From positions 783 through 64,782 of the forward strand of contig JAHJHG010000009.1 in assembly GCA_018823885.1 (NCBI GenBank): 64,000 bases of DNA, read 5' to 3'. The position numbers and the translations under genes were made by a program. Positions 1-64,000 of this stretch are shown here, piece after piece (within the stretch, counting starts at the first letter, position 1; each line of letters starts with the position of its first letter). This DNA is from Patescibacteria group bacterium. GTDB taxonomy: Bacteria; Patescibacteriota; Microgenomatia; UBA8517. Below the pieces are notes generated by a model, which was not told the origin of the DNA, made no database searches, and saw only the letters and a list, made by a program, of their open reading frames with translations.

Positions 1-10
1 TTTCAAGAAC

Positions 11-679
11 TCAAGAAGTTAGGGTTAAGCAATTTACCCTCTTTACTCCCGCCTCCTTCAATACCCTGGTAGCTTCTCTAACCGTAGATCCCGTGGTCCA
101 AACATCATCAAATAATATTATTGGCATATTGTTATCTGGGCGCCTAGTTAAACTAAAAACTCCTTCAATGTTTGTTTTTCTTTCTTCTATTTTCAGACTT
201 GCTTGTGGTTTTTTTGAAGCTTTTCTCACTAAAAGATCTTTATCGAAGTCCCACCCTATTTTTTCAGCTATTAATTTACCTATTTCTTCCGATTGGTTAA
301 AACCCCTCCAGTTTTGTCTGTGCCAGTAAAGAGGAATTGGTACCAATACTGAATTTTTTGGAAAAGCTAATTTCTTTTTCCTTAACTCCTTAACCGCATA
401 TTCCGCCAGCTCTTTCGCAATTTCAAGGGCAAATTTATATTTCATTCCGGTAATCGCTTTCCTAATCCCTTTTGAATATCTCCATAAAGACAAGCGTCCA
501 TCCAAACCCAAAGGATCCCTACATCTAATATGGGTTACACCGTAAGGAGAAATACTGTTACAGATTGGGCAAGTCAATATTGGTGGTCTTATTTTTCTTA
601 CACACTCCGGGCATAAATAATAACCGTTTAGACCGCAACCAAAACATTTTCGAGGAAAGAAGATATCAATGATATTCAT
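11..679 (-). CDS. comFC: ComF-family protein (ComFC-like; N-terminal Cys4 zinc ribbon plus phosphoribosyltransferase domain). Likely start at internal Met MNIIDIFF, since the longer ORF would overlap tmRNA.
   Basis: CFGCG..CPEC..CPIC zinc-ribbon cysteines. C-terminal PRTase motif ILFDDVWTTGSTV. Confidence 0.7.
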   Translation of the reverse strand: MNIIDIFFPRKCFGCGLNGYYLCPECVRKIRPPILTCPICNSISPYGVTHIRCRDPLGLDGRLSLWRYSKGIRKAITGMKYKFALEIAKELAEYAVKELRKKKLAFPKNSVLVPIPLYWHRQNWRGFNQSEEIGKLIAEKIGWDFDKDLLVRKASKKPQASLKIEERKTNIEGVFSLTRRPDNNMPIILFDDVWTTGSTVREATRVLKEAGVKRVNCLTLTS

Positions 680-726
680 TTCATCACTAAAAAAGCAGCG
701 AATTAACGCTGCTTTAATATTATCAT

Positions 727-1099
727 TGGTGGAGACGGAGGGAATTGAACCCTCGTCCAAGAAGCAAAATCAAAAACGTCTACAAGCTTAATCAGTTTTT
801 TTAATGTCCTCTAAATCTTACCTACTGATAGGACGATTTAAAGTAAGACTCATAAGTCTTGACTCCATTTCTTAAGTCAAGGAAATGGGCTGCATTTCGA
901 CTGGTTTATGCCTTATTAACGCGGTCGAAAAACGCAATTAACAGACACTGGCTTAAGCGAATGCGAAATTATAATCGGACACGCCGGCCAGACCAACGTT
1001 TTTGTTGGCATGTAAAATGTTGACCGTTAATTAACGAGTGACAGTCCCACTCGGCTTGCAGTTTTTAAAAGTACAACTTGTCGAAACCTTTACGTCCCC
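727..1099 (-). ncRNA. ssrA: tmRNA (ssrA)
   Basis: Minus-strand 5' end GGGGACGUAAAGGUUUCGAC and 3' end tRNA-like T-arm GGGUUCAAUUCCCUCCGUCUCCACCA. Internal frame after a UAA reads GCC AAC AAA AAC GUU GGU CUG GCC GGC GUG UCC GAU UAU AAU UUC GCA UUC GCU UAA, giving candidate tag ANKNVGLAGVSDYNFAFA. Lies directly upstream of smpB. Confidence 0.8.
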
Positions 1100-1103
1100 T
1101 AAA

Positions 1104-1529
1104 TTATCTTTTGAGCTCTCTTTCTATATCTCTTTCAATGTCTTTTTTCTTCTTGAGCTCCTTTTTTTGAAATTTACGTTTGCTCTTAGCCAAGGCTATT
1201 TCAACCTTGATTAAGCGGTTTTTAGTATACATCTTTGTAGGCACAAGCGTCAATTTTTTAGCTTGCATTTTGGTCTTCAGAGAAATAATTTGATCTCTGT
1301 GTAAAAGCAGCTTTCTTGATCTGGTGGGATTGTGGTCACCAGAAATATCAGAGGCAATGTTCGCATTGACGAGATAGGCCTCATCTCCAATAATCTTTGC
1401 ATACGCTGTCGCCAAATCAACACGGCCGTTCTTTACCGCTCTTACCTCATGTCCTGCCAAGACAATACCTGCCTCAATGCGTTCTATTAACCGATAGTTA
1501 AACTGTGCCTTTCTATTTACAATTTTCAT
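1104..1529 (-). CDS. smpB: SsrA-binding protein SmpB
   Basis: Full-length similarity to SmpB (MKIVNRKAQFNY...GHEVRAVKNG...), with a lysine-rich C-terminal tail. Confidence 0.9.
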   Translation of the reverse strand: MKIVNRKAQFNYRLIERIEAGIVLAGHEVRAVKNGRVDLATAYAKIIGDEAYLVNANIASDISGDHNPTRSRKLLLHRDQIISLKTKMQAKKLTLVPTKMYTKNRLIKVEIALAKSKRKFQKKELKKKKDIERDIERELKR

Positions 1530-1551
1530 GGAAGTTTTAGGTAGGGAAAAG

Positions 1552-3498
1552 TTATTCTAACTTGTGGCTGATATTAATTGAGTAGAGTCTTTCTTCTGTA
1601 ACAATTATTATTTTACCAACTTCTTCAGATACAACCATTCCTCTTGCTTCTTTTATTTTATCCGAAAAGTACTGAGCTTGGTAATTACCCTCCTTGTCGA
1701 CGACAACAATTCTTCCTGTTTCTTTCTCCATCAAGTAAACAAACTTAAGTTCCTCGTTTGTATAAATGGCCGTCGGTCGGGATAGTTGGGGTATGATGTC
1801 CGCAAAGCTTAAAGTATCTTGATTTCCCTTGGTAAATTTAAATACTTTTCCTGTTTCTGAAAGAAACCAGATAGAACCATCAATTGTCCAGTCAAAAATA
1901 TTACTCAAGTCCGGCTCTGTTCCAGCCGTTAGCCAGTCTTGTTTTGAGCCAAAACCACCATCTGCACCTGCGTACCGATAAACCTTGGATGTTCCCCGAT
2001 CCAGCACATAGAAATTGCCGGCATAAGCGGAGATAAGAACGTCTCCTTCCCATTCGCCCTCGACTGCTAACTCTCTTTCGTCAGCAACTTCATAGATATT
2101 TCCATCTGATAACACAAATACTCTGTCAGAATAGGCCGCCACCCCTTTTGCCTCTTTTACTTGGTCGGGTCCAGCCACAATCTCGGTCTTTTTTGTTTCG
2201 ATTTCTATCTCGACTACCTTTTTCCCATCTCTGTCTAAAACATATAGCTTTCCGTCTGAAGCAACCACATCGTCCGCCTTAAAACCATCCGTTAAAATTG
2301 ATAAGTCTAAGAAAAGATCTGATTCAATTGTATATTCACCTAAAACTTGTCCTTCCGATTCTTCAAGAAGGGCAATTAAGTTGTCAAGTTCAGAATCTTC
2401 AACCCCTTCATCTTTAATTTGATAAACAAGTCTTTCTGCATTTCTGAAAAGCTCCCTCGCTCTTTCGGGGTCAAGTGTATAAAGGCCTTGCGCCTCTTCA
2501 AATTCATGTTGGGCTTGCTTAAGTCGATCTTCATAGCGGGCGCGTTCATCACGAACCATCTTTTGTCTTACCCCAAAACCGATGCTTACAACAAGTAAGA
2601 CAACAAGAATTGAACCAATTGAAACCGTAACTTTCCTTTTTTGAACATTAAATTCATCTTCTCCTCGCTGTCGAACATATATTTTCTTTTCTCCTGTCCT
2701 TTTACTAAAAATAGAGGTTAATTTATTCGCCTGTTTTTGGAAAAAAGAGGCCGGTCGATCTTTAGTTTCCTTATCAAAAATCTCTTTGCGTTCTAGTGTG
2801 GTTTTTTCTTCTGGTTCAAATTCCTTATCCGGTCGTGCAAAAATTGCCTGCGTCTTTGAAAACTCGACTAAGACAAGTCCAAAATTTCCCGCCTCTTCTC
2901 TTGAATGAACAGCTGGAGCCAAAGACTCAACCGCTTCATTTATTCCCGAACTTTCAAGGGCTGCTTTTATCACACCTTCGCTCAAAGAACTAAAAACCTT
3001 TTTTGTCCCAAGTAAAAATATGTCTCCTTCTTTGGGATGGCCGGAAGCAGATACCGGTCCATTATCTTTGCTTACCAATATTTTAGCCAACATACCATTT
3101 CTAAAAACAGCTGCCTGTCCGCCACCACCGCAAGCAGTGTAGATAACTCCATTAACTATTGAGGCGGCCGCTATCTCAACATCACCCCAGGTTTCCGAAA
3201 ATTCGCTTATTACCCTCTCTACGGAATCATTGAGAGCATTAAAGGCCGTTTTTTCTGTGCTACCGAAGTATTCCTCATGAAATCTTGTTAAAAGTTCTCT
3301 TCCAGCAACAACATTATCGAGACCTTCAGGGTCAGGGGGTGCTTCACTTTTTTGAGAGGTCGTTGCAATAACAGCCACTAATCTTCCACGAAGCTTTAAT
3401 TTTTCTTCATCGTCTGGGGCAAATTCATGAACTTGGGCCCAACTGGCTTTTCCCGGACTCCCGGTTAATTTAGCTAAATTGATATCTAATTCTGCCAC
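1552..3498 (-). CDS. Hypothetical bitopic membrane protein. Cytoplasmic N-domain, one TM, coiled-coil, then extracytoplasmic repeated YVLD(R) beta-propeller-like repeats.
   Basis: 648 aa ORF. Central hydrophobic segment VTVSIGSILVVLLVVSIGFGV. Recurring YVLDRDG/YVLDRGT repeats in the C-terminal half. Confidence 0.45.
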   Translation of the reverse strand: MAELDINLAKLTGSPGKASWAQVHEFAPDDEEKLKLRGRLVAVIATTSQKSEAPPDPEGLDNVVAGRELLTRFHEEYFGSTEKTAFNALNDSVERVISEFSETWGDVEIAAASIVNGVIYTACGGGGQAAVFRNGMLAKILVSKDNGPVSASGHPKEGDIFLLGTKKVFSSLSEGVIKAALESSGINEAVESLAPAVHSREEAGNFGLVLVEFSKTQAIFARPDKEFEPEEKTTLERKEIFDKETKDRPASFFQKQANKLTSIFSKRTGEKKIYVRQRGEDEFNVQKRKVTVSIGSILVVLLVVSIGFGVRQKMVRDERARYEDRLKQAQHEFEEAQGLYTLDPERARELFRNAERLVYQIKDEGVEDSELDNLIALLEESEGQVLGEYTIESDLFLDLSILTDGFKADDVVASDGKLYVLDRDGKKVVEIEIETKKTEIVAGPDQVKEAKGVAAYSDRVFVLSDGNIYEVADERELAVEGEWEGDVLISAYAGNFYVLDRGTSKVYRYAGADGGFGSKQDWLTAGTEPDLSNIFDWTIDGSIWFLSETGKVFKFTKGNQDTLSFADIIPQLSRPTAIYTNEELKFVYLMEKETGRIVVVDKEGNYQAQYFSDKIKEARGMVVSEEVGKIIIVTEERLYSINISHKLE

Positions 3499-3500
3499 TT

Positions 3501-3728
3501 TTATAAAATAATTAGGGCAAGAACGAATATTACCAAAGAAAATACCAAATGAGAAATACCCAGCATTCTAATCGGTCCTTCAAAGCCTACTTCTAGAGTA
3601 TCGGTCATGAGCTGTATTTGCCTTAATACTACAAAAGCGAAAATACCATAAATTACTAGAGCAAAAAGAACCAACACTTTGGCTATTAGCCAAATTGATA
3701 CTCCAATAATCGGTAATACTTGGTTCAT
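3501..3728 (-). CDS. Small two-TM membrane protein (hypothetical)
   Basis: 75 aa, two hydrophobic helices, 4-nt overlap with the upstream gene. Confidence 0.35.
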   Translation of the reverse strand: MNQVLPIIGVSIWLIAKVLVLFALVIYGIFAFVVLRQIQLMTDTLEVGFEGPIRMLGISHLVFSLVIFVLALIIL

Positions 3729-4423
3729 CTAACTCTCCCTTCTAGTTTCTCTATCTCTTCCTCAATCCTCAGATCTTGTAATATCTTGGCTACCTTATCA
3801 GGATTAGGTACGGCCAAAAAATCAAAGTTGGGCACCTCCGCCGCAGTTTGAACAAATACGTCACCATAATTAAATAACGTTCTAGCTACTCCTCCCATTG
3901 TGTAAGTAACATCCTGGATTTTATCAATATTGGTATCTGATACTTGTTTATATATCAGATTGAAAAAATCGATATCAATAATTCTTTCATCCGTAATAAT
4001 GTTTACATTGAAAAACCAAGTAAGGAAATTCTCCATAAAAAAAGCGGTTGTTATAAGATACCAGCCCAGAATGGCAATTAGTTGAAACTCATCGGGTAAA
4101 AAAGAGAGTAAAGGAAAAATACTTAAAACTGCCGGAGCAACAATCATCAACGCCCCAATAACAATCCAGGAAAAATTAGTCACGGGATGCCTGCGCAACA
4201 AAAGGACAACTTTTTCTTCTTTATCTCTTGTTTCAAAATTAACCTTTTTCGGAAGATAACTAAAAGCCGACAATCTACCTTGAGCTTTCTGTTCAAGTTT
4301 ATACTTTGGACGCCTATGTTTTCCCTCTCTTTTTGCTTTCGAGGCAGACTTTTTCTTAATAGGTTCTTTCTTAGAAGTTAGCTTTTCTTTTTTTGTGTCG
4401 TTAGAAATAAAGATATCCGGCAT
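3725..4423 (-). CDS. Membrane protein with lysine-rich N-terminus, possibly a bPH_2 (membrane-flanked PH domain)-like protein
   Basis: K-rich N-terminal 60 aa, then two TM helices (RRHPVTNFSWIVIGALMIVAPAVL...) followed by a soluble domain. Confidence 0.4.
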   Translation of the reverse strand: MPDIFISNDTKKEKLTSKKEPIKKKSASKAKREGKHRRPKYKLEQKAQGRLSAFSYLPKKVNFETRDKEEKVVLLLRRHPVTNFSWIVIGALMIVAPAVLSIFPLLSFLPDEFQLIAILGWYLITTAFFMENFLTWFFNVNIITDERIIDIDFFNLIYKQVSDTNIDKIQDVTYTMGGVARTLFNYGDVFVQTAAEVPNFDFLAVPNPDKVAKILQDLRIEEEIEKLEGRVR

Positions 4424-4467
4424 TGCGGCCTGATTATATCACTTTATAGGCCTGTTTCATACAAAAA

Positions 4468-6204
4468 TTATTTCTTCTCTATATTGAAAAGTGGACCAAC
4501 TATTTGGATATTAGCAGGGGCTCTTAAGTTGAAAAAATCTTTGAATTGGTTGGCATCAAAACTGTCACCGCCAGCATCACCGCTGACAGCAATTGTGGTT
4601 GATTTTCCTGTTCCCCAATCAACGCCCGGCATTGAAACACTGGAAATACTGTTGTAAGGGGTAACTCCTCGATTGCTTAGTTCCTGTTTTACTCTTCCCG
4701 AATCCCATGTGTCTGTACCGGCAGGATTCGGCTTATCAGTTTGATATAAGTGTTCACTTACCGAAGGATCCTTTTGGGCCAACATTAAAACATTAACTAT
4801 ATCCGCTACTTCCTCTGATTTGAGCCAAGCGGAATTACCGTATTCACTGCGCCAACCCTGGGCCGCATAGAAACAAGGCGAATCTTTATCATAAGCTTGT
4901 GATTGAAGGTCAGAAAAACTACCAACATCGCCGGTTGTGTCTCTTAATCTTTTTGTCCATGGCGTTCCACTCCAACCAACATCAGATGAAGCGAACGTAT
5001 ACCCTCCAGATGTTGAAGCATACCAGGCCGTAATCACTTGACCACTATTGATGGCAACCTCTCCTTCAGTGGCACGAACGGCCGCTTCCCAATTTCCTCC
5101 TTTGTTTCCTCCCTTATAAACTTGGCAACTTTGGGTTGTGCAAATCTCTTTTGTGCCATTATTCGTATAAGACACCGCATAAGAGCGAGCCGCTACTGCT
5201 TGGGCTTTAAGAGCCTCAATTGGCCAGCTTTCCGGCATTTCATAAATCCCAAGAAGATAGGTTTCGAGCGACATAGAGCCATATCCTTGAACACTAATAT
5301 TAATATCTGGTCTTTTTTCAATGGTAATACCCTGATAGTAAGCATTTAGAATCTGTTGATATGATTGGCCCGCATTGGCCCTGCCATATGCACCGTATTG
5401 ATTTATACCCACCCTGTGAGGAATGCCGTAGGTATAAAAGGCAAAAGCAGGGCTGAAACCTGGATTGAGGTTTCTGTCATCGGTACAAAAAAGCGGTCCA
5501 GCTCCCAAACTAGTTGGTAAATTTAAACTACCTAACTTTTGAGCAATGAAACTCTGTTGTTTAGAACTTAAACTGGCAATATAGCTTTCAACCTTGGCCA
5601 CTTCTCCTGAAAGAAAGGTCGCTCTTTCATCCACTTTCATTTTTATGGCAGCCAGTCTCGTGTTATTTCTTTCTAAACTCTCTTTGTCTTCTTTGAGTTT
5701 CAATAAATCTTCTGCGTAGGCCTCCATTGTTCTTCTATCTTCATCAGCTGCTTTTTGACGAAAACTTATTTCCCTAAAAGCTTCTGAAGCGTCGTTAGAG
5801 GAAAGGAATGGCAAGATGGGATCGTAAAGTCTCAAAAATTTATAATGGCTATTGGCCTTGGCTTCAAAAATTTCCTGAGTAAAGGCGAGGTCTTCTTCTC
5901 TTTGTCCAATATTTTTTTCAACAATATTTAGTTGTGCAGAAATACCATTAATTTGCTTATTTAAACTATTAAGTTCCGTTCTTAAGTTTGCCAATTCTTG
6001 TTTGTTGTACTCATGGGCCGGCTTTAATGCATCAATTTCCCGCTGAATTTTATCAATACAGAAGGTTAGATCCCCTTGCTCAGGATTATCACAATTTGGC
6101 TCAGCAGAAATCAGAGAGGTTTTGTTTATAAATATTGTTGAAATAAATAGCAACACTAAGACCAAAAAAAGAGAAAAGTGTTTTGTTAGCTTGGAGGTTG
6201 TCAT
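4468..6204 (-). CDS. Secreted SpoIID/LytB-domain protein with N-terminal coiled-coil
   Basis: Signal peptide. Long coiled-coil. C-terminal SpoIID-like motif EALKAQAVAARSYAVSY...ICTTQSCQVYKGG. Confidence 0.7.
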   Translation of the reverse strand: MTTSKLTKHFSLFLVLVLLFISTIFINKTSLISAEPNCDNPEQGDLTFCIDKIQREIDALKPAHEYNKQELANLRTELNSLNKQINGISAQLNIVEKNIGQREEDLAFTQEIFEAKANSHYKFLRLYDPILPFLSSNDASEAFREISFRQKAADEDRRTMEAYAEDLLKLKEDKESLERNNTRLAAIKMKVDERATFLSGEVAKVESYIASLSSKQQSFIAQKLGSLNLPTSLGAGPLFCTDDRNLNPGFSPAFAFYTYGIPHRVGINQYGAYGRANAGQSYQQILNAYYQGITIEKRPDINISVQGYGSMSLETYLLGIYEMPESWPIEALKAQAVAARSYAVSYTNNGTKEICTTQSCQVYKGGNKGGNWEAAVRATEGEVAINSGQVITAWYASTSGGYTFASSDVGWSGTPWTKRLRDTTGDVGSFSDLQSQAYDKDSPCFYAAQGWRSEYGNSAWLKSEEVADIVNVLMLAQKDPSVSEHLYQTDKPNPAGTDTWDSGRVKQELSNRGVTPYNSISSVSMPGVDWGTGKSTTIAVSGDAGGDSFDANQFKDFFNLRAPANIQIVGPLFNIEKK

Positions 6205-6277
6205 TGGTAATAATTATAGCAACTTTGTTTCAGTCTTTTACTCTCTCTTTATTTTGCTTTAAAATAATCATACATCT

Positions 6278-6988
6278 ATGAAAAAAATAACCATTACACT
6301 CGCCCTATTTTTGTTGATATTAATCTTTGTTCCAAAAAACATTTTTGCACAAGGAACATTTTCCTGCTACCAGCCAACGGCCAGCGTTCCCTGTGTTCCA
6401 GCAAATGTATATTGTGAAGAAGGGTATATCCCCGACACTAGTTATTGTAGTGCAAGGACAAACTCTAATTGCAACAATGTCCCTGCGACAACATGCATAG
6501 AAATACAGGGGCCAGAAACACAAACTGGCTGCTCTTCTGTCAGCACGGGCAGAACATATTGCACAACACAAGCTGCCCCTGGATATGGAGATATAGAAAT
6601 ATACTGTTCTACCAGTGATGAGTGTGAGAGCTATAAAGCAGAGCATCCATTAGAATCATCGGATAGTGAGTTTCCAACCTGTTTTACCGACGGCAAAAAA
6701 GGAATAAATACAGCTATCGGTTGTATCCCGATAGAAGACTCGAATTTGCTGATTGGTTTTATCTTAAAATGGGCCATTGGTGTTGGTGGAGGTATTGCTT
6801 TCCTATTAATCGTCCTTGCAGGTTTTCAAATAATGACCTCATCCGGCAACCCGGATAGATTAAAAGCAGGCCAAGAATTAATGACCTCGGCTATTGCAGG
6901 ATTAATACTTTTGATATTCTCTGTTTTTATATTAAAAATTATTGGAGTTGATATACTAGAATTACCAGGCTTTGGAGGAACACCATGA
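6278..6988 (+). CDS. T4SS pilin-like protein (VirB2/TrbC-type two-TM core) with about 120 aa Cys-rich N-terminal extracellular extension. First member of the paralog array.
   Basis: Signal peptide. At least 11 Cys in residues 30-130. C-terminal TM-SSGNPDRLKAGQEL-TM core shared with downstream paralogs. Stop overlaps the next start (ATGA). Confidence 0.6.
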   Translation: MKKITITLALFLLILIFVPKNIFAQGTFSCYQPTASVPCVPANVYCEEGYIPDTSYCSARTNSNCNNVPATTCIEIQGPETQTGCSSVSTGRTYCTTQAAPGYGDIEIYCSTSDECESYKAEHPLESSDSEFPTCFTDGKKGINTAIGCIPIEDSNLLIGFILKWAIGVGGGIAFLLIVLAGFQIMTSSGNPDRLKAGQELMTSAIAGLILLIFSVFILKIIGVDILELPGFGGTP

Positions 6989-7311
6989 AACTTGCACAAG
7001 ATTTAGAAGAAATTCAAAGTAAGGCATTACCTCAGTTTGAATTCTCGGGAGAACAAGGAGATATTGGAAATGTTGTCTCCAGTCTTATTAATTATCTTTT
7101 TCCATTGGCTGGAATCTTACTTCTTCTCTATCTTATCTATGGCGGATTTAGTCTAATGACCTCGGGTGGAGATCCAAAAGCGGTTCAAGGCGCAAAAAGT
7201 AAAATTACTAGTGCTCTAATTGGTTTCATAATCATTTTTGCGGCCTATTGGATAGTACAAATAGTTGCGTCAATTTTAGGAATCGAGGCAATAACAAATA
7301 TCTTCGGATAG
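6985..7311 (+). CDS. T4SS pilin-like small two-TM protein (paralog 2)
   Basis: Core LMTSGGDPKAVQGAKSKITSALIGFIIIFAAYWIVQ...GI. Confidence 0.65.
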   Translation: MKLAQDLEEIQSKALPQFEFSGEQGDIGNVVSSLINYLFPLAGILLLLYLIYGGFSLMTSGGDPKAVQGAKSKITSALIGFIIIFAAYWIVQIVASILGIEAITNIFG

Positions 7312-7349
7312 ATTTGCACCCTACCTCTTTTGCCTGCTAAACTTAAACC

Positions 7350-7670
7350 GTGAATAAATTAGCTGTTGAGATAGGAGAAAAGTTTTTTGGGGAAGGTTCC
7401 AATACACCATTAGCCGAAATCAGTGGGATTGGAACTCTTGTCTCCATTATCGTCAACGCCGCATTTGTTTTGGCAGGTATTATTTTGCTCTTCTTCTTTA
7501 TCTTCGGGGGAATTTCTATGATTGCAGGCGCCGGAAAAGATAATCCAGATCAAGCGGCAAAGGGAAAGCAGGCAATAACTTCTGCTCTTCTTGGTTTTAT
7601 TGTTGTTTTTGCCTCCTATTGGATAGTACAATTAATCGAACTTGTCACAGGAATCATTATTTTAGGATGA
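7350..7670 (+). CDS. T4SS pilin-like small two-TM protein (paralog 3, GTG start)
   Basis: Starts GTGAATAAATTAGC (MNKLA). Core AGKDNPDQAAKGKQAITSALLGFIVVFASYWIVQ. Confidence 0.6.
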   Translation: MNKLAVEIGEKFFGEGSNTPLAEISGIGTLVSIIVNAAFVLAGIILLFFFIFGGISMIAGAGKDNPDQAAKGKQAITSALLGFIVVFASYWIVQLIELVTGIIILG

Positions 7671-8023
7671 ATAAATTAGCAGAAAACAGTCCTTTTGGAT
7701 CCATAAATTTACCAGAAACTATAGAGAATAAATATCCCGGTGGAGTAGAAGGTGGGGCAATAGGAATCTTTCTAAACTGGACTATCAAGGCCCTTATTAT
7801 TGGTGCCGGGGTATATGCTCTCTTTAATCTTGTTCTTGCCGGATATGCTTTCATGTCTGCTGGAGATGATCCCAAAAAAATGGCTGGTGCCTGGGCAAAG
7901 ATATGGCAAACTCTTTTGGGGCTTGCTTTTGCCGCTGGCGCCTTCGTCTTAGCCGCTATATTTGGACAACTGATATTTGGAGATCCAACTTTTATACTTA
8001 ACCCAACAATACCGACACCATGA
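7667..8023 (+). CDS. T4SS pilin-like small two-TM protein (paralog 4)
   Basis: Starts ATGAATAAATTAGC (MNKLA), overlapping the previous stop (ATGA). Core SAGDDPKKMAGAWAKIWQTLLGLAF. Confidence 0.6.
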   Translation: MNKLAENSPFGSINLPETIENKYPGGVEGGAIGIFLNWTIKALIIGAGVYALFNLVLAGYAFMSAGDDPKKMAGAWAKIWQTLLGLAFAAGAFVLAAIFGQLIFGDPTFILNPTIPTP

Positions 8024-8385
8024 ATAAATTAGCTGATATAAACCTGGCGCCCGAGGGAGGATTTAAAGGATTTGGTGCCCTGGGGTTAGAAGAAGGACAG
8101 AGCGCTCCAGCAGTATTTACAAAATTCATCTCCAGCGTTATTGGACTAATGACAATTATCGCCATTATCTGGTTTGTTCTTCTGATGATAATGGGGGCCA
8201 TTGGCATTATTAGTTCGGGGGGAGACAAAGCGGCGTTGGAATCTGCTAAAAAACGAATTACAACCGGAATTCTTGGCTTCGTCGTCGTTATTGCCGCTAT
8301 TTTTATTGTCCAATTAATAGGAAAACTGATAGGAATACCGAATATATTAGATCTGCCTGTCTTGTTAGAAGGAATTCAACAATAG
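8020..8385 (+). CDS. T4SS pilin-like small two-TM protein (paralog 5)
   Basis: Starts ATGAATAAATTAGC (MNKLA), ATGA overlap. Core SSGGDKAALESAKKRITTGILGFVVVIAAIFIVQ. Confidence 0.65.
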   Translation: MNKLADINLAPEGGFKGFGALGLEEGQSAPAVFTKFISSVIGLMTIIAIIWFVLLMIMGAIGIISSGGDKAALESAKKRITTGILGFVVVIAAIFIVQLIGKLIGIPNILDLPVLLEGIQQ

Positions 8386-8726
8386 TGAATTATCTTGCTC
8401 AAGATTCAATAGAAAATCCCGTCTTAGGCCCCTCTTTGCAAACAAAAACCGGTGTTGGGTTTTTCCAAGATCTTTTACCCAGAATGGTCGGTCTGGCTTT
8501 CCTTGTAGGTGTGCTTATCTTTTTCTTTGTCATGATAATGGGGGCGATTCAATGGATCACTTCTGGAGGAGATAAAGCAGGGATCGAGTTAGCCAGAGGA
8601 AAAATAACAAATGCTATTGTCGGAGTGGTTATTCTTCTCTCCCTTTTTGCTCTACTTAAAGTCCTTGAGGACTTTTTTGGAATAAACATACTTGCCCTTG
8701 ACATAGGGCCGCTTATGATTCAATAA
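8385..8726 (+). CDS. T4SS pilin-like small two-TM protein (paralog 6, GTG start overlapping previous stop)
   Basis: Core TSGGDKAGIELARGKITNAIVGVVILLSLF...FGI. Confidence 0.6.
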   Translation: MNYLAQDSIENPVLGPSLQTKTGVGFFQDLLPRMVGLAFLVGVLIFFFVMIMGAIQWITSGGDKAGIELARGKITNAIVGVVILLSLFALLKVLEDFFGINILALDIGPLMIQ

Positions 8727-8736
8727 TATACGCAGA

Positions 8737-9087
8737 ATGCTTAACTTTTTGTATTCAACCGCCGTTCTCGCAGCCGACGACATAAATCTTAGCCCCACAG
8801 GGGAATTTTCGGCTCTTGGTGACTTAACAATTGGCGGAATTGTTTCAGCTTTTATCCGATTAATTCTAGTTGTTGCCGCCTTGGTATTTTTCTTCATTCT
8901 TGTTATCGGAGGAATCAGGTGGATTGCCTCAGGTGGAGATAAGGCTCAAACCGAAACAGCCAGAAATCAAATTACGGCCGCACTTGTTGGATTGGTTATC
9001 GTTTTTGCCGCTTGGGCCATTGTTCAACTAATAAATACCTTCTTCGGTATTGACATTTTCAGTCTTACCCTCCCAACGGCACAATAA
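8737..9087 (+). CDS. T4SS pilin-like small two-TM protein (paralog 7)
   Basis: Core ASGGDKAQTETARNQITAALVGLVIVFAAWAIVQ...FGI. Confidence 0.65.
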   Translation: MLNFLYSTAVLAADDINLSPTGEFSALGDLTIGGIVSAFIRLILVVAALVFFFILVIGGIRWIASGGDKAQTETARNQITAALVGLVIVFAAWAIVQLINTFFGIDIFSLTLPTAQ

Positions 9088-9156
9088 AACAGGCTTGCTC
9101 CAATTACTTCATTAAGTTAAACTTTAAGTCGAAAAGTATTGGTATCTTTTTGCATC

Positions 9157-9486
9157 ATGAATAAAATTATTAGTACTGTATTGGCTGCTGAAATTGAAAC
9201 AGTGGATGATGTTGCCACACTTCAAGGCTTTGAAGGAGTTTTTGAAAACATAGTAACCATCGTCCTAGGATTTGGAGGTATTATTCTTTTCATCATGCTT
9301 ATAATGGGAGGGTTTCGATTTATAACCGCTGGTGGAGACCCCAAGGCAATCGAAGGTGCAAAAAAAACCTTAACTTATGCTATCGGAGGCATTGTTCTTG
9401 TTGCTCTTTCATTTCTAATCCTCAGATTTATTTCCACCTTTACCGGAGTCGATGTCACTCAATTTAAAATATTTCAAGGAAATTAA
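9157..9486 (+). CDS. T4SS pilin-like small two-TM protein (paralog 8). Likely start at MNKIIS.
   Basis: Core TAGGDPKAIEGAKKTLTYAIGGIVLVALSFLIL...TGV. Confidence 0.6.
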   Translation: MNKIISTVLAAEIETVDDVATLQGFEGVFENIVTIVLGFGGIILFIMLIMGGFRFITAGGDPKAIEGAKKTLTYAIGGIVLVALSFLILRFISTFTGVDVTQFKIFQGN

Positions 9487-9499
9487 CTTCAAAACAAAA

Positions 9500-11869
9500 A
9501 TGCACAAGCTGCCCAAGAAGCCTGTTAATAAAGAATGTTTTTCCCTGATTCTATTGTTTATATTTTTCTTTCTTGCTCTTGGGTTCTTTGTATCGAAAGC
9601 AAAAGCCCAAATCCCAAATCCTCCGGTTCCCTGCGATGAAACACGAAATGATGAGTTTCATTCTTTGAGGCCCTATCAAGCCAGCCCCTGTGATGACAAA
9701 GCGGACACCGCTCTTTTTTGTGGAAATGATTTAATTGTTGCCGATACGATCACTGTTACTAAAAATCAAGCAACATCATGCGAATCTCTATCTAGTGGAA
9801 AGGAAAAGTGTAGTTTTACAACAAGTAACTCAAAAAATATTAGGATTGATTTATCAAGTGCCGATTTTCCTATTCTAGGTAATACCGAAAGTGTCGTAAA
9901 TATTGACAAAGATGCTGATGATTCTGGATTTGATGATGTAGGAAAAACAAATGAATACGTTAGCTGGTATCTAAACGGCACCATAAATCGCGCCGAGTAT
10001 GAGTTTCTAAACCCAAGCGAAAAACAAGACATCAGCAAGCTTATAGATTTTTCTGGCCCCATCAACAAACTTCTTCCATGGGAACAACAAGTAGCATACA
10101 GAATAAACACAATCAAACAAACTGGCGCAACGCGTCATGATCAAATAATTGCTTGTACTGTTGCGGGTGTTCCCGTTCCTTGCTATCACCAAGGACTACT
10201 CGAAATAATCGATACAAAACACCGACTTTCTGACTGGGAAGGGAAAATCACAAATTTACCAACACTGCCTGGTACTTGGAACGAAAGGGTACCTCCTCAA
10301 AGAAAAGATTTTGAAAATTTTCTAAACTACTGGGAAGCTTACAGGGAGTGGAGGGGCAATAGTTGTGGCCAATTTACAATTCCAATAATAAACAAACGTG
10401 TTCTTCTCTGCTCTCCTATTGACAATCCACTTAGGCCAAATTACTGGGCGGATCTATTTCCCTATGTTCCTTTTTCTTCAACGGAAGACCAGCTTGGGTT
10501 TGTTGAAACACAAACCTTGACCGCTTATTCTCCATCGGAAGATGTTACTTTAAAAGAAGTTTTATTTGATAATCAGGAACCAGCGGAACTCTTCTTTGCT
10601 CACACAGAAGAAGTTGCAGAGTTGGCTAGTATTTTGCAAAAAACGTTCGCTCCACAAGGTGCGGAAAACAATCTGTCATTTTCAGGTGTTTCTCCTACTG
10701 AATACTGTGATCTTGTAAATGTCCGTACAAACGAAGGGGATGATCTTTTTGCCGGAGAAATAGGTGGAGTACTTTCATACACCGCTGAATTTACGTGCGA
10801 ACTTGAACCAGGAGCAAGCAATGCTTGCGAAAGCGCAGGAGGAGAATGCATAAATACTCCCAGTTGTATCCGTGTCGGCAAAGGAACTGTGAATGGAGGC
10901 TCTGGGTGCAATACAGTAAACGAGACCTGCTGTGCACGAGAAGAGCCATTGTCTGGACAGGAGTGCACAAAAGAAATATACGCTAATTTGTCTGTTATAA
11001 CAAAAACCCCTAAGGTGAATGAAATTTGGGCAAGAACCGTAGCTGGACCATCATCAATTTTTAAAAGAATATTTCCCAAGATAGGAGAGGGTGGGGCTAT
11101 CTTGGGATTATTAGATATTCCCGGCGCAACAAACGTTACCTATTCAGGTGATGGCCTTGTCTACGCTGGCAATCCAGGAAACGAACGTTCTGGAGAATCT
11201 GCTGAACTATACTTCCCGCACGTTGGAGGGGTATCTGAATATTTCTTGAAAGGAATTCAAACTATTCTTCGACCAAAAGGCTTTGGGGAACAAATTCTTT
11301 CTGGTCAACCAGGAACAGAGTCGCCCGTACAAGAATGTAATCAAGATATTTCTAATTCGGCAATCCCCTCAAAATATCTGGGAGCATTCAAAGAAAACTT
11401 CATTCGCATGGCGAGAGATTGGAGTGAGAAGACTGAATGCCAGGGGCTTGAAAATACGATGGCGGATGAATGTTATAACGACGTTGTTAAGCGCTCTGTT
11501 GATAAAGGAGTAAATCCTGCCTTCACCTTAACCATCTGGCTTAATGAAACTGGTGCCAGTAATTATTGCGAGAGTGGGTCAACGGCTCAGGACTTTGGTA
11601 TTAGAATTCCATCTATCTTCCAAAACTTTGGAGAACAACTTGATCATTTTTTGGGTTTGCCTTTCAGTGGTACTTATGTCTCTTGCTCCAATGAAGCTGG
11701 TTGGGATAATAGAATACATGCTTTTCTCAGTAGATTTCGATCAGGCGGTTGTGATCCAACGGACAGTGAAGGAAATATCTATTACAACCACATTAAAGAA
11801 ACAACTTGGCCTTGGGTATCAAATTGTTCAAATCTCCCTAGTTGGCCAACAGACACGAGTTGTCCTTAA
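9500..11869 (+). CDS. Large secreted Cys-rich protein of unknown function (about 790 aa). Candidate pilus-associated adhesin or tip protein.
   Basis: Signal peptide MHKLPKKPVNKECFSLILLFIFFFLALGFFVSKAKAQ. More than 30 Cys including a dense cluster CESAGGECINTPSCIRVGKGTVNGGSGCNTVNETCCA. No TM after the signal peptide. Sits between the pilin array and the VirB6-like gene. Confidence 0.55.
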   Translation: MHKLPKKPVNKECFSLILLFIFFFLALGFFVSKAKAQIPNPPVPCDETRNDEFHSLRPYQASPCDDKADTALFCGNDLIVADTITVTKNQATSCESLSSGKEKCSFTTSNSKNIRIDLSSADFPILGNTESVVNIDKDADDSGFDDVGKTNEYVSWYLNGTINRAEYEFLNPSEKQDISKLIDFSGPINKLLPWEQQVAYRINTIKQTGATRHDQIIACTVAGVPVPCYHQGLLEIIDTKHRLSDWEGKITNLPTLPGTWNERVPPQRKDFENFLNYWEAYREWRGNSCGQFTIPIINKRVLLCSPIDNPLRPNYWADLFPYVPFSSTEDQLGFVETQTLTAYSPSEDVTLKEVLFDNQEPAELFFAHTEEVAELASILQKTFAPQGAENNLSFSGVSPTEYCDLVNVRTNEGDDLFAGEIGGVLSYTAEFTCELEPGASNACESAGGECINTPSCIRVGKGTVNGGSGCNTVNETCCAREEPLSGQECTKEIYANLSVITKTPKVNEIWARTVAGPSSIFKRIFPKIGEGGAILGLLDIPGATNVTYSGDGLVYAGNPGNERSGESAELYFPHVGGVSEYFLKGIQTILRPKGFGEQILSGQPGTESPVQECNQDISNSAIPSKYLGAFKENFIRMARDWSEKTECQGLENTMADECYNDVVKRSVDKGVNPAFTLTIWLNETGASNYCESGSTAQDFGIRIPSIFQNFGEQLDHFLGLPFSGTYVSCSNEAGWDNRIHAFLSRFRSGGCDPTDSEGNIYYNHIKETTWPWVSNCSNLPSWPTDTSCP

Positions 11870-11919
11870 ATGGTGTGTTGTTGACCCTACATTCGTATTG
11901 TATGATTAAAATAATAAGT

Positions 11920-13488
11920 ATGTTCAAGAAAGTTATTGTCTCGTTTATATTAGTCTTCTTGCTTTTTGCTGCATTAGTAACTCCCAATGCAAAAGCTCAG
12001 GGAGGAGGAAATTGGTATAATCAATCTTTTGAAGAGTGGTCTGCAAAGGTTTTTGATGACAGTAACCCTCAAGAAATATTTGGGGAAAGATATACCTATG
12101 CGCAGGTAACTTGGATCTTACACTCTCTACAGGCTTTTGCGTATGGAGACGATTTGATTAATTGTGTTAATGTTTCAAACGGAGATTTAAATGAAATTAA
12201 AGATTGTGTGAAAGGACTTCAAGAATCAAGTTCATTTATTAATAGCCCCGTATTGGCGATTGGTGCTTTTGGAGATTCTGTTCTTTCTCTTCATCCGGCG
12301 TCAGGTGTTGAATATGTCGCGGACACTGCTTCCAGGCTAAAAATAATTCCAAGTGCTTATGCGCAAGGAATTGGATTTGAAGGATTACAGCCGGCCCTAA
12401 AAGCGTGGAAGGTAACACGCAATATGACCTATGCTCTTTCTATTCTCGCCGTGATCGTTATGTCTTTTATGATTATGTTTAGGGTAAAAATTTCACCACA
12501 AGTAGTAATCACTGTTCAATCTGCACTCCCTAAAATTATTATTGCTTTAATACTTATCACTTTTTCTTATGCCATTGCTGGCTTTATTATTGATATTTCC
12601 TATCTTCTTCTGGGAATCATTGCTGCATTAGTTACATCCTCCGGGGTGGATATTTCTAGTTTGAACATGATACCGTTTTTCAACACATTCGTAATGGGTT
12701 CCGGCCTTTTTTGGTCTCTCATACTAACGCAGTTGTTATTTTTATTATTGTTCGGGATAACTGGAGCGCTAGTAGGAGCTCTTTTCGCCGTTCCCACTGG
12801 AGGATTGTCAATTGCCATTGGGGGTGGTATTGGAGCTATTCTTTTTCTCCTACTCATTGTTCTGATGATTTTTGCCAGCATAAAAATTCTCTGGCTTTTG
12901 GTAAAAACCACCATCAACATCCTTCTTCTTATTATCGCTGCTCCAATAATGATTTTAGCAGGAACGTTTTCGTCAGGAATAGGGTTTGGACCTTGGTTAA
13001 GACAACTTGTAGCCAATGTTGCCGTATTTCCAATGGTTCGAATCATGTTGTTCTTAGCCCATTATTTCTTTTGGGGAATGCGCATGACACAAGAGGTCGA
13101 TCTTGCCGGGTGGACTGCCGTCAATCCTTTGGGAATTCTTCCTTCTGGAGGAGAAATGGCTGTCCTGCCCGGCTATCTTCCTTTTAGCGTCGGAACCGGA
13201 CTTTTAGGTTGGATTCTCTCTTTCGGCGTGTTTTTCTTAACACCTAAGATCGGTGATATAATCAAGTCCATGATTGAAGGCAAACCATTCGCTTATGGAA
13301 CGGCTATCGGAGAGGCTGTTGGACCAATAGGCGCCGCTTGGGGATCAACCCCTGCACGTCTTGGCAAAGAAGCTGTTATTAGAGGGGGTGGTACAGAAAT
13401 TGCAAGCAGACTGAGAACAAAAGGGAAACTAGCAACTCAAATAGGAGACCAGCTTGACAATATTCTTAATTCAAAAAGGGGTTCTTAG
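11920..13488 (+). CDS. VirB6/TrbL-like polytopic membrane protein (T4SS inner-membrane channel component)
   Basis: Signal peptide, about 160 aa extracytoplasmic domain, then at least 6 TM helices and a Gly-rich C-terminal tail. Position and topology typical of VirB6/TcpH. Confidence 0.55.
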   Translation: MFKKVIVSFILVFLLFAALVTPNAKAQGGGNWYNQSFEEWSAKVFDDSNPQEIFGERYTYAQVTWILHSLQAFAYGDDLINCVNVSNGDLNEIKDCVKGLQESSSFINSPVLAIGAFGDSVLSLHPASGVEYVADTASRLKIIPSAYAQGIGFEGLQPALKAWKVTRNMTYALSILAVIVMSFMIMFRVKISPQVVITVQSALPKIIIALILITFSYAIAGFIIDISYLLLGIIAALVTSSGVDISSLNMIPFFNTFVMGSGLFWSLILTQLLFLLLFGITGALVGALFAVPTGGLSIAIGGGIGAILFLLLIVLMIFASIKILWLLVKTTINILLLIIAAPIMILAGTFSSGIGFGPWLRQLVANVAVFPMVRIMLFLAHYFFWGMRMTQEVDLAGWTAVNPLGILPSGGEMAVLPGYLPFSVGTGLLGWILSFGVFFLTPKIGDIIKSMIEGKPFAYGTAIGEAVGPIGAAWGSTPARLGKEAVIRGGGTEIASRLRTKGKLATQIGDQLDNILNSKRGS

Positions 13489-15809
13489 CGCCTTTCTTCT
13501 TCGTATCTTCGCTTTGGAGGAGGTTTGACAACAGCCGGCCCTATACTGACTCCCATATTTCCAACATCTTTTCTCGTCTCATTGTAACCAAGCTGCAAGT
13601 TACTAACTTCTTCCTTGCCAGCAATTTCTGCTAGTCTGGCAAATATTTTTGTATAAAATCGAAGTAAATGTACCATTCCTTGAGAATATCCTTTTACTCC
13701 CCCATACTCATCTGGCATACTAGAAAGCTTTGTTTTCCACCAAGACATTTCTACCGCCCATTTTTGCTTCTCTCCTTTTTCAAAACCACGGGCGCCGACA
13801 ATGTCATATTTGTCCGCAACTTTTAACGATATCAGCAATGGCACCAAGCCCATTGTCAACACTGCTTTAGATTGTTTCTCGTCCCTGGTTCCCAAGTCTG
13901 CCCTTTTTAAAAGCTCTCTTATATTATCTACGTCTCCAAAGAAATCCTTAAATTGCCCTTCGTTCGCTGCAGACTCTGGATCCACCATTACTGTCACATA
14001 CCTTACTATTTGGCCTATTGTTATCATCCAACGGTATAGCGCTTGGTCTCCCATTTTGACCCACTTAAACTCAGACTTCGCCTTACCTGCGCACAATTCA
14101 TCCCAAGCACTTGGATCTCCCTCTTCAATGTCGCGCTTTCCTGAAAAGGAAATTGTATTCAGAAAGTTCAGAGAAGCTATTTCAGGAGGGAAAAAAATAG
14201 GTATAACTATCGGATTGCCAGTTTCGTCTTTGTAGGATGTTTCCCAATACCAAAGTAGCTCCCTTAAACCCTCTTTTGCCTCTTGATCCCAACCACTCTC
14301 TTCCCACAACTCTTTAAAGGCGCGTTGAAGCTTTTGGTCCTTTTCAGCAACTGCCTCTAAATATTCCGGTATCCAATCAGGGCGTTCACTAAGCAGTTTC
14401 TTTCTAAATTCGTCGCTCATTGGAAGAAACATTCCTATTGTTCGCGGTTTTCCTTCATTGTCAGCAATAAAATCTCTCCAATAAGCCACACTAATGGCGT
14501 CTGTCGCTACTGTTGTTGCTCCACCAACCCGCCTCCTAGCTACCTTAAGACTTTTCTTTCCATTTTCTTCTACTTCCCTTAGTGCGTACTTCCATCCCCA
14601 TCCTAAGCGAGTACTTACAAAGTGTCCCCAATCCTCTACTATTTCAGCTCTAACAACCTCCCTCGCAAGTGCCTGATTCAAGTTTGCGTTCATACTACGC
14701 CACATTTTTACTCCTTGCTCCGCCCAACCCCTTACTCCTTCCGCTAGTGCTTTTGCTTTGGCCACGTCGCCAGTGGCAATATAGTCCTGCAGTGCTTCTT
14801 TTACGGTTCGTTTTTTGTGTCGATCAGTAGGCATCACTAATAAAGTCTCCATTGCAGCGATGTATAAACGTTTCTTTTCTTCTATGCTGCCCATTGCGTA
14901 CCAGTTTAGAAGAGCTCTGGGCACTACCCCATCCTGCTCGTGAATTAACCAACCATCTTCATTTCTGAGTTTTTTATTTTCATTTGGATATTTTTTCTCT
15001 AATTCTCTTTCTTTTTCCTCAACAAACTCACGTTGCTCTTTGTCTTCAAATACCGTACGTATAAATTGAATTTCTATATCGCTGAGCGTCCTTTGCCCTT
15101 CGGCATCCTTCATAAATGAAGATTCTTTCTTGCTCATTTGGCTTACTTCTGCTACTGCCATTATCCAGAAAGTGCACTCGTCTTGATATTTGACAGCCTT
15201 TTCTCTTGTTTCTTCTCTCCCTTCTTCTAACAACGATGTTTCTTCTTGCTTAGCAACACTCATCCCTGGGAGCTCTTTCTGAAAAGACCCTTCATAAAAG
15301 GAAGCAGTCGGGTCACTGCGCATTCTCTCCCTAACCCAATAAAGCATATTGTGCCAATCATAAAACTTATCTAGAACTCCGCCCATCCCCTCTAATACTT
15401 TTTGGGTGTTCTCTCCCCACGTCAAATCAACCGCCAATCTATCTAGCCACCGCTTAGCCTCGCCTTCTGCCCAATCCTCATCCCGTGCTGTTCTTACTGC
15501 ATTGATAGCCGTGCTGAACCACATTTCTTGAGTCCTAGAATCATAAGGGTAAGGATTCTTGAACCTCATCTCAAGGTCAAGTGTTTTTTCCAGTTCCCTC
15601 ACCTGAGCCTTCATTAGTCTTTCGTGCGTGGAATACAGTTTTTCTTGTGTTTTCTCCTTGTCTATAAACCCAATTTCTTTCCACTTTTTGAGTTCATCTA
15701 TCATATCCAAAAGGTTTGAGTTAGCAAAACCATACCGCTCGCGAGTTTCTCCTCGCCTCAACGACTCACTTCTTGGATCTAACATCAGGTCTTGATTTTT
15801 CTCTGTCAT
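13485..15809 (-). CDS. Large soluble Trp/Glu-rich hypothetical protein (774 aa), encoded on the opposite strand inside the T4SS locus
   Basis: Long uninterrupted ORF. No TM or signal peptide. No recognisable catalytic motif. Confidence 0.45.
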   Translation of the reverse strand: MTEKNQDLMLDPRSESLRRGETRERYGFANSNLLDMIDELKKWKEIGFIDKEKTQEKLYSTHERLMKAQVRELEKTLDLEMRFKNPYPYDSRTQEMWFSTAINAVRTARDEDWAEGEAKRWLDRLAVDLTWGENTQKVLEGMGGVLDKFYDWHNMLYWVRERMRSDPTASFYEGSFQKELPGMSVAKQEETSLLEEGREETREKAVKYQDECTFWIMAVAEVSQMSKKESSFMKDAEGQRTLSDIEIQFIRTVFEDKEQREFVEEKERELEKKYPNENKKLRNEDGWLIHEQDGVVPRALLNWYAMGSIEEKKRLYIAAMETLLVMPTDRHKKRTVKEALQDYIATGDVAKAKALAEGVRGWAEQGVKMWRSMNANLNQALAREVVRAEIVEDWGHFVSTRLGWGWKYALREVEENGKKSLKVARRRVGGATTVATDAISVAYWRDFIADNEGKPRTIGMFLPMSDEFRKKLLSERPDWIPEYLEAVAEKDQKLQRAFKELWEESGWDQEAKEGLRELLWYWETSYKDETGNPIVIPIFFPPEIASLNFLNTISFSGKRDIEEGDPSAWDELCAGKAKSEFKWVKMGDQALYRWMITIGQIVRYVTVMVDPESAANEGQFKDFFGDVDNIRELLKRADLGTRDEKQSKAVLTMGLVPLLISLKVADKYDIVGARGFEKGEKQKWAVEMSWWKTKLSSMPDEYGGVKGYSQGMVHLLRFYTKIFARLAEIAGKEEVSNLQLGYNETRKDVGNMGVSIGPAVVKPPPKRRYEEERR

Positions 15810-15859
15810 AATAGGAATATTTTAGCATCCTCTATTCCAACTTACAATTCCTTGACTTT

Positions 15860-16606
15860 GTGTATTATGGGCTGTACAATCGCAAGCAAATGAGTTTTGA
15901 GCAAGAAATATCTTGGCTGAAAAAAACCAAAGAAGCCAAAGATGCGTTAGAAGGACAACGAAAAATCAAAGCCGAGACAGCGGAATTGAAACGCTTAAGA
16001 TGGATAGAAGAAAGAACTGCACAGTTTGCGCCCCATAAATCAACTGCGTTGCGTTTTCTCAAAAGATGGAATGAACTAGAAATCGATAAACTTATCGAGG
16101 ATCTTCACAGTTTTAGTACTAGCACTAATAATTATGGCAAACCCACTAATACTTTTGTTGTATTCCAAAATCTAAACGTCGATCGACATTCTAAGGAGAA
16201 GAAAACACAATTTTTGAACTTGAAACAGTATGAAAAAGGCTGGTGTGTCGAACAAGAAGATAATTGTTTTCCAACAATCAGTGAGGTTTTAGCCAACAGC
16301 AAACTCATCAGAAACTTGGAACCAAACAAAATAATATTTTCTCATATCTACAAAGCGTGTCATACATTTATAGAAGAACGTGATTGTCTCGATGACACCT
16401 ATTCTAGCTACGCAAGAATTGACTTTAGCATAAAAATGTCTCCTTATGAAATTATTGTCTTCCACCCAAGAATTTCTCATAAAAGGAGCTTGGTATCGTT
16501 AGAAGAACTACAAAATAGCGGAGATCTGGCCCAAAGATTGGATAGATTTTTAGCAGAACAGTACAGTAAGCAGGCCCCGGCAGAGACAGAAAATAAGATT
16601 CAATAA
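15860..16606 (+). CDS. Hypothetical cytoplasmic protein (248 aa)
   Basis: ORF with no recognisable motifs. Lies between the 774-aa gene and the VirB3-like gene. Confidence 0.4.
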   Translation: MYYGLYNRKQMSFEQEISWLKKTKEAKDALEGQRKIKAETAELKRLRWIEERTAQFAPHKSTALRFLKRWNELEIDKLIEDLHSFSTSTNNYGKPTNTFVVFQNLNVDRHSKEKKTQFLNLKQYEKGWCVEQEDNCFPTISEVLANSKLIRNLEPNKIIFSHIYKACHTFIEERDCLDDTYSSYARIDFSIKMSPYEIIVFHPRISHKRSLVSLEELQNSGDLAQRLDRFLAEQYSKQAPAETENKIQ

Positions 16607-16742
16607 TATTACTTCAAATTTCAGTACTTAATTCGCCCAAGCACTTTGCTACATCATTTGTGTGAAAAGCTGGTCTACTTGAAATAGCTTCTTCACGCAG
16701 TACTCTTAATTAAGGGTTAAAACTATATAACTCACCCTATCT

Positions 16743-17786
16743 ATGGATCAACAACACCCTATACCGCAACAAATATCTTCCTACCAGTTTAAGTTGGTAG
16801 GAAATATGACTTTAAAGCAATTTTTCCAAATAGCGGGAGGAGCTCTGTTTTCTCTTCTTTTCTATGCATCAAATCTTCACCCCGTTATCAAATGGCCTCT
16901 TGTAATATTTTTTGCTCTTTTTGGAGCCGCTCTTGCTTTTCTTCCCTTTGAAGAAAGACCTCTTGAGCAATGGGTTATTTCATTTTTCAAAGCAGTCTAT
17001 ACTCCTACTACCTATTTTTGGGGGAAAACGACCAAGCCTCCTGTGTTTTTTAAAGAAGAAGCGTCTGTGCCCCAAGAGCATGTTGTTGCCCCACATGGAG
17101 AGAAAGAATTGGAAAAATACTTGCAGAGTCTTCCAGGGCGAGGCACTTCCGTATTTTCCAAACTCGAAGAGGCTGAAAATACTTTCCTTTCAAAACTTAC
17201 TAGGCTTTTCGGAAGTGGCGGAACAAGAGCGATTGAAACCCCCTCTTCAGCCGCTATGGCTCAACATACCCCGCAAGAGAAACAGCAAGAAATGACTGTG
17301 CCGCAAAACATACCAACTGTTATTCCGCAAGGATATAAGCCCAGGGTTGTGGTTGAAGAAAAAAAACCACTACTTCAAAATCAACAGCCAGCAGAAGCAA
17401 AAACTTCCACCGTTGCCAAGACGTTCACTGCTCAAGAAGTGATATCGGGACAAGCCGCCCAGTTCTCCGTCAATGCAGCTCCTCCACTTCCCCCTGAGAA
17501 GCCTAATACACTAACTGGTCAGGTTGTCGATGCTGGTGGCAAAATCATTGAAAGTGCAATACTCGAAATCAGAGATGTTGCCGGCCGACCTGTTAGAGCC
17601 GTCAAAACAAACAAAGTGGGGCACTTCATAATTGTTACCCCATTACAAGATGGGCGATACGAAATTATAAGCGAGAAGGAAGGGCTTAATTTTGAGCCAT
17701 TAACCTTTGAAGCAACCGGGAGCATTATTCCACCAATTGCGATAAGGTCTAAAAATAAAATTCCCACACCAATAATAATTAATTAA
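16743..17786 (+). CDS. Membrane protein with VirB3/PrgI-like N-terminal two-TM hairpin, Pro/Gln-rich linker and C-terminal carboxypeptidase-regulatory-like (Ig-like) domain
   Basis: N-terminus MTLKQFFQIAGGALFSLLFY...VIFFALFGAALAFLPFEERPLEQW. C-terminus GQVVDAGGKIIESAILEIRDVAGRPVRAVKTNKVGHFIIVTPLQDGRYEI. Directly upstream of the VirB4 ORFs. Confidence 0.45.
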   Translation: MDQQHPIPQQISSYQFKLVGNMTLKQFFQIAGGALFSLLFYASNLHPVIKWPLVIFFALFGAALAFLPFEERPLEQWVISFFKAVYTPTTYFWGKTTKPPVFFKEEASVPQEHVVAPHGEKELEKYLQSLPGRGTSVFSKLEEAENTFLSKLTRLFGSGGTRAIETPSSAAMAQHTPQEKQQEMTVPQNIPTVIPQGYKPRVVVEEKKPLLQNQQPAEAKTSTVAKTFTAQEVISGQAAQFSVNAAPPLPPEKPNTLTGQVVDAGGKIIESAILEIRDVAGRPVRAVKTNKVGHFIIVTPLQDGRYEIISEKEGLNFEPLTFEATGSIIPPIAIRSKNKIPTPIIIN

Positions 17787-17787
17787 T

Positions 17788-18447
17788 ATGAAAATTCCTT
17801 TTATTAGCATACCAGATAAGCCAATATCAGCAATTTCTCAAAAACATTTGCCGATTGCCGATATTGTTGATGACCTGGTTTTGTACAAAGATGGAGGTGC
17901 GGCAATTATCTTGGAAACTACCTCCCTTAACTTTGGTCTTTTGTCCGAAAAGGAGCAACAAGCTGTTATTGCCGCCTATGCTGCTCTTCTCAACTCTCTT
18001 TCTTTTGCTATCCAAATAGTTATTCGCTCTCAAAGAAAAGATATCTCGAGCTATATGAAATATCTTGATGAGGCTTCAAACAAAATTCAAAACCCAAAGC
18101 TTATTGAAATCATGACGGGTTACAAAAACTTTGTTTCTGAAACGATAAAGAAAAAAAATGTTCTGGGAAAAAGATTTTTTATTGTCATTCCGTTTAGCGC
18201 TTTAGAGCTTGGTGTAACGAAATCTGTTCTTTCGATTGCAAAAAAAGGCCCACTTCCATACCCCAAAACCTACGCAATTAAAAAAGCCAAAGTTTCTCTC
18301 TATCCAAAAAGAGACCATCTTATCAGACAAGCCGGGAGATTAAGTATAAAACTAAAACAACTCTCCACTGCGGAATTAATAGAGCTTTTCTATGACATTT
18401 ATAACCCAGAAATGCCAGCAGTTAAAAGCAAGGAGGACACCGTATAG
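17788..18447 (+). CDS. VirB4/TrbE N-terminal-domain-like protein (219 aa). Either a separately encoded N-domain or the 5' part of a split virB4.
   Basis: LPIADIVDDLVLYKDGGAAIILE..NFGLLSEKEQQAVIAAYAALLNSL..IQIVIRSQRKD aligns with the VirB4 N-terminal block (LPY.GHLSDHIVLLEDGS...FELEE.E.RN....NTLLRN...VSIYAHLVRH). Stop lies 1 nt before the ATG of the ATPase ORF. Confidence 0.45.
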   Translation: MKIPFISIPDKPISAISQKHLPIADIVDDLVLYKDGGAAIILETTSLNFGLLSEKEQQAVIAAYAALLNSLSFAIQIVIRSQRKDISSYMKYLDEASNKIQNPKLIEIMTGYKNFVSETIKKKNVLGKRFFIVIPFSALELGVTKSVLSIAKKGPLPYPKTYAIKKAKVSLYPKRDHLIRQAGRLSIKLKQLSTAELIELFYDIYNPEMPAVKSKEDTV

Positions 18448-18448
18448 T

Positions 18449-20410
18449 ATGGACGTACCAGGTTTTTTGAAAAAGAAACAGACAATCCAAGAGGACGCAG
18501 CACAAACAAGTGCCAGTGTGTCTTTACCTCAATCTCAAAATGTTGACAACACACCACCCCCCAATGGTGAGGTTGCTCAAAACAATACTCCAACAAAAAA
18601 ACCACCCATTCCTTCTCCCACCATTGCCTTTAGTCAAAAACAAATGCCCCTTATAGACATTCTTGCTCCTCAATCAATGGAAGTTGATTTTGGCTTTATT
18701 AAAATAAACAATGTCTATTTTAGAACTCTCTTCATCGCCGGATATCCAAGATTTGTTTCCCCTGGGTGGTTAGAACCAATCGTCAATTTTGATAATTCTT
18801 TAGATATTTCATTTAACATTTATCCTGTTGCCGGGAAAACAGTTCTCGACGATTTGAGACGAAAAATTGCCGAGATGGAGGCTGAAATAGCCACTGACCT
18901 CGAAAGGGGAAAAATCGTTGATCCTTCAACCCAAGCAAAACTAGAAGATGCAAGAACGTTGCAAGAACAATTGGTAAAAGGATCTGAGCGCTATTTTGAA
19001 TTTTCTCTCTATATAACCATCCCCGCTCCCTCTCTGGAAGAATTAAACCAAATTACCCGCCAAATCGAATCAACTCTTGGTTCTCTTTTGATCGTTGGCA
19101 AAAGAGCCACTCTTGATATGGAAAAAGGATTTCTTTCGTCAGCCCCTTTTGGAAGAGATGTCCTCTCAATTACAAGAAATATGGATACCACTTCTTTGGC
19201 AACCACTTTTCCGTTAACTTCTGCTGAATTATCCTCCGACAAAGGCGTACTTTATGGCATTAATTCACAAAATGATTCTTTCATTATCTTCGACAGATTT
19301 TCGCTGGAAAACAGCAACATGACTATCTTTGCTACCTCGGGTGCCGGAAAAAGTTATTTTGTTAAATTAGAAGCCTTAAGATCTTTAATGCTCGGAACGG
19401 AGGTTATTGTCATCGACCCTGAAAGCGAATACGAAGCATTGGCTGGTGCAGTTGGTGGACAATTTGTCTCTTTTTCATTTAACTCTCCGTCTAAAATTAA
19501 TCCTTTTGACCTAACTCAAATCTACGAAGAGGGAGAAAATCAGCTAGGATTAAAAATCCTAACTCTTCATTCTCTTTTTAAGGTCATCATGGGGCAATTG
19601 AATGCTACCCAAGAAGCCCTTCTTGATCGAGCCTTGGTGGCAACATACAGAGCAAAAGGAATAACTCAAGACCCAGCAACCCAAAAAAGAGAACCTCCTT
19701 TAATGGAAGATCTTTACAAAATTTTAATGGGTATGGAGACCGCGGAAGCAAAAGACTTGGCAGCAAGAATTGAAAAGTTTGTAAAAGGAAGTTTTGTCGG
19801 CATGTTTGATCAGCAAACAAGCGTCGAGATAAAAAACCCTTTTGTTGTTTTCTCTGTTAAAGATCTGCAAGAAGCACTCAGACCAATTGCCATGTTTATC
19901 ATCTTGGATTTCATTTGGACAAGAGTAAGAAGAGATATTAAAAGAAGGTTGCTGATCGTCGATGAGGCTTGGCACATGATGCGATATGAAGACTCTGCTC
20001 AATTCCTCTGGAGCGTTGTTAAAAGAGCAAGGAAATACTTTCTAGGATTGACCACTATAACGCAAGATGTAGAAGATTTCTTGAGTCAAGACATCGGTAA
20101 AGCTATCGTTACAAACTCGGCTCTTAGGCTTCTCCTTAAGCAGTCTCCTGCGGCAATAGACAAGATCGGCGAAGTCTTTTATTTATCTCAGGGAGAAAAA
20201 CAACTCTTAATGGGGGCGAACATTGGGGAAGGAATCTTTTTTGCTGGACCCCACCATGCACCAATAAGTGTCGTCGCATCCAAAGAAGAACATAAATTGA
20301 TCGATTCAAGGCCTCAGGAAAAGACATTCAATGAAAATGTTGATTCAAGACCTTTTGCAACAACAGAACAAGTTACTCAAAGGAATCAATATGACAGAAA
20401 CCCTCAATAA
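18449..20410 (+). CDS. virB4: T4SS ATPase VirB4/TrbE/CagE family
   Basis: Walker A FATSGAGKSYF. Walker B RLLIVDEAWHMM. RBS AAGGAGGA about 12 nt upstream of ATG 18449. N-terminal Pro/Thr/Gln-rich low-complexity stretch, then a GYPRFVSPGWLEP block. Confidence 0.8.
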   Translation: MDVPGFLKKKQTIQEDAAQTSASVSLPQSQNVDNTPPPNGEVAQNNTPTKKPPIPSPTIAFSQKQMPLIDILAPQSMEVDFGFIKINNVYFRTLFIAGYPRFVSPGWLEPIVNFDNSLDISFNIYPVAGKTVLDDLRRKIAEMEAEIATDLERGKIVDPSTQAKLEDARTLQEQLVKGSERYFEFSLYITIPAPSLEELNQITRQIESTLGSLLIVGKRATLDMEKGFLSSAPFGRDVLSITRNMDTTSLATTFPLTSAELSSDKGVLYGINSQNDSFIIFDRFSLENSNMTIFATSGAGKSYFVKLEALRSLMLGTEVIVIDPESEYEALAGAVGGQFVSFSFNSPSKINPFDLTQIYEEGENQLGLKILTLHSLFKVIMGQLNATQEALLDRALVATYRAKGITQDPATQKREPPLMEDLYKILMGMETAEAKDLAARIEKFVKGSFVGMFDQQTSVEIKNPFVVFSVKDLQEALRPIAMFIILDFIWTRVRRDIKRRLLIVDEAWHMMRYEDSAQFLWSVVKRARKYFLGLTTITQDVEDFLSQDIGKAIVTNSALRLLLKQSPAAIDKIGEVFYLSQGEKQLLMGANIGEGIFFAGPHHAPISVVASKEEHKLIDSRPQEKTFNENVDSRPFATTEQVTQRNQYDRNPQ

Positions 20411-22391
20411 AATACTGGTCCCGGTAAGCAAAAGAACCGTTAACTTCCTTCATCGGGGTCTTAAGGTTTTTTACCCAGAGATTGTTTTTGGAAGGAAGGA
20501 TGGTAAAAAAATAACTGTTCCTAATTTTTGGCCCGAGGGCGGATATATAAAATCAGATTTTGCCGAACTTCTAAAGAAAACGACGAAAAAAAATGATATT
20601 GATCAAGCTATAAAGATTGTTCTTGAATGGAAAAACCTGTGGGATGAAGGTACACAGCCTGACGATACTATTCCGGAAATTCTTGACGATCTGGTTTCCT
20701 CCATGGATGAAAATGCGACCGGGGAGAAGAAGTTAAGTTCCTACGACAAGCAAGCCCTGGCCAAAAAAACACTACTGGAAAGCCAAAAACAGATTGAAAA
20801 ATCCATATCTATACCAGAACCTATACCTGCTACCTCATCTTCCACAGTCGTATCAAGAACCGCTGGTCGATTTCTATCGGCACCCTATAGAGCCGCCACC
20901 TATCTTTCAGGTCCTACAACCTATTCGAGTTCTGCAAAAGAGGAAGGTCCAGGTACTGCAACGGCGAGATATATGATGAGCCACGGAATATCAAGCGCTT
21001 CGATTCGATCGCTTGGGAATAAAGCTCAACAACTAGGAATTACACCAAGTCAGTTAAATAACCTCGCGAACTTAATTAAGACAGAACAAGAAGCACATCC
21101 TTTTAGTCATAAATGGATTTCTAGAATCTACAGCAGACAAGCTGGTCTGTCTGAATCTCAAGTCGCCTCCTTCCTTATACCATCTGCTGATGGTTCAACC
21201 GCTGTGTTGCCAAGAAAATCGTTTGTGGGAAATGTTATTGGACGGATTGGACAACAACTCTTTGGAAAAGTTTCTTCAAAAGCATTTAAAGCAGTGGGCA
21301 AAAAAGTTGCCGCAAAGGTGACAACAACCGCTGCCGCACAAGCTATCGGAGCGGTAGTGGCTCCAGGACTAGCAAATATTGCCCTTCTTGTTGTAGGAAA
21401 AATAAAAGATTTTATTTCCAGTCTTAAGACAAAGGAGGGCAAAGAAAGGATCCTTGCATTAATTTCTGGGGCGATGTTTCTTGGCGGCATTACCCTTGGC
21501 GGACTTTTAGGAGCCGCCCTTGTTGTTGGTGGTTTTATTTCAGGAGTCGGCTTATTAGCAGCAAAAGCAGGGGGCTTTGGTCTTTTAGGAGCAAGTATTG
21601 GAAGTTTTGGACAAGCGTTTATGGCTGGCCTAACTGGTGTTGTTTTTCCTTCTATTGCAGCCCCACTTATAATCTCTTTTATTTCTATCCCTGTCATGAT
21701 TGCTATCATTCTATTTATTATTAATTCCGGTGCATACATTGTTCCTCCTAGTCCTTTTTCTGAGTCTTCGTTTGCCGGCTTCCCAATAGAATGCACTACA
21801 GAAAAATTACCGGTTTCGCTTCCAAAACCGACAACTTCACTAATTACCGTAAGGGCTTGGGAAATAACGTCGGATCTTTACCAAGGCTTTTGGTGCTACT
21901 GGAATCGTTCTCCAGGAGATTTCCCCGAAGATGTCACTCTTTATCCACCAAGCTACCCTGATTTATTTAATGAAGTATATTTTGAGAAAGACCCTTTTCC
22001 ATCACCGACAGAGGCCTCAAAATGTGGAAATTGTTTGTTTTGGTGTACTTATCTCGTACAAAAAGCCTATCGAGAAACTGGAAACACAGATATTATGATC
22101 ACTCTTTGGTCACCAACAATGTACGAAGATTTTTTAAGGAGGGGAAAAATTATTGTGTCCTCTGAAGCTACTCCTGAAAATGTTGTTTCGGGTAGTGTTA
22201 TTTTCTTTCAGGTTCTTTCAGGGCAAAATAGAATTAATCACGTAGGTATCGTTCATTCAACTACTAAGGACAGTATTCAATATATCCAATCGAACGCGCC
22301 AACTAAAGATGGTTCTCTTACTTTTAGTTTGTCAGGAATAGGAATTCAAGATCTACCTGGTATCAAAATTGTTGGAATCGGATTACCTTAA
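20391..22391 (+). CDS. T4SS-associated cell-wall hydrolase. N-terminal soluble region, Gly/Ala-rich multi-TM region and C-terminal CHAP (Cys-His amidase/peptidase) domain. Likely a PrgK/TraG/VirB1 functional analog.
   Basis: Start ATG 20391 with AGGA RBS, overlapping the virB4 stop. CHAP catalytic Cys in KCGNCLFWCTYLVQKAY and His in INHVGIVHS. Long GxxxG-rich hydrophobic stretch in residues about 320-470. Confidence 0.6.
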   Translation: MTETLNKILVPVSKRTVNFLHRGLKVFYPEIVFGRKDGKKITVPNFWPEGGYIKSDFAELLKKTTKKNDIDQAIKIVLEWKNLWDEGTQPDDTIPEILDDLVSSMDENATGEKKLSSYDKQALAKKTLLESQKQIEKSISIPEPIPATSSSTVVSRTAGRFLSAPYRAATYLSGPTTYSSSAKEEGPGTATARYMMSHGISSASIRSLGNKAQQLGITPSQLNNLANLIKTEQEAHPFSHKWISRIYSRQAGLSESQVASFLIPSADGSTAVLPRKSFVGNVIGRIGQQLFGKVSSKAFKAVGKKVAAKVTTTAAAQAIGAVVAPGLANIALLVVGKIKDFISSLKTKEGKERILALISGAMFLGGITLGGLLGAALVVGGFISGVGLLAAKAGGFGLLGASIGSFGQAFMAGLTGVVFPSIAAPLIISFISIPVMIAIILFIINSGAYIVPPSPFSESSFAGFPIECTTEKLPVSLPKPTTSLITVRAWEITSDLYQGFWCYWNRSPGDFPEDVTLYPPSYPDLFNEVYFEKDPFPSPTEASKCGNCLFWCTYLVQKAYRETGNTDIMITLWSPTMYEDFLRRGKIIVSSEATPENVVSGSVIFFQVLSGQNRINHVGIVHSTTKDSIQYIQSNAPTKDGSLTFSLSGIGIQDLPGIKIVGIGLP

Positions 22392-23035
22392 TGTTTAAGA
22401 AAAAAAATGCCATCATTATTGTTTTTGTTATCTTGATTATTGTTTTTGTTTTCCTTCAAATAAAAACTCAGTCTCCCAAAGTGATAGCGACTCAACCTGA
22501 AGATGGCTCTATCCATGTCTCTCAAGAAACTGATCTTTCTATTCTTTTTGATAAAGCATTAAATGATAAAAACATTAAAAAAATTAGTCTTGAGATCACA
22601 CCAAAAGAGGACTTTGGGCTTGTTTTTTCAGAAAAAGCAATGATTGTTTCTTTTATAAACAATCTTCAACCCGACACTCTTTACTCTATTGTTGTTAAGT
22701 ATAATAGCAAACCTATTTACAATTTTTCTTTTGAAACAACACCATTTACCGACGAAATTATTTCTAAAGAAGGGGCACTTCAATCTATTGACGATTCAAT
22801 CTTTGGCGAGGCTTTTGAAAATTTCATCGAAAATTATCCTTGGTATGTTCATCTTCCGATTGAAAATAGTCAATATCGTATTGTTTACGATTTTGAACGA
22901 AAATCTTTTAGAATAAGAGTTCTCGTTCCCGACTTAGATCCAGAACAAGAAGAAGTGTTTATTGAAAATGCTATTGAAAATCTAAAAACAATTGGTTTAA
23001 TTGAACCTATTAATTACTACGTTATAAAAGAGTAA
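22391..23035 (+). CDS. Bitopic membrane protein with extracytoplasmic Ig-like domain. Possible VirB8-position T4SS component.
   Basis: N-terminal TM IIIVFVILIIVFVFL, then IATQPEDGSIHVSQETDLSILFDKAL Ig-like block. Start overlaps the stop of the hydrolase gene. Confidence 0.4.
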   Translation: MFKKKNAIIIVFVILIIVFVFLQIKTQSPKVIATQPEDGSIHVSQETDLSILFDKALNDKNIKKISLEITPKEDFGLVFSEKAMIVSFINNLQPDTLYSIVVKYNSKPIYNFSFETTPFTDEIISKEGALQSIDDSIFGEAFENFIENYPWYVHLPIENSQYRIVYDFERKSFRIRVLVPDLDPEQEEVFIENAIENLKTIGLIEPINYYVIKE

Positions 23036-24151
23036 CTAGCTTTGAATCTTCACAGGCATTATTAAATGAAGGTAATCGGGATCTTTAGGGTCTCTGAAAA
23101 TTCCTGGTGCGTTTGTAGCTGAAAGTTCAATTTGTATTTCATCCTCCTTCACTACCCCTAAGAAGTCCTCTAAGAATCTATAGTTAAACGCTATCTTAAA
23201 ACCTTTTTTGTCTATTGATCCTACCACTTTAGCATCAACCTTCGTTTCCTGTGAACCTGAAGATTGACTTTCTGCGGAAAGTTCAACTGTGTCTTTCCTA
23301 ACAGTGAAATTAATAACATTTGCGGAATCTCGGGCAAAAACGGAAGCCAACTTAACGGCTCGAAGTAATTCTTCTTTATCTAAACTTATTTTTATCTTTG
23401 AATCTTTAGGAATAATCCTCTCAAAATCAGGGAATTCCCCTTCTAATATTCTTGAGGCGAGAATCGTTCCTCCTAGTCCAAAAACAACTTGATTGTCTGA
23501 TTTTCTTAAAGAGAAACCTATTTTCTCTTCTTCAGAGGAAAGTCTTGATAGTTCACTGAGCGCCGTTTTTGGTAATATGACGCTCTGTTTCTTTTGTATT
23601 GTCTTCATTGAAATCTCCTTTTGAGACAATCTAAAACCATCTGTGGCTACTAATATCAATTTCCCTTTTTTATATATGAATAATATTCCTGTTAAAATCG
23701 GCCGTGTTTCATCCACTGAGGCTGCAAAAGAAACTTGAGATAAAGCAGTTAAGAAGCTTTCTCTTTCTAAAATAATCGACTCCTTCCCGACTGATTGAGG
23801 TATTGTGGGAAAATCAGCCGCATTCATTCCAGAAACACTAGATTCAAAATTCTGTGCAGATATTTTTACTTGTTCATTAATAGATGACAAATTAATAGAG
23901 CCAGAAGGTAGATTAGATACAATATCGGTAATCACTCGTGCCGGTACTGTTATTTCTCCTTCTTTGTCTATTTGAGCCCCAACCGATATTGAAACTGACG
24001 TTTCAAGATTTGTTGCAGATACTAAAAGTTTTGCTTTTTTACCAGAAATAAGAATATTACCTAAAACCGGAAGTTGCGCTCTTGCGCTTGTAAATCTGGA
24101 TGCGGTAACGAGAGCTTTAGAAAGATTTTCTTGTAAAACCTGTAATTTCAT
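23036..24151 (-). CDS. dnaN: DNA polymerase III beta subunit (sliding clamp)
   Basis: Full-length DnaN similarity (MKLQVLQENLSKAL...LPVLGNILI...). Located downstream of dnaA. Confidence 0.9.
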   Translation of the reverse strand: MKLQVLQENLSKALVTASRFTSARAQLPVLGNILISGKKAKLLVSATNLETSVSISVGAQIDKEGEITVPARVITDIVSNLPSGSINLSSINEQVKISAQNFESSVSGMNAADFPTIPQSVGKESIILERESFLTALSQVSFAASVDETRPILTGILFIYKKGKLILVATDGFRLSQKEISMKTIQKKQSVILPKTALSELSRLSSEEEKIGFSLRKSDNQVVFGLGGTILASRILEGEFPDFERIIPKDSKIKISLDKEELLRAVKLASVFARDSANVINFTVRKDTVELSAESQSSGSQETKVDAKVVGSIDKKGFKIAFNYRFLEDFLGVVKEDEIQIELSATNAPGIFRDPKDPDYLHLIMPVKIQS

Positions 24152-24416
24152 TTTGTTTATCTTTCTTTCGCATTATATGAACAATAAATAATAAAGGCAA
24201 GATGTTTCCAAAATGTATTTTATTAGTTTTTATTATATGCTGTTCTTTCTTTATATAAATTAGTAGTAATAGTAGTAGGGTTTGTTGATAAGTGGAAAAG
24301 TACGCCTACGTAGGCTGGTGATTGATTGTTTATATTAAACATAGTTAATTGTGGATATAAATGTGGATAAAATTACGATTATTGTTGATAAGTGGAGAAA
24401 CTTGATGGGTTTATCC
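24152..24416. promoter_or_regulatory. Candidate oriC: DnaA-box cluster plus AT-rich unwinding element in the dnaA-dnaN spacer
   Basis: Consensus DnaA box TGTGGATAA at 24362-24370. One-mismatch boxes TGTGGATAT (24350-24358) and TTATCCTCA (about 24408). Exact 15-mer TTGTTGATAAGTGGA duplicated at 24282-24296 and 24383-24397. AT-rich stretch with (TAG)n-like repeats at 24217-24278. Confidence 0.55.
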
Positions 24417-25853
24417 TCAAAGACTATTTTTTATCCCCAGGATATCCTGACGAGTTTGCACATCCCTACTGGCTAAATGAGTTATCTTTTCCACAGCATG
24501 CATGACAGTTGTGTGATCTCTTCCACCGACAAGCCTTCCAACTTCCTGTAGTGGCAAATTAAGCTGGGTTCTTAATAAATACATCAGAATTTGTCTTGGT
24601 AAGGAAACAGGCCTTGCTCGTGAAGTACCAAGGAGAGCTCTTTTACCAAGAGAAAAGTATCGAGAAACAGCTGTAATAACCTCATTGGGAGTTGCTTTTA
24701 TTTTTTTATCGTTTGATTCAATGCCTTTCCCCAAAAGAGATTGAATTAACTCTTCTGTTATCTCGGTATTTTTTAGTTTTGCTTCAGAAGAAAGTCTAAT
24801 TAGAAAACCTTCCATTTTTCTTGCAGAGTTTATGTTTCCGGCAATAAGTTGGACAAGGTCCATAGGAATTTCGATTCCCCTCTCCTTTGTTTTGATTTGA
24901 ACAATAGCGCATCTAAGTTCAAAGTCAGGCGGAGAAATATCTACAATTAAACCCGCTTCAAACCGACTTCGTAATCGTTCTTCCAACTTCGAGATTTCAT
25001 GCGGGGGCCGATCAGAAGCCAAGATTACTTGTCCTCCTTCTGCAACGAGGGCATTGAATGTGTGGAAAAATTCTTCTTGAACAGCATCTTTTCCAGCGAT
25101 AAATTGGATATCATCAATGATTAAAGTTTTTAGTTTTCTGTACTTATTTCTGAAGTCCACTGTTGTCTTTTTTCTGATTCCCTCGACTATTTCGTTCGTA
25201 AATTCTTCTCCAGTGCAAAAAAGAATTTTGTCATCGACTCGTTCTCCTATTAGGTAGTGACCGACAGCGTTCATTAAATGAGTTTTTCCAACCCCCACTC
25301 CACCCCAAAGAAAGAGAGGGTTATATGAAGTACCTGGATTTTTGGAAACGGCTTCTGCTGCGGCCCAAGCCATTTGGTTGGAAGAGGACACGGCATAGTT
25401 TTCAAAGGTAAATCCCGGTCGAATTCTTGCTTTTGATAGACTAACCCCGATTTCTTCTTGGAGCCTTTCTTCCTGTTCGAAAAGCGGCGCCGGCGCATTT
25501 GTTTTGGTGACCCCTTCTTTCTTTGGATGCTCTTTTACAATAAATATCAAATCGCACTCGGTATCAAGGATCTTTTTTAAAGAATCTTGTATCAGACCAA
25601 AATAGCGCCCTTCGATTGTCGACTTAACAAAACTGGAAGAGCATCCAATTTTGGCAATATATCTCCCCTCTTTTTTACTAAGATTTGAGAGATGAGTTTG
25701 TGAGAACCACGTTGAAAATATCGCCGGTGAGACAGACACCTTTATACTTTCCATGGAATCATTCCATATTTGATTTTTATTAATACTAGACACAGTGATT
25801 AGATTTACGGGACAGTCGGACAGGAGCAAATGCATAGTAGTGAAGTTATCCAC
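24417..25853 (-). CDS. dnaA: Chromosomal replication initiator DnaA (start may be the internal Met at 25754)
   Basis: AAA+ Walker A GGVGVGKTHL. C-terminal DnaA DNA-binding signature (HTTVMHAVEKI). Confidence 0.9.
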   Translation of the reverse strand: MDNFTTMHLLLSDCPVNLITVSSINKNQIWNDSMESIKVSVSPAIFSTWFSQTHLSNLSKKEGRYIAKIGCSSSFVKSTIEGRYFGLIQDSLKKILDTECDLIFIVKEHPKKEGVTKTNAPAPLFEQEERLQEEIGVSLSKARIRPGFTFENYAVSSSNQMAWAAAEAVSKNPGTSYNPLFLWGGVGVGKTHLMNAVGHYLIGERVDDKILFCTGEEFTNEIVEGIRKKTTVDFRNKYRKLKTLIIDDIQFIAGKDAVQEEFFHTFNALVAEGGQVILASDRPPHEISKLEERLRSRFEAGLIVDISPPDFELRCAIVQIKTKERGIEIPMDLVQLIAGNINSARKMEGFLIRLSSEAKLKNTEITEELIQSLLGKGIESNDKKIKATPNEVITAVSRYFSLGKRALLGTSRARPVSLPRQILMYLLRTQLNLPLQEVGRLVGGRDHTTVMHAVEKITHLASRDVQTRQDILGIKNSL

Positions 25854-25978
25854 AATTCGTCAACCCCCAAAAAGACCGAAAATTGAAAACTTTGTCCCAC
25901 TCGAGTGCTTTTTGTTGTTGTGGTTCTTTTCTTGCACTTGTCGTAAAATATTAGTAGACTAAACCTTGTTTTAGAGTT

Positions 25979-26116
25979 ATGCCAAAAAGAACATACAGTC
26001 CAAGCAAGAAAAAAAGAGCACGTAAGTTCGGCTTTCGAGTCAGAATGAAGACGAAAGACGGACGAAAGGTTATTTCTAGCAGGAGAAAAAAGGGTAGAAA
26101 GAAACTTTCTTCTTAA
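25979..26116 (+). CDS. rpmH: 50S ribosomal protein L34 (45 aa, too short for the ORF track)
   Basis: Translates to [45 protein letters not shown]. Canonical rpmH-rnpA linkage. Confidence 0.85.
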
Positions 26117-26126
26117 ACGTTATCCA

Positions 26127-26471
26127 ATGCTTGCAAAAAAACACAGACTAACAGGAAGAAGTATCTTGGAAGAAGTAAAGAAAAAAGGATCTCTTTACCA
26201 AGCTGATTCTTTCGGGATATTAGTAAGCAAAAGAACAGACGACGAACCTTCGAGGTTCGCTTTTATAGTTTCAACCAAAATATCAAAGACAGCAGTAGAT
26301 AGAAATAAAGCAAAACGCAAGTTGAGAGAAGCTGTTAATCAGAAGATAGGCAAAGTGGCAAATGGGCATGATGTCGTTTTTCTAGCAAAGAAAATGACTC
26401 TTGAGAGAAAAAGTGAAGATTTAACAAGAGAAGTCGAAAAAGTATTTAAAGAATCAGGTTTAATAAAATGA
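26127..26471 (+). CDS. rnpA: RNase P protein component
   Basis: Basic about 114 aa protein with RnpA-like K/R-rich core, following rpmH. Confidence 0.8.
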   Translation: MLAKKHRLTGRSILEEVKKKGSLYQADSFGILVSKRTDDEPSRFAFIVSTKISKTAVDRNKAKRKLREAVNQKIGKVANGHDVVFLAKKMTLERKSEDLTREVEKVFKESGLIK

Positions 26472-26698
26472 AAAAATTACAAAATACATTGTTTAATATT
26501 TATAAGAATATATTTTCAAAGCCGTTAAAGTTTCTTTTTGGAGGAGGATGTAGATATTACCCTACATGCTCTGATTATTCTCGAAAAGCATTAGCAGAAT
26601 ATGGTTTATATAGAGGAACTTGGGTTTCAATAAAGAGATTATTTCGCTGTCATCCTTTTTCAAAAACGGGATTTTATGATCCTCTTCTAAGCAAATAA
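26468..26698 (+). CDS. yidD: Membrane protein insertion efficiency factor YidD
   Basis: YYPTCSDYSRKALAEYGLYRG...CHPFSKTGFYDPL motif. Confidence 0.8.
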   Translation: MKKLQNTLFNIYKNIFSKPLKFLFGGGCRYYPTCSDYSRKALAEYGLYRGTWVSIKRLFRCHPFSKTGFYDPLLSK

Positions 26699-26701
26699 AT
26701 A

Positions 26702-27550
26702 ATGAATATTTTTACCACAGCTTTAATTCAACCACTTGCAAACGGCTTAATCGTTGCTTACCGAATACTTGGGGAAAACATGGGGTTGGCAATTCTAGGC
26801 TTCGGCCTTTTCTTGAGGGTAGTACTAAATCCTCTTACAAAGCCATATATGGAATCAATGAAGAAAATGAAAGATTTTGCTCCTCAGTTGGAGAAGCTTA
26901 AGAAAAAACATGGCGGAGATAAAATAAAATTGGCTCAAGCGCAATCAGAGTTTTACAAACAAAAGGGGATTAATCCTGGAGCAGGATGCTTGCCTTATCT
27001 ATTACAGATAGTTGTCTTAATAGCTTTCTTTAATGTATTTTCTCGTGTTTTAACCCCGAATGGTGATATAGTTGCCCGGTTTAATGAGCTTCTCTATGAG
27101 CCCTTGAAATTTGGTGCACAGGAAATTATAAATACAAGATTTTTATACCTTGATGTAACAAAACCTGATGTTATAAATCTTGCTTCTTTGCCAATCCCGC
27201 TACCGGGACCAGTTCTATTGCTTGCCGCCCTTGTTCAGTTTATCTCTGCGAAGATAATGGCTCCTTATGTTAAAGCGGAAGAGAAGGCTGCGAAGAAGAC
27301 AAAAGAAAAGTCAGACGATATCCAAGTAGCAATGCAGCAATCAATGATATACACCTTTCCCCTGATGACCATCGTGATCGGAATGCGTTTTGCTTCCGGT
27401 CTGGCTCTGTATTGGTTCCTTTTTTCAGTTTACCAAGCAATCCAACAATATAATTCACAGGGGTGGGGAGGTTTGACTCCTTGGATTGAGAAAATAGGTC
27501 TGTTACAATCGGATGCTAGGAGTAATAAAAATGGCCGTAAAAAAAACTAA
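26702..27550 (+). CDS. yidC: Membrane protein insertase YidC (short Oxa1-like form)
   Basis: Multi-TM protein with GAGCLPYLLQIVVLIAFF motif, in the rnpA-yidD-yidC-jag order. Confidence 0.8.
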   Translation: MNIFTTALIQPLANGLIVAYRILGENMGLAILGFGLFLRVVLNPLTKPYMESMKKMKDFAPQLEKLKKKHGGDKIKLAQAQSEFYKQKGINPGAGCLPYLLQIVVLIAFFNVFSRVLTPNGDIVARFNELLYEPLKFGAQEIINTRFLYLDVTKPDVINLASLPIPLPGPVLLLAALVQFISAKIMAPYVKAEEKAAKKTKEKSDDIQVAMQQSMIYTFPLMTIVIGMRFASGLALYWFLFSVYQAIQQYNSQGWGGLTPWIEKIGLLQSDARSNKNGRKKN

Positions 27551-28046
27551 AACAAAAACAGAAATCAAAATCAAAGAAACACCTCTTAAGGAAAAAGTGC
27601 CTTCTGTACAAAAATTGGCAGACAAATTACTTGAGCTTATGGGAACAAAAGCAAAGGCTGTAGCGACAGAAGACAAAAAGAACGAGGCTATAAGGGTGGA
27701 TATCGAAGCAGATGCGGAGACTGGACTATTGATTGGAAGACATGGGGAAACATTGGATGCACTACAAGTTATTCTAGGAATGATGATTTATCAGGAGAGT
27801 AAAGAGTGGGCGAGAATTATTGTGAATGTGGGGGACTGGAGAGAAAAACAAGAAGACCAACTAAAAAGCCTTGCGCTACAGGCAGCAGAAAGAGCTCGGG
27901 AGACAGGAGAGCCACAGACATTATTCAATTTAAATGCTGCACAAAGAAGAATTGTTCACCTTGTGCTAACCGAAGAGAAGGACATTGAAACAGAATCGAG
28001 TGGAGAAGGAAAAGAGCGCTATCTGGTAATTCAACATAAAAAATAG
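27531..28046 (+). CDS. jag: Jag/KhpB-like RNA-binding protein (KH plus R3H domains)
   Basis: GRHGETLDALQ KH-like motif and C-terminal R3H (AAQRRIVHLVL). AGGAG RBS upstream of ATG 27531. Confidence 0.75.
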   Translation: MAVKKTKTKTEIKIKETPLKEKVPSVQKLADKLLELMGTKAKAVATEDKKNEAIRVDIEADAETGLLIGRHGETLDALQVILGMMIYQESKEWARIIVNVGDWREKQEDQLKSLALQAAERARETGEPQTLFNLNAAQRRIVHLVLTEEKDIETESSGEGKERYLVIQHKK

Positions 28047-28053
28047 AGGATTA

Positions 28054-29370
28054 ATGATCGCTTTGATAAAATCCTTGCTAACAAGGTTAATTTCAGCTGA
28101 CCTGTTGAAAAGACTTATTAAATTCACTTTCCAACTTCTTATACTACTTCTTCCGACTCAATTAGCATTGCATTTTTGGCCAGACTGGGCCTATGTGTAT
28201 GGATTTAAAATAGATTATTTTTCGCCCACTATATATTTAACTGATATTTTGGCGATTCTGTTATTTGTCTTTTGGACTATTCAAGGTTTTCTTAGAAGAA
28301 CGAGCCAAAAGCGCCCATATGATAAATATATATATTTATCAGCAATAACTATCCTAGTCGTTTTTGTGGGAATTAATATCTATCTTGCGAAAAGCCCGTG
28401 GGTGGCTATTTACAAATGGGCTAAAGTAATTGAATTTCTATTAATCGGGCTATTTGTAGCGCGTGCCAAAGACTTTGATTTTGGTAGTTGGATAGCCAAG
28501 CCCTTATCTTTCTCGCTAATTGCTGTTTCTATCCTTGCCTTTGTCCAATTCAGTCTTCAAGAAACAGTTGGAGGATTATTCTTCCTCTTTGGAGAAAGAA
28601 GCTTTACTGCCACAACACCGGGAATAGCTACCTTTACTATGTTTGGAAGGGAGTTATTAAGGCCTTATTCTGTATTTCCTCATCCTAATGTTATGGCAGG
28701 GTTTTTGGGAGTAGGATTTTTCCTTTTGTTGCGCAACTTGAGCAGAAAATCGAAAACACCTATTTATTACATATTATCGTTGGTGGTTACTTCTTTAGCA
28801 CTCGTATTAAGTGTTTCCCGCGGGGCTTGGATTGCGTTTGTTTTGGTTGGCTTGTCTCTTATTGCTGCGAAATTCAATGTAGATATATTTAAAAGACTAT
28901 ATCTTTTAATCGTTGTTTCAATAATCGCCATGAGCCTTCTTCTTCCTATCGTATCGGACAGGTTGCTATTTTCACTAGGTCATATTGAGACAGTGAATCA
29001 CAGATTGCATCTTGCGAAAGAGGCGGGGACCTTAATTGCTGAGAATCCAATTGTGGGAGTAGGTATAGGAAATTATATTTTAGGACTTGTTGAAAGCTCA
29101 GACTTTCCGAAGGTTACTTGGTGGTTACAGCCGGCTCACAATATATTTTTACTCACATTTTCAGAAACCGGATTCGTTGGCTTTTATACTTTTGTTTTAT
29201 TGTTGTTGACCGTTATAACCAAAGCAATCTTAAGAAAAGAGAACATATTGTTGGCGGCGCTTCTGTTCGTAGTCCTAACTGGCTTCCTTGATCATTACTG
29301 GGTTACCTTACAACAAACACAAATCCTTTTTGCGGTTTTGGTGGGTCTAATGTTCAGAAAAAAGGGATAA
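28054..29370 (+). CDS. O-antigen ligase (Wzy_C) family polytopic membrane protein
   Basis: At least 10 TM helices. Periplasmic loop with the H/R pattern of Wzy_C (PAHNIFLLTFSETGFVGF). Confidence 0.55.
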   Translation: MIALIKSLLTRLISADLLKRLIKFTFQLLILLLPTQLALHFWPDWAYVYGFKIDYFSPTIYLTDILAILLFVFWTIQGFLRRTSQKRPYDKYIYLSAITILVVFVGINIYLAKSPWVAIYKWAKVIEFLLIGLFVARAKDFDFGSWIAKPLSFSLIAVSILAFVQFSLQETVGGLFFLFGERSFTATTPGIATFTMFGRELLRPYSVFPHPNVMAGFLGVGFFLLLRNLSRKSKTPIYYILSLVVTSLALVLSVSRGAWIAFVLVGLSLIAAKFNVDIFKRLYLLIVVSIIAMSLLLPIVSDRLLFSLGHIETVNHRLHLAKEAGTLIAENPIVGVGIGNYILGLVESSDFPKVTWWLQPAHNIFLLTFSETGFVGFYTFVLLLLTVITKAILRKENILLAALLFVVLTGFLDHYWVTLQQTQILFAVLVGLMFRKKG

Positions 29371-29403
29371 ACACTTTATCTACTTCGTGTTAAACTGACA
29401 AAC

Positions 29404-29823
29404 ATGGAAGACAAAATAATTATATATTGCGATGGAGGAGCAAGAGGTAATCCAGGCCCTGCTGCTTCAGCCTTTGTCGCTATTCAAGACGGCAAGATTA
29501 CCCATAGGGGTTCAAAATACATAGGGATAGCCACAAATAACGTGGCCGAATATGGATCAGTGCTACTGGCTTTGTCCTGGCTATTTAAAAACTACAAAGA
29601 CGACACAGATTTAGAGATAATTATTAATCTTGATTCAGAATTGGTTACAAAACAGATGTCGGGACTTTACAAAGTTAAGAACCCAAAATTAAAGGAGATG
29701 TTTGTAAAAGGAAAAGGGATCGAGTCAAAGTTGTCTTCCAAAGTTATATATAAATGGACACCAAGAGACAAAAATAGACTGGCCGATTTTTTAGTAAACA
29801 AAGAGCTGGATAAACGCATATAG
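29404..29823 (+). CDS. rnhA: Ribonuclease H (RNase HI-like)
   Basis: IYCDGGARGNPGPAASAFV... catalytic DEDD-type core. Confidence 0.7.
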   Translation: MEDKIIIYCDGGARGNPGPAASAFVAIQDGKITHRGSKYIGIATNNVAEYGSVLLALSWLFKNYKDDTDLEIIINLDSELVTKQMSGLYKVKNPKLKEMFVKGKGIESKLSSKVIYKWTPRDKNRLADFLVNKELDKRI

Positions 29824-29964
29824 AATTACATATTAGAAGCACTTCTTAATACACGTGGCAAACAGCTGGCACTTGAAAACAAATCTTTTTCCCGTGACGA
29901 ATACACTTTTATTGATTGAACTAGATTGAAAAGTTGCGTTAATTGACTTAGCATATTAAATACT

Positions 29965-32712
29965 ATGACTGATTCCTCAATGCTTCCATTTGACCAAAGA
30001 CCTGTTGTGATTATCTATGCTGACCCATCGGCCTTAGCAGTAGCGTTTGTTGAATCTCTCGTTGCAGGACTATCGAGGGTTCGCATTATAAGCAATGAAG
30101 GTGCAAAGTGGCGTAAACAAATTAATCACTTGGCTCAAAATACGTCAGTTGAAGTGGTTAGCGGGTTGCAAAAAAGTAATTTGGGGAATTCGAACTATCT
30201 AGTTTTTATACACTGTGACGAAAATACAATTTCGGATCAGAAGACTTTAAAGGAAAAAAAGAAGTATTTAGAGCAAGTTGCAGCATTGGCAATGGAACTA
30301 CAAGCGAAGGTCTTAGTGGTATTGCCTTATTATCAAGACTCGTATGAAAATATATTGTTTGATCAATCAGCGGCAATTCTGACAAATAAGGATTTAATTG
30401 TAGGGTTAGTTTGTCTTGGGGAATTGTTTGGACCACGAATGTCGTTTTCGAGCAACGGAATTGTGACGACAACAATCAAAGATGCAATAGGTAAGTCAGC
30501 ACTTAAAGAATATAGATACATAGAGCTGTATCCTACATATATTCCTGATGCTGCGCGAGGCCTTGTAAAAAGTCTTTTTTCCTTCGGTTCTATGGGGACA
30601 ACGTCTCTAATGTATTCAAAAAAAATATCCGCAAGTAAGTTTACATCACTGCTGAAAGATATAGTTTCTCGCGAAGTTCACGCAGAAGTGTATGCCCCAG
30701 AGAGTAAAATTTCACCCAAATTAAATACAACCATTAACTTAAAGACAGATTTAAAACAAGCTTTAACAGAGACATTAGACTGGTTTAAACAATATGGTCA
30801 AGTGCCCTTACCTGTGATTAAGAAAAAACAGGTTGTGAAACCAATAAAGCCTGCAAAACCTAAACGCTCTTTTCAAATAGACTTACCAAAACTGGAAAAA
30901 AAGAGACTAGGTAAAACAAGCAAGGCGTGGGCTTGGGGGACAATTCTTGTAATTATGCTTTTGATTTTCAGTCCGGCCTTTTTAGTATTAAGCTCATCGT
31001 CTTTGTGGGTGGCCATGAATCAAGCTCTTTCAGGAAGGGAGGCCCTGGCTCAAACGGCCCTGACTTTTTCATCAGTTACTTCAGGAATAGCACGCAGGCA
31101 AGCCGGGGTTTATGCAAAAATTCCTGTTGTGGGTAAATTATATGAACCAGTTGTGTTTCTTTCCTCCTTCGTACAGCGATTATCCCTTTTGGGGGAAAAA
31201 GGATTAGTTGTTTTTCATTCATCTAGTCAAATTGTTCAAAAATCATTAGCAGGAGAGTCCTACGATATACAAGCCTATTCTGAAAACATAGCTCTCGAAC
31301 TCGACTTGCTATATAGAGAAATGGGCTTTCTACAATCAGAGGTTGAGGATGGAAATAAGACAGGGAAAAAGTATGCGGAGAAGATTCTTGACAAACTAGA
31401 CTTTGGTGCATTAAGAGGAAAGATTTTATCAGCCAAGCAAATTGCGGAATCTTTACCAGTGATATTGGGGAGTGACGCTTCAGTAAAATATTTAATTTTG
31501 TTTCAGAACAATATGGAATTAAGACCAACCGGAGGTTTTATAGGCTCATTTGCCCTAATTAGTTTTAAAGAAGGCAAGATAATCGACCTAAATGTGTCAG
31601 ACGTTTACACAGCTGATGGTCAATTGAAAGGACACATAGAACCTCCCACACCTATTAAAAATTACCTTGGCGAGGCCAACTGGTTTTTAAGAGATTCTAA
31701 TTGGGATCCTGATTTCCCTTCTTCGGCCACTACAGTCGAGTGGTTTTTAGAAAAGGAAATAGGAGAAAGTGTCGATGGGGTCATCGCTGTAGATTTAGAA
31801 TTTGCCAGGGAGCTTATAAACGAAATGGGCCCTGTATATTTAGCAGACTTTGGTAAGGAAATAGATAGCGACAATTTATATGAAATTACTCAATACGAAG
31901 TAGAAAAGGATTTTTTCCCTGGCTCTCAAAAAAAGGCGACATTTTTGACGGCCTTAGCGAGAGAATTAATGGATGATTTGATAAACATGCCTTCAAATAA
32001 ATATATTGACATCGGCAAGGCAATATCGAAATCTTTAGACGAAAAACATATACAGCTATTTTTACATAACAAAAACACTCAAAGGGCCATTGCTGACATG
32101 GGTTGGGATGGGGGAGTATATCAACCAACCTGCTCAGGTAATTGCTATGCTGATTGGTTAGGGATAATTGACGCCAACGTGGGTGTTAATAAGGCAAACT
32201 ATTTTATAGAAAGAAGTTCTACTCTTAATGTTACAATGAGTGAAGGGGAAATAATCAAGGATTTGACAATTCTTATAGAGAATAGTGCAAGTCCGGCTCT
32301 TGGAAATGATGCGATATATAAGAATTACCTGAGAGTATTAGCTCCTCAAAAAGCATATTTCTCGGATATAGAAATATTGGATATGGCAGAAAAAGAATTA
32401 GTCGCACCTGAAGTTAGGGAAGTAAGGGGCAGGAAAGAAGCTGGCGTTTATGTTGAAGTTGGGCCAGGGCATTCAAAAAGCATTACCTTTTCTTGGAAAG
32501 AAAAAATTGATTTATCTTTTAATACTCCTGGGGAATATCGTTTGTACTGGCGCAAACAAGCAGGAACGATATCAGACAAAATAAGCACGAATTTCATACT
32601 ACCGAGCACAATCACTCCGTACGGGCAAGAATCTCTTTCCTTGACCGATGAAGGGATTCTTGTTTATAATACGAATCTAGCGAGAGATCACTCCTCTCGT
32701 ATTTTTTGGTAA
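29965..32712 (+). CDS. Large membrane-anchored extracytoplasmic protein (DUF4012-like). Cytoplasmic N-domain, one TM, large external domain.
   Basis: 915 aa. TM WAWGTILVIMLLIFSPAFLVL. Conserved block LRPTGGFIGSFALISFKEGKIIDLNVSDVYTADGQL. Confidence 0.4.
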   Translation: MTDSSMLPFDQRPVVIIYADPSALAVAFVESLVAGLSRVRIISNEGAKWRKQINHLAQNTSVEVVSGLQKSNLGNSNYLVFIHCDENTISDQKTLKEKKKYLEQVAALAMELQAKVLVVLPYYQDSYENILFDQSAAILTNKDLIVGLVCLGELFGPRMSFSSNGIVTTTIKDAIGKSALKEYRYIELYPTYIPDAARGLVKSLFSFGSMGTTSLMYSKKISASKFTSLLKDIVSREVHAEVYAPESKISPKLNTTINLKTDLKQALTETLDWFKQYGQVPLPVIKKKQVVKPIKPAKPKRSFQIDLPKLEKKRLGKTSKAWAWGTILVIMLLIFSPAFLVLSSSSLWVAMNQALSGREALAQTALTFSSVTSGIARRQAGVYAKIPVVGKLYEPVVFLSSFVQRLSLLGEKGLVVFHSSSQIVQKSLAGESYDIQAYSENIALELDLLYREMGFLQSEVEDGNKTGKKYAEKILDKLDFGALRGKILSAKQIAESLPVILGSDASVKYLILFQNNMELRPTGGFIGSFALISFKEGKIIDLNVSDVYTADGQLKGHIEPPTPIKNYLGEANWFLRDSNWDPDFPSSATTVEWFLEKEIGESVDGVIAVDLEFARELINEMGPVYLADFGKEIDSDNLYEITQYEVEKDFFPGSQKKATFLTALARELMDDLINMPSNKYIDIGKAISKSLDEKHIQLFLHNKNTQRAIADMGWDGGVYQPTCSGNCYADWLGIIDANVGVNKANYFIERSSTLNVTMSEGEIIKDLTILIENSASPALGNDAIYKNYLRVLAPQKAYFSDIEILDMAEKELVAPEVREVRGRKEAGVYVEVGPGHSKSITFSWKEKIDLSFNTPGEYRLYWRKQAGTISDKISTNFILPSTITPYGQESLSLTDEGILVYNTNLARDHSSRIFW

Positions 32713-33431
32713 GAATGGATAAACATACACTAAAAGCAACCAAGAGAAAGATTTTAGGTCAAAAAGTAAAGACTCTTCGAAAAGAAGGTATTTTGCCAGC
32801 TAACATTTATGGTAAGAAAGTTAAGTCTTTAGCAATTCAAATACCCTTAAGTGAATTTGAGAAGGTATATAAGGAAGCTGGAGAAACGGGTATCGTTGAA
32901 ATCGCTGTCGATAGCACAAAAAGACCAGTTCTAATTAACAACATACAGCGACATCCTGTTTCTGATTTTCCCCTACACGTAGATTTTCTTCAAATTGACC
33001 TCAAAGAAAAGGTTACAGCCGATGTTCCTATTGACCTTATTGGAGAATCTCCTGCGGAAAAGAGCGGCTTGGGGACAGTTGTTCAATATATAAATGAAAT
33101 TGAAGTAGAGGCTTTACCAGCTAACTTACCAGAAAAGTTTGAAATAGACCTATCTAAACTTACGGAAGTGGATAAAGCGGTATTAGTGAAAGACCTTACT
33201 GTAGATACAAAAAAGGTAGAAATAAAATCAGACCTAGAACAAGTTCTTGTTAAGGTAGAACCTCCTCGAAAAGAAGAGGAAATTATAGCTCCAGTTGAGA
33301 CAGAAGTAGAGGGAGAGGAAGTAGAAGAAGGCGAAGAGCCATTAGAGGGGGATAAGGCCCCTGTAGAGGGAGAGGAAGTAGAAAAGAAAGAAGAGAAAAC
33401 AGAAGACAAGACAGAAAAGAAAGTAAAATAA
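32706..33431 (+). CDS. rplY: 50S ribosomal protein L25 / general stress protein Ctc, with acidic C-terminal extension
   Basis: KRKILGQKVKTLRKEGILPANIYGK...IQRHPVSDFPLHVDFLQIDL. Confidence 0.8.
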   Translation: MVRMDKHTLKATKRKILGQKVKTLRKEGILPANIYGKKVKSLAIQIPLSEFEKVYKEAGETGIVEIAVDSTKRPVLINNIQRHPVSDFPLHVDFLQIDLKEKVTADVPIDLIGESPAEKSGLGTVVQYINEIEVEALPANLPEKFEIDLSKLTEVDKAVLVKDLTVDTKKVEIKSDLEQVLVKVEPPRKEEEIIAPVETEVEGEEVEEGEEPLEGDKAPVEGEEVEKKEEKTEDKTEKKVK

Positions 33432-33434
33432 CAG

Positions 33435-33797
33435 TTACAGTAATTTTTTTAGTCTTGTTAATTCCTCTAAGTTAGGATTAATTTCTTCAATCTTAATCAA
33501 AGCCTCTCTTGCTCCAGCAATGTCCCCGTCACTCATTTTAAGTTTTGCAAGTTCAAACCATCCCTCAATGTAATTTTCGTTTTCATTCAGAAAGCTTTCC
33601 CAAAACACAGTCTCATCGTGGGAGCTTGGTGTTACATCGGCCGAACTCAGTACTTTTTGTTTTTCTAGGTAATGATCAAGATTGAAGGTGGTAAGTAGAA
33701 GTAAGATGATAGTGCCCAAGACGACAAGCAAATAGGTGGCTTCATTTATAATGGCTAGATTTTTCTTCTTATCCGCTTTGGCAGGTTGTTTGGGCAT
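33435..33797 (-). CDS. Small N-terminally anchored membrane protein (hypothetical, TPR-like C-terminus)
   Basis: 120 aa, one TM after a K-rich N-terminus. Confidence 0.35.
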   Translation of the reverse strand: MPKQPAKADKKKNLAIINEATYLLVVLGTIILLLLTTFNLDHYLEKQKVLSSADVTPSSHDETVFWESFLNENENYIEGWFELAKLKMSDGDIAGAREALIKIEEINPNLEELTRLKKLL

Positions 33798-34109
33798 GAA
33801 GATTTGTTATATAGTGAAATAAGTATGGACGAAGACAATCAAGTTAATCAAGGGTCTCTTGATAAACAAAAACTAGAACAGCTTGAAAATGAGCTAGGGA
33901 ATATTGAAAATAAGGCAACACAAGAAATACAATCGCAGCCTAACCAACCTGTTCAACAACCAAACGCTCCGCAACCAATAACGCCAGCATTATCAGCAGA
34001 TACCAAACCTCAAGGACTTGGCAAGTCAAAAGGGATTTTATGGATAGGAATAGCTCTTTTAATGCTGGCTATAGTTGGGATTGGGGCTTATTATCTTGGC
34101 TCTCACTAG
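33786..34109 (+). CDS. Small tail-anchored membrane protein, Gln/Pro-rich (hypothetical)
   Basis: 107 aa, C-terminal TM GILWIGIALLMLAIVGIGAYYL. Confidence 0.35.
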   Translation: MFGHEDLLYSEISMDEDNQVNQGSLDKQKLEQLENELGNIENKATQEIQSQPNQPVQQPNAPQPITPALSADTKPQGLGKSKGILWIGIALLMLAIVGIGAYYLGSH

Positions 34110-34145
34110 ATTATATTCACTCCAGAGATGATAGTCTCTTTTTTG

Positions 34146-36278
34146 TTAACCTTTTGGCCAAGACGCAGTAATTAGAATAGGGGAGTCAAAACGCTCTTTG
34201 CCTGTTTGCCAAATGGCTTCAGTAACAAATGGCATGAAAGGGTGGAGAAGTTTCAAGGATTCTTGTAATACCAGCTCTAACGTTTTTTGTGCTTCTTCGC
34301 GTCTGTTTTTGGTCTTTTCTAAATAGTCATTTGCGAACCTTTTCCAAATAAAATCGTATATTTCTTCAGCCGCCTCACTTAATCGATATTTTTCCATTAG
34401 GCGAGTTACTCGTTTTGAGGTTTTTCGTAAATCTTTAATAACTTCATTGTCGTCTTCGTTTCTTTTTGTTCTTTTACCAGAAGGATTGGCTAATACAAAT
34501 CTTGCAATATTCCAGATTTTATTAGCAAAGTTTCTTTGTCCTCGAACATTATCTTCCGAGAGGGACATGTCGTTTTCGATTAGAGCTCCCCAAACAACAG
34601 CCATACGTAAAGCATCGGCCCCGTATTTTTTAGTCATTTCAATAGGGTCAATGACATTTCCTTTTGATTTACTTATTTTTTGCCCTTCCTTATCCCTAAC
34701 CAGGCCGTGAATTAATACATCTTTGAATGGAACATCTCCTGCTACATAAATTCCCAGCATAATCATGCGTATGACCCAAAAGGGGAGTATGTCGTAGGCT
34801 GTTTCCATAACACTGGTTGGATAAAAACGTTCAAAATCTCCGGCCTTTCCCGTTTGAAGTGTGGCAAAAGGCCATTGTCCTGAAGAGAACCAGGTATCAA
34901 AAGTGTCTGTGTCTTGAATAAGTTTTGTATGGGAGCAAGAGATGCATTTATCTGGTGTCTTTCCATCCGTTATTGTCCATTCAAGACATTTTTGGCATCG
35001 ATAAGCTGGAATTCTGATTCCCCAAACAATCTGACGACTTACGTTCCAATCATACAGGTTTTTAAGCCAATGTTTGGCTATTTTTTCATATCGCTTTGCC
35101 GCAAATTTAACTTGTCCCTTTTTTATCGCTGCAAACGCTTTTTTAGATAATGATTCAACTTTAATGAACCATTGTTTGGAAAGCATTGGTTCAATTAAGC
35201 TTTGATCTCTGTAGCAGACACCAATTGTATGATGAATTTTTTCTATCTTCTTCATCTTTCCGGCTTCTTTTAAATCATTGACAACAACCTCTCTCGCTTT
35301 CTTGGTCCTCATACCGATGTACTTTTTCGGGGTATTAATCATTTTTCCACTTTCATCAATAACAGCAATCCTTGGAAGATTGTGCTTTTGGCCTATTTCG
35401 AAATCTGTCGCGTCATGGCCCGGAGTGACTTTTAAGGCACCAGTTCCGAATTCGGGATCGACAAGTGTGTCAGCAATTATTGGAAGTTCACGGTTTACTA
35501 AAGGAAGGATGGCGGATTTTCCAATTAGTTTTTGATAACGGGTGTCTTTAGGATTAACAGCGATAGCAACATCAGCAAATATTGTTTCGGGTCTCGTAGT
35601 AGCGATAGTTATACTACCGTAATTAAGATAATAAAACTCGTCATCTTGCTCAACGTGTTTCACCTCAAGCTGGGAGAAAGCCGTTCCACAGCGAGGGCAA
35701 TAATTGATAATTCGTTCCCCTCTGTAAACTAATCCATCATCATAGAGTTTTTTAAAGGTGTTGTGAACAATTTTTGTAATGTTAGGATCAAGAGTGAACT
35801 TGTTGCGACTCCAATCACATGATGCTCCCAATGCCCGAAGCTGGTTTTCCATATTTCCCTTATATTTCATTACATGAGCCCAAATCATCTTATAAAGGGT
35901 GTCTTGGTCATAGTCAAAGCGACTTTTACCCTCCTTGGCGAGTTTTTTTTCGAAAACATATTGCGTTTCAATACCGGCATGATCTGCGCCTGGGAGCCAA
36001 AGGGTGGGTTCGCCCTTCATTCTGTGATAACGAACCAGAATGTCTTCGATGGCTACAAATCTGGCATGTCCGATATGAAGATCATCATTGGCGTTTGGAG
36101 GTGGCATAATGACAGTGAAGGGTTTCTTTTCTTGTTTTCCAGACGAGCTCTTCCTTTCTTGAGGCATAAAAGCCTTAGATTTTTCCCAAAGCTTGTATAT
36201 CTTTTCTTCGAATTGTTCGTGATTATAGCTTTTATCCATTTGTATATTCGGGCCAGACTGCTTTGAATTATACAACAA
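34146..36278 (-). CDS. valS: Valyl-tRNA synthetase (compact form)
   Basis: PPPNANDDLHIGHA...RYHRMKGEPTLWLPGADHAGIETQ and KISKSKGNVIDP (KMSKS). Confidence 0.8.
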   Translation of the reverse strand: MLYNSKQSGPNIQMDKSYNHEQFEEKIYKLWEKSKAFMPQERKSSSGKQEKKPFTVIMPPPNANDDLHIGHARFVAIEDILVRYHRMKGEPTLWLPGADHAGIETQYVFEKKLAKEGKSRFDYDQDTLYKMIWAHVMKYKGNMENQLRALGASCDWSRNKFTLDPNITKIVHNTFKKLYDDGLVYRGERIINYCPRCGTAFSQLEVKHVEQDDEFYYLNYGSITIATTRPETIFADVAIAVNPKDTRYQKLIGKSAILPLVNRELPIIADTLVDPEFGTGALKVTPGHDATDFEIGQKHNLPRIAVIDESGKMINTPKKYIGMRTKKAREVVVNDLKEAGKMKKIEKIHHTIGVCYRDQSLIEPMLSKQWFIKVESLSKKAFAAIKKGQVKFAAKRYEKIAKHWLKNLYDWNVSRQIVWGIRIPAYRCQKCLEWTITDGKTPDKCISCSHTKLIQDTDTFDTWFSSGQWPFATLQTGKAGDFERFYPTSVMETAYDILPFWVIRMIMLGIYVAGDVPFKDVLIHGLVRDKEGQKISKSKGNVIDPIEMTKKYGADALRMAVVWGALIENDMSLSEDNVRGQRNFANKIWNIARFVLANPSGKRTKRNEDDNEVIKDLRKTSKRVTRLMEKYRLSEAAEEIYDFIWKRFANDYLEKTKNRREEAQKTLELVLQESLKLLHPFMPFVTEAIWQTGKERFDSPILITASWPKG

Positions 36279-36298
36279 AGCTTATTATAGGAAGAGAC

Positions 36299-37324
36299 CT
36301 AAACTTGACCAGTAATCGTTAATTGTGGATTAGCATTAATTTTTTGCCAAGGGACGGGGGAGTGATTGAAATAGGCAAATGAAGCAATATAGGCAGCATT
36401 ATCAGTACATAGTTTTATTGGCGGTACAAAGAGGTTGATTTTGCCCACATGTTCACTAATGGCAGATTCGAATTTTTCTTTTAACCGTATATTGGCGGCA
36501 ACACCACCGGCAAGAAGTAGAGATTTGGGTTTATATTCCTGAACAGCCCGAAGTGTTTTCTTTATTAACACATCAACAATGGCTTCTTGAACTTCTGCAG
36601 CAATCTTTTGTTTTTCTTCATTGTTTAGCTCTCTATCCTTGACTTCATTTAAAACAGCGGTTTTTAAACCGGAGAAACTCCAATCATAATTTTTTTCGTT
36701 AATGATTGGTCTGGGGAAAAAAGACAGTTTTGTTTTAGGGTTTTTTGTCATGTACTTTTCCGCTTCTATAGAAATTGCCGGCCCACCGGGATAGGGGAGT
36801 CCCAAAAGTCTTGCCGTTTTGTCAAAAGCTTCCCCTGCGGCGTCATCTCTTGTTCCGCCAATCCATTCCAGTTTTCCGTGATCTTTCATTAAAACAATGT
36901 CTGTGTGGCCACCGGAAACGACTAATGCCAGAGCTGGAAACTCAGGGCTTTTTTTATCAGACAGCCAGTTGGCGTAAATATGAGCAGACAAGTGATTAAC
37001 GGGAATGATGGGTTTATTCCAGAGAAGGGAAAGAGTCTTTGCAGTTTCAATCCCTACAAGAAGTGAGCCAATTAATCCCGGACCAGAAGTGACGGCAATA
37101 GCTTCTATCTTCTCGTTATTAATTTTTGCTTTTTCCAAAGCAGAGGTTATTACTGGAATAATACTTTTTATTTGCTGTCGGGCTGCGTTTTCGGGAATAA
37201 TGCCGCCGGATTCAGCATGCATATCAGCGGAACTGGCAACAATGTTTGAAAGAATTTTTGTTCCGTTTTCAACCACAGCCGCCGCTGTTTCATCGCAACT
37301 ACTTTCAATTCCTAATATATTCAT
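36299..37324 (-). CDS. tsaD: tRNA N6-adenosine threonylcarbamoyltransferase TsaD/Kae1
   Basis: MNILGIESSCDETAAAV... Kae1/TsaD signature. Confidence 0.85.
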   Translation of the reverse strand: MNILGIESSCDETAAAVVENGTKILSNIVASSADMHAESGGIIPENAARQQIKSIIPVITSALEKAKINNEKIEAIAVTSGPGLIGSLLVGIETAKTLSLLWNKPIIPVNHLSAHIYANWLSDKKSPEFPALALVVSGGHTDIVLMKDHGKLEWIGGTRDDAAGEAFDKTARLLGLPYPGGPAISIEAEKYMTKNPKTKLSFFPRPIINEKNYDWSFSGLKTAVLNEVKDRELNNEEKQKIAAEVQEAIVDVLIKKTLRAVQEYKPKSLLLAGGVAANIRLKEKFESAISEHVGKINLFVPPIKLCTDNAAYIASFAYFNHSPVPWQKINANPQLTITGQV

Positions 37325-37446
37325 ACGATTAACTATAAGAACACGTGAGAAAAATAGCCTCCGAACAAAATGTGAATTGGGAAATATCAGTGTTCATTGC
37401 GTCTAATTATATAACGTGGCGAGAAAAAAATGATTGATTTGTCGGA

Positions 37447-39231
37447 CTAAATAACTGGACCGGTACCCCTTAAGAAAATCGCTTGCCAGGGGCGGTAATT
37501 AGAATAGAATGTTTTCTCATATATTGTTTCTCCGCCTCTTTGAACTTTGTAAGTAAATCTACTTTTGGCTCCCCATGCTTTCCAGTCTATTTGCTTTATT
37601 GTTCCCTCTGGAAGAGTTGGGTCGTCGGTATAAAGATCTTCTGGTGGGGGAGTAACGTCTGTAGTGATGGGTTTGGTTGTTGTAGCGACTCTTCCGTCAG
37701 AAGTTCCGTAAATTTCAAAAACCAAACTCGCTGCCGCCGTATTTGTGTAAGTTTGAATAAGCAAGTGCCCTGGAGTATCGTTTTTGAACTTGAGGTCTGT
37801 GGTTGGACTATAGACAGTTGCATCAAATCCGACAGCGGAGTCTTGCTCATAATAACCAACCCGATATGCATGAGCCCTTCGTTCAATTACAGGGAGTCCG
37901 GCATCAAGTATGGCTCTGAAAAAAGTTGTTGAGACTTGGCAAACACCGCCACCATCACCTAACACCGTTTTACCATCTTTAATTATGTATGCTTGTTGGT
38001 AGCCGGTATACAAAGACACATCCCCCAATGTGTTATTAAAAGAAACGGTTTCACCCGGAGAAATAAGAACACCATTAAACTTTGAAGCGGCAAGAGAAAG
38101 ATTGTGAATTCTTGAAGAAATAGACCCCCGATAGCGGGAGGATCCTCTGCCGATAAGTTCTTTTATTCCAAGATTATTGACATCTCCAGTTTTTACGTCG
38201 GGCGCTGTTGTTTCGTAAGGAATTTCAAAAGAGACGGTTTTATTTTCAGTGGTCTCAAGAGTTCTTAAGTTTCCTGTAACCATGTTGACGAGAGAGTCTA
38301 TCTTTAAACTAACACCGTCCTTGGCCGGAGAGAATTCATTTACCCTTCCGCCATCGAAAACAAAAGTAGAGTTTTGAGGTTCGCGGTTAATACTGGAGGC
38401 AAGATCGGTGACGAGACTGAGAATTTCTTCCTCACTGTATTCACCTTTTGGGTCTAAGAGCGCAAAGACATCATCGTTCTTATATGTATAAGTTTGATAC
38501 TCGAAAGTTAAATAAAGACTCTTGTTAATGAGATTTTCTGCTCGTGCTCTAAAGCCCTCAACTTCTTCGTCTGTTAGGGTCGGATCAACATTTACTAGCG
38601 GGAGAGGAACTGGGGAAGTTTTAGAAAAAGCCAGAGTTTGACCAATTTCACTCCGAAGCGATTCTATATCAACCGCCTGACCTTTAACTCCTTTTTCTAC
38701 GACAACGAGGTTATTAACTAGCTTTGCCGAAGGGTAGATTGGCTCAACAGAAGCTTGCTCTGCAATAATTGAAAGAGACTCAAACAATTGGTCTTCATTT
38801 AGAGATAATCTTAAGCCTAAGTTGGCTGTTTTGAATGGTAGAACTAGTTTTTGCCATATGTCGTAAGCAAAGTTTCCTGTTTTATCCAATGTATATGCAG
38901 CTTGTGCTGATTTTTGAAAATCGTAGGAAAAATCAATTATTTCAAGTTCGATATCAAAAACCTGTTCGTTGCTAGTGAGGGAGATTTTTTCTGGAGAAGT
39001 AATCGTTGTTGAAAGAAGTTCTATTGCTTCTTCTGGTGTTTTGCCTCCCAGGGATATTCCAGCGACCATAACTCCTGGGGAAATTCTACCTAACAACAGG
39101 ATAAAGTAGAAAATATTTAAAAAGAAGACAGACAAAAACACCTTGAACCAGATATTAAAAGTTTTGTCTTTTCTTAAATTATCTAGCTTAATTTTTATTT
39201 TTTTCTTAAATTCCTTGTTGAACATCCTCAC
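37447..39231 (-). CDS. VanW-family protein (membrane-anchored, with PG-binding-like region)
   Basis: N-terminal TM. C-terminal VanW block GDGGGVCQVSTTFFRAILDAGLPVIERRAH. Confidence 0.65.
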   Translation of the reverse strand: MRMFNKEFKKKIKIKLDNLRKDKTFNIWFKVFLSVFFLNIFYFILLLGRISPGVMVAGISLGGKTPEEAIELLSTTITSPEKISLTSNEQVFDIELEIIDFSYDFQKSAQAAYTLDKTGNFAYDIWQKLVLPFKTANLGLRLSLNEDQLFESLSIIAEQASVEPIYPSAKLVNNLVVVEKGVKGQAVDIESLRSEIGQTLAFSKTSPVPLPLVNVDPTLTDEEVEGFRARAENLINKSLYLTFEYQTYTYKNDDVFALLDPKGEYSEEEILSLVTDLASSINREPQNSTFVFDGGRVNEFSPAKDGVSLKIDSLVNMVTGNLRTLETTENKTVSFEIPYETTAPDVKTGDVNNLGIKELIGRGSSRYRGSISSRIHNLSLAASKFNGVLISPGETVSFNNTLGDVSLYTGYQQAYIIKDGKTVLGDGGGVCQVSTTFFRAILDAGLPVIERRAHAYRVGYYEQDSAVGFDATVYSPTTDLKFKNDTPGHLLIQTYTNTAAASLVFEIYGTSDGRVATTTKPITTDVTPPPEDLYTDDPTLPEGTIKQIDWKAWGAKSRFTYKVQRGGETIYEKTFYSNYRPWQAIFLRGTGPVI

Positions 39232-39275
39232 AAATAGTATGATAACATCTAGGTAGGATTAAGGGTAAATTTAAT

Positions 39276-40736
39276 ATGTCTGCTCTAGATAATTCCTCAC
39301 CAGCTCAGGTCAATTCAGCACAACCGCAACCTCAAGGAGCGAGTTCGGTGCCAACAGCGCCAGTGGGACTAAGCCCTATTCTTGAGCCCAGTAGTACGAC
39401 GGGGCCCGAAACACCACCGCCACCAAAAAAAGGTTTTCCAAAAATCGTGGCCATACTAGGAGCAGTAATCCTGGTTTTTGTTTTGTTTTTCGTTGTTTGG
39501 AAATTGGTTCTACCAATGTTAAGCAAAAACAAAGAAATAACTCTTACCTGGTGGGGCTTATGGGAAGATTCCTCTGCCGTTGCCCCTCTTATCGCCGAGT
39601 ATGAGCAACAAAACCCAAATATAAAGATTAGTTATGTAAAACAATCACATCAGGACTATAGAGAAAGATTGACCAATGCCTTAGCCCAAGGAAGTGGGCC
39701 GGATATTTTCAGATTTCACAATACTTGGGTGCCCATGTTTAAGGGTGAACTCGATAGTGTACCAGCTTCAGTTATGAGTGCTGCTGAATACGCGGAAAGT
39801 TATTATTCGATAGTCTCGTCCGATTTAACTAATGCCACAGGGCTTGCTGGTATTCCTTTAGGTTATGATGCTTTAACACTTTATATAAATGAGGACATTT
39901 TTGAAGCAGCTGGTAAAAGCGTACCAGCAACATGGGATGACTTGAGACAATTGGCAATAGAGTTAACAACAAAAGATGAACAAGGAACGATAACTCAAGC
40001 GGGGGTTGCTTTGGGGAGAACAGAAAACGTTGACCATTGGCCGGAAATATTAGGACTAATGATGCTCCAAAATGGGGCAAATCCAGCAAAACCAACAGAC
40101 AAGAGGGCCGAAGACGCTTTGACTTATTTCACTATTTTTTCCTCATCAGATGGGGTGTGGGATGAAACTTTGCCCGCCTCAACCGTATCTTTTGCGGCAG
40201 GCAAGCTCGCTATGTATTTTGGTCCGTCATGGCGTGCCTTTGAGATAAGCCAACAGAATCCTGGACTTAGGTTTAAAACAGTACCTTTACCTCAATTACC
40301 CAAAGATACCCCAAGTCAGCCTGATATTTCTTATGCAACTTATTGGGTGGAAGGAGTGTGGACAAGGAGTCCAAATAAAGAGGCTGCATGGGATTTTATG
40401 AAGTTTATTTCAAGCAGCGCTTCTTTAGAAAAAATGTACCAAAATGCTAGCCAAACACGGGCTTTTGGAGAACCTTATCCAAGAACAGATATGGCAGAGC
40501 TACTAACAAGTCATCCTATTATCGGTTCAGTAGTTGCGCAAGCACCTGATGCTCAAAGTTGGTATTTAGCTTCAAGAACTCACGATGGTCCAACAGGGAT
40601 AAATACGCAAGTTATTAAATATTATAAAGATGCAATAAATGCGGTGAATTTAGGAGAACGATCAGATAAAGCGCTAGAGACAGTTACTGCAGGAGTTGCA
40701 CAAGTTCTTTCTCAATACGGACTAATTAGCCAATGA
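39276..40736 (+). CDS. Extracellular solute-binding protein (ABC-type, family 1), orphan
   Basis: Pro-rich N-terminus plus TM anchor, then SBP_bac_1-like TWWGLWEDS...YVKQSHQDYRERL. No permease or ATPase genes adjacent. Confidence 0.55.
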   Translation: MSALDNSSPAQVNSAQPQPQGASSVPTAPVGLSPILEPSSTTGPETPPPPKKGFPKIVAILGAVILVFVLFFVVWKLVLPMLSKNKEITLTWWGLWEDSSAVAPLIAEYEQQNPNIKISYVKQSHQDYRERLTNALAQGSGPDIFRFHNTWVPMFKGELDSVPASVMSAAEYAESYYSIVSSDLTNATGLAGIPLGYDALTLYINEDIFEAAGKSVPATWDDLRQLAIELTTKDEQGTITQAGVALGRTENVDHWPEILGLMMLQNGANPAKPTDKRAEDALTYFTIFSSSDGVWDETLPASTVSFAAGKLAMYFGPSWRAFEISQQNPGLRFKTVPLPQLPKDTPSQPDISYATYWVEGVWTRSPNKEAAWDFMKFISSSASLEKMYQNASQTRAFGEPYPRTDMAELLTSHPIIGSVVAQAPDAQSWYLASRTHDGPTGINTQVIKYYKDAINAVNLGERSDKALETVTAGVAQVLSQYGLISQ

Positions 40737-41629
40737 GCTTAATTACAGAAACCAATAGAAGTAAAGATAAACACGCCATATCTCCCCAAATGATACTTTT
40801 GGGAGAGAAAGAGATATCTAGCCTTATTTATCATGATATTTTCGATTATCCGCTAACTCCACTAGAACTTATTAATTGGACGGCTGGAGAAAAAATATAT
40901 TTTAAGAATCTCGAAAACGTAAAAATATCAACCAAAAATGGTTTTCTCTTTCTTAGTGGTAAGGAAGGGTCTACCTTGAAACGTTTAATGAGAGAAAGAA
41001 TTTCAAAAAGAAAGATTGAGAAAGCAAAAAAAGCTGCCAAGATACTATCTTTCTTGCCAACAATAAAGATGATTGCTATCACTGGTGCTTTGGCAATGAA
41101 AAATGTGAATGAAGAATCCGATATTGATTTTCTAGTGATAACCAAAAAGGGGAGCCTTTGGACAACAAGGCTTCTTGCTATGGCATTATTGAAAATATTC
41201 GGGGTTCCCAGGAGGAGATATGGAGACAAGAGAACAAAAGACAAACTTTGTTTAAACATCTGGCTTGATGAGAGTGATTTGGTCTGGAGTAACAATAGTA
41301 GAGATATCTTTACCTCTCACGAGATATCTCAAATAATTCCCTTAATAAACAAAGACCAGGCTTATGAGAGGTTTCTCTCGAAAAATATCTGGATCACCGA
41401 TTATTGGCCTAACGCTACGAGTGCAAGGGTTGGAAAAGAAAAAAAAAGAAGTAAAACAAAAAAAAGAGGGGTTGCATTAAGGTTTGTGGAATTTTTGGCT
41501 AGGAAAGCTCAATATCGGTATATGAAAGATAAAATTACACGCGAGACGGTTACTCCCACTCGCGCCCTTTTCCATCCAGTAGATTGGGCAAGTCTTATTT
41601 CTTCAAAGCTGGAGTTGTATAAAAGTTGA
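40733..41629 (+). CDS. Nucleotidyltransferase (Pol-beta superfamily) domain protein
   Basis: GS...D.D motif TGALAMKNVNEESDIDFLVI. ATGA overlap with the SBP gene. Confidence 0.5.
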   Translation: MSLITETNRSKDKHAISPQMILLGEKEISSLIYHDIFDYPLTPLELINWTAGEKIYFKNLENVKISTKNGFLFLSGKEGSTLKRLMRERISKRKIEKAKKAAKILSFLPTIKMIAITGALAMKNVNEESDIDFLVITKKGSLWTTRLLAMALLKIFGVPRRRYGDKRTKDKLCLNIWLDESDLVWSNNSRDIFTSHEISQIIPLINKDQAYERFLSKNIWITDYWPNATSARVGKEKKRSKTKKRGVALRFVEFLARKAQYRYMKDKITRETVTPTRALFHPVDWASLISSKLELYKS

Positions 41630-41656
41630 AATTTACTCTCAAAAACCAATTAGGTC

Positions 41657-41711
41657 TTGACAAGGCGAGGAGTACTTTACTAAAATAGCACTCGCTGTTA
41701 GGAATTGCTAA
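41657..41711 (+). promoter_or_regulatory. sigma70-like promoter (TTGACA-18-TAAAAT) with overlapping degenerate CIRCE-like inverted repeat upstream of groES
   Basis: TTGACA at 41657-41662, TAAAAT at 41681-41686. ATAGCACTC-N9-AATTGCTAA at 41685-41711 (15/18 match to TTAGCACTC-N9-GAGTGCTAA). Confidence 0.5.
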
Positions 41712-41731
41712 CAGTTTTTATATTTAGACAT

Positions 41732-42052
41732 ATGGGCGCAAAAATTAAAGCAGCAATAAAAAGCGACATTAAACCTACGGCAGGCCACATCCTCGTTGAG
41801 CCGGTGGAAGCCGAGAAAAAAACCGCCTCCGGGATATATCTTCCTGATTCTTCTGAAGAAAAGCCAATGAAGGGAAAAGTTTTAGCAGTAGGCCCCGATG
41901 AGGTAATGGAAAATGGCACAAAGAAAAAATCTCCCGTAAAAGTAGGCGATTATATTATTTATAAAAAGTGGGGGGGTAGTGAGGTCAAAATTGATGGTCA
42001 AGAATATCTTTTTGCGAAATTTGAAGATATATTGGCGATTCTAAAAAAATAA
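41732..42052 (+). CDS. groES: Co-chaperonin GroES
   Basis: GHILVEP...[19 protein letters not shown]. Confidence 0.9.
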
Positions 42053-42053
42053 C

Positions 42054-43682
42054 ATGGCAAAACAATTAAAATTTGCTGAAGAAGCAAGACAAGCACTATT
42101 GGCAGGTATTGATATTGTTGCCAAGGCTGTCGTCACAACCCTTGGGCCAAAAGGGAGAAATATTGCCTTAGATAAGAAATGGGGAGCCCCAAATGTTGTT
42201 CATGACGGTGTAACGGTTGCGAAAGAAATAGAGCTGAAAGATCCGTTTGAGAATATGGGAGCACAACTTGTTAAAGAGGCAGCGGATAAGACAAATGATG
42301 TAGCAGGAGATGGAACAACCACAGCTACTCTTTTGGCCCGAGAGATGAGCGCCGCTGGAATGAAATATATTACCGCTGGTGCAAACCCAATGATTGTCAA
42401 GAAGGGGATGGAAAAAGCAGTAGAAACAGCCATAAAAGAACTAAAAAAGATAGCTAAGCCTATTAAGAATAAAGAGGAAATTTCCCAGGTTGCAATAATT
42501 TCGGCTGGGGACGAGAAAATCGGTCGCAAAATCGCTGAAGCTCTTGGTGAAAGAGATAGAGTGGTAACAGTTGAAGAGGGAAGAGGTTTCGAGATCGAAA
42601 TAGAATACAAAGAAGGGATGGAGTTTGATAAGGGGTATTTGTCTCCTTATTTTGTAACAAATCCTGAGAAAATGGAGGCCGAAATCGAGAAGGCGCACAT
42701 TCTTCTTACCGATAAAAAAATATCGTCTGTTCAAGAACTTCTTCCTTTCTTAGAGAAATTGGTTAAAGTAAATAAAAATATAGTTATTATTGCCGATGAT
42801 ATTGAGGGCGAAGCGCTAGCAACGTTAGTGGTTAACAAAATAAAGGGAACATTTAACATGTTGGCTATCAAAGCGCCTGGATTTGGCGATAGCAGAAAAG
42901 AAATACTCGAGGATATTGCCATACTTACTGGTGGAACAGTCATTAGCGAAGAAGCCGGTCGTACTTTTGAGTCAGTCGAGATTGAAGACTTGGGGCAAGC
43001 AGATAAAGTATGGGCAGATAAAGAAAGCGCAAGGATTATCGGTGGAAAAGGCGGTGCAAAAGCAATAAAAGAGAGAGTAATTTCATTAAGATCGCAGATA
43101 GAGGAGTCAGAGTCAGATTTTGACAAAGAAAAACTAGAAGAGCGCTTGGCAAAGCTTACGGGAGGAGTTGCTCAAATTAATGTTGGGGCGGCTACAGAGG
43201 TTGAGCTTAATGAGAAAAAAGAAAGAGTTAAAGATGCAGTTGGGGCTACAAAAGCAGCCATTGAAGAAGGAATATTGCCAGGTGGAGGAGTGGCCTATCT
43301 TCGAGCAAGAAAATCACTTTCCAATATAAAAACAGAAAATGACGATGAAAAAGTTGGAGTTGATATTGTTTATCATGCTCTTGAGCAACCGGTCCGCTGG
43401 CTTGCCAAAAACGCAGGTGAAGATGATGGTTACGTTCTAAAGAAAATTGAGGAACAAAAAGACAGCGACTATGGATACAATGCTCTCACCAACAAGTTTG
43501 AATTAATGACAAAGAATGGTATCTTGGATCCTCTTAAAGTAACTCGTTCAGCTCTTCAAAACGCAGCCTCAGTGGCCATGATGGTCTTGACAACAGAAGG
43601 ATTAATAACGGATATCCCAGAAGAAGAAAAATCTCCGGTTGGTGGACCCCAGCAGCCTCCTGGTATGGGAATGGGATATTAA
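42054..43682 (+). CDS. groEL: Chaperonin GroEL
   Basis: [13 protein letters not shown]...[11 protein letters not shown]...C-terminal GMGMGY. Confidence 0.95.
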
Positions 43683-43757
43683 AATAAGAGATATTTAGAA
43701 TTATTAACCTCAGTTAGTGGCTTATCTATTTTCGGTATATAATTCACCCAATTATAT

Positions 43758-44129
43758 ATGTCACACATTGAAAGAAAAGATTTGATTGGGCTACTACCAG
43801 AAGAGTGGCGTCGGTATGTGGTTTCAATTCATAGGGCAGCAAGAGAAATATTGCCCTTATTAGGAAAAGATCCAAGTAATGAAAATATTATCTCATTTAT
43901 TGAGGATGCGAGAATATCATATGTTAAAAACATATTTTTGGCAGAAGAAGCGGCAAAGATAAGATGCAGGGAAGAATTGGAATTAGAAGAAAAATACAAA
44001 GAAATTAATTTATCAAAAAAACAAATAGAGAATAGAGTAAAAAAGGAGATTGAAGAAAGATATAAAGAAATTGATATTGATCCTGAAAGAAACTGCTCCT
44101 TTTTAGATGAATTTCTTTTTATAGAATAA
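43758..44129 (+). CDS. Hypothetical protein (123 aa, E/K-rich)
   Basis: ORF only. Confidence 0.35.
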   Translation: MSHIERKDLIGLLPEEWRRYVVSIHRAAREILPLLGKDPSNENIISFIEDARISYVKNIFLAEEAAKIRCREELELEEKYKEINLSKKQIENRVKKEIEERYKEIDIDPERNCSFLDEFLFIE

Positions 44130-44168
44130 ACATTGTCTTTTTTGTCTTTCAAGCTTAGAATCAACGTT

Positions 44169-44696
44169 ATGACAGCTTCTGAGTTTAAAGAAAGAAACCC
44201 GACAGAAATCCAACAAGCAACTCTTGTTTTCTTAATAAGAGGAAGAGGAAAAGATAAAGAAATACTTCTTGCTATGAAGAAGAGGGGTTTTGGTGAAGGC
44301 TGGTGGAATGGAATAGGGGGAAAGATTGAACCAGGGGAGACTCCAACGCTGGCCGCATTTAGAGAAGGATTTGAGGAAGCGGGAGTACATTTAAGCGAGA
44401 TAAGAAAAGTAGCATTGCTTCACTTTTATTTCCCTGAAGATCCTGACAAACGGGATTGGAATCAAGATGTACATGTTTATATTGCAACTAACTGGCTAGG
44501 GGAGCCAAAAGAAACAGAAGAAATGAAGCCTAAATGGTTTAGAGTTGCTAATATTCCGTATGAGAATATGTGGGACGGTGACCCGCTTTGGCTTTCCCGA
44601 ATCCTTCAAGAGGAGAAAATAGAAGCGTGGTTTAACTTTGATGACAGAAATAAAGTTTTAGATTACAAAATAGGAAAATTTAGTGAGGAAGAATAG
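44169..44696 (+). CDS. NUDIX hydrolase
   Basis: Nudix box GGKIEPGETPTLAAFREGFEEAGV. Confidence 0.7.
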   Translation: MTASEFKERNPTEIQQATLVFLIRGRGKDKEILLAMKKRGFGEGWWNGIGGKIEPGETPTLAAFREGFEEAGVHLSEIRKVALLHFYFPEDPDKRDWNQDVHVYIATNWLGEPKETEEMKPKWFRVANIPYENMWDGDPLWLSRILQEEKIEAWFNFDDRNKVLDYKIGKFSEEE

Positions 44697-45387
44697 AAAG
44701 AGGATTAATTGCTCTTCCATGATCACGAACTTCCAAATGTAAATGGTCCCCAAAAGAGCGTCCTGTAGCACCCATTTCACCCAACTTTGTGTCCATGGTA
44801 ACTTCTTGTCCCTCTTTAGCCTCGATTTCAGAAAGATGAGCATAGAGAGAAGTGATCCCGTTTCCGTGGTTAATTATCACAGCGTTTCCATAGGCGAAGC
44901 GTGAATAAGAAACATCTTCAATGACACCAGTCATAATAGGGTAAATAGCTTCACCAGTAAGGCCGTCGAAATCAATTCCTGGGTGATAAAGCTTGTAGGT
45001 TTGTGTTATCAAGATTTCCTTAACAGGGTATTGAATTCCATGCTCAGTCGTGAGTGGCGTAGTTTCTTGAGTAATAATTGATAAATCAGGCTCTGTATCA
45101 AAATTTGCCGCTACAGGCATAAAAGAGCTGACAAGGATCATAATTGCGAGGTTGGTTCCTAAGATTCTCTTTATTTTTTCGTGCTCAAATATGTGCCTGA
45201 AGTAGCGTGAAATTTTACTTCCTTTTCTGGCACGCAAAATCCCGCCCAGGTCAGGAATTAGTGGGGTTTTATTTGAAGATTTTCGCCCTTTTACGAAACG
45301 TAAATCAAGGCGGCGCCCTTTAGGCATATTTATAGATAGTCGTATCATATTGTTCCGACTAACGTGCGGAACAGACGTTACTATCAA
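44680..45387 (-). CDS. M23-family metallopeptidase (membrane-anchored)
   Basis: HPGIDFDG and HLHLEVRDHGRAINP motifs. N-terminal TM. Confidence 0.7.
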   Translation of the reverse strand: MIVTSVPHVSRNNMIRLSINMPKGRRLDLRFVKGRKSSNKTPLIPDLGGILRARKGSKISRYFRHIFEHEKIKRILGTNLAIMILVSSFMPVAANFDTEPDLSIITQETTPLTTEHGIQYPVKEILITQTYKLYHPGIDFDGLTGEAIYPIMTGVIEDVSYSRFAYGNAVIINHGNGITSLYAHLSEIEAKEGQEVTMDTKLGEMGATGRSFGDHLHLEVRDHGRAINPLSILPH

Positions 45388-45412
45388 AAAACCAGAGCTG
45401 TAGCCCTGGGCA

Positions 45413-45440
45413 TAAAAAAATCTCGCCTGAAATTGCGAGA
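45413..45440 (-). terminator. Rho-independent terminator after the LAGLIDADG endonuclease gene / tRNA-Cys transcript
   Basis: Hairpin TCTCGC-ctgaaatt-GCGAGA, followed on the minus strand by T7. Confidence 0.5.
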
Positions 45441-45503
45441 TGTCGCTATTTTAGCCTATGAAATCCTAAAAATCAAGTTTTGAGGTTTAGAAAGAGACCC
45501 GTT

Positions 45504-46175
45504 TTAAATTTCAGATAAATATACAGCTTTTCTTTTTAGTGAAATTATGTGGTTCGGGTAATACATGTATCTCAGTAGTTTATAAGTGTCTTTTTGCCCA
45601 TAACCAAGTTTATATTGGTGTGGACCATATTGTCCTATTGCTCTTTTAGCCAAAATTAGCTTTTCAGTCAATATTTGTCTTAGCGCTACTAAGAATAGTT
45701 TACTTCCGCTAGTAAAGTTGCTTCTTGTCTCAGTGTATAGCTTTCCATTTTTGCTTGCCCGATAAGTAATATTATGAACACTGCCGTCTCCGTCGAAAAA
45801 GCCTCTGATAAAATCATGGAGATATTTATTGGGCACATATGGGAATTTGAGAGTCGTTGAGTTACTTCTTGTGCCGCCCAATTTTTTTAAGTCATGATAA
45901 AGCTTTTTGGAGTGGAGAGTAAGGTAATGTGAGCCTTGAAGCACTCCATTGTTAAAAAATCTATATATTTTAGCATTTGAACCAGCCACCTGTTTTATAA
46001 GCTCGAGGTGTTTATAGTCTTTGGAGGAAAAGCTTACTCGATAAGATCGTTCATGCTTCATGTCTCCATCTGCAAACCAAAAGCCAAGAACATATGCCAT
46101 TTTTGGAGACCAGGCAGAGAAGAAGCTTTCATTTAAGGTATATTTTCTGGAGTGATGAGGAAGGGTCATAAACAA
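45504..46175 (-). CDS. LAGLIDADG homing endonuclease (double-motif, single-chain)
   Basis: Two LAGLIDADG motifs: VLGFWFADGD and IRGFFDGDGSV. Free-standing gene 43 nt downstream of tRNA-Cys. Confidence 0.75.
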   Translation of the reverse strand: MFMTLPHHSRKYTLNESFFSAWSPKMAYVLGFWFADGDMKHERSYRVSFSSKDYKHLELIKQVAGSNAKIYRFFNNGVLQGSHYLTLHSKKLYHDLKKLGGTRSNSTTLKFPYVPNKYLHDFIRGFFDGDGSVHNITYRASKNGKLYTETRSNFTSGSKLFLVALRQILTEKLILAKRAIGQYGPHQYKLGYGQKDTYKLLRYMYYPNHIISLKRKAVYLSEI

Positions 46176-46218
46176 TTATAATCCGAAGGAAATGTGAAGT
46201 TAAGGATCAAAGTAAGGG

Positions 46219-46289
46219 AGATCGCGGCGGGATTCGAACCCGCGTAATCTGTTTTGCAGACAGATCTCTAGCCTCTCGAGCACGCGATC
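46219..46289 (-). tRNA. tRNA-Cys (anticodon GCA)
   Basis: Manually folded: 7-bp acceptor GATCGCG/CGCGATC, anticodon stem TCTGT/ACAGA with loop CTGCAAA, T-arm GCGGG-TTCGAAT-CCCGC, discriminator U73 (the Cys identity element). CCA not encoded. Confidence 0.7.
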
Positions 46290-46341
46290 GCGAAGTCTAT
46301 TTTACCTTAAACTACACAGGAAAACAAAACCCTCAGCCTAC

Positions 46342-46368
46342 TTTAGCGCTCCGACCTCCTGAGTGCTA
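46342..46368 (+). promoter_or_regulatory. CIRCE (HrcA operator) element, near-consensus
   Basis: TTAGCGCTC-N9-GAGTGCTAA, a 17/18 match to the CIRCE consensus TTAGCACTC-N9-GAGTGCTAA. Lies about 95 nt upstream of the PEGA/SH3 gene start. Confidence 0.6.
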
Positions 46369-46464
46369 AGTATATAACAGTAGGGGAGTGGGTTGTTAAA
46401 AATTAGGCTTTATGATAAAAAAGGTTGTCACCTGTTTTACATCGTGATAAACTGCTTTCCGCAA

Positions 46465-47364
46465 ATGAAAAAATTAAGAGCAATATCAATTGTTTTAGTC
46501 GTAGCAGGATTTATTCTCGGAATTGTTTTTTTTGTAGTAGGAAGTTTTAAGCCGAAATCAGCAGGTATCACAATCGAGACAGTACCCGCTGCGAGCATTA
46601 TCATTGATGGTGAACAAGTTGGGAGAACCCCTTATAGCGGAACAAGAAAACCTGGAGAAATTACGATAAAACTTATTCCGGAATCTTTCGAAGCCCCCCT
46701 TGCGCCATTTGAAACGAAGGTTACTCTTGTTGCCGGAATAGAAACCATCGTGAAAAGGGAATTCGGCGAATCGGATGAAACATCCTCAGGTGAAATTATC
46801 TCTTTTGAGAAGATAGGTGGAAAAGAAGCCAGCCTTGCTGTGGTTTCAATTCCTGATGCGGCACAAATATCAATTGACGGATCAATCAGAGGATTCGCGC
46901 CTTATAAAACAAGTTCTATTGTTCCTGGTGAACATCAAGTAATAGTTTATGCTCCAGGTTTCTCCGAAAAGAGTTTTTCTTTAAGGACGACCGAGGGATA
47001 CAAATTAACGGCGGTGGTTAAGCTAAAACCGAACGGGGAAGAAGTTTTATCCGATGAAGATGAGACGCCAGAAGAACCAAAACAAGAAGAGGTGGAGATA
47101 TTGTCAACACCAACAGGGTTCTTAAGAGTTAGAAGCGAGCCCTCCACGGCAGGGGAAGAAGTTGCCCAAGTTGAGCCTGGTGAGCGCTATCCTTATTTAG
47201 ACACGGATGAGGATACGGGTTGGTTTAAAATCGAATATGAAGATGGAGAAGAAGGTTGGGTTTCGAACCAATACGCTAAAATAATTGAACCTGGCGTAGA
47301 TAATGAGGAAGAAGAACCTTCACCTACTCCTACCGCCAGTCCTGAACCATCGCCTGCTCCTTAA
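46465..47364 (+). CDS. Membrane-anchored protein with two PEGA domains, SH3b domain and Pro-rich C-terminal tail
   Basis: PEGA-like ITIETVPAASIIIDGEQVGRTPY and VVSIPDAAQISIDGSIRGFAPY. SH3_3-like GFLRVRSEPSTAGEEVAQVEPGERYPY...GWVSNQY. Confidence 0.55.
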   Translation: MKKLRAISIVLVVAGFILGIVFFVVGSFKPKSAGITIETVPAASIIIDGEQVGRTPYSGTRKPGEITIKLIPESFEAPLAPFETKVTLVAGIETIVKREFGESDETSSGEIISFEKIGGKEASLAVVSIPDAAQISIDGSIRGFAPYKTSSIVPGEHQVIVYAPGFSEKSFSLRTTEGYKLTAVVKLKPNGEEVLSDEDETPEEPKQEEVEILSTPTGFLRVRSEPSTAGEEVAQVEPGERYPYLDTDEDTGWFKIEYEDGEEGWVSNQYAKIIEPGVDNEEEEPSPTPTASPEPSPAP

Positions 47365-47375
47365 ATAGAAGATTA

Positions 47376-48311
47376 TTAGGCAATAACCGACACGCCTCCG
47401 TATAGGATCCAAATTACAAGTGCTCCATAGAGAAAAACAGAAATAATAAGAGGCCGATCTGTCAATAAAAGCTTTTCAGGCGCTTCCGTTCTGCCTTCAA
47501 ATATAAGCGACTGATATCGCATGATTCCAAAAATAACAATAGGGATAGTAATCATCAACATTTTACTTATTGTTGTTGTGCGAGAAAGTTCCGCTAAGAA
47601 AAGCCAAACAGGGACAGTTGCTTTAGGAGATTCAAAAAAACTGTAAAGTGCCCAACTCATCCAAGCGGCGTTGCCAAACATGGTTACATAAGAGTTTAGG
47701 AGTTCTCTTTGATATATGTTTAGGCTTTTTCTGGTTACTTCCGAAGTTTTTTTGATGAGGTTTAGCTCGGCGCGCCTTTTTCCTGATGCCAGAAATAGGG
47801 CAACCGAGATTACGCAAAGTAAAAACCAAACGGAGAGGTGGGCATTGATAACAAAGGCTCCAGCATACACTCTGATGATAAAGCCAGCGGCGATAATAAG
47901 GATGTCGATAATAGCGATATTTTTAAGACCTAAACTGTAGGCTATTTGAAAGATAATGTAGGTCAAAACCAAAAAGAAAAATAATGAATTTAGACAAGCA
48001 GACAAATAAAGAGCAACCACAGCGAAAGAAAAGGCTACAGATAAAGCAATAGGAATAGCCAGTTTTCCAGAAGCGATTGGTCGATTCTTCTTTATGGGGT
48101 GAAGTCTGTCCAGTTTAACATCGAGAACGTCATTGAAAATATAAGCAGCTGAACAGGCAAAATTAAAAGCAATAAAAGCCCAAAGGACTCTTGTAAAAGG
48201 AACGCTTAAGAATAGCTGGCGACTAAAAATAAGGGCGGCAAAAAGCGCCAAGTTTTTGACCCAATGAATTGGCCTTGATACTTTAATTATTTGGGTCGGT
48301 AGGTTAGCCAT
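47376..48311 (-). CDS. UbiA-family prenyltransferase (decaprenyl-phosphate phosphoribosyltransferase-like)
   Basis: NDVLDVKLDR (NDxxDxxxD) motif. 8-9 TM helices. Confidence 0.6.
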   Translation of the reverse strand: MANLPTQIIKVSRPIHWVKNLALFAALIFSRQLFLSVPFTRVLWAFIAFNFACSAAYIFNDVLDVKLDRLHPIKKNRPIASGKLAIPIALSVAFSFAVVALYLSACLNSLFFFLVLTYIIFQIAYSLGLKNIAIIDILIIAAGFIIRVYAGAFVINAHLSVWFLLCVISVALFLASGKRRAELNLIKKTSEVTRKSLNIYQRELLNSYVTMFGNAAWMSWALYSFFESPKATVPVWLFLAELSRTTTISKMLMITIPIVIFGIMRYQSLIFEGRTEAPEKLLLTDRPLIISVFLYGALVIWILYGGVSVIA

Positions 48312-49354
48312 AATAGTAAGCCTCCAATCAGAATTGCTACTCCGATAATTGTATAGAACTTAGTGGAGGTGTTCAAATATAGGGCCAGGACACCAAGGAG
48401 GGCGGTTGAGGTCCAATAGAGATAAACGACCTGTTTTTTGGAAAGGCCGGTATCCAGAAGTTTATGATGAAGGTGTTTGCGATCGCCCCACACAGGTGAC
48501 TTCCCGGCCATTATTCGTCGCACAATAGTGTAGCCAGTATCAACCAATGGTATTCCAAGTACCACCACTAAAGTTCCTACCTTGGTAGTTGACAGAATTG
48601 ATAATATGGCCAATAAATACCCTGCCAAAATAGAACCACTATATCCAGGCATTATTTTTTGAGGGTAGAAATTCCAGGGTAAAAAACCCAGGAAGGCTCC
48701 TGCTGTAATTGCTGCCAAAATAATTACTGGCCATTGGGTAATATCGGCGGAGAATTTTAGAGAAAGAGCTGCTATTGTAATTGCAGCGATGGCGGCTACC
48801 CCAGGAAGTTGTCCATCTATCCCTTTTGCTCCCATATTAAGGATATTCATCATAAATACAATCCAGAATAGGGCAAAAATATCAGAAATAACCCAAATTG
48901 TTCGAGTCCCCCCAAAAAGTTCAAAGGCTATTTGGGGGTGAGATAAATCAATGATGCCATTAATTGGACTGGAGATAAAGGAAATTCCAATGCCTGCAAT
49001 TATCGGCAGTCCTGCCGCAAAAAAGCTGACCCCCAACCTTAAATAGGGATTAATATCATATTTATCGTCCAAAACTCCCATTATTGTTAAGACAATCGCT
49101 CCGGCCAGTATTCCCTTGAGATGTTTATCGAGCGGAAGAAAAGCAATACTTGCAACAAAAACGGCAATAAATATGGCCAACCCCCCTACCCGAGGTACAG
49201 GGTATGTGTGAATTTTTTTGGGATGTTTTGATTTCTTAGGGTCATCTATCATCCCGAATTTGTTAGCAAGTTTAATTACAAAAGGAGTGATGAAATAGGC
49301 TATAACAAGAGATGTTAGACCCGACAATATTGCTAGCGTAGAAATATTAAACAT
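48287..49354 (-). CDS. Polyprenol-phosphate sugar-1-phosphate transferase (MraY/WecA family, GT4)
   Basis: VLDDKYDINPYLRLG and NMGAKGIDGQLPG motifs. About 10 TM helices. Confidence 0.6.
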   Translation of the reverse strand: MFNISTLAILSGLTSLVIAYFITPFVIKLANKFGMIDDPKKSKHPKKIHTYPVPRVGGLAIFIAVFVASIAFLPLDKHLKGILAGAIVLTIMGVLDDKYDINPYLRLGVSFFAAGLPIIAGIGISFISSPINGIIDLSHPQIAFELFGGTRTIWVISDIFALFWIVFMMNILNMGAKGIDGQLPGVAAIAAITIAALSLKFSADITQWPVIILAAITAGAFLGFLPWNFYPQKIMPGYSGSILAGYLLAILSILSTTKVGTLVVVLGIPLVDTGYTIVRRIMAGKSPVWGDRKHLHHKLLDTGLSKKQVVYLYWTSTALLGVLALYLNTSTKFYTIIGVAILIGGLLLWLTYRPK

Positions 49355-49357
49355 AAA

Positions 49358-49810
49358 CTAAAAACCAATCATTAGCAGCGCGATTTTAATTGTGGTAGTG
49401 GCTGAGAAAATTGTTAATCCTACGGCCGTTATGATAAGGACTTTTTTGAAAAACTCCTCTTTCAATAAATATGAAATAAAAATATTGAGGACGATTACCA
49501 ATAGAGAGATAAGACTGGGTATGGTCAAAGACAGGGATGAAACAAGTTGGGACTCTCCTTCCGGAAGCCCGTAAAGAAGAGGAACTTGTGGAGGGAAAAA
49601 ACCTTGCAATAAAAGAATGATTAGGATGATTAATATGTTGGCGGCAACGGCGATGATTAGAGGATTTTTAAAAGGAATGTTCTCGATCAATGCATCTTTG
49701 TTTTTGGCGATTTTTTCGTCCCAAAGCTTTTTAACCCTTTTACTTGGAAAATAGATTTTTTCAGCCTTTTTTTGTTTTTTCTTCATCTTCAGGGCTAAAT
49801 AGTAAATCAA
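49358..49810 (-). CDS. Small polytopic membrane protein (hypothetical)
   Basis: 150 aa, 3-4 TM helices, coupled to flanking glycosyltransferase genes. Confidence 0.35.
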   Translation of the reverse strand: MIYYLALKMKKKQKKAEKIYFPSKRVKKLWDEKIAKNKDALIENIPFKNPLIIAVAANILIILIILLLQGFFPPQVPLLYGLPEGESQLVSSLSLTIPSLISLLVIVLNIFISYLLKEEFFKKVLIITAVGLTIFSATTTIKIALLMIGF

Positions 49811-51333
49811 AAGTAACTTGGAGGCAATGATGCTTTTATTTCAGGAGAGATTTGATTCCAGACTTCCGCCCCCTTGATTGTAGAAACAAGAATATAATTT
49901 TCTCTCAGTAGAATAGCAAGTTCTGGAAAAGGCGAGGATATTGGCAGTATAACGATTTGCTTCGGAGGATTCATTTTTAAAGCAATGATAGTTTCTTCCG
50001 GACTTGAAAAATCCTTTATGTGATAACTTGCTACGTATTTCATGGGTGGAAGCCTGCGAGATAGCGCATAGACCATTGAACTGTTCTCGCCCCAGACAAA
50101 TACCTTATCCGACTTTGTCGTTGATTGGGCAAGGAGTGTGGCTATTTCATAATTTCTTATTATGTGTCCACCAAAACTATTGAGATATTCTTCCTGAGTT
50201 GTGTTGCCTGTTGCGAATTTAGCAAACCGGACATAATAGGCGGTGGTTGAATAGTGCCAGTTATTAAGATAAACAGGAACAAGTAAGGCAACGGTTAGCG
50301 GAATTATTGAAAAAGACTGCTCTACTGTTTTTTGGGTAAATAAAATTCCAATCAAAAGTGAAACTGCTGGAACAGCCTGTAGAAGATAGTGGGGGTATGG
50401 GCGCTCAGACAAACTTGCCGCAAAAAGATTCAATAGCAACCAGGCCGTGACAAATATAAATTGATTTGAAAGCTTTTTTCTTTTCCAATATAGAATAACC
50501 ATTCCTATTGCAACTATCCCTGCCCGAATTAAAAGTGGGCCGTTTTTTACTAAAAAGGGATCGACCGCGTCATCGGGCCTCCAGCTACTTAAGTAGCCAA
50601 AGTTTTGCAAGAAAGCGGCAATGAGATATTCACTAAAGGCTCCTCTGGCAAAGAACCAAACAAAAGTTGCTGCAATTGGGGCAATAAAGCCAATAGAGAG
50701 ATAAAGAGTGTTTCTAGCAATGACTTTTAGTTTTTTTGTTTTTAGGCCGGCTACTGCTATCCAAAGAAAGATTATTGCAGGAATATCAAAAGCAGCAGGA
50801 ACTTTGAAAAGAGTGGCTATCGAAAAGAGAACGCCAGCGGTAAAAAGATTTTTGAAATTAAGCCTTTTACTTAAAAGAATTAGAAAGGCGGCAATAATCG
50901 GACCAATCATGAAATTTTCTGCGTTTGCAATATGTCCCTCTAGAAGAGGAATTGTTGTTAATAAAGCGAAAACTCCTGTTGATACCTTTTGGAGTTTTAT
51001 TGACTTAGGGAAAAGAGCCTTACTGAGTTTCCAGAAAAGGACGACCGTTATTAAGCTCCAGGCAGCCAGAATTACTTTAAACCAAAAAAGATTTCCGGCA
51101 ACGGCGGCTGTTAGATATAAAAGGGGAGGTTTATTATCATGAATTCCGCCATAGAGAGGTATTCCTTGTCTTACCGCTTCTCCTAATGAAAGATATATCA
51201 TTTCATCGCCATACGAGTAAGGTTCTATGAAGTTGGGGATTCTAAATAACAACACAAGAGCGAGGAGGATGGTTAACCACAGCGGGAGATGAATTTTGTC
51301 TAGAAACTTATTTATGGACTTTTTTGATACCAT
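49807..51333 (-). CDS. GT-C fold glycosyltransferase (ArnT/PMT family, GT39/83-like)
   Basis: First extracytoplasmic loop YSYGDEMIY (DE motif). At least 11 TM helices. Confidence 0.55.
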   Translation of the reverse strand: MVSKKSINKFLDKIHLPLWLTILLALVLLFRIPNFIEPYSYGDEMIYLSLGEAVRQGIPLYGGIHDNKPPLLYLTAAVAGNLFWFKVILAAWSLITVVLFWKLSKALFPKSIKLQKVSTGVFALLTTIPLLEGHIANAENFMIGPIIAAFLILLSKRLNFKNLFTAGVLFSIATLFKVPAAFDIPAIIFLWIAVAGLKTKKLKVIARNTLYLSIGFIAPIAATFVWFFARGAFSEYLIAAFLQNFGYLSSWRPDDAVDPFLVKNGPLLIRAGIVAIGMVILYWKRKKLSNQFIFVTAWLLLNLFAASLSERPYPHYLLQAVPAVSLLIGILFTQKTVEQSFSIIPLTVALLVPVYLNNWHYSTTAYYVRFAKFATGNTTQEEYLNSFGGHIIRNYEIATLLAQSTTKSDKVFVWGENSSMVYALSRRLPPMKYVASYHIKDFSSPEETIIALKMNPPKQIVILPISSPFPELAILLRENYILVSTIKGAEVWNQISPEIKASLPPSYF

Positions 51334-52631
51334 ACAAATTTAAGTTCGCCGAAGGTAGCAGGTTCACTTTCAGTATAGTTGGGCAGATCAATTTCATCAA
51401 CCGAGCCACTTGTCACAACACCGATTCTTTCTGCCTCCTTGGGAATTTCGCGCAATATATCCTTCTCTACCATTTGAGCAGTGCCGACATAAAAAGGCAA
51501 TTCTCCCTCAGGTACATATATCGGTGCAGGAATTTCGTAATATATTGTTTCCCACAAATGATGAGCACCTGAGTTCCAGTTAATTAAGAAATCTCCTTCT
51601 TGTTGTGTTTCTTTTACATAACTGGAGAGTGCCTTAAAAGGCCTTTTTGCGGGGTGTGTGAAGTAGTTATAATCAATGACCATAAAGAGAATAAGCAATG
51701 CAGCGATCAAGACATTTGAGACAGGCTTTCTCCAGTTTGAGGCCAAGAGCAACATTGCTCCTGGGATAGCGTATAAAAGATATCGATTAAAGAATATCGA
51801 CTGGAATTTTTGAGAAACAATCCAGGCTAAGGCTATTGGCAACAGAAACCAAAAGATAAGAAAAAGACTTTTTTGAAAACTTTTTGTCCAACGTCTTGTA
51901 ACGAGGATGACATAAGTGATATAAAGCGCCGGTATAGCAAAAGCGTGCTTGATGCCAATTGCCAAATATTCATTAATTACTCCCCCAAAGTCTTTCAGAG
52001 TTGGAGTCCCCAACCAAAATCCACCCCCGACTCTGTTAACTTGGTTGTAAAGCGGAATTATCCAAGGAAGGTAAAGGATACCAACGACAACAAATGATTT
52101 AAACATACTTACAGCAACCTTCCGTTTTCCGAAAAAATATTCGTACAAAAACCAAAGCCCCTGTACAAAAAGAGCAAAGATGGCAAAATGGTGAGAATAC
52201 AGTGCCCAAGCAGTTGCAATAACATATCCGACCCAGTTTCGTTTCAAGAAAAAGTACATGGAGGCAGCAACTCCGAGAGCCATAATGGAATACATCCTTC
52301 CTTCAAAGGCATAAATGAAAAAGAAAGGGTTTAAGAAGGAAAGGGTAGCTGCAACAAGTCCTGTTTTTTTATTCCAGAGAAAACTGCCAATTTTATAAAC
52401 GAAAAATATTGTTAAAACGTAAAACAAAAATGATAGAGAGCGAATGGCTATTTCACTTGAGCCAAAAAGATTAAACCAAAGATGCTCAATAATATTGTAG
52501 AGCGGTGGATAAGTGTCTCGGGCGGAGACATCAATTATTCTTAAAAGAGAAGCTTTTGAAAGAACGGCACTAAAAGCTTCATCGCCCCAAAGGCTGGCAG
52601 TGAACTGATTAGGCATTAATTCAGTATACAA
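51312..52631 (-). CDS. GT-C fold glycosyltransferase (ArnT/PMT family), paralog
   Basis: SLWGDEAFS DE motif after TM1. Polytopic. Confidence 0.55.
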   Translation of the reverse strand: MYTELMPNQFTASLWGDEAFSAVLSKASLLRIIDVSARDTYPPLYNIIEHLWFNLFGSSEIAIRSLSFLFYVLTIFFVYKIGSFLWNKKTGLVAATLSFLNPFFFIYAFEGRMYSIMALGVAASMYFFLKRNWVGYVIATAWALYSHHFAIFALFVQGLWFLYEYFFGKRKVAVSMFKSFVVVGILYLPWIIPLYNQVNRVGGGFWLGTPTLKDFGGVINEYLAIGIKHAFAIPALYITYVILVTRRWTKSFQKSLFLIFWFLLPIALAWIVSQKFQSIFFNRYLLYAIPGAMLLLASNWRKPVSNVLIAALLILFMVIDYNYFTHPAKRPFKALSSYVKETQQEGDFLINWNSGAHHLWETIYYEIPAPIYVPEGELPFYVGTAQMVEKDILREIPKEAERIGVVTSGSVDEIDLPNYTESEPATFGELKFVWYQKSP

Positions 52632-52638
52632 TATCTAT

Positions 52639-53070
52639 ATGGACCATTTGGCGATAATGAAGAAGAGTTGGGGTTTTACTCAAAAGATTTTGGATGGCGA
52701 AAAAACACTCGAGAGTAGATGGTATAAAACAAGGAGAGTTCCCTGGGGAAAAATAAAAAAGGACGATGCAGTGTATTTCAAAAATTCGGGAGAACTGACA
52801 ACAGCTAAAGCCATTGTCTCAAAGGTGATTGAATTTGAAGAATTAACTCCAAGAAAAGTTAAAGGAATTTTAGATAGACATTGGAAAGATCTTGGAATTT
52901 CAAAAGAGGAGCTTCCCGATTTTTATAAGAGATTTAAGAATAAAAAATATTGTATTTTAATTTTTCTTAAAAACCCAAGAAAAGTGACGCCATTTAAAAT
53001 TAGTAAAAAAGGTTTTGGCGCAATGGCTTCTTGGATTTGTATCGAGGATATTAAAAGACTTAAATCTTAA
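52639..53070 (+). CDS. ASCH (PUA-like) domain protein
   Basis: ILDGEKTLESRWYK block typical of ASCH. Confidence 0.4.
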   Translation: MDHLAIMKKSWGFTQKILDGEKTLESRWYKTRRVPWGKIKKDDAVYFKNSGELTTAKAIVSKVIEFEELTPRKVKGILDRHWKDLGISKEELPDFYKRFKNKKYCILIFLKNPRKVTPFKISKKGFGAMASWICIEDIKRLKS

Positions 53071-54575
53071 ACTTTCTCAGTTACCCTGTATTCTAGTCTT
53101 TTTCCCAACATTAACATCGTTTGAGCATGGAGACCAGGAAGGACAGATAAAGGAAGTGTCACAATTGGTAAAGTAACCCATTGGACTATTTCTTTTAAAA
53201 CATCAAAAACTGTTTTTGGTCTCGCTTCTTTGGGTCTAAGAGAAAGGTCCACCATGACCATAACGACAAGAGCGACAAGACAAACGGTTAAAACTGTTTG
53301 AGCAACTCTTGGAAGGCTGAAGCCAAGCGAAGTTCTTGAAAATGCAGGGTTAATAATAGTAGGCAAAGTTGCACCGAGGGTTAAAAGGAACCAGTTGGTA
53401 GACCAAATAACATGGGTTTCAACAATTTTATAGATTCTAAAAGCCCTAGTAAGAAGCGGAATTTCAGTATGCTTCATTGACTCTTTTATTGCGAAGGGTA
53501 AGTCGGTTGCGCCCCAAGCATGTCTCTTGCATTGTTCGTATCTATTTTTCAGTGAACCAAACCAGCTTTTTGCTTCAGGTGCGTCGATGCTTGTTGGTAA
53601 ATATATTGGTTCAACTTGAATTAGTCCTTTATTTTCAAAAAAGGTTTGAAGGAAAAGATGCCAGTCTTCGGGGATGATATCTGTGTGCCAATAACCAACA
53701 CCGTGCAAAAGCTTAAAAGATAAAGAATAACAGGAATAATTAAAGATTAGTCTGCTTGGCTCCTGTAGGTCAGATAAGTGAATTGCATGACCAATGATTC
53801 CAATCATCTTAATTGGGAAAGGCACGCGATGTAAATTGTTGTACCAAAAAATTGGTGATTGCCAGAATTTAAGATAACGATCGGAATCCATCGCGAAATG
53901 ATAGGTTAGGCTGGCAAAATATTTGGAGTGGAATTTTGCATCAGCGTCACAAGATGTGACTGTTACATGTCCTAGGGGAATTCCTTTTTTGTCTAGTACT
54001 TTTTTGGCTTCTTTGGCCGCCCAGGCCTCATTTGATGCTTTTCCTCTCACTTCGCCTGAAATATTGTCGGGGTGATAAGTTGCGGTAAGAAAACCAAATT
54101 GATCTTTGTATTTTTTAATAAGATTTGCTGCTCTCTCTTTTGCGCCTGGAGCTCTTGCTTCCATTGCTAAAAAAACGAACATGGAGTTTTTATCAATTTG
54201 TTTTTGCCCGGCAAATGCTTGAAGTGATTTTGAAAGAACCTCTTCCGACTCATTATAGTTGGGAACGATTACAACGTGTTTTATCTCGTTCCAGTCAAGG
54301 GAGTTGACTGTTTTTTCCTTTTTCCACCTTCTTGGCCAACTTATGGTTTCCCAGTCTTTTAGAATGAAGTACCCCTTAAAACTGAAGAATGCCGATTTAA
54401 ATGATTTATAAAACCAGAAAGCTAAAAAAGCAATGATTCCGTAGGCAATGACATTAGGCGCAATTAAGCCTCCTATTGCAGGAGCTAAAATTATTGACCA
54501 AGCGACAAAGCCTGGAAGAATTTCCAGAAATCTATGAAATCTTTTTTCGTATTTACCCAAGAGTAGTTTTTTCAT
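53067..54575 (-). CDS. Membrane-embedded family 2 glycosyltransferase (synthase-like)
   Basis: VVIVPNYNESEEV and SCDADAKF (DxD) motifs. TM helices at both N- and C-termini. Confidence 0.55.
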   Translation of the reverse strand: MKKLLLGKYEKRFHRFLEILPGFVAWSIILAPAIGGLIAPNVIAYGIIAFLAFWFYKSFKSAFFSFKGYFILKDWETISWPRRWKKEKTVNSLDWNEIKHVVIVPNYNESEEVLSKSLQAFAGQKQIDKNSMFVFLAMEARAPGAKERAANLIKKYKDQFGFLTATYHPDNISGEVRGKASNEAWAAKEAKKVLDKKGIPLGHVTVTSCDADAKFHSKYFASLTYHFAMDSDRYLKFWQSPIFWYNNLHRVPFPIKMIGIIGHAIHLSDLQEPSRLIFNYSCYSLSFKLLHGVGYWHTDIIPEDWHLFLQTFFENKGLIQVEPIYLPTSIDAPEAKSWFGSLKNRYEQCKRHAWGATDLPFAIKESMKHTEIPLLTRAFRIYKIVETHVIWSTNWFLLTLGATLPTIINPAFSRTSLGFSLPRVAQTVLTVCLVALVVMVMVDLSLRPKEARPKTVFDVLKEIVQWVTLPIVTLPLSVLPGLHAQTMLMLGKRLEYRVTEKV

Positions 54576-54658
54576 AATAATTTAAGCTAGAAAGGATTAG
54601 CTTGAAACAGCTATTTATGCCCAAAGTATTTTACACTACAGGCTGGTTTGCTACAAAT

Positions 54659-56083
54659 TCAGGTAAGGCGAGGGAAAAGCGGCTTCCCCGCATTTATTTT
54701 AGGTCCGGCGAATTGTTTTTCAATTTTTTCTGCAGTTTCTGGCAAGAAAGGTTTTAGGTTGTAGGCGATATCCCTAATAGTCGATACGGCATTTTCAAGA
54801 TTTTCTTTAAGTTTGCTCCCCTCCAATTCCCATGGACGGGCTTTTTCTATCTTTTGGTCTAGTTTTTTAATATCGGTCCAAATTTTCTCGAGCGCGCGGT
54901 CAAACCTGTAGTTGTCAAAAGCTTTTTTGACCCCTGTGCTTATTTGGATTTCTATGTTTTCGAAAGACCCTTCCGATTTTTCGCATAATTTGGCAACTCT
55001 GGCGATTAAGTTTCCAAGACCATTTGCCAAATCGGAATTATATACATGTCTTAGTTTTTTTTCTGAAAAGTCACCATCAGTGAAAGGATTAAATTTTGCC
55101 AGAAAGTAATATCGAAGCGCATCTGCACCATAAGTTTTTATTAAATATAGAGGATCAATTACATTTCCGATGCTTTTAGATATTTTTTGTCCGTCAACAG
55201 TAAAATATCCGTGAACAAAAATAGTTTTTGGTATCTCTAGTCCTGCAGACAAAAGGAAAGCTGGCCAATAAATGGCATGGAAACGAGTAATGCCTTTGCC
55301 GATTACATGTACGTCCGCAGGCCACCACTTTTTGTATTCCTTTTCGTCCCAGCCAAATCCAATACCTGACTGATATATGTTTAAGGCATCGAACCAAACA
55401 TATATTTTTTGGGTTGGGTCGTTTGGTACTGGAACGCCCCAATTTTTAGCTCTTTCGTTGGTTCTGGAAATGCTGATATCTTTAAGGCCTCCTTTAAGGA
55501 AAGACAAAACTTCGTTTTTTCTTGTTGTGGGGATTATTTTAAGTTCATCGCTTTCAATAAGCTTTATTAGTTGATCCTCGTACTTTGATAATTTGAAGAA
55601 GTAGTTTTCTTCCGCCACTTTTTGGAGTTTTTTCCCAGGATGTTCATGGCATTCTCCTTTTTCGTCCAGCTCTTCTGTGGAGTAAAAAGTTTCACAACCA
55701 ACACAATAAAGGCCTTCATATTTCTTTTTATATATGTCGCCGGCAGTTTCGCAAAGTTTCCATAATTTTTGACTTGAAGCGAAATGTTTTTCTTTATTAG
55801 ATCCTTTTTGCCACACATTAAATTCGGTGTTAAGTTCTTTTGTCAATTTATGAAAAATTTCTGTGTTTTTGTCGACGAATTTTTGAACTGGAATACCTGC
55901 AGTTTCAGCTGCTTGAACATTTTTTAATGCGTTTTCATCTCCTCCTGAAAGCATTAATGTACTCTCGCCCATGAGCTTGTGGAATCTTGCAATAACATCT
56001 GTTTGTACAAATTCCAACGCATGGCCGATGTGAGGCGCTGCGTTGACGTAAGGTATAGCTGCGGTGATATAGAATTTCTTCAT
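54659..56083 (-). CDS. metG: Methionyl-tRNA synthetase (compact form)
   Basis: AIPYVNAAPHIGHALEFVQTDVIARFHKLMG and KISKSIGNVIDP. CxxC...CxxH zinc knuckle. Confidence 0.8.
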   Translation of the reverse strand: MKKFYITAAIPYVNAAPHIGHALEFVQTDVIARFHKLMGESTLMLSGGDENALKNVQAAETAGIPVQKFVDKNTEIFHKLTKELNTEFNVWQKGSNKEKHFASSQKLWKLCETAGDIYKKKYEGLYCVGCETFYSTEELDEKGECHEHPGKKLQKVAEENYFFKLSKYEDQLIKLIESDELKIIPTTRKNEVLSFLKGGLKDISISRTNERAKNWGVPVPNDPTQKIYVWFDALNIYQSGIGFGWDEKEYKKWWPADVHVIGKGITRFHAIYWPAFLLSAGLEIPKTIFVHGYFTVDGQKISKSIGNVIDPLYLIKTYGADALRYYFLAKFNPFTDGDFSEKKLRHVYNSDLANGLGNLIARVAKLCEKSEGSFENIEIQISTGVKKAFDNYRFDRALEKIWTDIKKLDQKIEKARPWELEGSKLKENLENAVSTIRDIAYNLKPFLPETAEKIEKQFAGPKINAGKPLFPRLT

Positions 56084-56148
56084 GATATTAATAGTGTACA
56101 GAAAAACTTCTTACTTGAGGAGGTTGAATGCGATATTAAAAAGGGTTT

Positions 56149-56502
56149 TTATTCTCCTATAAATTTCTTAATTTTGTCAGCCCATTGATTGGCCCATTCT
56201 TCCGCCTCGATCTTTTTGATTGCCAGGCTAAAGCCGGGATTATTCAACAAAGATGAGACATCGGCTATTGTTGCGCTTGACACCTTTAGGTTTTCCCTAA
56301 TATTCGAGTAACTTCTCCCTTTCTTTAGCCAGTAGGCGATGGCTAATCGTTTCGCGAAAGTTTCTATTTCAGCATCCGTGAAGAAATTGTTTAAAAAAGT
56401 TTCTCCTTCATTTAAATTTTTGAAATCGGCCAAGGTTTGAGCAAGAGTTTTAATGATTTGTCGTTTTAAAGAGGGATTTAGTTTTCTGTCAGATGTTCTC
56501 AT
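56149..56502 (-). CDS. TrpR/YerC-like small DNA-binding protein (putative)
   Basis: 117 aa, helix-turn-helix-like RSYSNIRENLKVSSATIADV. Confidence 0.35.
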   Translation of the reverse strand: MRTSDRKLNPSLKRQIIKTLAQTLADFKNLNEGETFLNNFFTDAEIETFAKRLAIAYWLKKGRSYSNIRENLKVSSATIADVSSLLNNPGFSLAIKKIEAEEWANQWADKIKKFIGE

Positions 56503-56600
56503 TGCTGTTTAATTAATCAAAGAAGTAACTATTATTTTCAATATAGGCAGGAGCTAAACTGCAGTATAACAAGTTTTATTTACGAGTCAAGAAGCCGGGG

Positions 56601-56975
56601 CTAATGGGACCTGGAAAGATATAAGTCTGTAGTTATTCCAAGGCCAATTATTAGTAAAAAGTTTATTATGTTTCCAACTCCTAAATATCGTAACAATAAA
56701 AAGAGTGTTGCAGTGGAAGCAATAACTAAACCTCTTTTGGAATTTGCCAGAAGGGTGGAAAAAGTAAAAAGGAGGGCGATGAAGAATACTGAGAAAAACA
56801 AAGGAACAATACCGAGCGTGGACGGATTAATGAAGTAGATAATCGCTGCGATACCAAGCCAGGAAATAAAAGTAACAATTAAGGTTGGAAAGAAATTTTT
56901 TCTTCTCCTTATTTTTTTCCTTCTTCCATCAACAACATATGCAGTGTAGCGTTTGCTGGCAGGTTTTTTCTTCAT
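56601..56975 (-). CDS. Small polytopic membrane protein (hypothetical)
   Basis: 124 aa, K/R-rich N-terminus, 3 TM helices. Confidence 0.35.
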   Translation of the reverse strand: MKKKPASKRYTAYVVDGRRKKIRRRKNFFPTLIVTFISWLGIAAIIYFINPSTLGIVPLFFSVFFIALLFTFSTLLANSKRGLVIASTATLFLLLRYLGVGNIINFLLIIGLGITTDLYLSRSH

Positions 56976-57034
56976 AGTTATATTTTACCCGATAGTTGAA
57001 ATTTTCGTGAAGAGGTTGTGATAGAATTGGGCAT

Positions 57035-58033
57035 ATGGATCCGGTAATAGTGTTGGTAATTATTCTGGGGGGGCTTATTATTCTTGGTTTCCTGATTAAC
57101 AAACGACTAGTTGATTTAGCGGAAGGACAGAAGCCTTCAGATGAACTTTTGGAGATTATAAAGATGCTTCAGGAAGGTTCCAAAGAAGATAGGAAGGTGT
57201 TACTCTCCTCACTCCAGAAAAATACACAGTCGCTGAATGAGCGTCTTGACGCGGCCTCAAGGGTGATTGGACAGGTGCAAAGAAATGTTGGGGAAATGAG
57301 CGAGATAGGTCGCGGGATGAAAGATTTACAAGAATTTTTGAGAAGTCCAAAGATTCGTGGAAATGTTGGGGAGCAGGTTTTAAAAGAATTGCTTTCTCAA
57401 ATTCTTCCGAAGAAATCCTTTAACTTACAACATACTTTTAAATCTGGCGAGAAAGTTGATGCCGCCATAATAACTTCGGCAGGTATAATTCCCGTTGACT
57501 CTAAATTTCCGATGGAGAATTTCAGAAAGATGACGTCGGCAGAATCGGAGACGGAAAAGAAAACCCACAGTAAGCAATTTGAAAGGGATGTTAAAAGGCA
57601 TATTGACGTGATTTCAAAAAAATACATATTGACGGAAGAAGGAACAATTGATTATGCACTGATGTACATACCGGCAGAAAGTGTATATTACGAAGTTGTT
57701 AATAGTCCGACACTTTTTGATTACGGGGCCGCCAAAAGAGTGCTCCCTGTTTCTCCGACCACTTTTTATGCATACCTGAGGGCAATATTAATGAGTTTCG
57801 AAGGGCAAAAGATCGAGCAGAAAGCACGAGAAATACTGGCGGCGATTAGGGCGATTCAAAAAGATTATAATAAAGTAGAAGACAATATTTCTAAGCTCCA
57901 AAGGCATTTGAACAATGCTTATAATATGATGAGCAACGTGTTGACGTCCTTTACTCAATTGGGTCAGAAAATTACGTCAACGCAGAGTTTAGGCCATGGA
58001 GTTAAGGAGGAGGTTAAAAAACTAAAGGAATGA
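57035..58033 (+). CDS. rmuC: DNA recombination protein RmuC
   Basis: N-terminal TM plus coiled-coil. RmuC block IPVDSKFPMENF. Confidence 0.65.
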   Translation: MDPVIVLVIILGGLIILGFLINKRLVDLAEGQKPSDELLEIIKMLQEGSKEDRKVLLSSLQKNTQSLNERLDAASRVIGQVQRNVGEMSEIGRGMKDLQEFLRSPKIRGNVGEQVLKELLSQILPKKSFNLQHTFKSGEKVDAAIITSAGIIPVDSKFPMENFRKMTSAESETEKKTHSKQFERDVKRHIDVISKKYILTEEGTIDYALMYIPAESVYYEVVNSPTLFDYGAAKRVLPVSPTTFYAYLRAILMSFEGQKIEQKAREILAAIRAIQKDYNKVEDNISKLQRHLNNAYNMMSNVLTSFTQLGQKITSTQSLGHGVKEEVKKLKE

Positions 58034-58491
58034 AAATACAAAAAGGGTTTACTTTAGTTGAAATACTGGTTGTTATTGTTCTTCTTGCAATTATTGCGGT
58101 TATTGTCATTGCAACCATTAATCCTCTTGAGCAATTACGGCGCGCCAAAGATTCCGCCCGCGAACAAAATGCGGAAACCTTGCTCAGTGCGATAAATAGA
58201 TATCAGGTGACACGCGAAGAGAACCCTGAAGTACTTGACTCGACAGATTCTATTTCCTGCGAAGAGATTGCTCAGGGGGCTCCTGTTTACGAAGCGGATT
58301 CTTTAGAGAGTGAGCTATCATCTTGGTTCTTAAAACACATTACACAGACGGGTTCGGAGATTTATGTAGGTTTTAATGAAGAAGGAAATGTCAAAATTTG
58401 CTATCAAGTCGAGTCTTCTGTTAGTAAATCCAAAATTTCCGATGGAGGATGTAGTGTTTCTCCTTTTTTCTACATGTGTCTTCCAAGATAG
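58030..58491 (+). CDS. Type IV pilin / pseudopilin (prepilin N-terminal methylation motif)
   Basis: MKIQKGFTLVEILVVIVLLAIIAVI (G|FTLVE cleavage/methylation site). Start overlaps the rmuC stop. Confidence 0.75.
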   Translation: MKIQKGFTLVEILVVIVLLAIIAVIVIATINPLEQLRRAKDSAREQNAETLLSAINRYQVTREENPEVLDSTDSISCEEIAQGAPVYEADSLESELSSWFLKHITQTGSEIYVGFNEEGNVKICYQVESSVSKSKISDGGCSVSPFFYMCLPR

Positions 58492-58530
58492 AGTTCACAC
58501 TCTAAGAAAAGCTGATATAATTTTTAGCGC

Positions 58531-61467
58531 ATGACGAAGTCTGTTGGAACAAAAAAGTTAAATAAAGAACAACTAGAGGCCATTAAATACAAAGGCGGAC
58601 CGCTTTTGATTATAGCCGGAGCAGGAACTGGGAAAACCACAGTAATAACAGAAAGAATAAAATATTTACTTCTTTCAAAGAAAGTTAAACCTTCAGAGAT
58701 ATTGGCACTAACTTTCACTGAAAAGGCTTCTCGTGAAATGGAAGAGAGAGTGGATGTGGTGATGCCCTATGGGTATACACAGATGTGGATATCTACCTTT
58801 CACTCATTTTGTGATCGGATTTTAAGGAAAGAAGCTTTGCATATTGGGCTTGATCCGAAATTCAGATTAATGACCCAAATATCATCTATTCAATTTGTTC
58901 GTAAAAATTTATTTGCTTTTGATTTAAAATATTTTAGGCCGCTAGGGAATCCCACAAAGTTTGTTTCTGGAATGTTACAGCACTTTTCTAGATTGCAAGA
59001 TGAGGACATAACTCCACAGGAGTACCTAAGATATGCAAAAAAAATTGCCAAGAAAAAGATGACAAGTGATGAGAAGATGGAGGCAAAAAAAATAATGGAG
59101 TTGGCCAAAGCATATATGGCTTATAACGAGTTGAAAATAAAGGAGGGGTTGATGGACTTTGGTGACCTGATTGTAAAGACACTAGTACTTTTCAGACAAA
59201 GACAAAATATATTGGCTAATTACCAAAAACAATTTAAACATATATTAGTAGATGAATTTCAAGACACAAATCATGCTCAAAATGAATTAGCGATACTTCT
59301 TGCTGGGAAAAGCAAAAATATAACAGTAACGGGAGACGATGACCAAAGTATTTATCGATTTCGGGGCGCTGCCGTTTCAAACATTATTCATTTTAAAAAA
59401 GCTTATCCAAAAGCAAAGGTTGTTGTCTTAACAAAAAATTATCGCTCAACCCAAGAAATACTTGATAAGGCATACGTCATGATCCAACACAATAACCCTG
59501 ATAGGCTTGAAGCGGTTGAAAAAATTGATAAGCGGCTGATTTCCCAGCGAAAACTAAGAGGAGACGATATTCGATTTATTCATGCGGATAGAGTGGAAAA
59601 TGAAGCAGACCAGGTTGTAAAAGAAATTATTGAATTAACAGAAGAAGGAAAATATGATTACAAAGACTTTGCAATTTTAGTTCGTGCAAACAACCATTCG
59701 GAGCCTTTTATGCATGCACTTTCAAGACAGGGATTGCCCTATCAATTTTTAGGCCCCGGTAGGCTTTTTAAGCAACCCGAAGTAATTGATCTTATTTCAT
59801 ATCTTAAAGTTCTCTATAATTTCGAAGATTCTGTTGCTTTTTATAGATTGTTATCGATTGACTACTTTGATATTTTTCCTCGGGATTTAATAAAAATCGG
59901 TAATTATGCGAGAAGATTTAATCTTTCCATTTTTGAAACATGCGAGAAGATTGATAGTATTTTTGTCACACCAGAAACTAAACGAAAGATTAAAAAACTC
60001 ACAGCAATAGTGAATAAGCATTTAAAATTGGCGGGAAGCGAAACAGCTGGTCAACTTGTTTACTATTTCTTGGAAGAGACGGGTCTCTTACAAAGACTTC
60101 TTAAAACAGATACGCTTGGGATTGAAAAAAAAGCGCGAAATATATCCAAGTTTTTCGATAAATTAAAAACATATGAAACAGATAACGAAGACGCATCGGT
60201 GAGAGCTGTAGTTGACTGGATTGATTTATCAAGCGAGCTAGGAGAATCTCCTTTAGCGACGGATGTCGATTGGGGTGAGGTAGATGCAATTAATATTCTT
60301 ACCGTTCATTCTAGTAAGGGACTGGAATTTCCAGTTGTTTTCTTGGTTAATTTAGTCGGTCAGAGATTTCCGACTGTTGAGAGGCGCGAGCAAATTCCTA
60401 TACCAGATACACTAATAAAGGAGATATTACCGGTCGGTGATTATCACATTGAAGAAGAGAGAAGGCTTTTTTATGTTGGTATGACAAGGGCAAAAGATTT
60501 GATTTTCTTTACAGCGGCTGATTATTATGGTGAAGGAAAGAGAGGGAAAAAGCTTTCCCCCTTTATTTTTGAGGCACTTGGGGATTCTGCTGTTTCGGCA
60601 GAGCTAGCGACAGAAAAACACGAACAACTTTCGTTTATAGACTACAAATCTATTGACAACCAGGAGTCAGACTCAAAAATTATCAAGGACAAACAGGAGA
60701 AAATTCATGTTGATTATCTTTCTTATTCTCAAATTGAAACATTTAGGATTTGTCCACTTCATTACAAGTTAAAATATCTTTATAAAATTCCAACACCCTT
60801 TAGTGCTCCTTTGAGTTTCGGGATTTCGATGCACGCTGCTCTCAAGGACTTTTATATTGGTATTAAAAGGGGACAAAGACAAAACGAAAAGCTAATACTC
60901 TCCGCGCTCAAAGATAACTGGATGAGTGAGGGCTATAGAAGCAAATTACATGAGAAGAAGATGTTAGACAAAGGGATAAAATTTCTTTCAGATTATTATA
61001 AAAAGGAATTTAACTCCAAAATAATACCAGCGTCATTGGAAGAATCTTTCGTTGTTCCACTACGTGTACCCAAAGGAGAAAGGCCACTGAAAATTGGAGG
61101 CAAGATGGATAGAGTAGACATTCTTTCTGGTGGGAAGATTGAAATTGTGGATTACAAAACTGGCGCTAAAGCTCTAAATCAAAAAGAAGTGGATCGTGAT
61201 CCTCAGCTTACCTTCTATGCTCTTGCAGCGGCAAATATTAACGAAGAACCTTTTGGCAAAGGTCCCGACAAGATAATGTTAACTCTCTACTATTTGGATG
61301 GCCAGAAAAAGATTTCCACAACGAGAACGAGAAAACAATTAGAAGATGCAAAAAAGGAGATATTTATTTGGCGAGATAAAATAGAAAAATCAGATTTTGA
61401 GTGCTCAGGTCACATATTTTGTCAGACTTGTGAATATGCGCTACTTTGCAGGGCGGACAGTAGATAG
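58531..61467 (+). CDS. UvrD/PcrA-type superfamily 1 helicase fused to C-terminal PD-(D/E)XK Cas4/AddB-like Fe-S nuclease domain (AddA-like)
   Basis: Walker A GAGTGKTTV. DEFQD Walker B. C-terminal nuclease with Cys cluster CPLHYK...CSGHIFCQTCEYALLC. Confidence 0.75.
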   Translation: MTKSVGTKKLNKEQLEAIKYKGGPLLIIAGAGTGKTTVITERIKYLLLSKKVKPSEILALTFTEKASREMEERVDVVMPYGYTQMWISTFHSFCDRILRKEALHIGLDPKFRLMTQISSIQFVRKNLFAFDLKYFRPLGNPTKFVSGMLQHFSRLQDEDITPQEYLRYAKKIAKKKMTSDEKMEAKKIMELAKAYMAYNELKIKEGLMDFGDLIVKTLVLFRQRQNILANYQKQFKHILVDEFQDTNHAQNELAILLAGKSKNITVTGDDDQSIYRFRGAAVSNIIHFKKAYPKAKVVVLTKNYRSTQEILDKAYVMIQHNNPDRLEAVEKIDKRLISQRKLRGDDIRFIHADRVENEADQVVKEIIELTEEGKYDYKDFAILVRANNHSEPFMHALSRQGLPYQFLGPGRLFKQPEVIDLISYLKVLYNFEDSVAFYRLLSIDYFDIFPRDLIKIGNYARRFNLSIFETCEKIDSIFVTPETKRKIKKLTAIVNKHLKLAGSETAGQLVYYFLEETGLLQRLLKTDTLGIEKKARNISKFFDKLKTYETDNEDASVRAVVDWIDLSSELGESPLATDVDWGEVDAINILTVHSSKGLEFPVVFLVNLVGQRFPTVERREQIPIPDTLIKEILPVGDYHIEEERRLFYVGMTRAKDLIFFTAADYYGEGKRGKKLSPFIFEALGDSAVSAELATEKHEQLSFIDYKSIDNQESDSKIIKDKQEKIHVDYLSYSQIETFRICPLHYKLKYLYKIPTPFSAPLSFGISMHAALKDFYIGIKRGQRQNEKLILSALKDNWMSEGYRSKLHEKKMLDKGIKFLSDYYKKEFNSKIIPASLEESFVVPLRVPKGERPLKIGGKMDRVDILSGGKIEIVDYKTGAKALNQKEVDRDPQLTFYALAAANINEEPFGKGPDKIMLTLYYLDGQKKISTTRTRKQLEDAKKEIFIWRDKIEKSDFECSGHIFCQTCEYALLCRADSR

Positions 61468-62136
61468 TCTTTTTCGGACGGCATCACTTCTTAGTTCTCG
61501 GAGAGCATCGTTTGCGATCCAGCGGGCGGATTTGGACTCCCTTTTTTGTATTACCGACGCTATCTTGATTGCCTCTTTATTTAAATTCTTATTTCTTTTT
61601 CCAATTTGCCTTAAGGCCCAGTTAACAGCCTTTTTTACGTAATTTCTTTCATCCGTTGACTCTCTCTTTATGGAGGGAAAGAATTTAATAAATTTATTAT
61701 TATTTGCCTCTTTATCGTGCCACGCAAGACATGCCATTAATGCAAATCCGGCTCGTTTTTCAAATTCCTCTTTTCGCTTGGTCCACTCAATAGCTTTTTT
61801 AAAAGCATAAGGTGTTTTGTCAAATAAATTCGCGCAGACTTGGTCACAAACATCCCAAGAATCAAATCCTTTTATCCAGGAATCCATTTGTTTTTGAGTT
61901 ACCTTGTCCACCTCGTCAATCATACCAGCCAGTATTCGCGCTTCGTGAATTTCGGATTTCCAAAGCTGAAGAGCCAACTTATGGTTTTTACCAATATTTT
62001 TTGCTAATTCTCGCAGGTTGGGTATAGAAATACCCAGGGCTTTATCTGGCCTAATTCCAAACCTTGCCATTCCTTTGATGCTTTTGGGATTAGATAGCTT
62101 TTTTAGTTTTTTTAAGACCTCTTCGATTTTTTCCAT
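61441..62136 (-). CDS. DNA alkylation repair protein (AlkC/AlkD-like HEAT-repeat glycosylase family)
   Basis: HEAT-like helical repeats. Conserved W/R-rich blocks (WKSEIHEARILAG...WALRQIGKRN). Confidence 0.5.
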   Translation of the reverse strand: MEKIEEVLKKLKKLSNPKSIKGMARFGIRPDKALGISIPNLRELAKNIGKNHKLALQLWKSEIHEARILAGMIDEVDKVTQKQMDSWIKGFDSWDVCDQVCANLFDKTPYAFKKAIEWTKRKEEFEKRAGFALMACLAWHDKEANNNKFIKFFPSIKRESTDERNYVKKAVNWALRQIGKRNKNLNKEAIKIASVIQKRESKSARWIANDALRELRSDAVRKRLSTVRPAK

Positions 62137-62957
62137 TTTTTAAACACTTCTATTAAGTGTATTTTAGTGAAAACTCCCGGATATTCAACTTCGTGTCCGC
62201 CGAAAGATTTTTTGAAATGACTAAAACCTTGCCAGCTTTTATTAGGAAATCTTTCGTCATAGATTCCTTCAAAATCAAGAATTTTTGATCCTTTGGCTTT
62301 TGACTTCAATATTCCTTCCCAAATTATTTTGTATTGAGCCAGGTTTTTCCTACCTTCTTTATTCGAAAAGGCTTGCCAATAGTAGGCAATTCTATCTCCA
62401 ATAAGAAATATTGCTCCAGCGGAATTGTCTTTTGTTATTAGGAATAACGCCTTGTCACCAAAAGTATTTTTAAGCGCCATTAGATGTGGAAGAGGGGGAA
62501 CATAGCGCTTTTTATTGACAGCCTTTTTCCAAGCATTTCTAAATCTCTCAATATCTTTTAACTGGAGTTCCGATATAGATGGCTGGTTATTTTTACGGAT
62601 AGCAAGCCTTGCGTCCTTTTTTAATCCTTGTTTTAATTCCTCATTTGTTTTTGTCAAATCAAGGTGCAATGTTTTTGTTGGAAGGAATGGGCTTTTTGAT
62701 TCTTTATATTTGTTTGCTGTTAGAAATTTGACATCAAGCTTGTTTTTAGGCTCAATTATTATTTGAAAGGCGTTGTGTTCCATTGCCAGTTTCTCTATTT
62801 TTTTGAGGGGGATTGTTTCTGGTCTCTGGACTTTAATAATAGAACCAATCACAGGAATGTTTTTGATAAAACAACTTACGTGGTTTAGTTGAACCACTTG
62901 CCAGCCAGTTTTGCGCAAGTACTTTGCGTACTTGGGAGTTTGTCTTATATCGATCAT
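62112..62957 (-). CDS. FemAB-family (peptidoglycan cross-bridge aminoacyltransferase-like) protein
   Basis: QTPKYAKYLRKTGWQVV start typical of FemAB/FemX. GNAT-like length. Confidence 0.45.
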   Translation of the reverse strand: MIDIRQTPKYAKYLRKTGWQVVQLNHVSCFIKNIPVIGSIIKVQRPETIPLKKIEKLAMEHNAFQIIIEPKNKLDVKFLTANKYKESKSPFLPTKTLHLDLTKTNEELKQGLKKDARLAIRKNNQPSISELQLKDIERFRNAWKKAVNKKRYVPPLPHLMALKNTFGDKALFLITKDNSAGAIFLIGDRIAYYWQAFSNKEGRKNLAQYKIIWEGILKSKAKGSKILDFEGIYDERFPNKSWQGFSHFKKSFGGHEVEYPGVFTKIHLIEVFKKWKKSKRS

Positions 62958-62960
62958 GAT

Positions 62961-63947
62961 TTAGAATTTTGGGCGGGTGAATGAGAGTTTTGTCTTGGAA
63001 CGAAGAAGCATCCACCTAAGTATTTCGGCGGCGCGGTATAGATAATAGAAGGAGCTAGTGACCAAATCCCAGGTGCCCAAAAATTCAATAACTTTTGGAT
63101 TATATCCTTCCTTGAAGCGTGTAAATCCTTTTCCTGGTTCTCTTCCCCATAGATCAAAAGTTTTAAGGCCTAATTTTTTCCCGTATCTTATTGCTTCCCA
63201 CATAACTAGATTGTTTGCCATTACGTTTTTATGTTTGTTGGCAGAGGCTCCATAAGGGTAATAAAGAAAATCTTTCCAGACGAAGACGATCCATGTTGTT
63301 ATAATTTCTCCTTTATAATGGGCGGTAAGAAGTCTGGCTATAGGTTTTTCACCTTTGTTGACCATATCTTTATGCAATGTTTTCCACATAAGACGATGAT
63401 ATTTCTCGCTATGTGCGTAGAATCCTTGTCGCTTAACTGTTTCTTTGGTTAGTTTTATATATTTTTCAAAAGCCTTATCTGAATTGTCTTCACGAACCAC
63501 AACTCCTTTTCGTTGAGCCAGGCGAATGTTATATCGAGTTTTGGATTGAAAGCTTCTCATGAGAGCTTCTTCATTTTTTGTCAGGTCGATCCAAAAACTT
63601 GTGGGAGTAAAAAGAGTTTTTCCGTGGACGGCGCCATTTTGCTTCAAGAGCTTTACTGATTTTTGGTTTTTTGATGCATTGGGCTCTAACTTAATAAATA
63701 TTAGCTTTTCCTTTTTGCTTAACATCTTAAGGTCGTCGAGAATCTTTTTGGTGGGGACAGGACCTTTAATAAACATACCAATTTTGTATGGGATAAGAGG
63801 CAACTTATGAATCGTTAGTTGCCCGTAATCCGTTCGAATGATTTCATTTCCCCATTTCTTTCGAAACCCCCCCCATTCCCAAGCTTGCAAGGGGTGTGAG
63901 GCGGACTTATTGAAAGATTCTTTTTTATCGGGTTTCTTTTTTATCAT
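62961..63947 (-). CDS. FemAB-family protein, tandem paralog
   Basis: HPLQAWEWGGFRKKWGNEI N-terminal block characteristic of FemAB. Confidence 0.45.
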   Translation of the reverse strand: MIKKKPDKKESFNKSASHPLQAWEWGGFRKKWGNEIIRTDYGQLTIHKLPLIPYKIGMFIKGPVPTKKILDDLKMLSKKEKLIFIKLEPNASKNQKSVKLLKQNGAVHGKTLFTPTSFWIDLTKNEEALMRSFQSKTRYNIRLAQRKGVVVREDNSDKAFEKYIKLTKETVKRQGFYAHSEKYHRLMWKTLHKDMVNKGEKPIARLLTAHYKGEIITTWIVFVWKDFLYYPYGASANKHKNVMANNLVMWEAIRYGKKLGLKTFDLWGREPGKGFTRFKEGYNPKVIEFLGTWDLVTSSFYYLYRAAEILRWMLLRSKTKLSFTRPKF

Positions 63948-63959
63948 ATTCGACCTAAT

Positions 63960-64000
63960 TGTTGATATTGTAACATGTCAGACTCATGGTATAATGCGGG
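63960..64000 (+). promoter_or_regulatory. Possible extended -10 promoter reading out of the window
   Basis: TGgTATAAT at 63987-63995 with TTGTAA 16 nt upstream. Confidence 0.3.

Follow-up and report, generated by a model that had tools for sequence, protein, structure and literature searches.

The chromosomal type IV secretion systems (T4SSs) of Patescibacteria are of a locus type that is already published (Wang et al. 2023, PMC10633639; Quinonero-Coronel et al. 2025, PMC12102498), and these two papers describe the missing relaxase, the pilin arrays and the proximity to dnaA and dnaN. For epibiotic growth of S. epibionticum the homologous cluster, pilin array included, is essential, and it is without a recognisable coupling protein and relaxase (PMC10633639). 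The phylum-wide survey (PMC12102498) reports dnaA/dnaN proximity, arrays of 2-11 pilins in Microgenomatia and a scarcity of VirB6 homologues in Microgenomatia. At a Patescibacteria-host interface, tubular structures have been observed for which an identity as T4SS pili was proposed (bioRxiv 10.64898/2026.06.21.733656). A pilus, host contact and ComB-like uptake have been discussed as functions, none of them proven (PMC10633639, PMC11665869, PMC12857230).

The locus at 6278-23035 of the window (the whole 64-kb stretch of DNA that was analysed) is a chromosomal, origin-proximal, non-conjugative type IV secretion/pilus cluster, as carried by nearly all Patescibacteria (CPR). Its host genome belongs to Woesebacteria (Microgenomatia) and the arrangement is the Microgenomatia/Woesebacteria version. 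The family matches of its genes are far beyond chance. The features of the locus and the adjoining origin region are:

6278..6988, + strand, pilin 1 (PF18895 29.4 bits, residues 158-221)
6985..7311, + strand, pilin 2, VirB2-like (PF18895 39.4 bits; TrbC 21.4 bits, under the TrbC cut-off)
7350..7670, + strand, pilin 3 (PF18895 39.3 bits)
7667..8023, + strand, pilin 4, the most divergent paralog (PF18895 14.3 bits; aligns with paralogs)
8020..8385, + strand, pilin 5 (PF18895 24.2 bits, just below cut-off; paralog alignment)
8385..8726, + strand, pilin 6 (PF18895 23.9 bits, just below cut-off; paralog alignment)
8737..9087, + strand, pilin 7 (PF18895 36.3 bits)
9157..9486, + strand, pilin 8 (PF18895 39.3 bits; 109-aa gene call)
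9452..11869, + strand, secreted 805-aa Cys-rich protein (N-terminal hydrophobic segment, 27 Cys)
11920..13488, + strand, VirB6-like polytopic membrane protein (from a structure model; same position in 58 loci)
13485..15809, - strand, 774-aa soluble, highly charged protein (AF2 pLDDT 91.8, pTM 0.92)
15860..16606, + strand, lineage-specific 248-aa ORF (start uncertain; 238-aa gene call)
16743..17786, + strand, PrgI/VirB3-like membrane protein (PrgI 28.8 bits, cut-off 27; CarboxypepD_reg E 3.5e-5)
17788..18447, + strand, TrsD-like protein, 219 aa (NF041427 TrsD E 1.1e-7; NF045975 E 1.8e-8)
18449..20410, + strand, VirB4 ATPase (P-loop_TraG E 9.5e-30; CagE_TrbE_VirB 25.6 bits, cut-off 21)
20391..22391, + strand, membrane-anchored cell-wall hydrolase, VirB1/PrgK analog (~5 TM; C-terminal CHAP-like domain)
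22391..23035, + strand, bitopic protein with extracytoplasmic Ig-like domain (Big_5 30.3 bits)
23036..24151, - strand, dnaN, given for context (three DNA_pol3_beta domains)
24283..24495, no strand, DnaA-box cluster, probable oriC (dnaA-dnaN spacer, reaching into the dnaA 5' end; GC-skew minimum)

All eight ORFs in 6278-9486 match Pfam PF18895 (T4SS_pilin), five passing its gathering score of 26.6 bits (29-39 bits), two falling just under it and one, which aligns to the others, matching weakly; the eight VirB2/TrbC-like pilin paralogs of the original prediction are thereby confirmed. Their identity to pilin 1 is 21-29%. In pilin 1 the VirB2-like pilin domain is C-terminal and comes with a signal peptide and ~130 aa of Cys-rich domain holding 12 Cys; pilin 2 also passes NCBIfam NF045849, the Mbov_0395 pilin-like family (43 bits, cut-off 40). 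The alignment of pilin 4 to its paralogs spans both hydrophobic helices, and its 118-aa start agrees with the gene call. Related pilin-annotated genes occur in monoderm conjugative T4SSs, and pilins alone are no argument against DNA transfer.

The large Cys-rich secreted protein, found as predicted, has orthologs in 44 loci. Its C-terminus is probably a lysozyme-like (SLT_3, VirB1-type) domain: Pfam SLT_3 is matched by 2 of 25 orthologs (1.2e-4), with the assignment in this genome below the curated threshold, and the sole PDB profile match, to MltC at its catalytic ES motif, lacks significance (E 1.3); at this position the protein of the window reads WLNETGASNY. The neighboring polytopic protein is composed of a signal/anchor, an extracytoplasmic helical domain in which 2 Cys are conserved, and a membrane core of several helices, and has no Pfam, NCBIfam or PDB sequence match. 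With its AF2 model (pLDDT 80), the top five Foldseek PDB matches are R388 TrwJ/VirB5-TrwI/VirB6 stalk chains (prob 0.80-0.93, E 0.07-0.35, TM 0.35-0.45), a weak fold match by which 11920-13488 appears VirB6-like at the fold level only. The VirB6/TrbL-like protein that had been predicted is thus supported by the structure model and recovered by no HMM.

The PrgI/VirB3-like protein, whose PrgI score bears out its earlier assignment, is present in 78 of 80 loci and has a C-terminal CarboxypepD_reg-like beta-sandwich. The TrsD-like protein is, as judged from sequence, equivalent to the N-terminal ~200 aa of a full-length monoderm VirB4: its HMM matches residues 22-156 of the 830-aa VirB4 of a Bacillus cereus plasmid (E 9.8e-12) and a separate 274-aa gene of Pontibacillus (E 5e-38), and in two loci, L071 among them, it is a long ORF of TrsD-plus-VirB4 size that matches (914 and 869 aa). 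The VirB4 ORF opens at 18392, with a likely start at 18449, or at 18644 if a 588-aa gene call is correct; the closest cluster representative has 653 aa, most homologs about 580-600 aa. The Walker motifs of the 672-aa ORF are intact (Walker A, ATSGAGKS, at residue 314; Walker B, LLIVDE, at residue 520), as the original prediction had it. The same prediction had VirB4 split into two ORFs, and these are two conserved genes; a split or damaged VirB4 was rejected, since the 219-aa ORF is a conserved TrsD-like gene found in 80 of 80 loci. VirB4 scores 380 bits against NCBIfam NF045971 of the CD1110 family (cut-off 325), and its best plasmid relatives are from Bacillota and Actinomycetota (about 37% identity). 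Its place in the CD1110/MPF_FATA family supports the predicted monoderm-type system, apparently derived from MPF_FATA conjugation machinery. VirB7/9/10-type components, predicted to be absent, were not found in the window, and no VirB8-like or VirB5-like protein was identified at the locus.

The hydrolase (ORF 20331-22391) matches CHAP weakly (17.6 bits, cut-off 26) and has the Cys568/His637 pair. Positional orthologs occur in 65 loci and carry Peptidase_M23 (12/25), CHAP (2/25) or Amidase_2 (1/25), so that the predicted catalytic domain varies between species. The earlier call of a CHAP hydrolase is upheld by the Cys/His pair and by the clear peptidoglycan-hydrolase domains of the orthologs, but the CHAP score itself is below cut-off. 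The Big_5 match agrees with the bitopic Ig-like protein called before; this protein also has a C-terminal alpha/beta domain, and both long and short forms of it occur among the 17 loci that encode it. Altogether, the HMM check proposed for each ORF recovered pilin, PrgI and VirB4, with no match for VirB6 and CHAP below cut-off.

The far end of the locus abuts dnaN, near a DnaA-box cluster that holds 7 of the window's 24 DnaA-box-like matches, and the cumulative GC skew has its lowest point at 22-26 kb; the predicted oriC/dnaN adjacency is correct. Both dnaN and dnaA adjoin the locus, and its flanks are housekeeping genes (smpB, tmRNA, dnaN, dnaA, rnpA, yidC, GroES/EL and tRNA synthetases). In agreement with the prediction, Pfam searches of the whole 64-kb window detected neither VirD4 nor VirB11, and neither a relaxase nor an integrase. 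A VirD4, relaxase or integrase just outside had been named as evidence to the contrary, and no coupling protein, relaxase or integrase is encoded in the 10 kb past either window end (84 kb total). A coupling protein may be encoded elsewhere in the genome, outside the 84 kb scanned; in most Patescibacteria VirD4 homologues are distant from virB4 (PMC12102498).

An ordinary ICE, or its decaying remnant, with transfer genes nearby or recently lost, is an extremely improbable explanation of the locus. The families matched by VirB4, PrgI, TrsD and the pilins were annotated from conjugative elements, the GC content of the locus is slightly raised (0.41-0.43 vs about 0.38), and a tmRNA gene is located at 727-1099, 5 kb upstream. 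The genes for tmRNA are common insertion sites of islands. This one, by which the predicted lack of a flanking tRNA is not strictly correct, is without an accompanying integrase, and the 84 kb contain neither integrase nor relaxase nor coupling protein. No direct repeats were found flanking the locus and no local hairpin-type inverted repeats within it, the latter consistent with the predicted lack of oriT-like repeats. The proposed synteny comparison covered 80 related species-level genomes (Woesebacteria/Microgenomates). The block is collinear at the same dnaN/dnaA site in 60-66 of them, in the order pilins, Cys-rich protein, VirB6-like, PrgI, TrsD, VirB4, hydrolase, dnaN, dnaA, rnpA, yidC; whether most close relatives lack the cluster was checked, and the opposite was found. 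Median identity across the related genomes is 76% for VirB4, 63% for DnaA, 54% for DnaN and 60% for YidC. The VirB4 identity ranges from 66 to 86% (80 species) and is above that of DnaA in 62 of 64 genomes, whereas a decaying remnant would show the opposite. Synteny and conservation largely refute the ICE or remnant and support a vertically inherited, fixed core machine under strong selection. The earlier description as domesticated and not a conjugative element holds, with no transfer or integration genes in 84 kb and gene order kept in 60-66 of 80 genomes.

In Gram-negative systems, most of the encoded parts are given a role in pilus biogenesis (PMC12857230), and the locus has no coupling protein. 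The reading chosen on these grounds, and considered likely, is a pilus or conduit that is driven by VirB4, is placed where symbiont and host meet, and serves contact and the exchange of macromolecules, not conjugation. For Woesebacteria we infer the pilus itself, VirB4-driven assembly and any transport. The VirB4 ATPase would join PrgI/VirB3 and the TrsD-like protein in an energising complex at the membrane, and the VirB6-like polytopic protein would be the channel or the platform for assembly. The cell's own wall would be opened by the membrane-anchored CHAP-like hydrolase and by the Cys-rich protein with its lysozyme-like tail, and VirB4 would pull VirB2-like pilins from the membrane for polymerisation into a filament or tube outside the cell. 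With eight divergent pilins, a pilin fused to a Cys-rich domain and a secreted Cys-rich protein, the filament could have a variable, disulfide-stabilised surface for host contact.

The variable surface suggested by divergent pilins and Cys-rich extracellular proteins, and the predominance of parts of the pilus-biogenesis type of Gram-negative systems (PMC12857230), would also suit a filament that tethers the cell to its host and transports nothing. This is improbable: type IV pili already serve adhesion and motility of Patescibacteria (PMC11665869), a prepilin-type gene is present at 58030-58491 in the same window, and one redundant adhesin would hardly explain why VirB4 is so extremely conserved and why the system is essential in S. 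epibionticum.

Import of nucleic acids or building blocks from host or medium, as by Helicobacter ComB or archaeal Ced, is possible, if somewhat unlikely. ComB works likewise without coupling protein or relaxase (cited in PMC11665869). Patescibacteria are without nucleotide synthesis and T4SS-mediated uptake has been proposed in reviews (PMC11665869, PMC12857230); acquisition of host RNA has been linked with putative T4SS pili (bioRxiv 10.64898/2026.06.21.733656). VirB4 matches CedB (E 4.5e-13) and CedD, import ATPases of the Ced system, weakly, far weaker than the conjugative VirB4 match and far below curated cut-offs, and no competence genes adjoin the locus in the window. S. epibionticum stays viable after loss of comEC while its T4SS is essential (PMC12857230), so any import would not proceed via ComEC.

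Two genes without assignable function had been predicted in 13485-16606, and neither has a family match. The gene of the 774-aa protein is convergent with the VirB6-like gene and overlaps the end of the latter; the protein has no Pfam, NCBIfam or PDB sequence match, and its model has no informative fold match. Of 57 loci, 56 have a large minus-strand soluble ORF in this slot, which lies between prgI and the virB6-like gene; the encoded proteins have 526-1083 aa and have diverged beyond recognition between lineages. The parts of PMC10633639 and PMC12102498 used here do not describe this convergent large soluble gene or the hydrolase domain differences. The 248-aa ORF has no match in Pfam or NCBIfam and no ortholog in the 80 loci save one weak match at the same position in L015 (33% over 75 aa).

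Such a widespread, fast-diverging slot protein would be expected of a host-facing effector, and effector delivery has been mentioned as a speculation (PMC11665869, PMC10633639); an export system that injects proteins into the host, with the 13485-15809 product as substrate, we regard as rather unlikely. The C-terminal 30 residues of the slot proteins carry a mean net charge of +2.2 vs -0.5 in internal windows, and 51 of 59 tails exceed the median of their own internal windows, a weak signal from proteins that are not independent; for soluble control ORFs taken from these loci the average is about 0. No enzymatic or toxin fold is recognisable in the 774-aa protein. Most effector-translocating T4SSs need a coupling protein, and the locus is without one.

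The monoderm conjugative T4SSs compared are the CD1110/CD1115 family (e.g. Bacillus cereus pJ62_2) and the pGO1/pCF10-type MPF_FATA systems. The plasmid pJ62_2 shares with the locus the order pilin, small membrane protein, VirB4 and lytic transglycosylase/C40 peptidase (pJ62_2 names), and TrsD plus VirB4 of the locus correspond to the single 830-aa VirB4 of the Bacillus cereus plasmid. Only pJ62_2 has a VirD4-like coupling protein, an HMM-recognised TrbL-family protein, a replication initiation protein and an integrase; it is a plasmid with one pilin gene, whereas the locus adjoins oriC and has eight. Among the VirB4 proteins of the plasmid collection, that of Pontibacillus sp. ALD_SL1 (Bacillota) is closest (37.6% identity), on an 898-kb replicon typed non-mobilizable (NZ_CP062975.1, 351-361 kb). 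Its cluster is collinear, with two pilin-like genes (E 1e-15 to 1e-17 against the window's pilin profile), a large protein, PrgI-like, separate TrsD-like, VirB4 and an M23 hydrolase. It differs in having two pilin genes instead of eight, in lying beside flagellar genes instead of oriC, and in its 779-aa protein, which does not match the VirB6-like profile. With the Mycoplasma ICE the locus shares a pilin 2 that passes the NF045849 (Mbov_0395) cut-off, and PrgI, TrsD and VirB4 align consecutively to model positions 4-160, 106-283 and 289-893 of NF045975 (Mbov_0397 VirB4), at scores far below cut-off (258 vs 590 bits); that element is mobile and conjugative, with VirB3-TrsD-VirB4 as one polypeptide where the locus has three genes. 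ComB of Helicobacter pylori, the functional precedent cited in PMC11665869, is a chromosomal T4SS without relaxase or coupling protein, but it is diderm, has VirB7/9/10-type components, of which none was found in the window, and no homology to the locus was seen beyond the VirB4 superfamily. From the Patescibacteria-clade T4SS (S. epibionticum SEML1_0006-0019), as described in PMC10633639 and PMC12102498, the locus shows no essential difference. Where the survey (PMC12102498) found VirB6 homologues scarce in Microgenomatia, it has a conserved polytopic protein with a putative VirB6-like fold. The two have in common a VirB4 that descends from MPF_FATA and lies beside a TrsD homolog, PrgI/VirB3, a divergent tandem of VirB2-like pilins, hydrolases beside virB4, the lack of relaxase and coupling protein, and a chromosomal position near dnaA/dnaN.

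The locus comprises the following parts in order, and is followed directly by dnaN (23036-24151, minus strand):

6278-9486, eight tandem small ORFs, the pilin array
9452-11869, 805-aa Cys-rich protein
11920-13488, VirB6-like protein
13485-15809, minus strand, 774-aa soluble, highly charged protein, between the VirB6-like gene and prgI
15860-16606, 248-aa ORF
16743-17786, PrgI (VirB3-like) protein
17788-18447, TrsD-like gene, 219 aa, matching NF041427 at E 1.1e-7, under the family cut-off
18392-20410, VirB4 ATPase of MPF_FATA type, assigned by NF045971, Pfam models and Walker motifs
20391-22391, putative wall hydrolase
22391-23035, bitopic protein with an Ig-like domain

The ORF at 18392-20410 scored 380 bits against NF045971 (CD1110 family, NCBIfam; cut-off 325), passed the Pfam models P-loop_TraG, AAA_10 and CagE_TrbE_VirB, and carries Walker A (residue 314) and Walker B (residue 520). 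The VirB4 ATPase with both Walker motifs, as originally predicted, was thus recovered, and at the level of sequence models its assignment is unambiguous. VirB4 has 7991 homologs in the database; among the best matches listed, all those named by organism are Woesebacteria, Microgenomates or 'Patescibacteria group' (73-100% identity), and the best match outside Patescibacteria has approximately 37% identity. The closest cluster representative is 653 aa long, which implies a start at 18449, directly past the stop of the TrsD-like gene; most homologs have approximately 580-600 aa, and the gene call of one contig gives 588 aa. One close homolog of 1163 aa (protein P0109) contains intein-splicing and LAGLIDADG domains and is therefore an intein-containing VirB4.

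The claim that VirB4 is split into two ORFs did not hold. The 219-aa ORF is a conserved TrsD-like gene in its own right, present in all 80 related loci that a synteny scan, at one genome per species, returned. In one Mycoplasma ICE VirB4 model (NCBIfam), PrgI aligns to positions 4-160, the TrsD-like protein to 106-283 and the VirB4 ORF to 289-893. Against the 830-aa VirB4 of the Bacillus cereus plasmid pJ62_2, the TrsD profile aligns to residues 22-156 (E 9.8e-12) and the VirB4 profile to residues 224-823 (E 1.8e-89). Because the two genes cover both the pJ62_2 protein and the Mycoplasma model consecutively, TrsD and VirB4 together correspond to one full-length monoderm VirB4. The direct comparison of the TrsD profile with the VirB4 of the window is marginal (E 0.058), since TrsD corresponds to a region that is absent from the 672-aa ORF. 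A broken VirB4, frameshifted into ORFs of 219 aa and 672 aa, was rejected, as the two-gene layout is found in all but about 2 of the 80 loci; the division is ancestral and maintained, not a frameshift. In locus L071 (9239-11983) and one other of the related loci the TrsD-family match is a single long ORF whose length (914 and 869 aa) is that of TrsD and VirB4 combined; elsewhere the two genes stand apart. In a survey of Patescibacteria, TrsD is the commonest T4SS component adjoining virB4 (PMC12102498).

All eight ORFs of the pilin array match Pfam T4SS_pilin (PF18895), five above the gathering score, two slightly below it and one weakly, and all eight align over two hydrophobic helices and an SGGDPK-type loop, which bears out the prediction of eight VirB2/TrbC-like paralogs. 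Identity to the first paralog is 21-29%, in agreement with the average VirB2 identity of 25% stated in the Patescibacteria survey (PMC12102498). Pilin 1 has a signal peptide and a 12-Cys domain ahead of the pilin domain. Pilin 2 passed NF045849, the NCBIfam model of the Mycoplasma-ICE 'Mbov_0395 pilin-like conjugal transfer protein', and was the only paralog to match TrbC (PF04956), at 21.4 bits and under the cut-off of 27.9. By these models the pilins belong to PF18895 and NF045849 rather than to TrbC proper. Three of the pilin genes have the start-region DNA ATGAATAAATTAGC (peptide MNKLA) in common, at 7347-7365, 7664-7682 and 8017-8035, and most paralogs share a similar short N-terminus that is not a classical long signal peptide.

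The VirB3/PrgI-like protein near virB4 passed the Pfam PrgI model (28.8 bits, cut-off 27), and the bitopic Ig-like protein at 22391-23035 contains a Big_5 domain (Pfam), both as predicted. The protein after VirB4, with approximately five membrane helices, was predicted to be a CHAP hydrolase; the CHAP match itself is weak, although Cys568 and His637 are plausible catalytic residues. Positional orthologs are present in 65 loci and have a common transmembrane core with a catalytic domain that varies by species. Among 25 orthologs the catalytic ends were Peptidase_M23 (12), CHAP (2) and Amidase_2 (1). The conserved role of the protein, as judged from its orthologs, is peptidoglycan cutting, which PrgK and TraG carry out in Gram-positive conjugation systems. 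Orthologs of the 805-aa Cys-rich protein occur in 44 loci, and 2 of 25 orthologs matched SLT_3 (Pfam 'lysozyme like domain') at 1.2e-4. The sole match of the family profile in the PDB, lytic transglycosylase MltC, is not significant (E 1.3); the alignment falls at the catalytic Glu-Ser motif, of which the Glu is kept in the protein of the window (WLNETGASNY). The C-terminus of the Cys-rich protein is probably a VirB1-type muramidase.

For the protein at 11920-13488, predicted as VirB6/TrbL-like, no match was obtained in Pfam, even across 25 family members, nor in NCBIfam or PDB profile searches. An AlphaFold2 model built on 72 sequences was of good quality in the membrane core (mean pLDDT 80), and its five top Foldseek matches among 350,542 PDB chains were all R388 TrwJ/VirB5-TrwI/VirB6 stalk chains, with weak statistics (prob 0.80-0.93, E 0.07-0.35, TM 0.35-0.45). 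The prediction thus received a weak fold match and no HMM recovery, and the protein is likely, but not proven, to be VirB6. The survey describes VirB6 homologues as scarce in Microgenomatia and suspects extreme divergence (PMC12102498). The family of the VirB6-like protein has 1098 database members, all without annotation, and makes a good candidate for the component that surveys rarely recovered in this class.

The locus lies at the replication origin, as predicted: dnaN abuts it, 7 of the 24 DnaA-box-like matches of the window fall in 24283-24495 (the dnaA-dnaN spacer and the 5' end of dnaA), and the cumulative GC skew has its minimum at 22-26 kb. Nearly all of the 80 loci are labelled Woesebacteria, Microgenomates or Patescibacteria, or have placeholder names. 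The recurring order is pilin array, Cys-rich protein, VirB6-like protein, large minus-strand gene, PrgI, TrsD, VirB4, hydrolase, sometimes the Big_5 protein, dnaN, dnaA, rnpA and yidC, with each of the last four found in 60-66 of the 80 loci; the synteny, which had been proposed as a check, is conserved in these genomes. Median identities of the T4SS parts are 76% for VirB4, 65% for TrsD, 47% for PrgI, 36% for the VirB6-like protein and 35% for the Cys-rich protein, compared with 63% for DnaA, 60% for YidC and 54% for DnaN, and VirB4 is more conserved than DnaA in 62 of 64 genomes. The cytoplasmic motor is more constrained than the replication initiator, and the extracellular parts are fast-evolving. 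Such a pattern fits an essential host-facing machine, not a decaying or newly acquired element.

A conjugative element (ICE or plasmid) of the MPF_FATA class, the type to which VirB4 is assigned, was rejected on the gene content of 84 kb, the synteny and the VirB4 conservation. Pfam searches of the 64 kb and of 10 kb past either end gave no VirD4, VirB11, relaxase, integrase or VirB7/9/10, in agreement with the predicted absence of these genes and with the proposed check just outside the window. A scan of the locus for oriT-like repeats, also predicted to be absent, gave only distant chance pairs and repeats arising from pilin paralogy, and no attachment repeats were found flanking the locus. 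VirB7/9/10-type domains would form the envelope core of a ComB-type DNA-uptake T4SS, and Pfam gave none in the window. With neither relaxase nor coupling protein in 84 kb, no integrase or repeats, conserved synteny and strong VirB4 conservation, the prediction of a non-conjugative, chromosomal system rather than an ICE is upheld, and the locus is judged not to be a mobile element. Consensus scans for promoter-like sites (41, compared with 42 in shuffled sequence) and terminator-like sites (26, compared with 17) gave no pattern.

The end of the 774-aa gene overlaps the stop of the VirB6-like gene (13488) on the opposite strand. In 56 of the 57 loci that have both neighbours, the same slot is occupied by a minus-strand ORF of 526-1083 aa. 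The slot proteins have no signal peptide, almost none of them has any hydrophobic segment, and all are rich in acidic and basic residues; none of 59 had a Pfam domain with E < 1e-4. They split into mutually dissimilar groups, with BLAST clusters of 27 and 24 members, and hhalign between clusters gave E 0.5-0.9. Divergence or replacement has taken the occupants beyond profile-level recognition. The family of the 774-aa protein itself comprises 84 representative clusters among 1.84 billion proteins, and its predicted structure is very confident (pLDDT 92), with no informative match among solved structures. The C-terminal 30 residues of the slot proteins have a mean net charge of +2.2, compared with -0.5 for internal windows and approximately 0 for soluble control ORFs from the same loci; the positive bias occurs in 51 of 59 proteins, which are not independent, and is a weak signal. 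That the slot protein is an unrecognised, lineage-specific T4SS partner, either a translocated effector or a cytoplasmic adaptor replacing the coupling protein, is a speculative reading and rather an unlikely one. The 248-aa ORF beside the 774-aa gene has no orthologs except one weak positional match.

An identical dnaN product is encoded on contig JAHIYB010000001.1 (253 kb) of assembly GCA_018815075.1 and on several metagenome contigs; together with the organism names of the best VirB4 homologs, this identifies the window as chromosomal DNA from a Woesebacteria-like member of the CPR/Patescibacteria. The locus is flanked by housekeeping genes, among them those for tmRNA, smpB, dnaN, dnaA, rnpA, yidD, yidC, L25 of the ribosome, class I tRNA synthetases, tsaD, GroES/GroEL and glycosyltransferases of the cell wall. 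Genes for tmRNA are a classic island insertion site; here the tmRNA gene (727-1099, minus strand) lies 5 kb upstream of the locus, without integrase or repeats. Between smpB and the pilin array, the minus-strand block at 1552-6204 encodes a SpoIID-like protein whose N-terminus is a coiled coil, a membrane protein of 232 aa, a DUF5657 protein (75 aa) and a protein of 648 aa that has one TM segment and beta-propeller-like repeats. The block looks like one of cell-envelope functions; it is without T4SS signatures, and its genes were left out of the T4SS parts. A free-standing LAGLIDADG-like ORF (45504-46175, minus strand) directly adjoins tRNA-Cys (46217-46289, minus strand). The small protein encoded after rmuC (58030-58491, plus strand) is a type IV pilin or pseudopilin by its prepilin N-methylation motif and belongs to a filament system apart from the T4SS pilins.

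Homologies, synteny and the pattern of selection were established here; the mechanism beyond them is inferred as follows. PrgI/VirB3, TrsD and VirB4 would form an inner-membrane energising complex and the VirB6-like protein a platform, and the two hydrolases would open the wall. Pilins would be dislocated from the membrane by VirB4 and fed into a growing filament, whose decoration for host contact would come from the variable pilins, from the pilin fused to a Cys-rich domain and perhaps from the secreted Cys-rich protein. A coupling ATPase is needed for substrate recruitment. Most parts of the locus correspond to those with an assigned role in Gram-negative pilus biogenesis, and because such parts predominate and no coupling ATPase is encoded nearby, a VirB4-driven host-interface pilus or conduit is favoured over conjugation. 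Movement of cargo inward (nucleic acids, nutrients) and outward (effectors) are both possible.

Wang et al. (2023) is the source that reports by Tn-seq that the homologous Southlakia epibionticum cluster SEML1_0006-0019 is essential for epibiotic growth, notes pilin genes, describes coupling and relaxase proteins as not recognisable, and suggests protein export or another non-DNA role (PMC10633639). The strong VirB4 conservation seen here is consistent with a requirement for host-associated growth, known only in S. epibionticum. Quinonero-Coronel et al. (2025) found VirB4 in 2,417 of 3,035 genomes surveyed, as a monophyletic clade nested in MPF_FATA, with TrsD, VirB3 and VirB6 near virB4, VirB2 arrays of 2-11 genes chiefly in Microgenomatia and Saccharimonadia, almost no relaxases and frequent proximity to dnaA/dnaN (PMC12102498). 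A 2024 perspective called the role 'completely unknown', citing both effector delivery and ComB-like uptake (PMC11665869); a 2025 review described them as 'perhaps the most exciting newcomers', speculating that T4SS and pilus are a conduit for signals or uptake (PMC12857230); and a 2026 preprint describes tubular structures, possibly T4SS pili, at a Patescibacteria-host interface acquiring host RNA (bioRxiv 10.64898/2026.06.21.733656). The feature is real, its coordinates are right and its interpretation is sound, matching published conclusions almost point for point. Since the system is already in the literature, the window is one more instance and not a discovery. No T4SS before that of Patescibacteria had been shown to be essential for its own carrier bacterium; the Patescibacteria system may also be among very few monoderm T4SSs building a VirB2 pilus, and is a leading candidate for how these ultrasmall symbionts tap their hosts. 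Possibly useful to specialists are the Microgenomatia VirB6 candidate, the correspondence of TrsD plus VirB4 to a full-length Bacillota VirB4, the conserved slot for a hypervariable cytoplasmic protein and the pilin-bearing Bacillota clusters.

The nearest VirB4 in the plasmid collection, from Pontibacillus sp., has 37.6% identity to that of the window and lies on an 898-kb non-mobilizable replicon. The Pontibacillus cluster (NZ_CP062975.1, 351-361 kb) is collinear with the locus of the window and adjoins flagellar genes; it contains two genes that are pilin-like (matching the pilin profile of the window at E 1e-15 to 1e-17), a large protein, a PrgI-like protein, a TrsD-like gene that stands apart (E 5e-38), VirB4 and an M23 hydrolase. 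On the B. cereus plasmid pJ62_2, a full-length VirB4 is accompanied by a gene annotated as a pilin, a small membrane protein and a transglycosylase/C40 peptidase; VirD4-like and TrbL-family proteins are encoded there as well. Both Bacillota replicons (L087 and L088, respectively) thus have their pilin, PrgI, TrsD/VirB4 and hydrolase modules in collinear order, and going by them, Patescibacteria are not the only monoderms with VirB2-like pilin genes. Together with the match to the Mycoplasma-ICE pilin family, this suggests that part of the MPF_FATA class already had small pilin-like proteins of two helices, which softens the published view that among monoderms such pilins are found in Patescibacteria only.

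Follow-up and report, generated by a model that had tools for sequence, protein, structure and literature searches.

Between positions 6278 and 9486 of the window (the whole stretch of 64,000 nucleotides analysed here), eight consecutive small genes share a core but differ strongly at their N-termini. The locus raises the question of whether these paralogs are a pool of variants, maintained by recombinational shuffling for antigenic variation of a surface filament, or the major and minor subunits of one heteropolymeric pilus, both readings having been offered in the original prediction. Every comparison given below is based on metagenome-assembled contigs.

Layout and family identity of the array

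The eight predicted ORFs, here called p1 to p8, are all present on the + strand: p1 (6278–6988, 236 aa), p2 (6985–7311, 108 aa), p3 (7350–7670, 106 aa, GTG start), p4 (7667–8023, 118 aa), p5 (8020–8385, 121 aa), p6 (8385–8726, 113 aa, GTG start), p7 (8737–9087, 116 aa) and p8 (9157–9486, 109 aa). The mechanically called ORFs of p4 and p8 begin further upstream (TTG at 7619 and TTG at 9139, respectively); the ATG starts originally proposed for them agree with the paralogs and orthologs. Stop-to-start overlaps were found, as described, between p1 and p2, p3 and p4, and p4 and p5 (ATGA at 6985–6988, 7667–7670 and 8020–8023) and between p5 and p6 (TAGTG at 8383–8387). A promoter scan of the array was overall not above chance, its best promoter-like site being TTGACA-18-AATAAT (8698–8727), directly upstream of p7. 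In the alignment, the common core is visible as a hydrophobic helix, an S/A-G-G-D-(P)-K loop, a second hydrophobic helix and then G-I/V, with a paralog-to-paralog identity of merely 21–49%, and the N-terminal tails are strongly dissimilar. Hydropathy showed this hairpin, a pair of long hydrophobic helices with a short loop between them, in all eight proteins. It appears in the AF2 model of p7 (pLDDT 80) as helices 32–64 and 69–103 with the SGGD loop between them, and in that of p1 (pLDDT 77) as helices 155–187 and 192–221, together with a small beta-rich domain at residues 27–78.

In a Pfam search, seven of the eight paralogs (all but p4) matched PF18895 (T4SS_pilin, curated gathering cut-off 26.6 bits), p1 (29.4 bits), p2 (39.4), p3 (39.3), p7 (36.3) and p8 (40.2) above the cut-off and p5 (24.2) and p6 (23.9) slightly under it. 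The Pfam search returned no match for p4, and the profile of its orthologs aligned with that of the p2/p6/p7/p8 orthologs (hhalign, 97.6%, E 4e-12). Since seven proteins match PF18895 and p4 is tied to them by profile-profile comparison, the adjacency of eight members of one family is not due to chance. In addition, p2 matched NCBIfam NF045849 (43 bits, cut-off 40), and p1 and also p8 (P0109) carry the NCBI protein name "pilin". Among the relatives, 92 of the 93 family members matched PF18895. Matches to PF04956 (TrbC) remained below the gathering cut-off of 27.9 bits (best p8, 22.4, and p2, 21.4), with even weak ones in only 3 of the 93 relatives, and searches by sequence and by fold against solved pilins and pilus structures gave no significant match.

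The ORF directly downstream of the array (9500–11869, + strand) encodes a secreted Cys-rich protein of ~790 aa with no Pfam or NCBIfam match; a gene of 720–820 aa is found at the same position in six relatives (L032, L034, L036, L039, L040 and L042), the window protein sharing only 54–66% identity with theirs, and this protein is mosaic, with a grouping unlike that of the neighbouring genes. The ORF at 11842–13488 (+ strand), whose position is kept in relatives, encodes a polytopic membrane protein of 548 aa, matches no Pfam or NCBIfam family and might be a divergent VirB6-like channel subunit. Further downstream on the + strand are genes for a PrgI/VirB3-like protein (16743–17786; PF12666, 28.8 bits, cut-off 27), a 219-aa protein (17788–18447) without a Pfam match in the window copy but with a weak match to the TraC-like PF26593 in its orthologs in L032, L034 and L039, and a VirB4-type ATPase (18392–20410; PF19044 TraG P-loop, E 9.5e-30; PF03135 CagE_TrbE_VirB, E 1.4e-5), the last lying 9 kb downstream of the array. 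The type IV secretion locus is adjoined by dnaN, dnaA and yidC, and the array and secretion genes form the same neighbourhood in 6 relatives. The eight genes almost certainly encode pilins of the VirB2/TrbC superfamily (PF18895), part of a type IV secretion system located on the chromosome near the origin in a Woesebacteria-like Patescibacterium of the Microgenomatia. The pilin identity originally proposed thus stood, with one refinement: the proteins are not type IV pilins but VirB2/TrbC-like pilins belonging to a type IV secretion system.

Orthology, selection and N-terminal tails

The order p1 to p8 recurs in L001, L004, L006, L007, L011 and L018 and, with additional copies, in L003, L013 and L017. 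In cross-species comparison within the Microgenomatia, the cognate paralog scores 1.5–4 times the second best, and one-to-one positional orthology persists down to 40–60% identity across species. Orthologs of p6 share 83–89% identity, positional orthologs of p4 are found in almost all arrays, and p5 has 356 homologues at E<=1e-10. Copy number, which had been proposed as a check on shuffling, was constant, with eight genes in identical context in the window and in the six close relatives named above; across orders, array size is 6–11 with a mode of 8 (26 untruncated loci). The alignment and dN/dS test suggested for the paralogs gave values of 0.015–0.26, i.e. purifying selection, for every copy, p7 being lowest. 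The paralogs are not interchangeable copies but an ancient set in fixed order, p1 to p8, every member having an ortholog of its own throughout the class and being under purifying selection.

The two ends of this range of conservation are p7 and p1. The best-conserved paralog is p7, with 96–98% amino acid identity and dN/dS of 0.015–0.03 against relatives. Protein p1 (hydrophobic segments at 1–28, 157–190 and 198–232) consists of a Sec signal peptide at residues 1–25 (...NIFA/QG), a Cys-rich hypervariable ectodomain and the conserved hairpin core, and carries the invariant motif GI(N/D)TAIGCIP. An alignment of 74 members shows an almost invariant core but an ectodomain of anywhere between 0 and ~170 aa, and in L036, p1 is only 128 aa long with its ectodomain mostly deleted. 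The hypervariability of this domain suggests that it is exposed outside the cell. Judged by these conservation patterns, p1 is a candidate adhesin or tip subunit and p7 a candidate major or core subunit.

Within the array, an N-terminal hydrophobic segment, i.e. a real signal peptide, was found by hydropathy in p1 only. The variable N-termini of p2 to p8 are therefore short acidic tails; the divergence of these regions was correctly described, but they do not lie downstream of a classical signal peptide. A hydrophobic N-terminus was likewise absent from all 232 short homologues inspected, in which the first membrane helix starts at median residue 28 and the net charge is -0.7 for the N-tail and +1.3 for the loop. 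The N-termini read MKLAQ in p2, (M)NKLAV in p3 (its GTG start being kept in all 7 genomes compared), MNKLAE in p4 (core AGYAFMSAGDDPKK), MNKLAD in p5, (M)NYLAQ in p6 and MNKIISTVLAAE in p8. At the nucleotide level, the 64-kb window contains exactly three copies of RTGAATAAATTAGC, at the starts of p3 (7350), p4 (7667) and p5 (8020), and ATGAATAAAAT is located at the start of p8 (9157), so that the common 5' strings of three genes and the string of a fourth are real. The nucleotide identity of the paralog 5' ends is limited to 13–19 bases, and orthologs write the MNKLA peptide with synonymous codons. The p7 orthologs of other orders have full signal peptides, the last residues of which align with the N-termini in the window, and 45% of pilins, vs 0.6% of control ORFs, carry the motif M-x(1-5)-hydrophobic-[AS]-Q. 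The MNKLA/MKLAQ start is thus the vestige of an ancestral Sec signal peptide, with n- and c-regions retained and the hydrophobic core gone; the 5' strings exist, but as a feature of the peptide rather than as a signature of exchange or a recombination handle. This graded loss of the signal-peptide core leads to a testable prediction on how the pilins enter the membrane.

Recombination, fusions and the structure built

Cassette-type antigenic variation, as in Neisseria pilE/pilS, involves one expressed copy and silent or truncated donors, with long conserved tracts that allow gene conversion. In the array, no silent or truncated donors were found, all eight ORFs being complete with start codons, and no long shared tracts, the paralogs having 40–58% nucleotide identity and a longest identical run of 17 nt, against 13–14 nt for the runs at the 5' ends. 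Since long identical tracts are lacking, a programmed device that uses the conserved 5' and core sequences as crossover points is unsupported. What speaks for such a device is the 14-nt 5' string common to three genes, in which identical N, K and L codons have a chance probability of ~0.006 given bulk codon usage, and permutation tests in which the 5' runs are nominally unusual (p 0.004–0.018); however, significance is lost after correction for 28 comparisons, and orthologs use different codons for the same peptide. L043 carries a natural chimera of p7 and p6, joined at the conserved SGGDKA motif, but it is ~5% diverged from its parents and is therefore a duplication fixed long ago rather than switching still in progress. 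Purifying selection, moreover, extends over the whole length of all genes, copies are stable in number and order, and no recombinase or invertase was found among the Pfam matches of the array and its flanks. Programmed recombination, the first of the two readings originally offered, is therefore very improbable.

Exchange on a longer time scale is indicated by a divergent block comprising p3 to p5 and the first codons of p6 (7318–8400, + strand), in which the nucleotide identity between the window and L036 falls to 58–78%, against 81–91% in the flanks, and pS is 0.74, against 0.44 for p1 and p2 and 0.50 for p6 to p8. In p3 to p5, the window groups with L039, L040 and L042, apart from L032, L034 and L036, a division at odds with that of SpoIID and p1. 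The left edge of the block is the p2/p3 site, at which the arrays of other genomes are split. The genes p3 to p5 thus exist as two deeply diverged haplotypes, incongruent with their flanks, and these, like the p7/p6 chimera of L043, show that exchange does take place on an evolutionary scale. Neighbours have also been joined: an in-frame p2-p3 fusion is present within an otherwise normal array in relatives P0001–P0003 and L046, and proteins with 2–17 fused pilin modules exist. By the Rosetta-stone argument, these fusions support a side-by-side, heteromeric assembly.

The second reading, a heteropolymeric pilus with major and minor subunits, fits better with the ordered orthology, the selection on all eight copies, the constant copy number in close relatives, the fusions and the Tn-seq data for the homologous array of S. 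epibionticum, in which all six pilins (SEML1_0014–0019) were scored GD/ES/ES and essential (PMC10633639, Table S1). Essentiality in that Tn-seq experiment may be inflated by polar effects within the operon, and S. epibionticum belongs to another class (Saccharimonadia). We consider it reasonably probable that the array is an ordered VirB2/TrbC-like set, co-expressed and assembled as one heteromeric structure; for the heteromeric assembly taken together with particular subunit roles, which are proposed from sequence patterns, the chances appear about even. The eight genes would be co-expressed, in part because the ATGA and TAGTG overlaps couple their translation, and the pilins would be inserted so that the two ends face outwards and the short basic loop lies in the cytoplasm. 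A VirB4-driven machine might then build one heteromeric filament or conduit contacting the host cell, in which p7 would be the bulk or core subunit, p1 the host-facing subunit by means of its Cys-rich ectodomain, and p2 to p6 and p8 minor or adaptor subunits. Diversity would arise from divergence of the outward N-tails, from block replacement between lineages (here p3 to p5) and, rarely, from neighbours crossing over unequally or fusing, and not from programmed cassette exchange.

Alternatively, the paralogs could be interchangeable major pilins, each sufficient for a filament and chosen according to host or condition, as proposed for Bartonella trwL and Anaplasma virB2. This idea was raised in PMC12102498, and it would suit the divergence of the N-terminal tails, the two p3–p5 haplotypes and the p1 ectodomain, which vary as host-interaction surfaces do, and the differential expression of the Anaplasma virB2 paralogs (PMC3556328). 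Interchangeable copies, however, would hardly retain one-to-one positional orthology at 40–60% identity, each under purifying selection, or a constant number in close relatives (Anaplasma strains have 8–15); the overlapping stops and starts imply that the copies are translated together and not chosen among, neighbours tolerate being fused in frame, and S. epibionticum needs all six in one growth condition. We regard this explanation as unlikely. Somewhat less likely again is a fixed stack or ring, spanning the membrane or cell wall as part of the secretion channel, with no extracellular pilus. The fixed order and stoichiometry of the pilins, and single polypeptides with 6–17 fused hairpins, which fit a static bundle more easily than a subunit polymer, are in its favour, as is the normal lack of pili in monoderm type IV secretion systems (PMC10633639, PMC12857230). 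This lack also weighs against the heteromeric filament proposed above, and no filament of a Patescibacterial system has been observed so far (PMC12857230). Against a static stack, the family is homologous to the VirB2/TrbC pilins (sub-threshold PF04956), and the hypervariable p1 ectodomain hints at exposure outside. In the F and T pilus structures, both pilin termini lie on the outer surface of the VirB2-type pilus, and linked modules could therefore still polymerise.

A more specific version of the heteromeric filament, in which the eight paralogs would be obligate, position-specific subunits assembled in gene order, p3 to p5 a host-specificity cassette swappable between lineages, and the residual M-x-L-A-Q a working ultra-short leader or tag for Sec-independent insertion or processing, is doubtful. 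An assembly order mirroring gene order would fit the fused neighbours and poly-pilins; the leader, if real, would represent a pilin export signal of a new class.

Relation to known systems

The only Patescibacterium amenable to genetics cannot sustain its host-dependent life without its type IV secretion system and pilin array (PMC10633639), and the structure built by the array is an open question in a review (PMC12857230). Arrays of 2–11 VirB2-like genes are known from Patescibacteria and are especially common in Microgenomatia (Quinonero-Coronel et al. 2025, PMC12102498; Wang et al. 2023, PMC10633639; reviewed in PMC12857230), with a published mean within-array identity of 25% and a maximum of 54%. 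They were defined as at least two VirB2-like genes, in tandem or one gene apart, on a Patescibacterial chromosome near virB4 (PMC12102498), and the window array has each of these features. It is of the same family (PF18895, weak PF04956), tandem, chromosomal and near virB4/prgI and dnaA, and by its size (eight genes, against six in S. epibionticum) and low core identity (21–49%) it is a member of this group with no difference in kind. The p1 to p8 order with one-to-one orthology, the near-invariant p7, the loss of the signal-peptide core in p2 to p8, the p3–p5 block and the chimeras and fusions are absent from the accessible portions of PMC12102498, PMC10633639 and PMC12857230.

Bartonella trwL and Anaplasma virB2 likewise comprise many tandem VirB2-like genes, located within a type IV secretion locus or adjacent to it, with a conserved hydrophobic hairpin and variable exposed ends. 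The published accounts propose that these copies diversify a host-contacting surface structure (PMC2883598, PMC2610397, PMC3556328), A. phagocytophilum having 8–15 virB2 paralogs (PMC3556328). These organisms, however, are diderm alphaproteobacterial animal pathogens with signal peptides of ~27 aa and strain-dependent copy number, whereas the window array belongs to a monoderm of episymbiont type, is stable in copy number and order, and mostly lacks the signal-peptide core. VirB2 (Ti plasmid), TrbC (RP4) and TraA (F) resemble the window proteins in their small size, in a pair of hydrophobic helices linked by a short basic loop, and in being encoded with VirB3 and VirB4 homologues, but there a single pilin gene specifies a long cleaved leader, whereas eight genes are present here and the classical long N-terminal signal peptide was not found in p2 to p8. 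Type II secretion and type IV pilus operons encode several required, co-transcribed small subunits in conserved order, one abundant and conserved and several of low abundance that prime or cap the fibre; the likeness is one of analogy only, as fold, leader and PilD-type peptidase, and assembly ATPase differ from those of the array. The conserved order, the one-to-one orthology, the near-invariant p7, the hypervariable p1 and the fusions argue for a defined multi-subunit structure over a variant pool, with p7, as the putative bulk, and p1 and p3 to p5, as putative specificity determinants, the subunits of first interest. The locus is genuine and of a type described before, and the comparative results sharpen the picture of Patescibacterial pilin arrays rather than change it.

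The pilin array and its genomic setting

ORF calling and protein alignment confirmed eight consecutive genes with a common core on the forward strand at 6278–9486: p1 (6278–6988), p2 (6985–7311), p3 (7350–7670, GTG start), p4 (7667–8023), p5 (8020–8385), p6 (8385–8726, GTG start), p7 (8737–9087), and p8 (9157–9486). In each deduced protein, two hydrophobic helices are joined by an S/A-G-G-D-(P)-K loop, and G-I/V follows the second of them. The stop/start overlaps of the original prediction were likewise read in the sequence (ATGA at p1/p2, p3/p4 and p4/p5; TAGTG at p5/p6), and the near-identical 5' string, RTGAATAAATTAGC, has exactly three copies in the 64-kb window, one at each of the p3, p4 and p5 starts. 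Another string, ACACCATGAA, is common to the p1/p2 and p4/p5 junctions (6980–6990 and 8015–8028) because the p1 and p4 proteins both end in T-P, and a string resembling it, CATCATGAATAAA, is located just before p8 (9153–9165). The p4/p5 overlap is absent from the other p3–p5 haplotype described below.

Seven of the eight paralogs give hits to Pfam PF18895 (T4SS_pilin); two of them (p5 and p6) score just under the curated cut-off, and the other five exceed it. Sub-threshold matches to PF04956 (TrbC/VirB2) were obtained for p2 and p8, and NCBIfam gave a match to the Mbov_0395 pilin-like conjugal transfer family. No match to p4 was found in the family libraries searched; a profile of its orthologs matched that of the p2/p6/p7/p8 orthologs with 97.6% probability (E 4e-12). 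AlphaFold models of p7 (pLDDT 80) and p1 (pLDDT 77) consist of two long helices separated by a four-residue SGGD-type loop. A profile search of PDB sequences returned chance matches only, e.g. SecY and designed proteins, and fold and sequence searches of solved structures gave nothing informative for these pilins. The family is very large, since a profile of the window paralogs detected 76,608 cluster representatives at E≤1e-3.

By its database name, the contig comes from the MAG of a "Patescibacteria group bacterium" (locus tags from KKH23_03000 on); close relatives appear under the names Woesebacteria, Microgenomates or "Microgenomatia_JAHJHG01". In six close relatives, the gene order is a SpoIID-like gene (minus strand), p1 to p8, a secreted protein of ~800 aa, a membrane protein of ~540 aa, PrgI, a TraC-like protein and VirB4. 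In the window, the secreted protein (9500–11869, ~790 aa, Cys-rich) and the polytopic membrane protein (11842–13488, 548 aa) are conserved in position and have no family match; the latter may be a divergent VirB6, a protein reported to be scarce in Microgenomatia (PMC12102498). Genes for a PrgI/VirB3-like protein and a VirB4 ATPase lie on the 3' side of the array, followed by dnaN, dnaA, rnpA and yidC (23036–27550). As these four genes are ~3 kb past the secretion genes, the locus is situated at the replication origin, a siting reported for many Patescibacteria (PMC12102498). Near the left end of the window, a ComFC-like gene (11–760, minus strand; phosphoribosyltransferase plus double zinc ribbon) is followed by a tmRNA gene (Rfam RF00023, 160 bits; 727–1099, minus strand) adjoining smpB (1104–1529, minus strand). 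Rfam detected only this tmRNA and one tRNA in the whole window and none within the array. Scans for promoters (10 promoter-like sites vs 9.8 expected) and terminators (7 terminator-like sites vs 4.1 expected) serve as no more than a hint, for the sites before p1 and p7.

The shared start and tests for exchange between paralogs

Among the eight proteins, p1 alone has a hydrophobic N-terminal segment. A hydrophobic N-terminus was found in none of 232 short homologues, the median start of their first membrane helix being residue 28, and a start of the form M-x(1–5)-hydrophobic-[AS]-Q is present in 45% of the short homologues vs 0.6% of ORFs taken from these loci as controls. In other orders (Shapirobacteria, Paceibacterota and Curtissbacteria), p7 orthologs possess full signal peptides of 25–30 residues, the ends of which (...VLAA|DD and ...AFAQ|AN) align with MLNFLYSTAVLAA-DD of p7, MNYLAQ-D of p6 and MKLAQ-D of p2. 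Judged from this alignment, the shared start, MNKLA in p3 to p5, is what remains of a signal peptide after loss of the hydrophobic core. In the 232 short homologues the N-tails carry a net negative charge and the loops a net positive one, which under the positive-inside rule fits a topology in which the two termini are external and the loop is internal; the N-tail may be inserted without a signal peptide, e.g. via YidC.

Orthologs carry synonymous codons (AAC, CTA, TTG and CTT) at the positions of RTGAATAAATTAGC, so that no conserved DNA element exists there and a function of the string at the nucleotide level is ruled out. The three-fold identity has a probability of ~0.006 under bulk codon usage. 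A repeat search and permutation tests for gene conversion between paralogs detected only identical runs of 13–14 nt at the 5' ends, with nominal p values of 0.004–0.018 that were no longer significant on correction for 28 pairs. Micro-conversion of up to 19 nt at the 5' starts may have occurred, and is unneeded to explain the data. Within the window, nucleotide identity between paralogs is 40–58%, identical runs reach 17 nt at most and no truncated copies were found among p1 to p8; hence programmed cassette exchange, by which the array would have been shuffled for antigenic variation of a surface filament, is unsupported. What stands of the shuffling proposed originally is a weaker sense, in which the array has been reshaped by recombination over evolutionary time.

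Recombination between lineages and rearranged pilin genes

Compared with related loci, the window is closest to L036 for SpoIID (89% identity), p1 (85%) and p8 (89%), and also for p2 and p7. For p3, p4 and p5, its identity to L036, L032 and L034 is only 60–64%, although these three are 81–91% identical to one another; its identity to L039, L040 and L042 is 72–83%. Nucleotide identity to L036 is 81–91% in the flanks, drops to 58–78% at ~7318–8400 and then recovers; synonymous differences are saturated in the p3–p5 block (pS 0.74), the values for the flanks being 0.44 and 0.50. L032 groups with L040 by SpoIID and with L036 by p3–p5. This conflict indicates either that the p3–p5 block was replaced between lineages or that two old haplotypes have been maintained. 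All comparisons were made on metagenome-assembled contigs, and the haplotypes recur in independent samples (L032/L033, L034/L035 and L036/L037/L038). The downstream secreted and membrane proteins are also mosaic, each with its own between-lineage pattern.

The left edge of the divergent block coincides with the p2|p3 junction (7312–7349), where arrays are interrupted by 0.9–9 kb of other genes in L008, L011, L018, L022 and L040. The junction is a structural hot spot. Both haplotypes retain the 38-nt spacer that precedes the GTG of p3.

A Woesebacteria contig (L043) contains a ninth pilin gene (919–1275; protein P0069) between p6 and p7, with an N-terminal half from p7, a C-terminal half from p6 and the junction at SGGDKA. 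Its identity to the parental genes is ~95%. The ~5% differences from both, all of them synonymous in the N-terminal half, argue against an assembly artefact, and p6 and p7 have no more than 14 identical bases in common there, too short a stretch for a loop in the assembly graph to be the source. The chimera is a fixed duplication product of the kind expected of unequal crossing-over.

Poly-pilins were also identified, i.e. single ORFs with 2–17 tandem PF18895 hairpin modules and one signal peptide (L044, 1777–3435; L045, 8001–13328; proteins P0359–P0390), with sizes such as 552 aa (6 modules), 1147 aa (11) and 1775 aa (17). One lies inside a pilin array, the 17-module protein is encoded beside a ribosomal L39e gene on an archaeal-looking contig, and one cluster includes a Ca. 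Altiarchaeales member. No mention of poly-pilins was found in the cited literature on Patescibacterial pilin arrays. In addition, ORFs of two Candidatus Woesearchaeota loci (L028 and L029; DPANN archaea) match the pilin profile (E 1e-11 to 1e-12), and in a Ca. Uhrbacteria contig (L024, 9842–11722 and 11520–20207) the pilin module lies within ORFs that are very long (626 aa and at least 2896 aa).

Distinct parts versus variants, and published arrays

Each pilin ORF of 31 species-level loci and several closer contigs was assigned to its best window paralog, the cognate paralog scoring 1.5–4 times higher than the next best. The same p1-p2-p3-p4-p5-p6-p7-p8 succession is found in Woesebacteria, Blackburnbacteria and further Microgenomatia loci with identities as low as 40–60%; the modal array size in 26 untruncated loci is eight, and extra copies have arisen by local duplication only (p1 triplicated in L003, p4-p5 duplicated in L013, and p7 duplicated in several loci). 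Copy-number variation between related strains was not seen, all six close relatives having eight genes in the same context. Every paralog shows a dN/dS of 0.015–0.26 against three of these relatives, p7 being the most conserved (96–98% amino-acid identity, dN/dS near 0.02). In the p1 family, the hairpin and a GI(N/D)TAIGCIP motif are nearly invariant and are preceded by a Cys-rich ectodomain of 0 to about 170 residues, which is largely deleted in L036. An in-frame p2-p3 fusion (P0001; L046, 6001–6627; 208 aa), carried by three separate protein clusters, occurs in an otherwise normal array with the same SmpB/SpoIID context. In the cultivated relative S. epibionticum, a row of predicted pilins was found to be essential (Wang et al., PMC10633639), and all six pilins (SEML1_0014–0019) were growth-defective or essential in Tn-seq, with polar effects as a caveat (PMC10633639). 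Taken together, order, orthology, selection, copy number, Tn-seq and fusions point to a defined heteromeric assembly whose partners are fixed rather than to a pool of alternative subunits. The heteropolymeric pilus is thus the better supported of the two readings offered originally; we infer the heteromeric filament itself, as well as the parts that p1 and p7 would play in it.

VirB2 arrays of 2–11 pilin genes each have been described, 441 in 383 Patescibacterial assemblies (Quinonero-Coronel et al., PMC12102498). They are most abundant in Microgenomatia and Saccharimonadia, with a mean identity inside an array of 25% and the secretion system often near dnaA (PMC12102498). The pilin array of S. 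epibionticum was flagged as an open problem in a 2025 review (PMC12857230). Since the window locus has the same arrangement as these published arrays (PMC12102498, PMC10633639), it is a feature of known kind, and the eight-gene array is real and a member of an already published class.

Follow-up and report, generated by a model that had tools for sequence, protein, structure and literature searches.

A cysteine-rich, hypervariable ectodomain on the first of eight VirB2-like pilins at a type IV secretion locus of Microgenomatia

Results

The locus and its eight pilin genes

The window, by which we mean the whole stretch of 64 kb of DNA that was analysed, carries a chromosomal type IV secretion system (T4SS) of the Gram-positive type (MPF-FATA-like) from an ultrasmall Microgenomatia bacterium of the Patescibacteria. 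The locus matches the T4SS published for Patescibacteria and adjoins dnaN/dnaA. As listed in Table 1, an array of eight pilin genes is followed by genes for two larger proteins, and PrgI, TrsD and VirB4 are encoded in a conserved syntenic block 10–12 kb downstream of the first pilin. No relaxase was seen in the window, and promoter and terminator scans around the array gave results no better than shuffled controls.

Table 1. Features of the pilin array and the T4SS locus (residue numbers refer to the first pilin).
Feature	Position	Strand	Basis
First pilin of the array, VirB2-like with Cys-rich ectodomain	6278–6988	+	ORF, PF18895
Predicted Sec-type signal peptide, residues 1–24 (MKK, hydrophobic run, IFA/QG)	6278–6349	+	Read from sequence
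Module M1, residues 25–75, 6-Cys, QGTFSC..C..AN..C..GY.PD..YC..C..C	6350–6502	+	Conservation, AlphaFold
Module M2 and linker, residues 76–133, 4-Cys, GCSSVSTGRTYC...IYCSTSDEC, then acidic linker	6503–6676	+	Homolog alignment
2-Cys beta-hairpin, residues 134–152, C135...GINTAIGC149IP, just outside helix 1	6677–6733	+	Conservation, predicted strands
Two-helix hydrophobic core, loop SSGNPDRLKAGQ, C-terminal tail DILELPGFGGTP	6734–6985	+	PF18895, AlphaFold
Seven short VirB2-like paralogs, 0–1 Cys (6985–7311, 7350–7670, 7667–8023, 8020–8385, 8385–8726, 8737–9087, 9157–9486)	6985–9486	+	PF18895, core profile, positional orthologs
Exported Cys-rich protein, 805 aa, 27 Cys, always after the array	9452–11869	+	Synteny
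Polytopic membrane protein, 548 aa, VirB6 candidate	11842–13488	+	Position only
PrgI/VirB3-like	16743–17786	+	Pfam PrgI
TrsD-like	17788–18447	+	NCBIfam TrsD
VirB4 ATPase	18392–20410	+	Pfam TraG P-loop, CagE_TrbE_VirB

A search of the 64 kb with the profile of the pilin core returned exactly the eight ORFs of the array and nothing else. The second paralog matches Pfam TrbC (E 3e-4), and the seventh weakly matches NCBIfam NF045849 (E 6e-6, below the cutoff), a profile to which the focal pilin itself gives no match. The layout of one first pilin plus seven others recurs in most of about 80 loci. A gene of the focal type holds the first position in 78/79 loci, and the eight pilins have 1:1 orthologs in the same order in three loci (L001, L004, L085). 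The array is of ancient origin, made up of eight different subunits in a set order, and not a group of recent interchangeable duplicates. The constant first position and the same-order ortholog of each pilin point to a specialised, non-redundant role of the first pilin.

Both genes directly behind the array are conserved in position. The syntenic counterparts of the 805-aa protein have 720–1300 aa and 18–51 Cys, those of the 548-aa protein about 494–600 aa, and neither protein has a match in Pfam, NCBIfam or the PDB. As an adhesin candidate the Cys-rich protein of about 800 aa is equally as good as the first pilin. A relationship between this protein and the ectodomain of the first pilin was considered and rejected, as no similarity was found.

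The first pilin has a conserved T4SS pilin core

Translation of the first pilin from ATG 6278, the earliest start in its ORF, yields a product of 236 aa. It is identical to NCBI MBU0776688.1, annotated as "pilin [Patescibacteria group bacterium]", and the identical protein is encoded on 14 independently assembled contigs from several datasets; many homologs cover 96–100% of its length. Residues 158–221 match PF18895 (T4SS_pilin) at profile positions 8–70 of 71 with 29.4 bits, above the Pfam gathering score of 26.6, and the same family is precomputed on its homologs. AlphaFold places the two core helices at residues 155–187 and 192–221. By its profile match, by its combination of two helices, basic loop and export signal, and by its linkage to a T4SS, the focal protein is a member of the T4SS_pilin family. 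The initial annotation had proposed that it shares a two-helix core with its paralogs, and this is borne out by the PF18895 score and by the core profile that finds all eight.

The core is strongly conserved, with a mean identity of 79.5% across 98 homologs and 92% to the nearest relative. These data identify the last 100 residues as a T4SS_pilin two-helix hairpin that evolves under strong purifying selection. Conservation goes further in pil7 (97% identity, dN/dS 0.03), and pil2, pil3 and pil8 score higher on the pilin profile (39 bits versus 29 for the focal pilin).

The protein is predicted to be exported by Sec and to be cut after IFA24. Orthologs begin with the same MKK signal peptide and keep an A-x-A-like site followed by Q, V or I. 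Among the eight pilins, a full signal peptide is confined to the one with a long extracytoplasmic N-terminus. According to the positive-inside rule the core would form an N-out/C-out hairpin whose loop, with its positive charges, lies on the inner side, like that of VirB2, TraA and CedA1. Given export, this topology and disulfides on the outside, the ectodomain of about 12 kDa would project from the surface of the cell or of a filament.

Twelve cysteines precede the pilin core

The region between the predicted cleavage site and the first hydrophobic helix holds all 12 cysteines of the protein (residues 30, 39, 46, 57, 65, 73, 85, 95, 110, 116, 135 and 149). Compared to a background of 0.7% in window ORFs of at least 200 aa, 12 cysteines in 125 residues are a clear enrichment (binomial p ~1e-10). 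The initial annotation had described an extension of 120 aa with at least 11 cysteines, quoting a peptide that corresponds to residues 30–73. Its length estimate is fair, since about 110 mature residues precede the Cys135–Cys149 hairpin and about 130 the first transmembrane helix, and the difference from the seven short paralogs, which it had pointed out, holds as well.

Three parts can be told apart. The first module, M1, was modelled with a pLDDT of 92–96 in two independent AlphaFold predictions, and in an alignment of 99 homologs its C30, C46, C57 and C65 each reach a conservation of at least 90%. It is shared with a homolog that is without M2 (P0003). Only about half of the homologs have M2, among them P0005 and P0007, in which another type of module comes first; for M2 and the linker the pLDDT was 51–80. 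The third part is the 2-Cys hairpin, with strands predicted by AlphaFold at residues 134–151. C149 is invariant, C135 is present in 98/99 homologs, and the hairpin is retained even in orthologs without the extension. Overall, the predicted ectodomain is rich in beta-hairpins, with disulfide modules and short helices.

The number of cysteines is even in 111/118 homologs (p ~2e-25) and in 69/79 genome loci, and a relative with 79% identity (P0002) retains all 12. Because of these even counts among the homologs, the ectodomain is almost certainly disulfide-bonded; the six cysteine pairs would form their disulfides outside the cell. No genes for Dsb, MdbA or VKOR were found within the 64-kb window.

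The ectodomain varies strongly between species

In the homolog alignment mean identity was 30% for M1, 22% for the insert, about 70% for the hairpin and 80% for the core. The dN/dS values were 0.51 for M1, 0.38 for M2 and 0.056 for the core, with dS near saturation; since all are below 1, positive selection is not demonstrated. Across 79 species-level Microgenomatia loci the first pilin has 2–32 cysteines and an N-terminal region of 19–397 residues. In two orthologs (L069, L082) the ectodomain reaches about 250–400 aa, and in 23/79 loci (29% of species) the first pilin is without the extension. A phmmer search of 1.84 billion representatives with the ectodomain found just two proteins, both pilins, one of which has M1 and the other M2. 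Our data show a core of about 80% identity on which, depending on the species, the two outer modules have been shuffled, exchanged, enlarged or lost. Single-linkage BLAST clusters of the ectodomains were left unused; such clustering is uninformative because the Cys-rich composition links almost everything.

The initial annotation had taken poor conservation of the N-terminal region, its absence from orthologs, and cysteines that are not conserved as signs of a spurious extension. The region is indeed poorly conserved and often absent, but it is not spurious. Where the extension is present, it retains the signal peptide, an even number of cysteines and a confident fold, and we therefore interpret its divergence as hypervariability. 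We conclude that the ectodomain is a real accessory domain, hypervariable and modular. As 23 of the 79 species do without it, it is dispensable for the core function.

Searches for known folds and families

Foldseek comparison of the full model to the PDB gave non-significant helical hairpins alone (T3SS needles, CnrX and the Aeropyrum pernix conjugation pilus); the latter (8dfu, E 3.2) was among the best fold matches of the core. A PDB sequence-profile search with the pilin family returned nothing meaningful, so that no solved pilin is matched significantly by sequence or fold. For the ectodomain, the alignment was cropped and the structure re-predicted before the fold search, and the resulting model had no match with E < 0.4 in the PDB or BFVD. 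The ectodomain matches none of the small disulfide-rich domains in Pfam or the PDB (EGF, knottin, granulin, CBM-type, defensin-like and others). When ten diverse orthologous ectodomains were scanned with Pfam for lectin and adhesin domains, one sub-threshold match to the Ig-like CarboxypepD_reg was obtained (P0069). Borrowing of a module from another protein family has no support in the sequences, as the phmmer search revealed no non-pilin relative.

The initial annotation had suggested an adhesin or minor pilin at the tip, in a VirB5-like role and defining the binding specificity of the filament. Fusion of a disulfide-rich domain to a pilin core is real, with predicted export and even cysteine counts, but neither Pfam nor Foldseek against the PDB and BFVD recognised an adhesin fold. 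Nor does the protein belong to the VirB5 family. The focal protein has no match to VirB5-family Pfam profiles at E ≤ 0.1, VirB5 structures are absent from the PDB matches of Foldseek, and the predicted fold consists of beta-rich disulfide modules and a VirB2-type hairpin.

Discussion

The published T4SS of Patescibacteria, with its VirB2 arrays, is essential to Southlakia epibionticum (PMC12102498, PMC10633639, PMC12857230), and pilin arrays were reported to be abundant in Microgenomatia (Wang et al. 2023 Cell, PMC10633639; Quinonero-Coronel et al. 2025, PMC12102498). In the searchable literature, the members are viewed as interchangeable divergent copies of about 25% identity, for which antigenic variation or host adaptation was suggested. 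The locus described here agrees with these arrays in PF18895, in PrgI, TrsD and VirB4 near dnaA, in having no relaxase within the window, and in its tandem divergent pilins. It differs from them in its fixed 1+7 set of positional orthologs and in its first member, which alone combines an ectodomain that is hypervariable and rich in disulfides with an invariant TAIGCIP hairpin. The searchable literature makes no mention of N-terminal domains, cysteines or signal-peptide differences in array members, and literature searches found no earlier account of Cys-rich T4SS pilins in CPR.

With moderate confidence we regard the focal gene as the specialised first member of a fixed eight-pilin VirB2-like set, its ectodomain having a lineage-specific surface function. 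The conserved core would dock into the T4SS or into a pilus assembly, and the ectodomain would most likely recognise the surface of a partner or host cell. A variable ectodomain on a near-invariant core makes it a good candidate for the part that touches what the apparatus touches. A fast-evolving modular part on a highly conserved core is what one would expect of a specificity determinant.

The first pilin is most likely a low-copy subunit (cap, initiator or minor pilin), because a VirB2-type helix would leave little room for ectodomains as long as those of some orthologs (up to about 400 aa) if each subunit bore one; this packing estimate is rough and borrows the geometry of the F pilus, which may not apply here. 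A location at the tip would be plausible. The filament itself is something we infer, since a pilus has yet to be observed in any Patescibacteria T4SS (PMC12857230). A heteromeric T4SS filament or stalk of eight non-redundant pilins, with the first as distal cap and its shuffled modules as host-range determinant of these obligate episymbionts, is a tentative picture and, taken as a whole, unlikely. If heteromeric, the set would have a parallel in the type II secretion system with its major and minor pseudopilins.

Alternatively, the first pilin could stay in the membrane, its core being an anchor or a part of the T4SS base or platform (e.g., as partner of the VirB6-like protein) and its ectodomain a surface receptor or wall-contact domain. 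VirB2-type proteins are indeed found as pools of pilin in the membrane. The lack of an observed Patescibacteria T4SS pilus (PMC12857230) and the loss of the ectodomain in 29% of species are in agreement with this, and the invariant Cys135–Cys149 hairpin together with the extreme conservation of the core suggests a conserved protein-protein contact. Pilin homology and the presence of seven further pilins in the array argue against it, as does the array being essential in a cultivated relative, for which the authors and a field review read a possible pilus. We consider a purely membrane-resident role doubtful.

The first pilin might also be the major subunit of the filament, or one of several such, each copy bearing the Cys-rich domain. 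Together these domains would make up an outer sheath, comparable to the outer domains of flagellin, that varies in order to evade phages, predators or host defences and does not bind a target. The termini of VirB2-type pilins face outward in the structures of the F, T and archaeal conjugative pili, the focal gene opens the operon, few of the eight cores are as conserved as that of its product, and hypervariability suits evasion as well as binding. However, pil7 is more conserved still, and pil2, pil3 and pil8 fit the profile better. The extensions of about 250–400 aa would, in the rough F-pilus-based estimate, exceed the surface available per subunit. In addition, the 1+7 set is fixed and non-redundant, which speaks for a division of labour, and we find a major subunit rather unlikely.

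TraA, TrbC and VirB2 have long leaders and undergo additional processing. In line with this, the Cys-rich region could be a long propeptide or intramolecular chaperone that is removed before assembly, leaving a mature pilin like the short first pilins elsewhere, where nothing precedes the hairpin in 23/79 orthologs. Yet a canonical signal-peptide site already lies ahead of the domain, the stretch before C135 shows no second cleavage motif that is conserved, and a propeptide has no need for a conserved even number of cysteines, a confidently folded module or module shuffling, which makes this explanation very improbable. That the extension is an artefact of annotation or assembly, through a misassigned start codon or a contig chimera, can practically be dismissed in view of the first-start ATG, the shared MKK signal peptide, the 14 contigs from different datasets and the near-full-length homologs.

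A large part of bacterial diversity belongs to the Patescibacteria, whose cultivated members are found attached to the cells of a host. The one species amenable to genetics cannot do without the T4SS and its pilin array. For the uncultivated Microgenomatia, the first pilin is a concrete candidate for partner recognition, and the reading of the array shifts from the duplicates expected for antigenic variation to ordered, distinct subunits. If true, a heteromeric eight-pilin filament would be a new T4SS architecture, and that in a monoderm, and the type of ectodomain would predict the host of each uncultivated episymbiont lineage. Small size, independent folding and extreme diversity make the ectodomains practical for expression and binding screens, and they may be useful as metagenome markers of host association.

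The focal pilin shares with VirB2, TraA and TrbC and with archaeal CedA1/TedC the small two-helix hydrophobic hairpin, the short basic loop, a signal or leader peptide, and the genetic linkage to VirB4, VirB3 and VirB6, the last being a positional candidate here. Those pilins have 60–120 aa without a folded extra domain, unlike the focal pilin, and its host is a monoderm, in contrast to the diderm T4SS of VirB2, TraA and TrbC. In this respect the Mycoplasma ICE "Mbov_0395 family pilin-like conjugal transfer protein" (NF045849) is closer, a small VirB2-like protein of a monoderm MPF-FATA-type system; for this family a Cys-rich domain is not known. VirB5, TraC and CagL resemble the focal pilin in proposed role only, as exported, surface-exposed and variable subunits with a possible place at the distal end and possible contact to the target. 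A VirB5 protein is a soluble bundle of three helices that bears a globular appendage and lacks a transmembrane hairpin, whereas the focal pilin has a two-helix membrane core and a predicted beta-rich ectodomain.

Type IV pilus (T4P) pilins and flagellins follow the same evolutionary logic, in which a strongly conserved assembly module carries a variable region, disulfide-stabilised or on the outside, for specificity or antigenicity. Unlike T4P pilins, the focal protein has neither an N-methylation motif (G|F/M xxxE; no N_methyl match in Pfam) nor a prepilin leader, and fold and machinery are unrelated. A separate, genuine T4P pilin with an N_methyl match is encoded at 58030–58491 of the window.

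Composition and conservation of the first pilin

The ORF at the head of the pilin array has 236 codons, its ATG being the earliest start of the open frame. The initial annotation described its product as a pilin with a signal peptide and an extension of at least 11 cysteines ahead of a core shared with seven short paralogs, and this observation was confirmed in every particular. Judged from its sequence, the N-terminus (MKKITITLALFLLILIFVPKNIFA/QG) looks like a classical Sec signal peptide. Twelve cysteines were counted (residues 30, 39, 46, 57, 65, 73, 85, 95, 110, 116, 135 and 149; the peptide cited initially corresponds to residues 30-73), and 12 Cys in about 125 residues compare with 0.7% Cys in the long ORFs of the window (p ~1e-10). 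The C-terminal third (residues 158-221) matches Pfam PF18895 (T4SS_pilin) with 29.4 bits, the curated cutoff being 26.6, and a profile of the family core matches exactly the eight array ORFs and no others in the 64-kb window. The identical NCBI record, MBU0776688.1, is annotated as 'pilin [Patescibacteria group bacterium]'. Since the same sequence is found on 14 contigs from different datasets, an assembly artefact can be dismissed.

Among 5.8 billion proteins searched, 1341 homologs were found; of the best 120, many span 96-100% of the first pilin, with lengths of 174-298 aa. Alignments of 36 and 99 homologs revealed four zones behind the signal peptide that differ in their mean identity to the first pilin (see the table). 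The number of cysteines is even in 111 of 118 homologs, with 8, 12, 14, 18 and 20 as commonest counts (p ~2e-25), and also in 69 of 79 loci retrieved separately from genomes, where some odd counts are due to crude start-codon choice. This parity suggests that the cysteines of first pilins are paired as disulfides. In an AlphaFold2 model from the 99-sequence alignment, pLDDT was 93-95 at residues 30-70 and about 51-57 at 80-110, followed by a beta-hairpin (134-151) and two long helices (155-187 and 192-221). Separate prediction of residues 25-152 gave the same picture (pLDDT 92-96 for M1). In many species the first pilin keeps the C-terminal tail D-I-L-x-L-P-G-F-G (window 6944-6985), which lies at the outward-facing end of helix 2. 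This tail may serve in processing or as a contact site; judged by its context, it is not a sortase signal.

Features of the first pilin and of the surrounding locus (identities are means to the first pilin)
Feature	Position	Strand	Remarks
Upstream block	1552-4423	-	~648-aa protein, DUF5657 (75 aa), ~232-aa bPH_2-like membrane protein, then SpoIID
First pilin	6278-6988	+	236 aa
M1	residues 25-75		six Cys; C30, C46, C57, C65 at least 90% conserved; 30% identity
Insert (M2 + linker)	residues 76-133		variable length, 0-14 additional Cys; 22% identity
Hairpin	residues 134-152		C135 ... G-I-(N/D)-T-A-I-G-C149-I-P; 70% identity
Core	residue 153 onward		two helices; 80% identity
Pilin 2	6985-7311	+	0-1 Cys
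Pilin 3	7350-7670	+	0-1 Cys
Pilin 4	7667-8023	+	0-1 Cys
Pilin 5	8020-8385	+	0-1 Cys
Pilin 6	8385-8726	+	0-1 Cys
Pilin 7	8737-9087	+	0-1 Cys
Pilin 8	9157-9486	+	0-1 Cys
805-aa exported protein	9452-11869	+	27 Cys; directly downstream of the pilins
548-aa polytopic membrane protein	11842-13488	+	conserved synteny; ~550 aa across 80 loci
774-aa ORF	13485-15809	-	no family match
PrgI/VirB3-like	16743-17786		
TrsD-like	17788-18447	+	resembles VirB4 N-terminal part; immediately upstream of VirB4, overlapping
VirB4 ATPase	18392-20410	+	
Weak CHAP-domain protein, then dnaN, dnaA	beyond VirB4		
Type IV pilin	58030-58491	+	separate, genuine; N_methyl motif, E 7e-8

Hypervariability and mosaic structure of the ectodomain

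When one genome was scanned for each GTDB species, 80 loci were recovered; their titles are Woesebacteria, Microgenomates, Amesbacteria, Beckwithbacteria, Shapirobacteria, Gottesmanbacteria and, in many cases, 'uncultured Gammaproteobacteria' MAGs. Among the 79 first-pilin genes compared, the Cys count varies from 2 to 32 and the number of residues preceding the TAIGC motif from 19 to 397; 23 lack the extension entirely and retain the two Cys of the hairpin only. The ectodomain sequence types are visibly unrelated (e.g., QGTxxC..., ECCP..., CGxxGxxCC repeats, DCEIASWDENTRNLQVC....), and phmmer with residues 25-134 found only two matches in 1.84 billion cluster representatives, both pilins of the same family. 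At the sequence level the first pilin is a mosaic: by phmmer and alignment, one homolog (P0003) matches M1 only and has no M2, and another (P0005) matches M2 only, its own first module being of the ECCP type.

We compared the first pilin with its closest relative (P0002 of locus L085, 79% identical). Nei-Gojobori dN/dS was 0.51 for M1, 0.38 for M2 plus linker and 0.056 for hairpin plus core, at dS values of 0.3-0.8 that are high but usable. Measured against silent change, the ectodomain outpaces the core seven- to ninefold; for no zone of this pair was positive selection (dN/dS > 1) demonstrated. By these ratios the ectodomain is constrained, and all 12 Cys are retained.

Poor conservation or absence in orthologs had initially been named as signs of a spurious extension. 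Both are indeed seen. The other evidence nevertheless shows a genuine accessory domain that is diversifying rapidly, and the chance that it is an artefact is negligible.

One locus (L039, CAZMSJ010000001.1) carries three Cys-rich pilins of the first type in tandem (301, 302 and 280 aa with 22, 16 and 18 Cys) ahead of the seven short ones, a rare case in which the display subunit has multiplied. Loci L005-L007, L011, L013 and others are titled 'uncultured Gammaproteobacteria', one 'Alphaproteobacteria' and one 'Bathyarchaeia'; on pilin loci of Microgenomatia type such titles are evidently taxonomic placeholders or mislabels.

A fixed array of eight pilins

Four loci (L001, L003, L004 and L085), with first pilins 45-79% identical to that of the window, have an identical surrounding gene order: SmpB, a protein of ~620-650 aa, DUF5657, a protein of ~200-230 aa, SpoIID (opposite strand), the first pilin, the short pilins, a protein of ~780-820 aa and a polytopic protein of ~494-558 aa, with PrgI slightly further on in L001 and L085. 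All eight window pilins have their best match in the pilin of the same position in L001 and L004 (45-91% identity), and positional pairs with L085 are 60-97% identical. Across the 80 loci the same layout recurs, a Cys-bearing first pilin of variable length followed by seven essentially Cys-free pilins of about 105, 105, 117, 123, 120, 113 and 95 aa in this order, and the Cys-bearing pilin heads the array in 78 of 79 loci. Because the short pilins are 1:1 positional orthologs across Microgenomatia, the array is an old, fixed 1+7 set of distinct subunits and not a group of recent interchangeable duplicates. An order of this kind points to distinct tasks for the individual pilins and speaks against explaining the array by simple antigenic variation.

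The most conserved member is pilin 7 (97% amino acid identity and dN/dS 0.03 to the closest relative, 91% identity to L004), a candidate for the main structural subunit. It has a weak sub-threshold match (E 6e-6) to NF045849, the Mycoplasma ICE 'Mbov_0395 pilin-like conjugal transfer protein'. The short pilins start with mini-leaders (e.g., MNKLA/E, MKLA/Q, MLNFLYSTAVLAA/DD; in orthologs MLINKMLA/Q, MNLLA/Q) resembling the c-region IFA/QG of the first pilin's signal peptide, a likeness that may reflect a common processing site.

Comparison with known folds and systems

Structure prediction and Foldseek matched the Cys-rich domain to no known fold: the best E values of the ectodomain model were 2.9 against the PDB and 0.43 against BFVD. 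The full model gave non-significant helical-hairpin matches in the PDB to the core only, among them T3SS needle proteins and the Aeropyrum pernix conjugative pilus (8dfu, E 3.2). The ectodomain has no match in Pfam or NCBIfam, ten diverse orthologous ectodomains have no Pfam domain except a sub-threshold Ig-like CarboxypepD_reg in one, and the family profile yielded only a chance RNase A alignment among all PDB sequences. In these comparisons the ectodomain resembles nothing known. Kinship with the neighbouring 805-aa Cys-rich protein was rejected, the two being unrelated by sequence comparison.

Membership in the PF18895/VirB2-like family and in the published T4SS pilin arrays of Patescibacteria is already known, as is the annotation 'pilin'. 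The VirB5 family and type IV (T4P) pilins were ruled out, as their defining features were tested and not found; the 'VirB5-like role' proposed initially would be a functional analogy only. An N-terminal domain, cysteines or signal-peptide differences among array members are not mentioned in PMC12102498, PMC10633639 or PMC12857230, and no account of Cys-rich T4SS pilins in CPR emerged from full-text literature searches. New relative to the literature searched are a separate subfamily of first-position pilins, recognisable by the invariant Cys...TAIGCIP hairpin, a hypervariable, modular, disulfide-rich ectodomain missing in ~29% of species, the confinement of Cys and full signal peptide to one array member, and the finding that all eight pilins are 1:1 orthologs by position. 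To a specialist an extra domain on a pilin is not astonishing by itself; the combination offers a concrete, testable handle on the contacts of the essential, enigmatic Patescibacteria T4SS, and it revises the reading of the pilin arrays.

Possible function of the first pilin

Established knowledge of VirB2, TraA and CedA1 pilins suggests that, once the protein has been exported by Sec and its signal peptide cleaved, both helices would lie in the membrane with both termini outside and the short basic loop SSGNPDRLKAGQ of the core facing the cytoplasm. Once a filament is assembled, this loop would line the lumen and the termini would point outward. The N-terminal domain would thus be presented at the exterior of the cell or filament, in surroundings that allow disulfides to form. 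Such display fits the presence of a full signal peptide in the first pilin only among the eight paralogs; the 25-35 acidic residues at the N-terminus of the short pilins could cross as an N-tail.

The initial proposal of a tip adhesin or minor pilin is borne out in part. As the most economical reading we favour, at roughly even odds, a conserved assembly role for the core and a lineage-specific surface role for the ectodomain, most likely partner-cell recognition, in a low-copy subunit (cap, initiator or minor). A membrane-resident anchor or platform component is an unlikely alternative; a recent review (2025) calls a pilus in monoderm Patescibacteria T4SS an intriguing but unproven possibility (PMC12857230). 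A decorated major pilin is rather improbable, because orthologous ectodomains of 250-400 aa would probably crowd a VirB2-type helix if each subunit carried one (660-1000 square angstroms per subunit, estimated from F-pilus geometry that may not hold here), because pilin 7 is more conserved and several paralogs fit the pilin profile better, and because the system has no VirB5 homolog, so that no protein is assigned to the distal position. That the Cys-rich region is a cleaved propeptide seems very doubtful. Some of the probability we assign to none of these readings.

The T4SS locus and neighbouring genes

The first pilin has a fixed position in a T4SS locus of the kind described for Patescibacteria, which is chromosomal, close to the origin and of Gram-positive type; the CPR genome has 39% G+C. 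Arrays of 2-11 VirB2-like pilins are reported for this T4SS and are especially common in Microgenomatia (PMC12102498); in Southlakia epibionticum, a cultivated Saccharibacterium, growth on the host requires both the T4SS genes and the pilin series (PMC10633639). The TrsD-like/VirB4 arrangement fits the MPF-FATA-like make-up reported for Patescibacteria.

Counterparts of the 805-aa protein always follow the array in the 80 loci (720-1300 aa, 18-51 Cys). The 805-aa protein itself is fast-evolving, with 57% identity to its counterpart in the closest relative, and gave no match in Pfam, NCBIfam or the PDB; it is a rival candidate for the part of adhesin or distal component. The 548-aa polytopic protein, for which no family or PDB match was found, is likely a divergent VirB6; according to the literature, VirB6 is scarce in Microgenomatia. 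The 774-aa ORF is 26% identical to the same-position gene of L085 (655 aa), compared with 70-85% for flanking genes, and marks a hypervariable slot within the locus. The upstream block is conserved in L001, L003, L004 and L085, and its 648-aa protein has a far-sub-threshold match (E 8e-7) to the contractile-injection-system family CIS12. The type IV pilin lies about 50 kb from the T4SS array, so that T4SS pilins and a type IV pilin occur in one genome.
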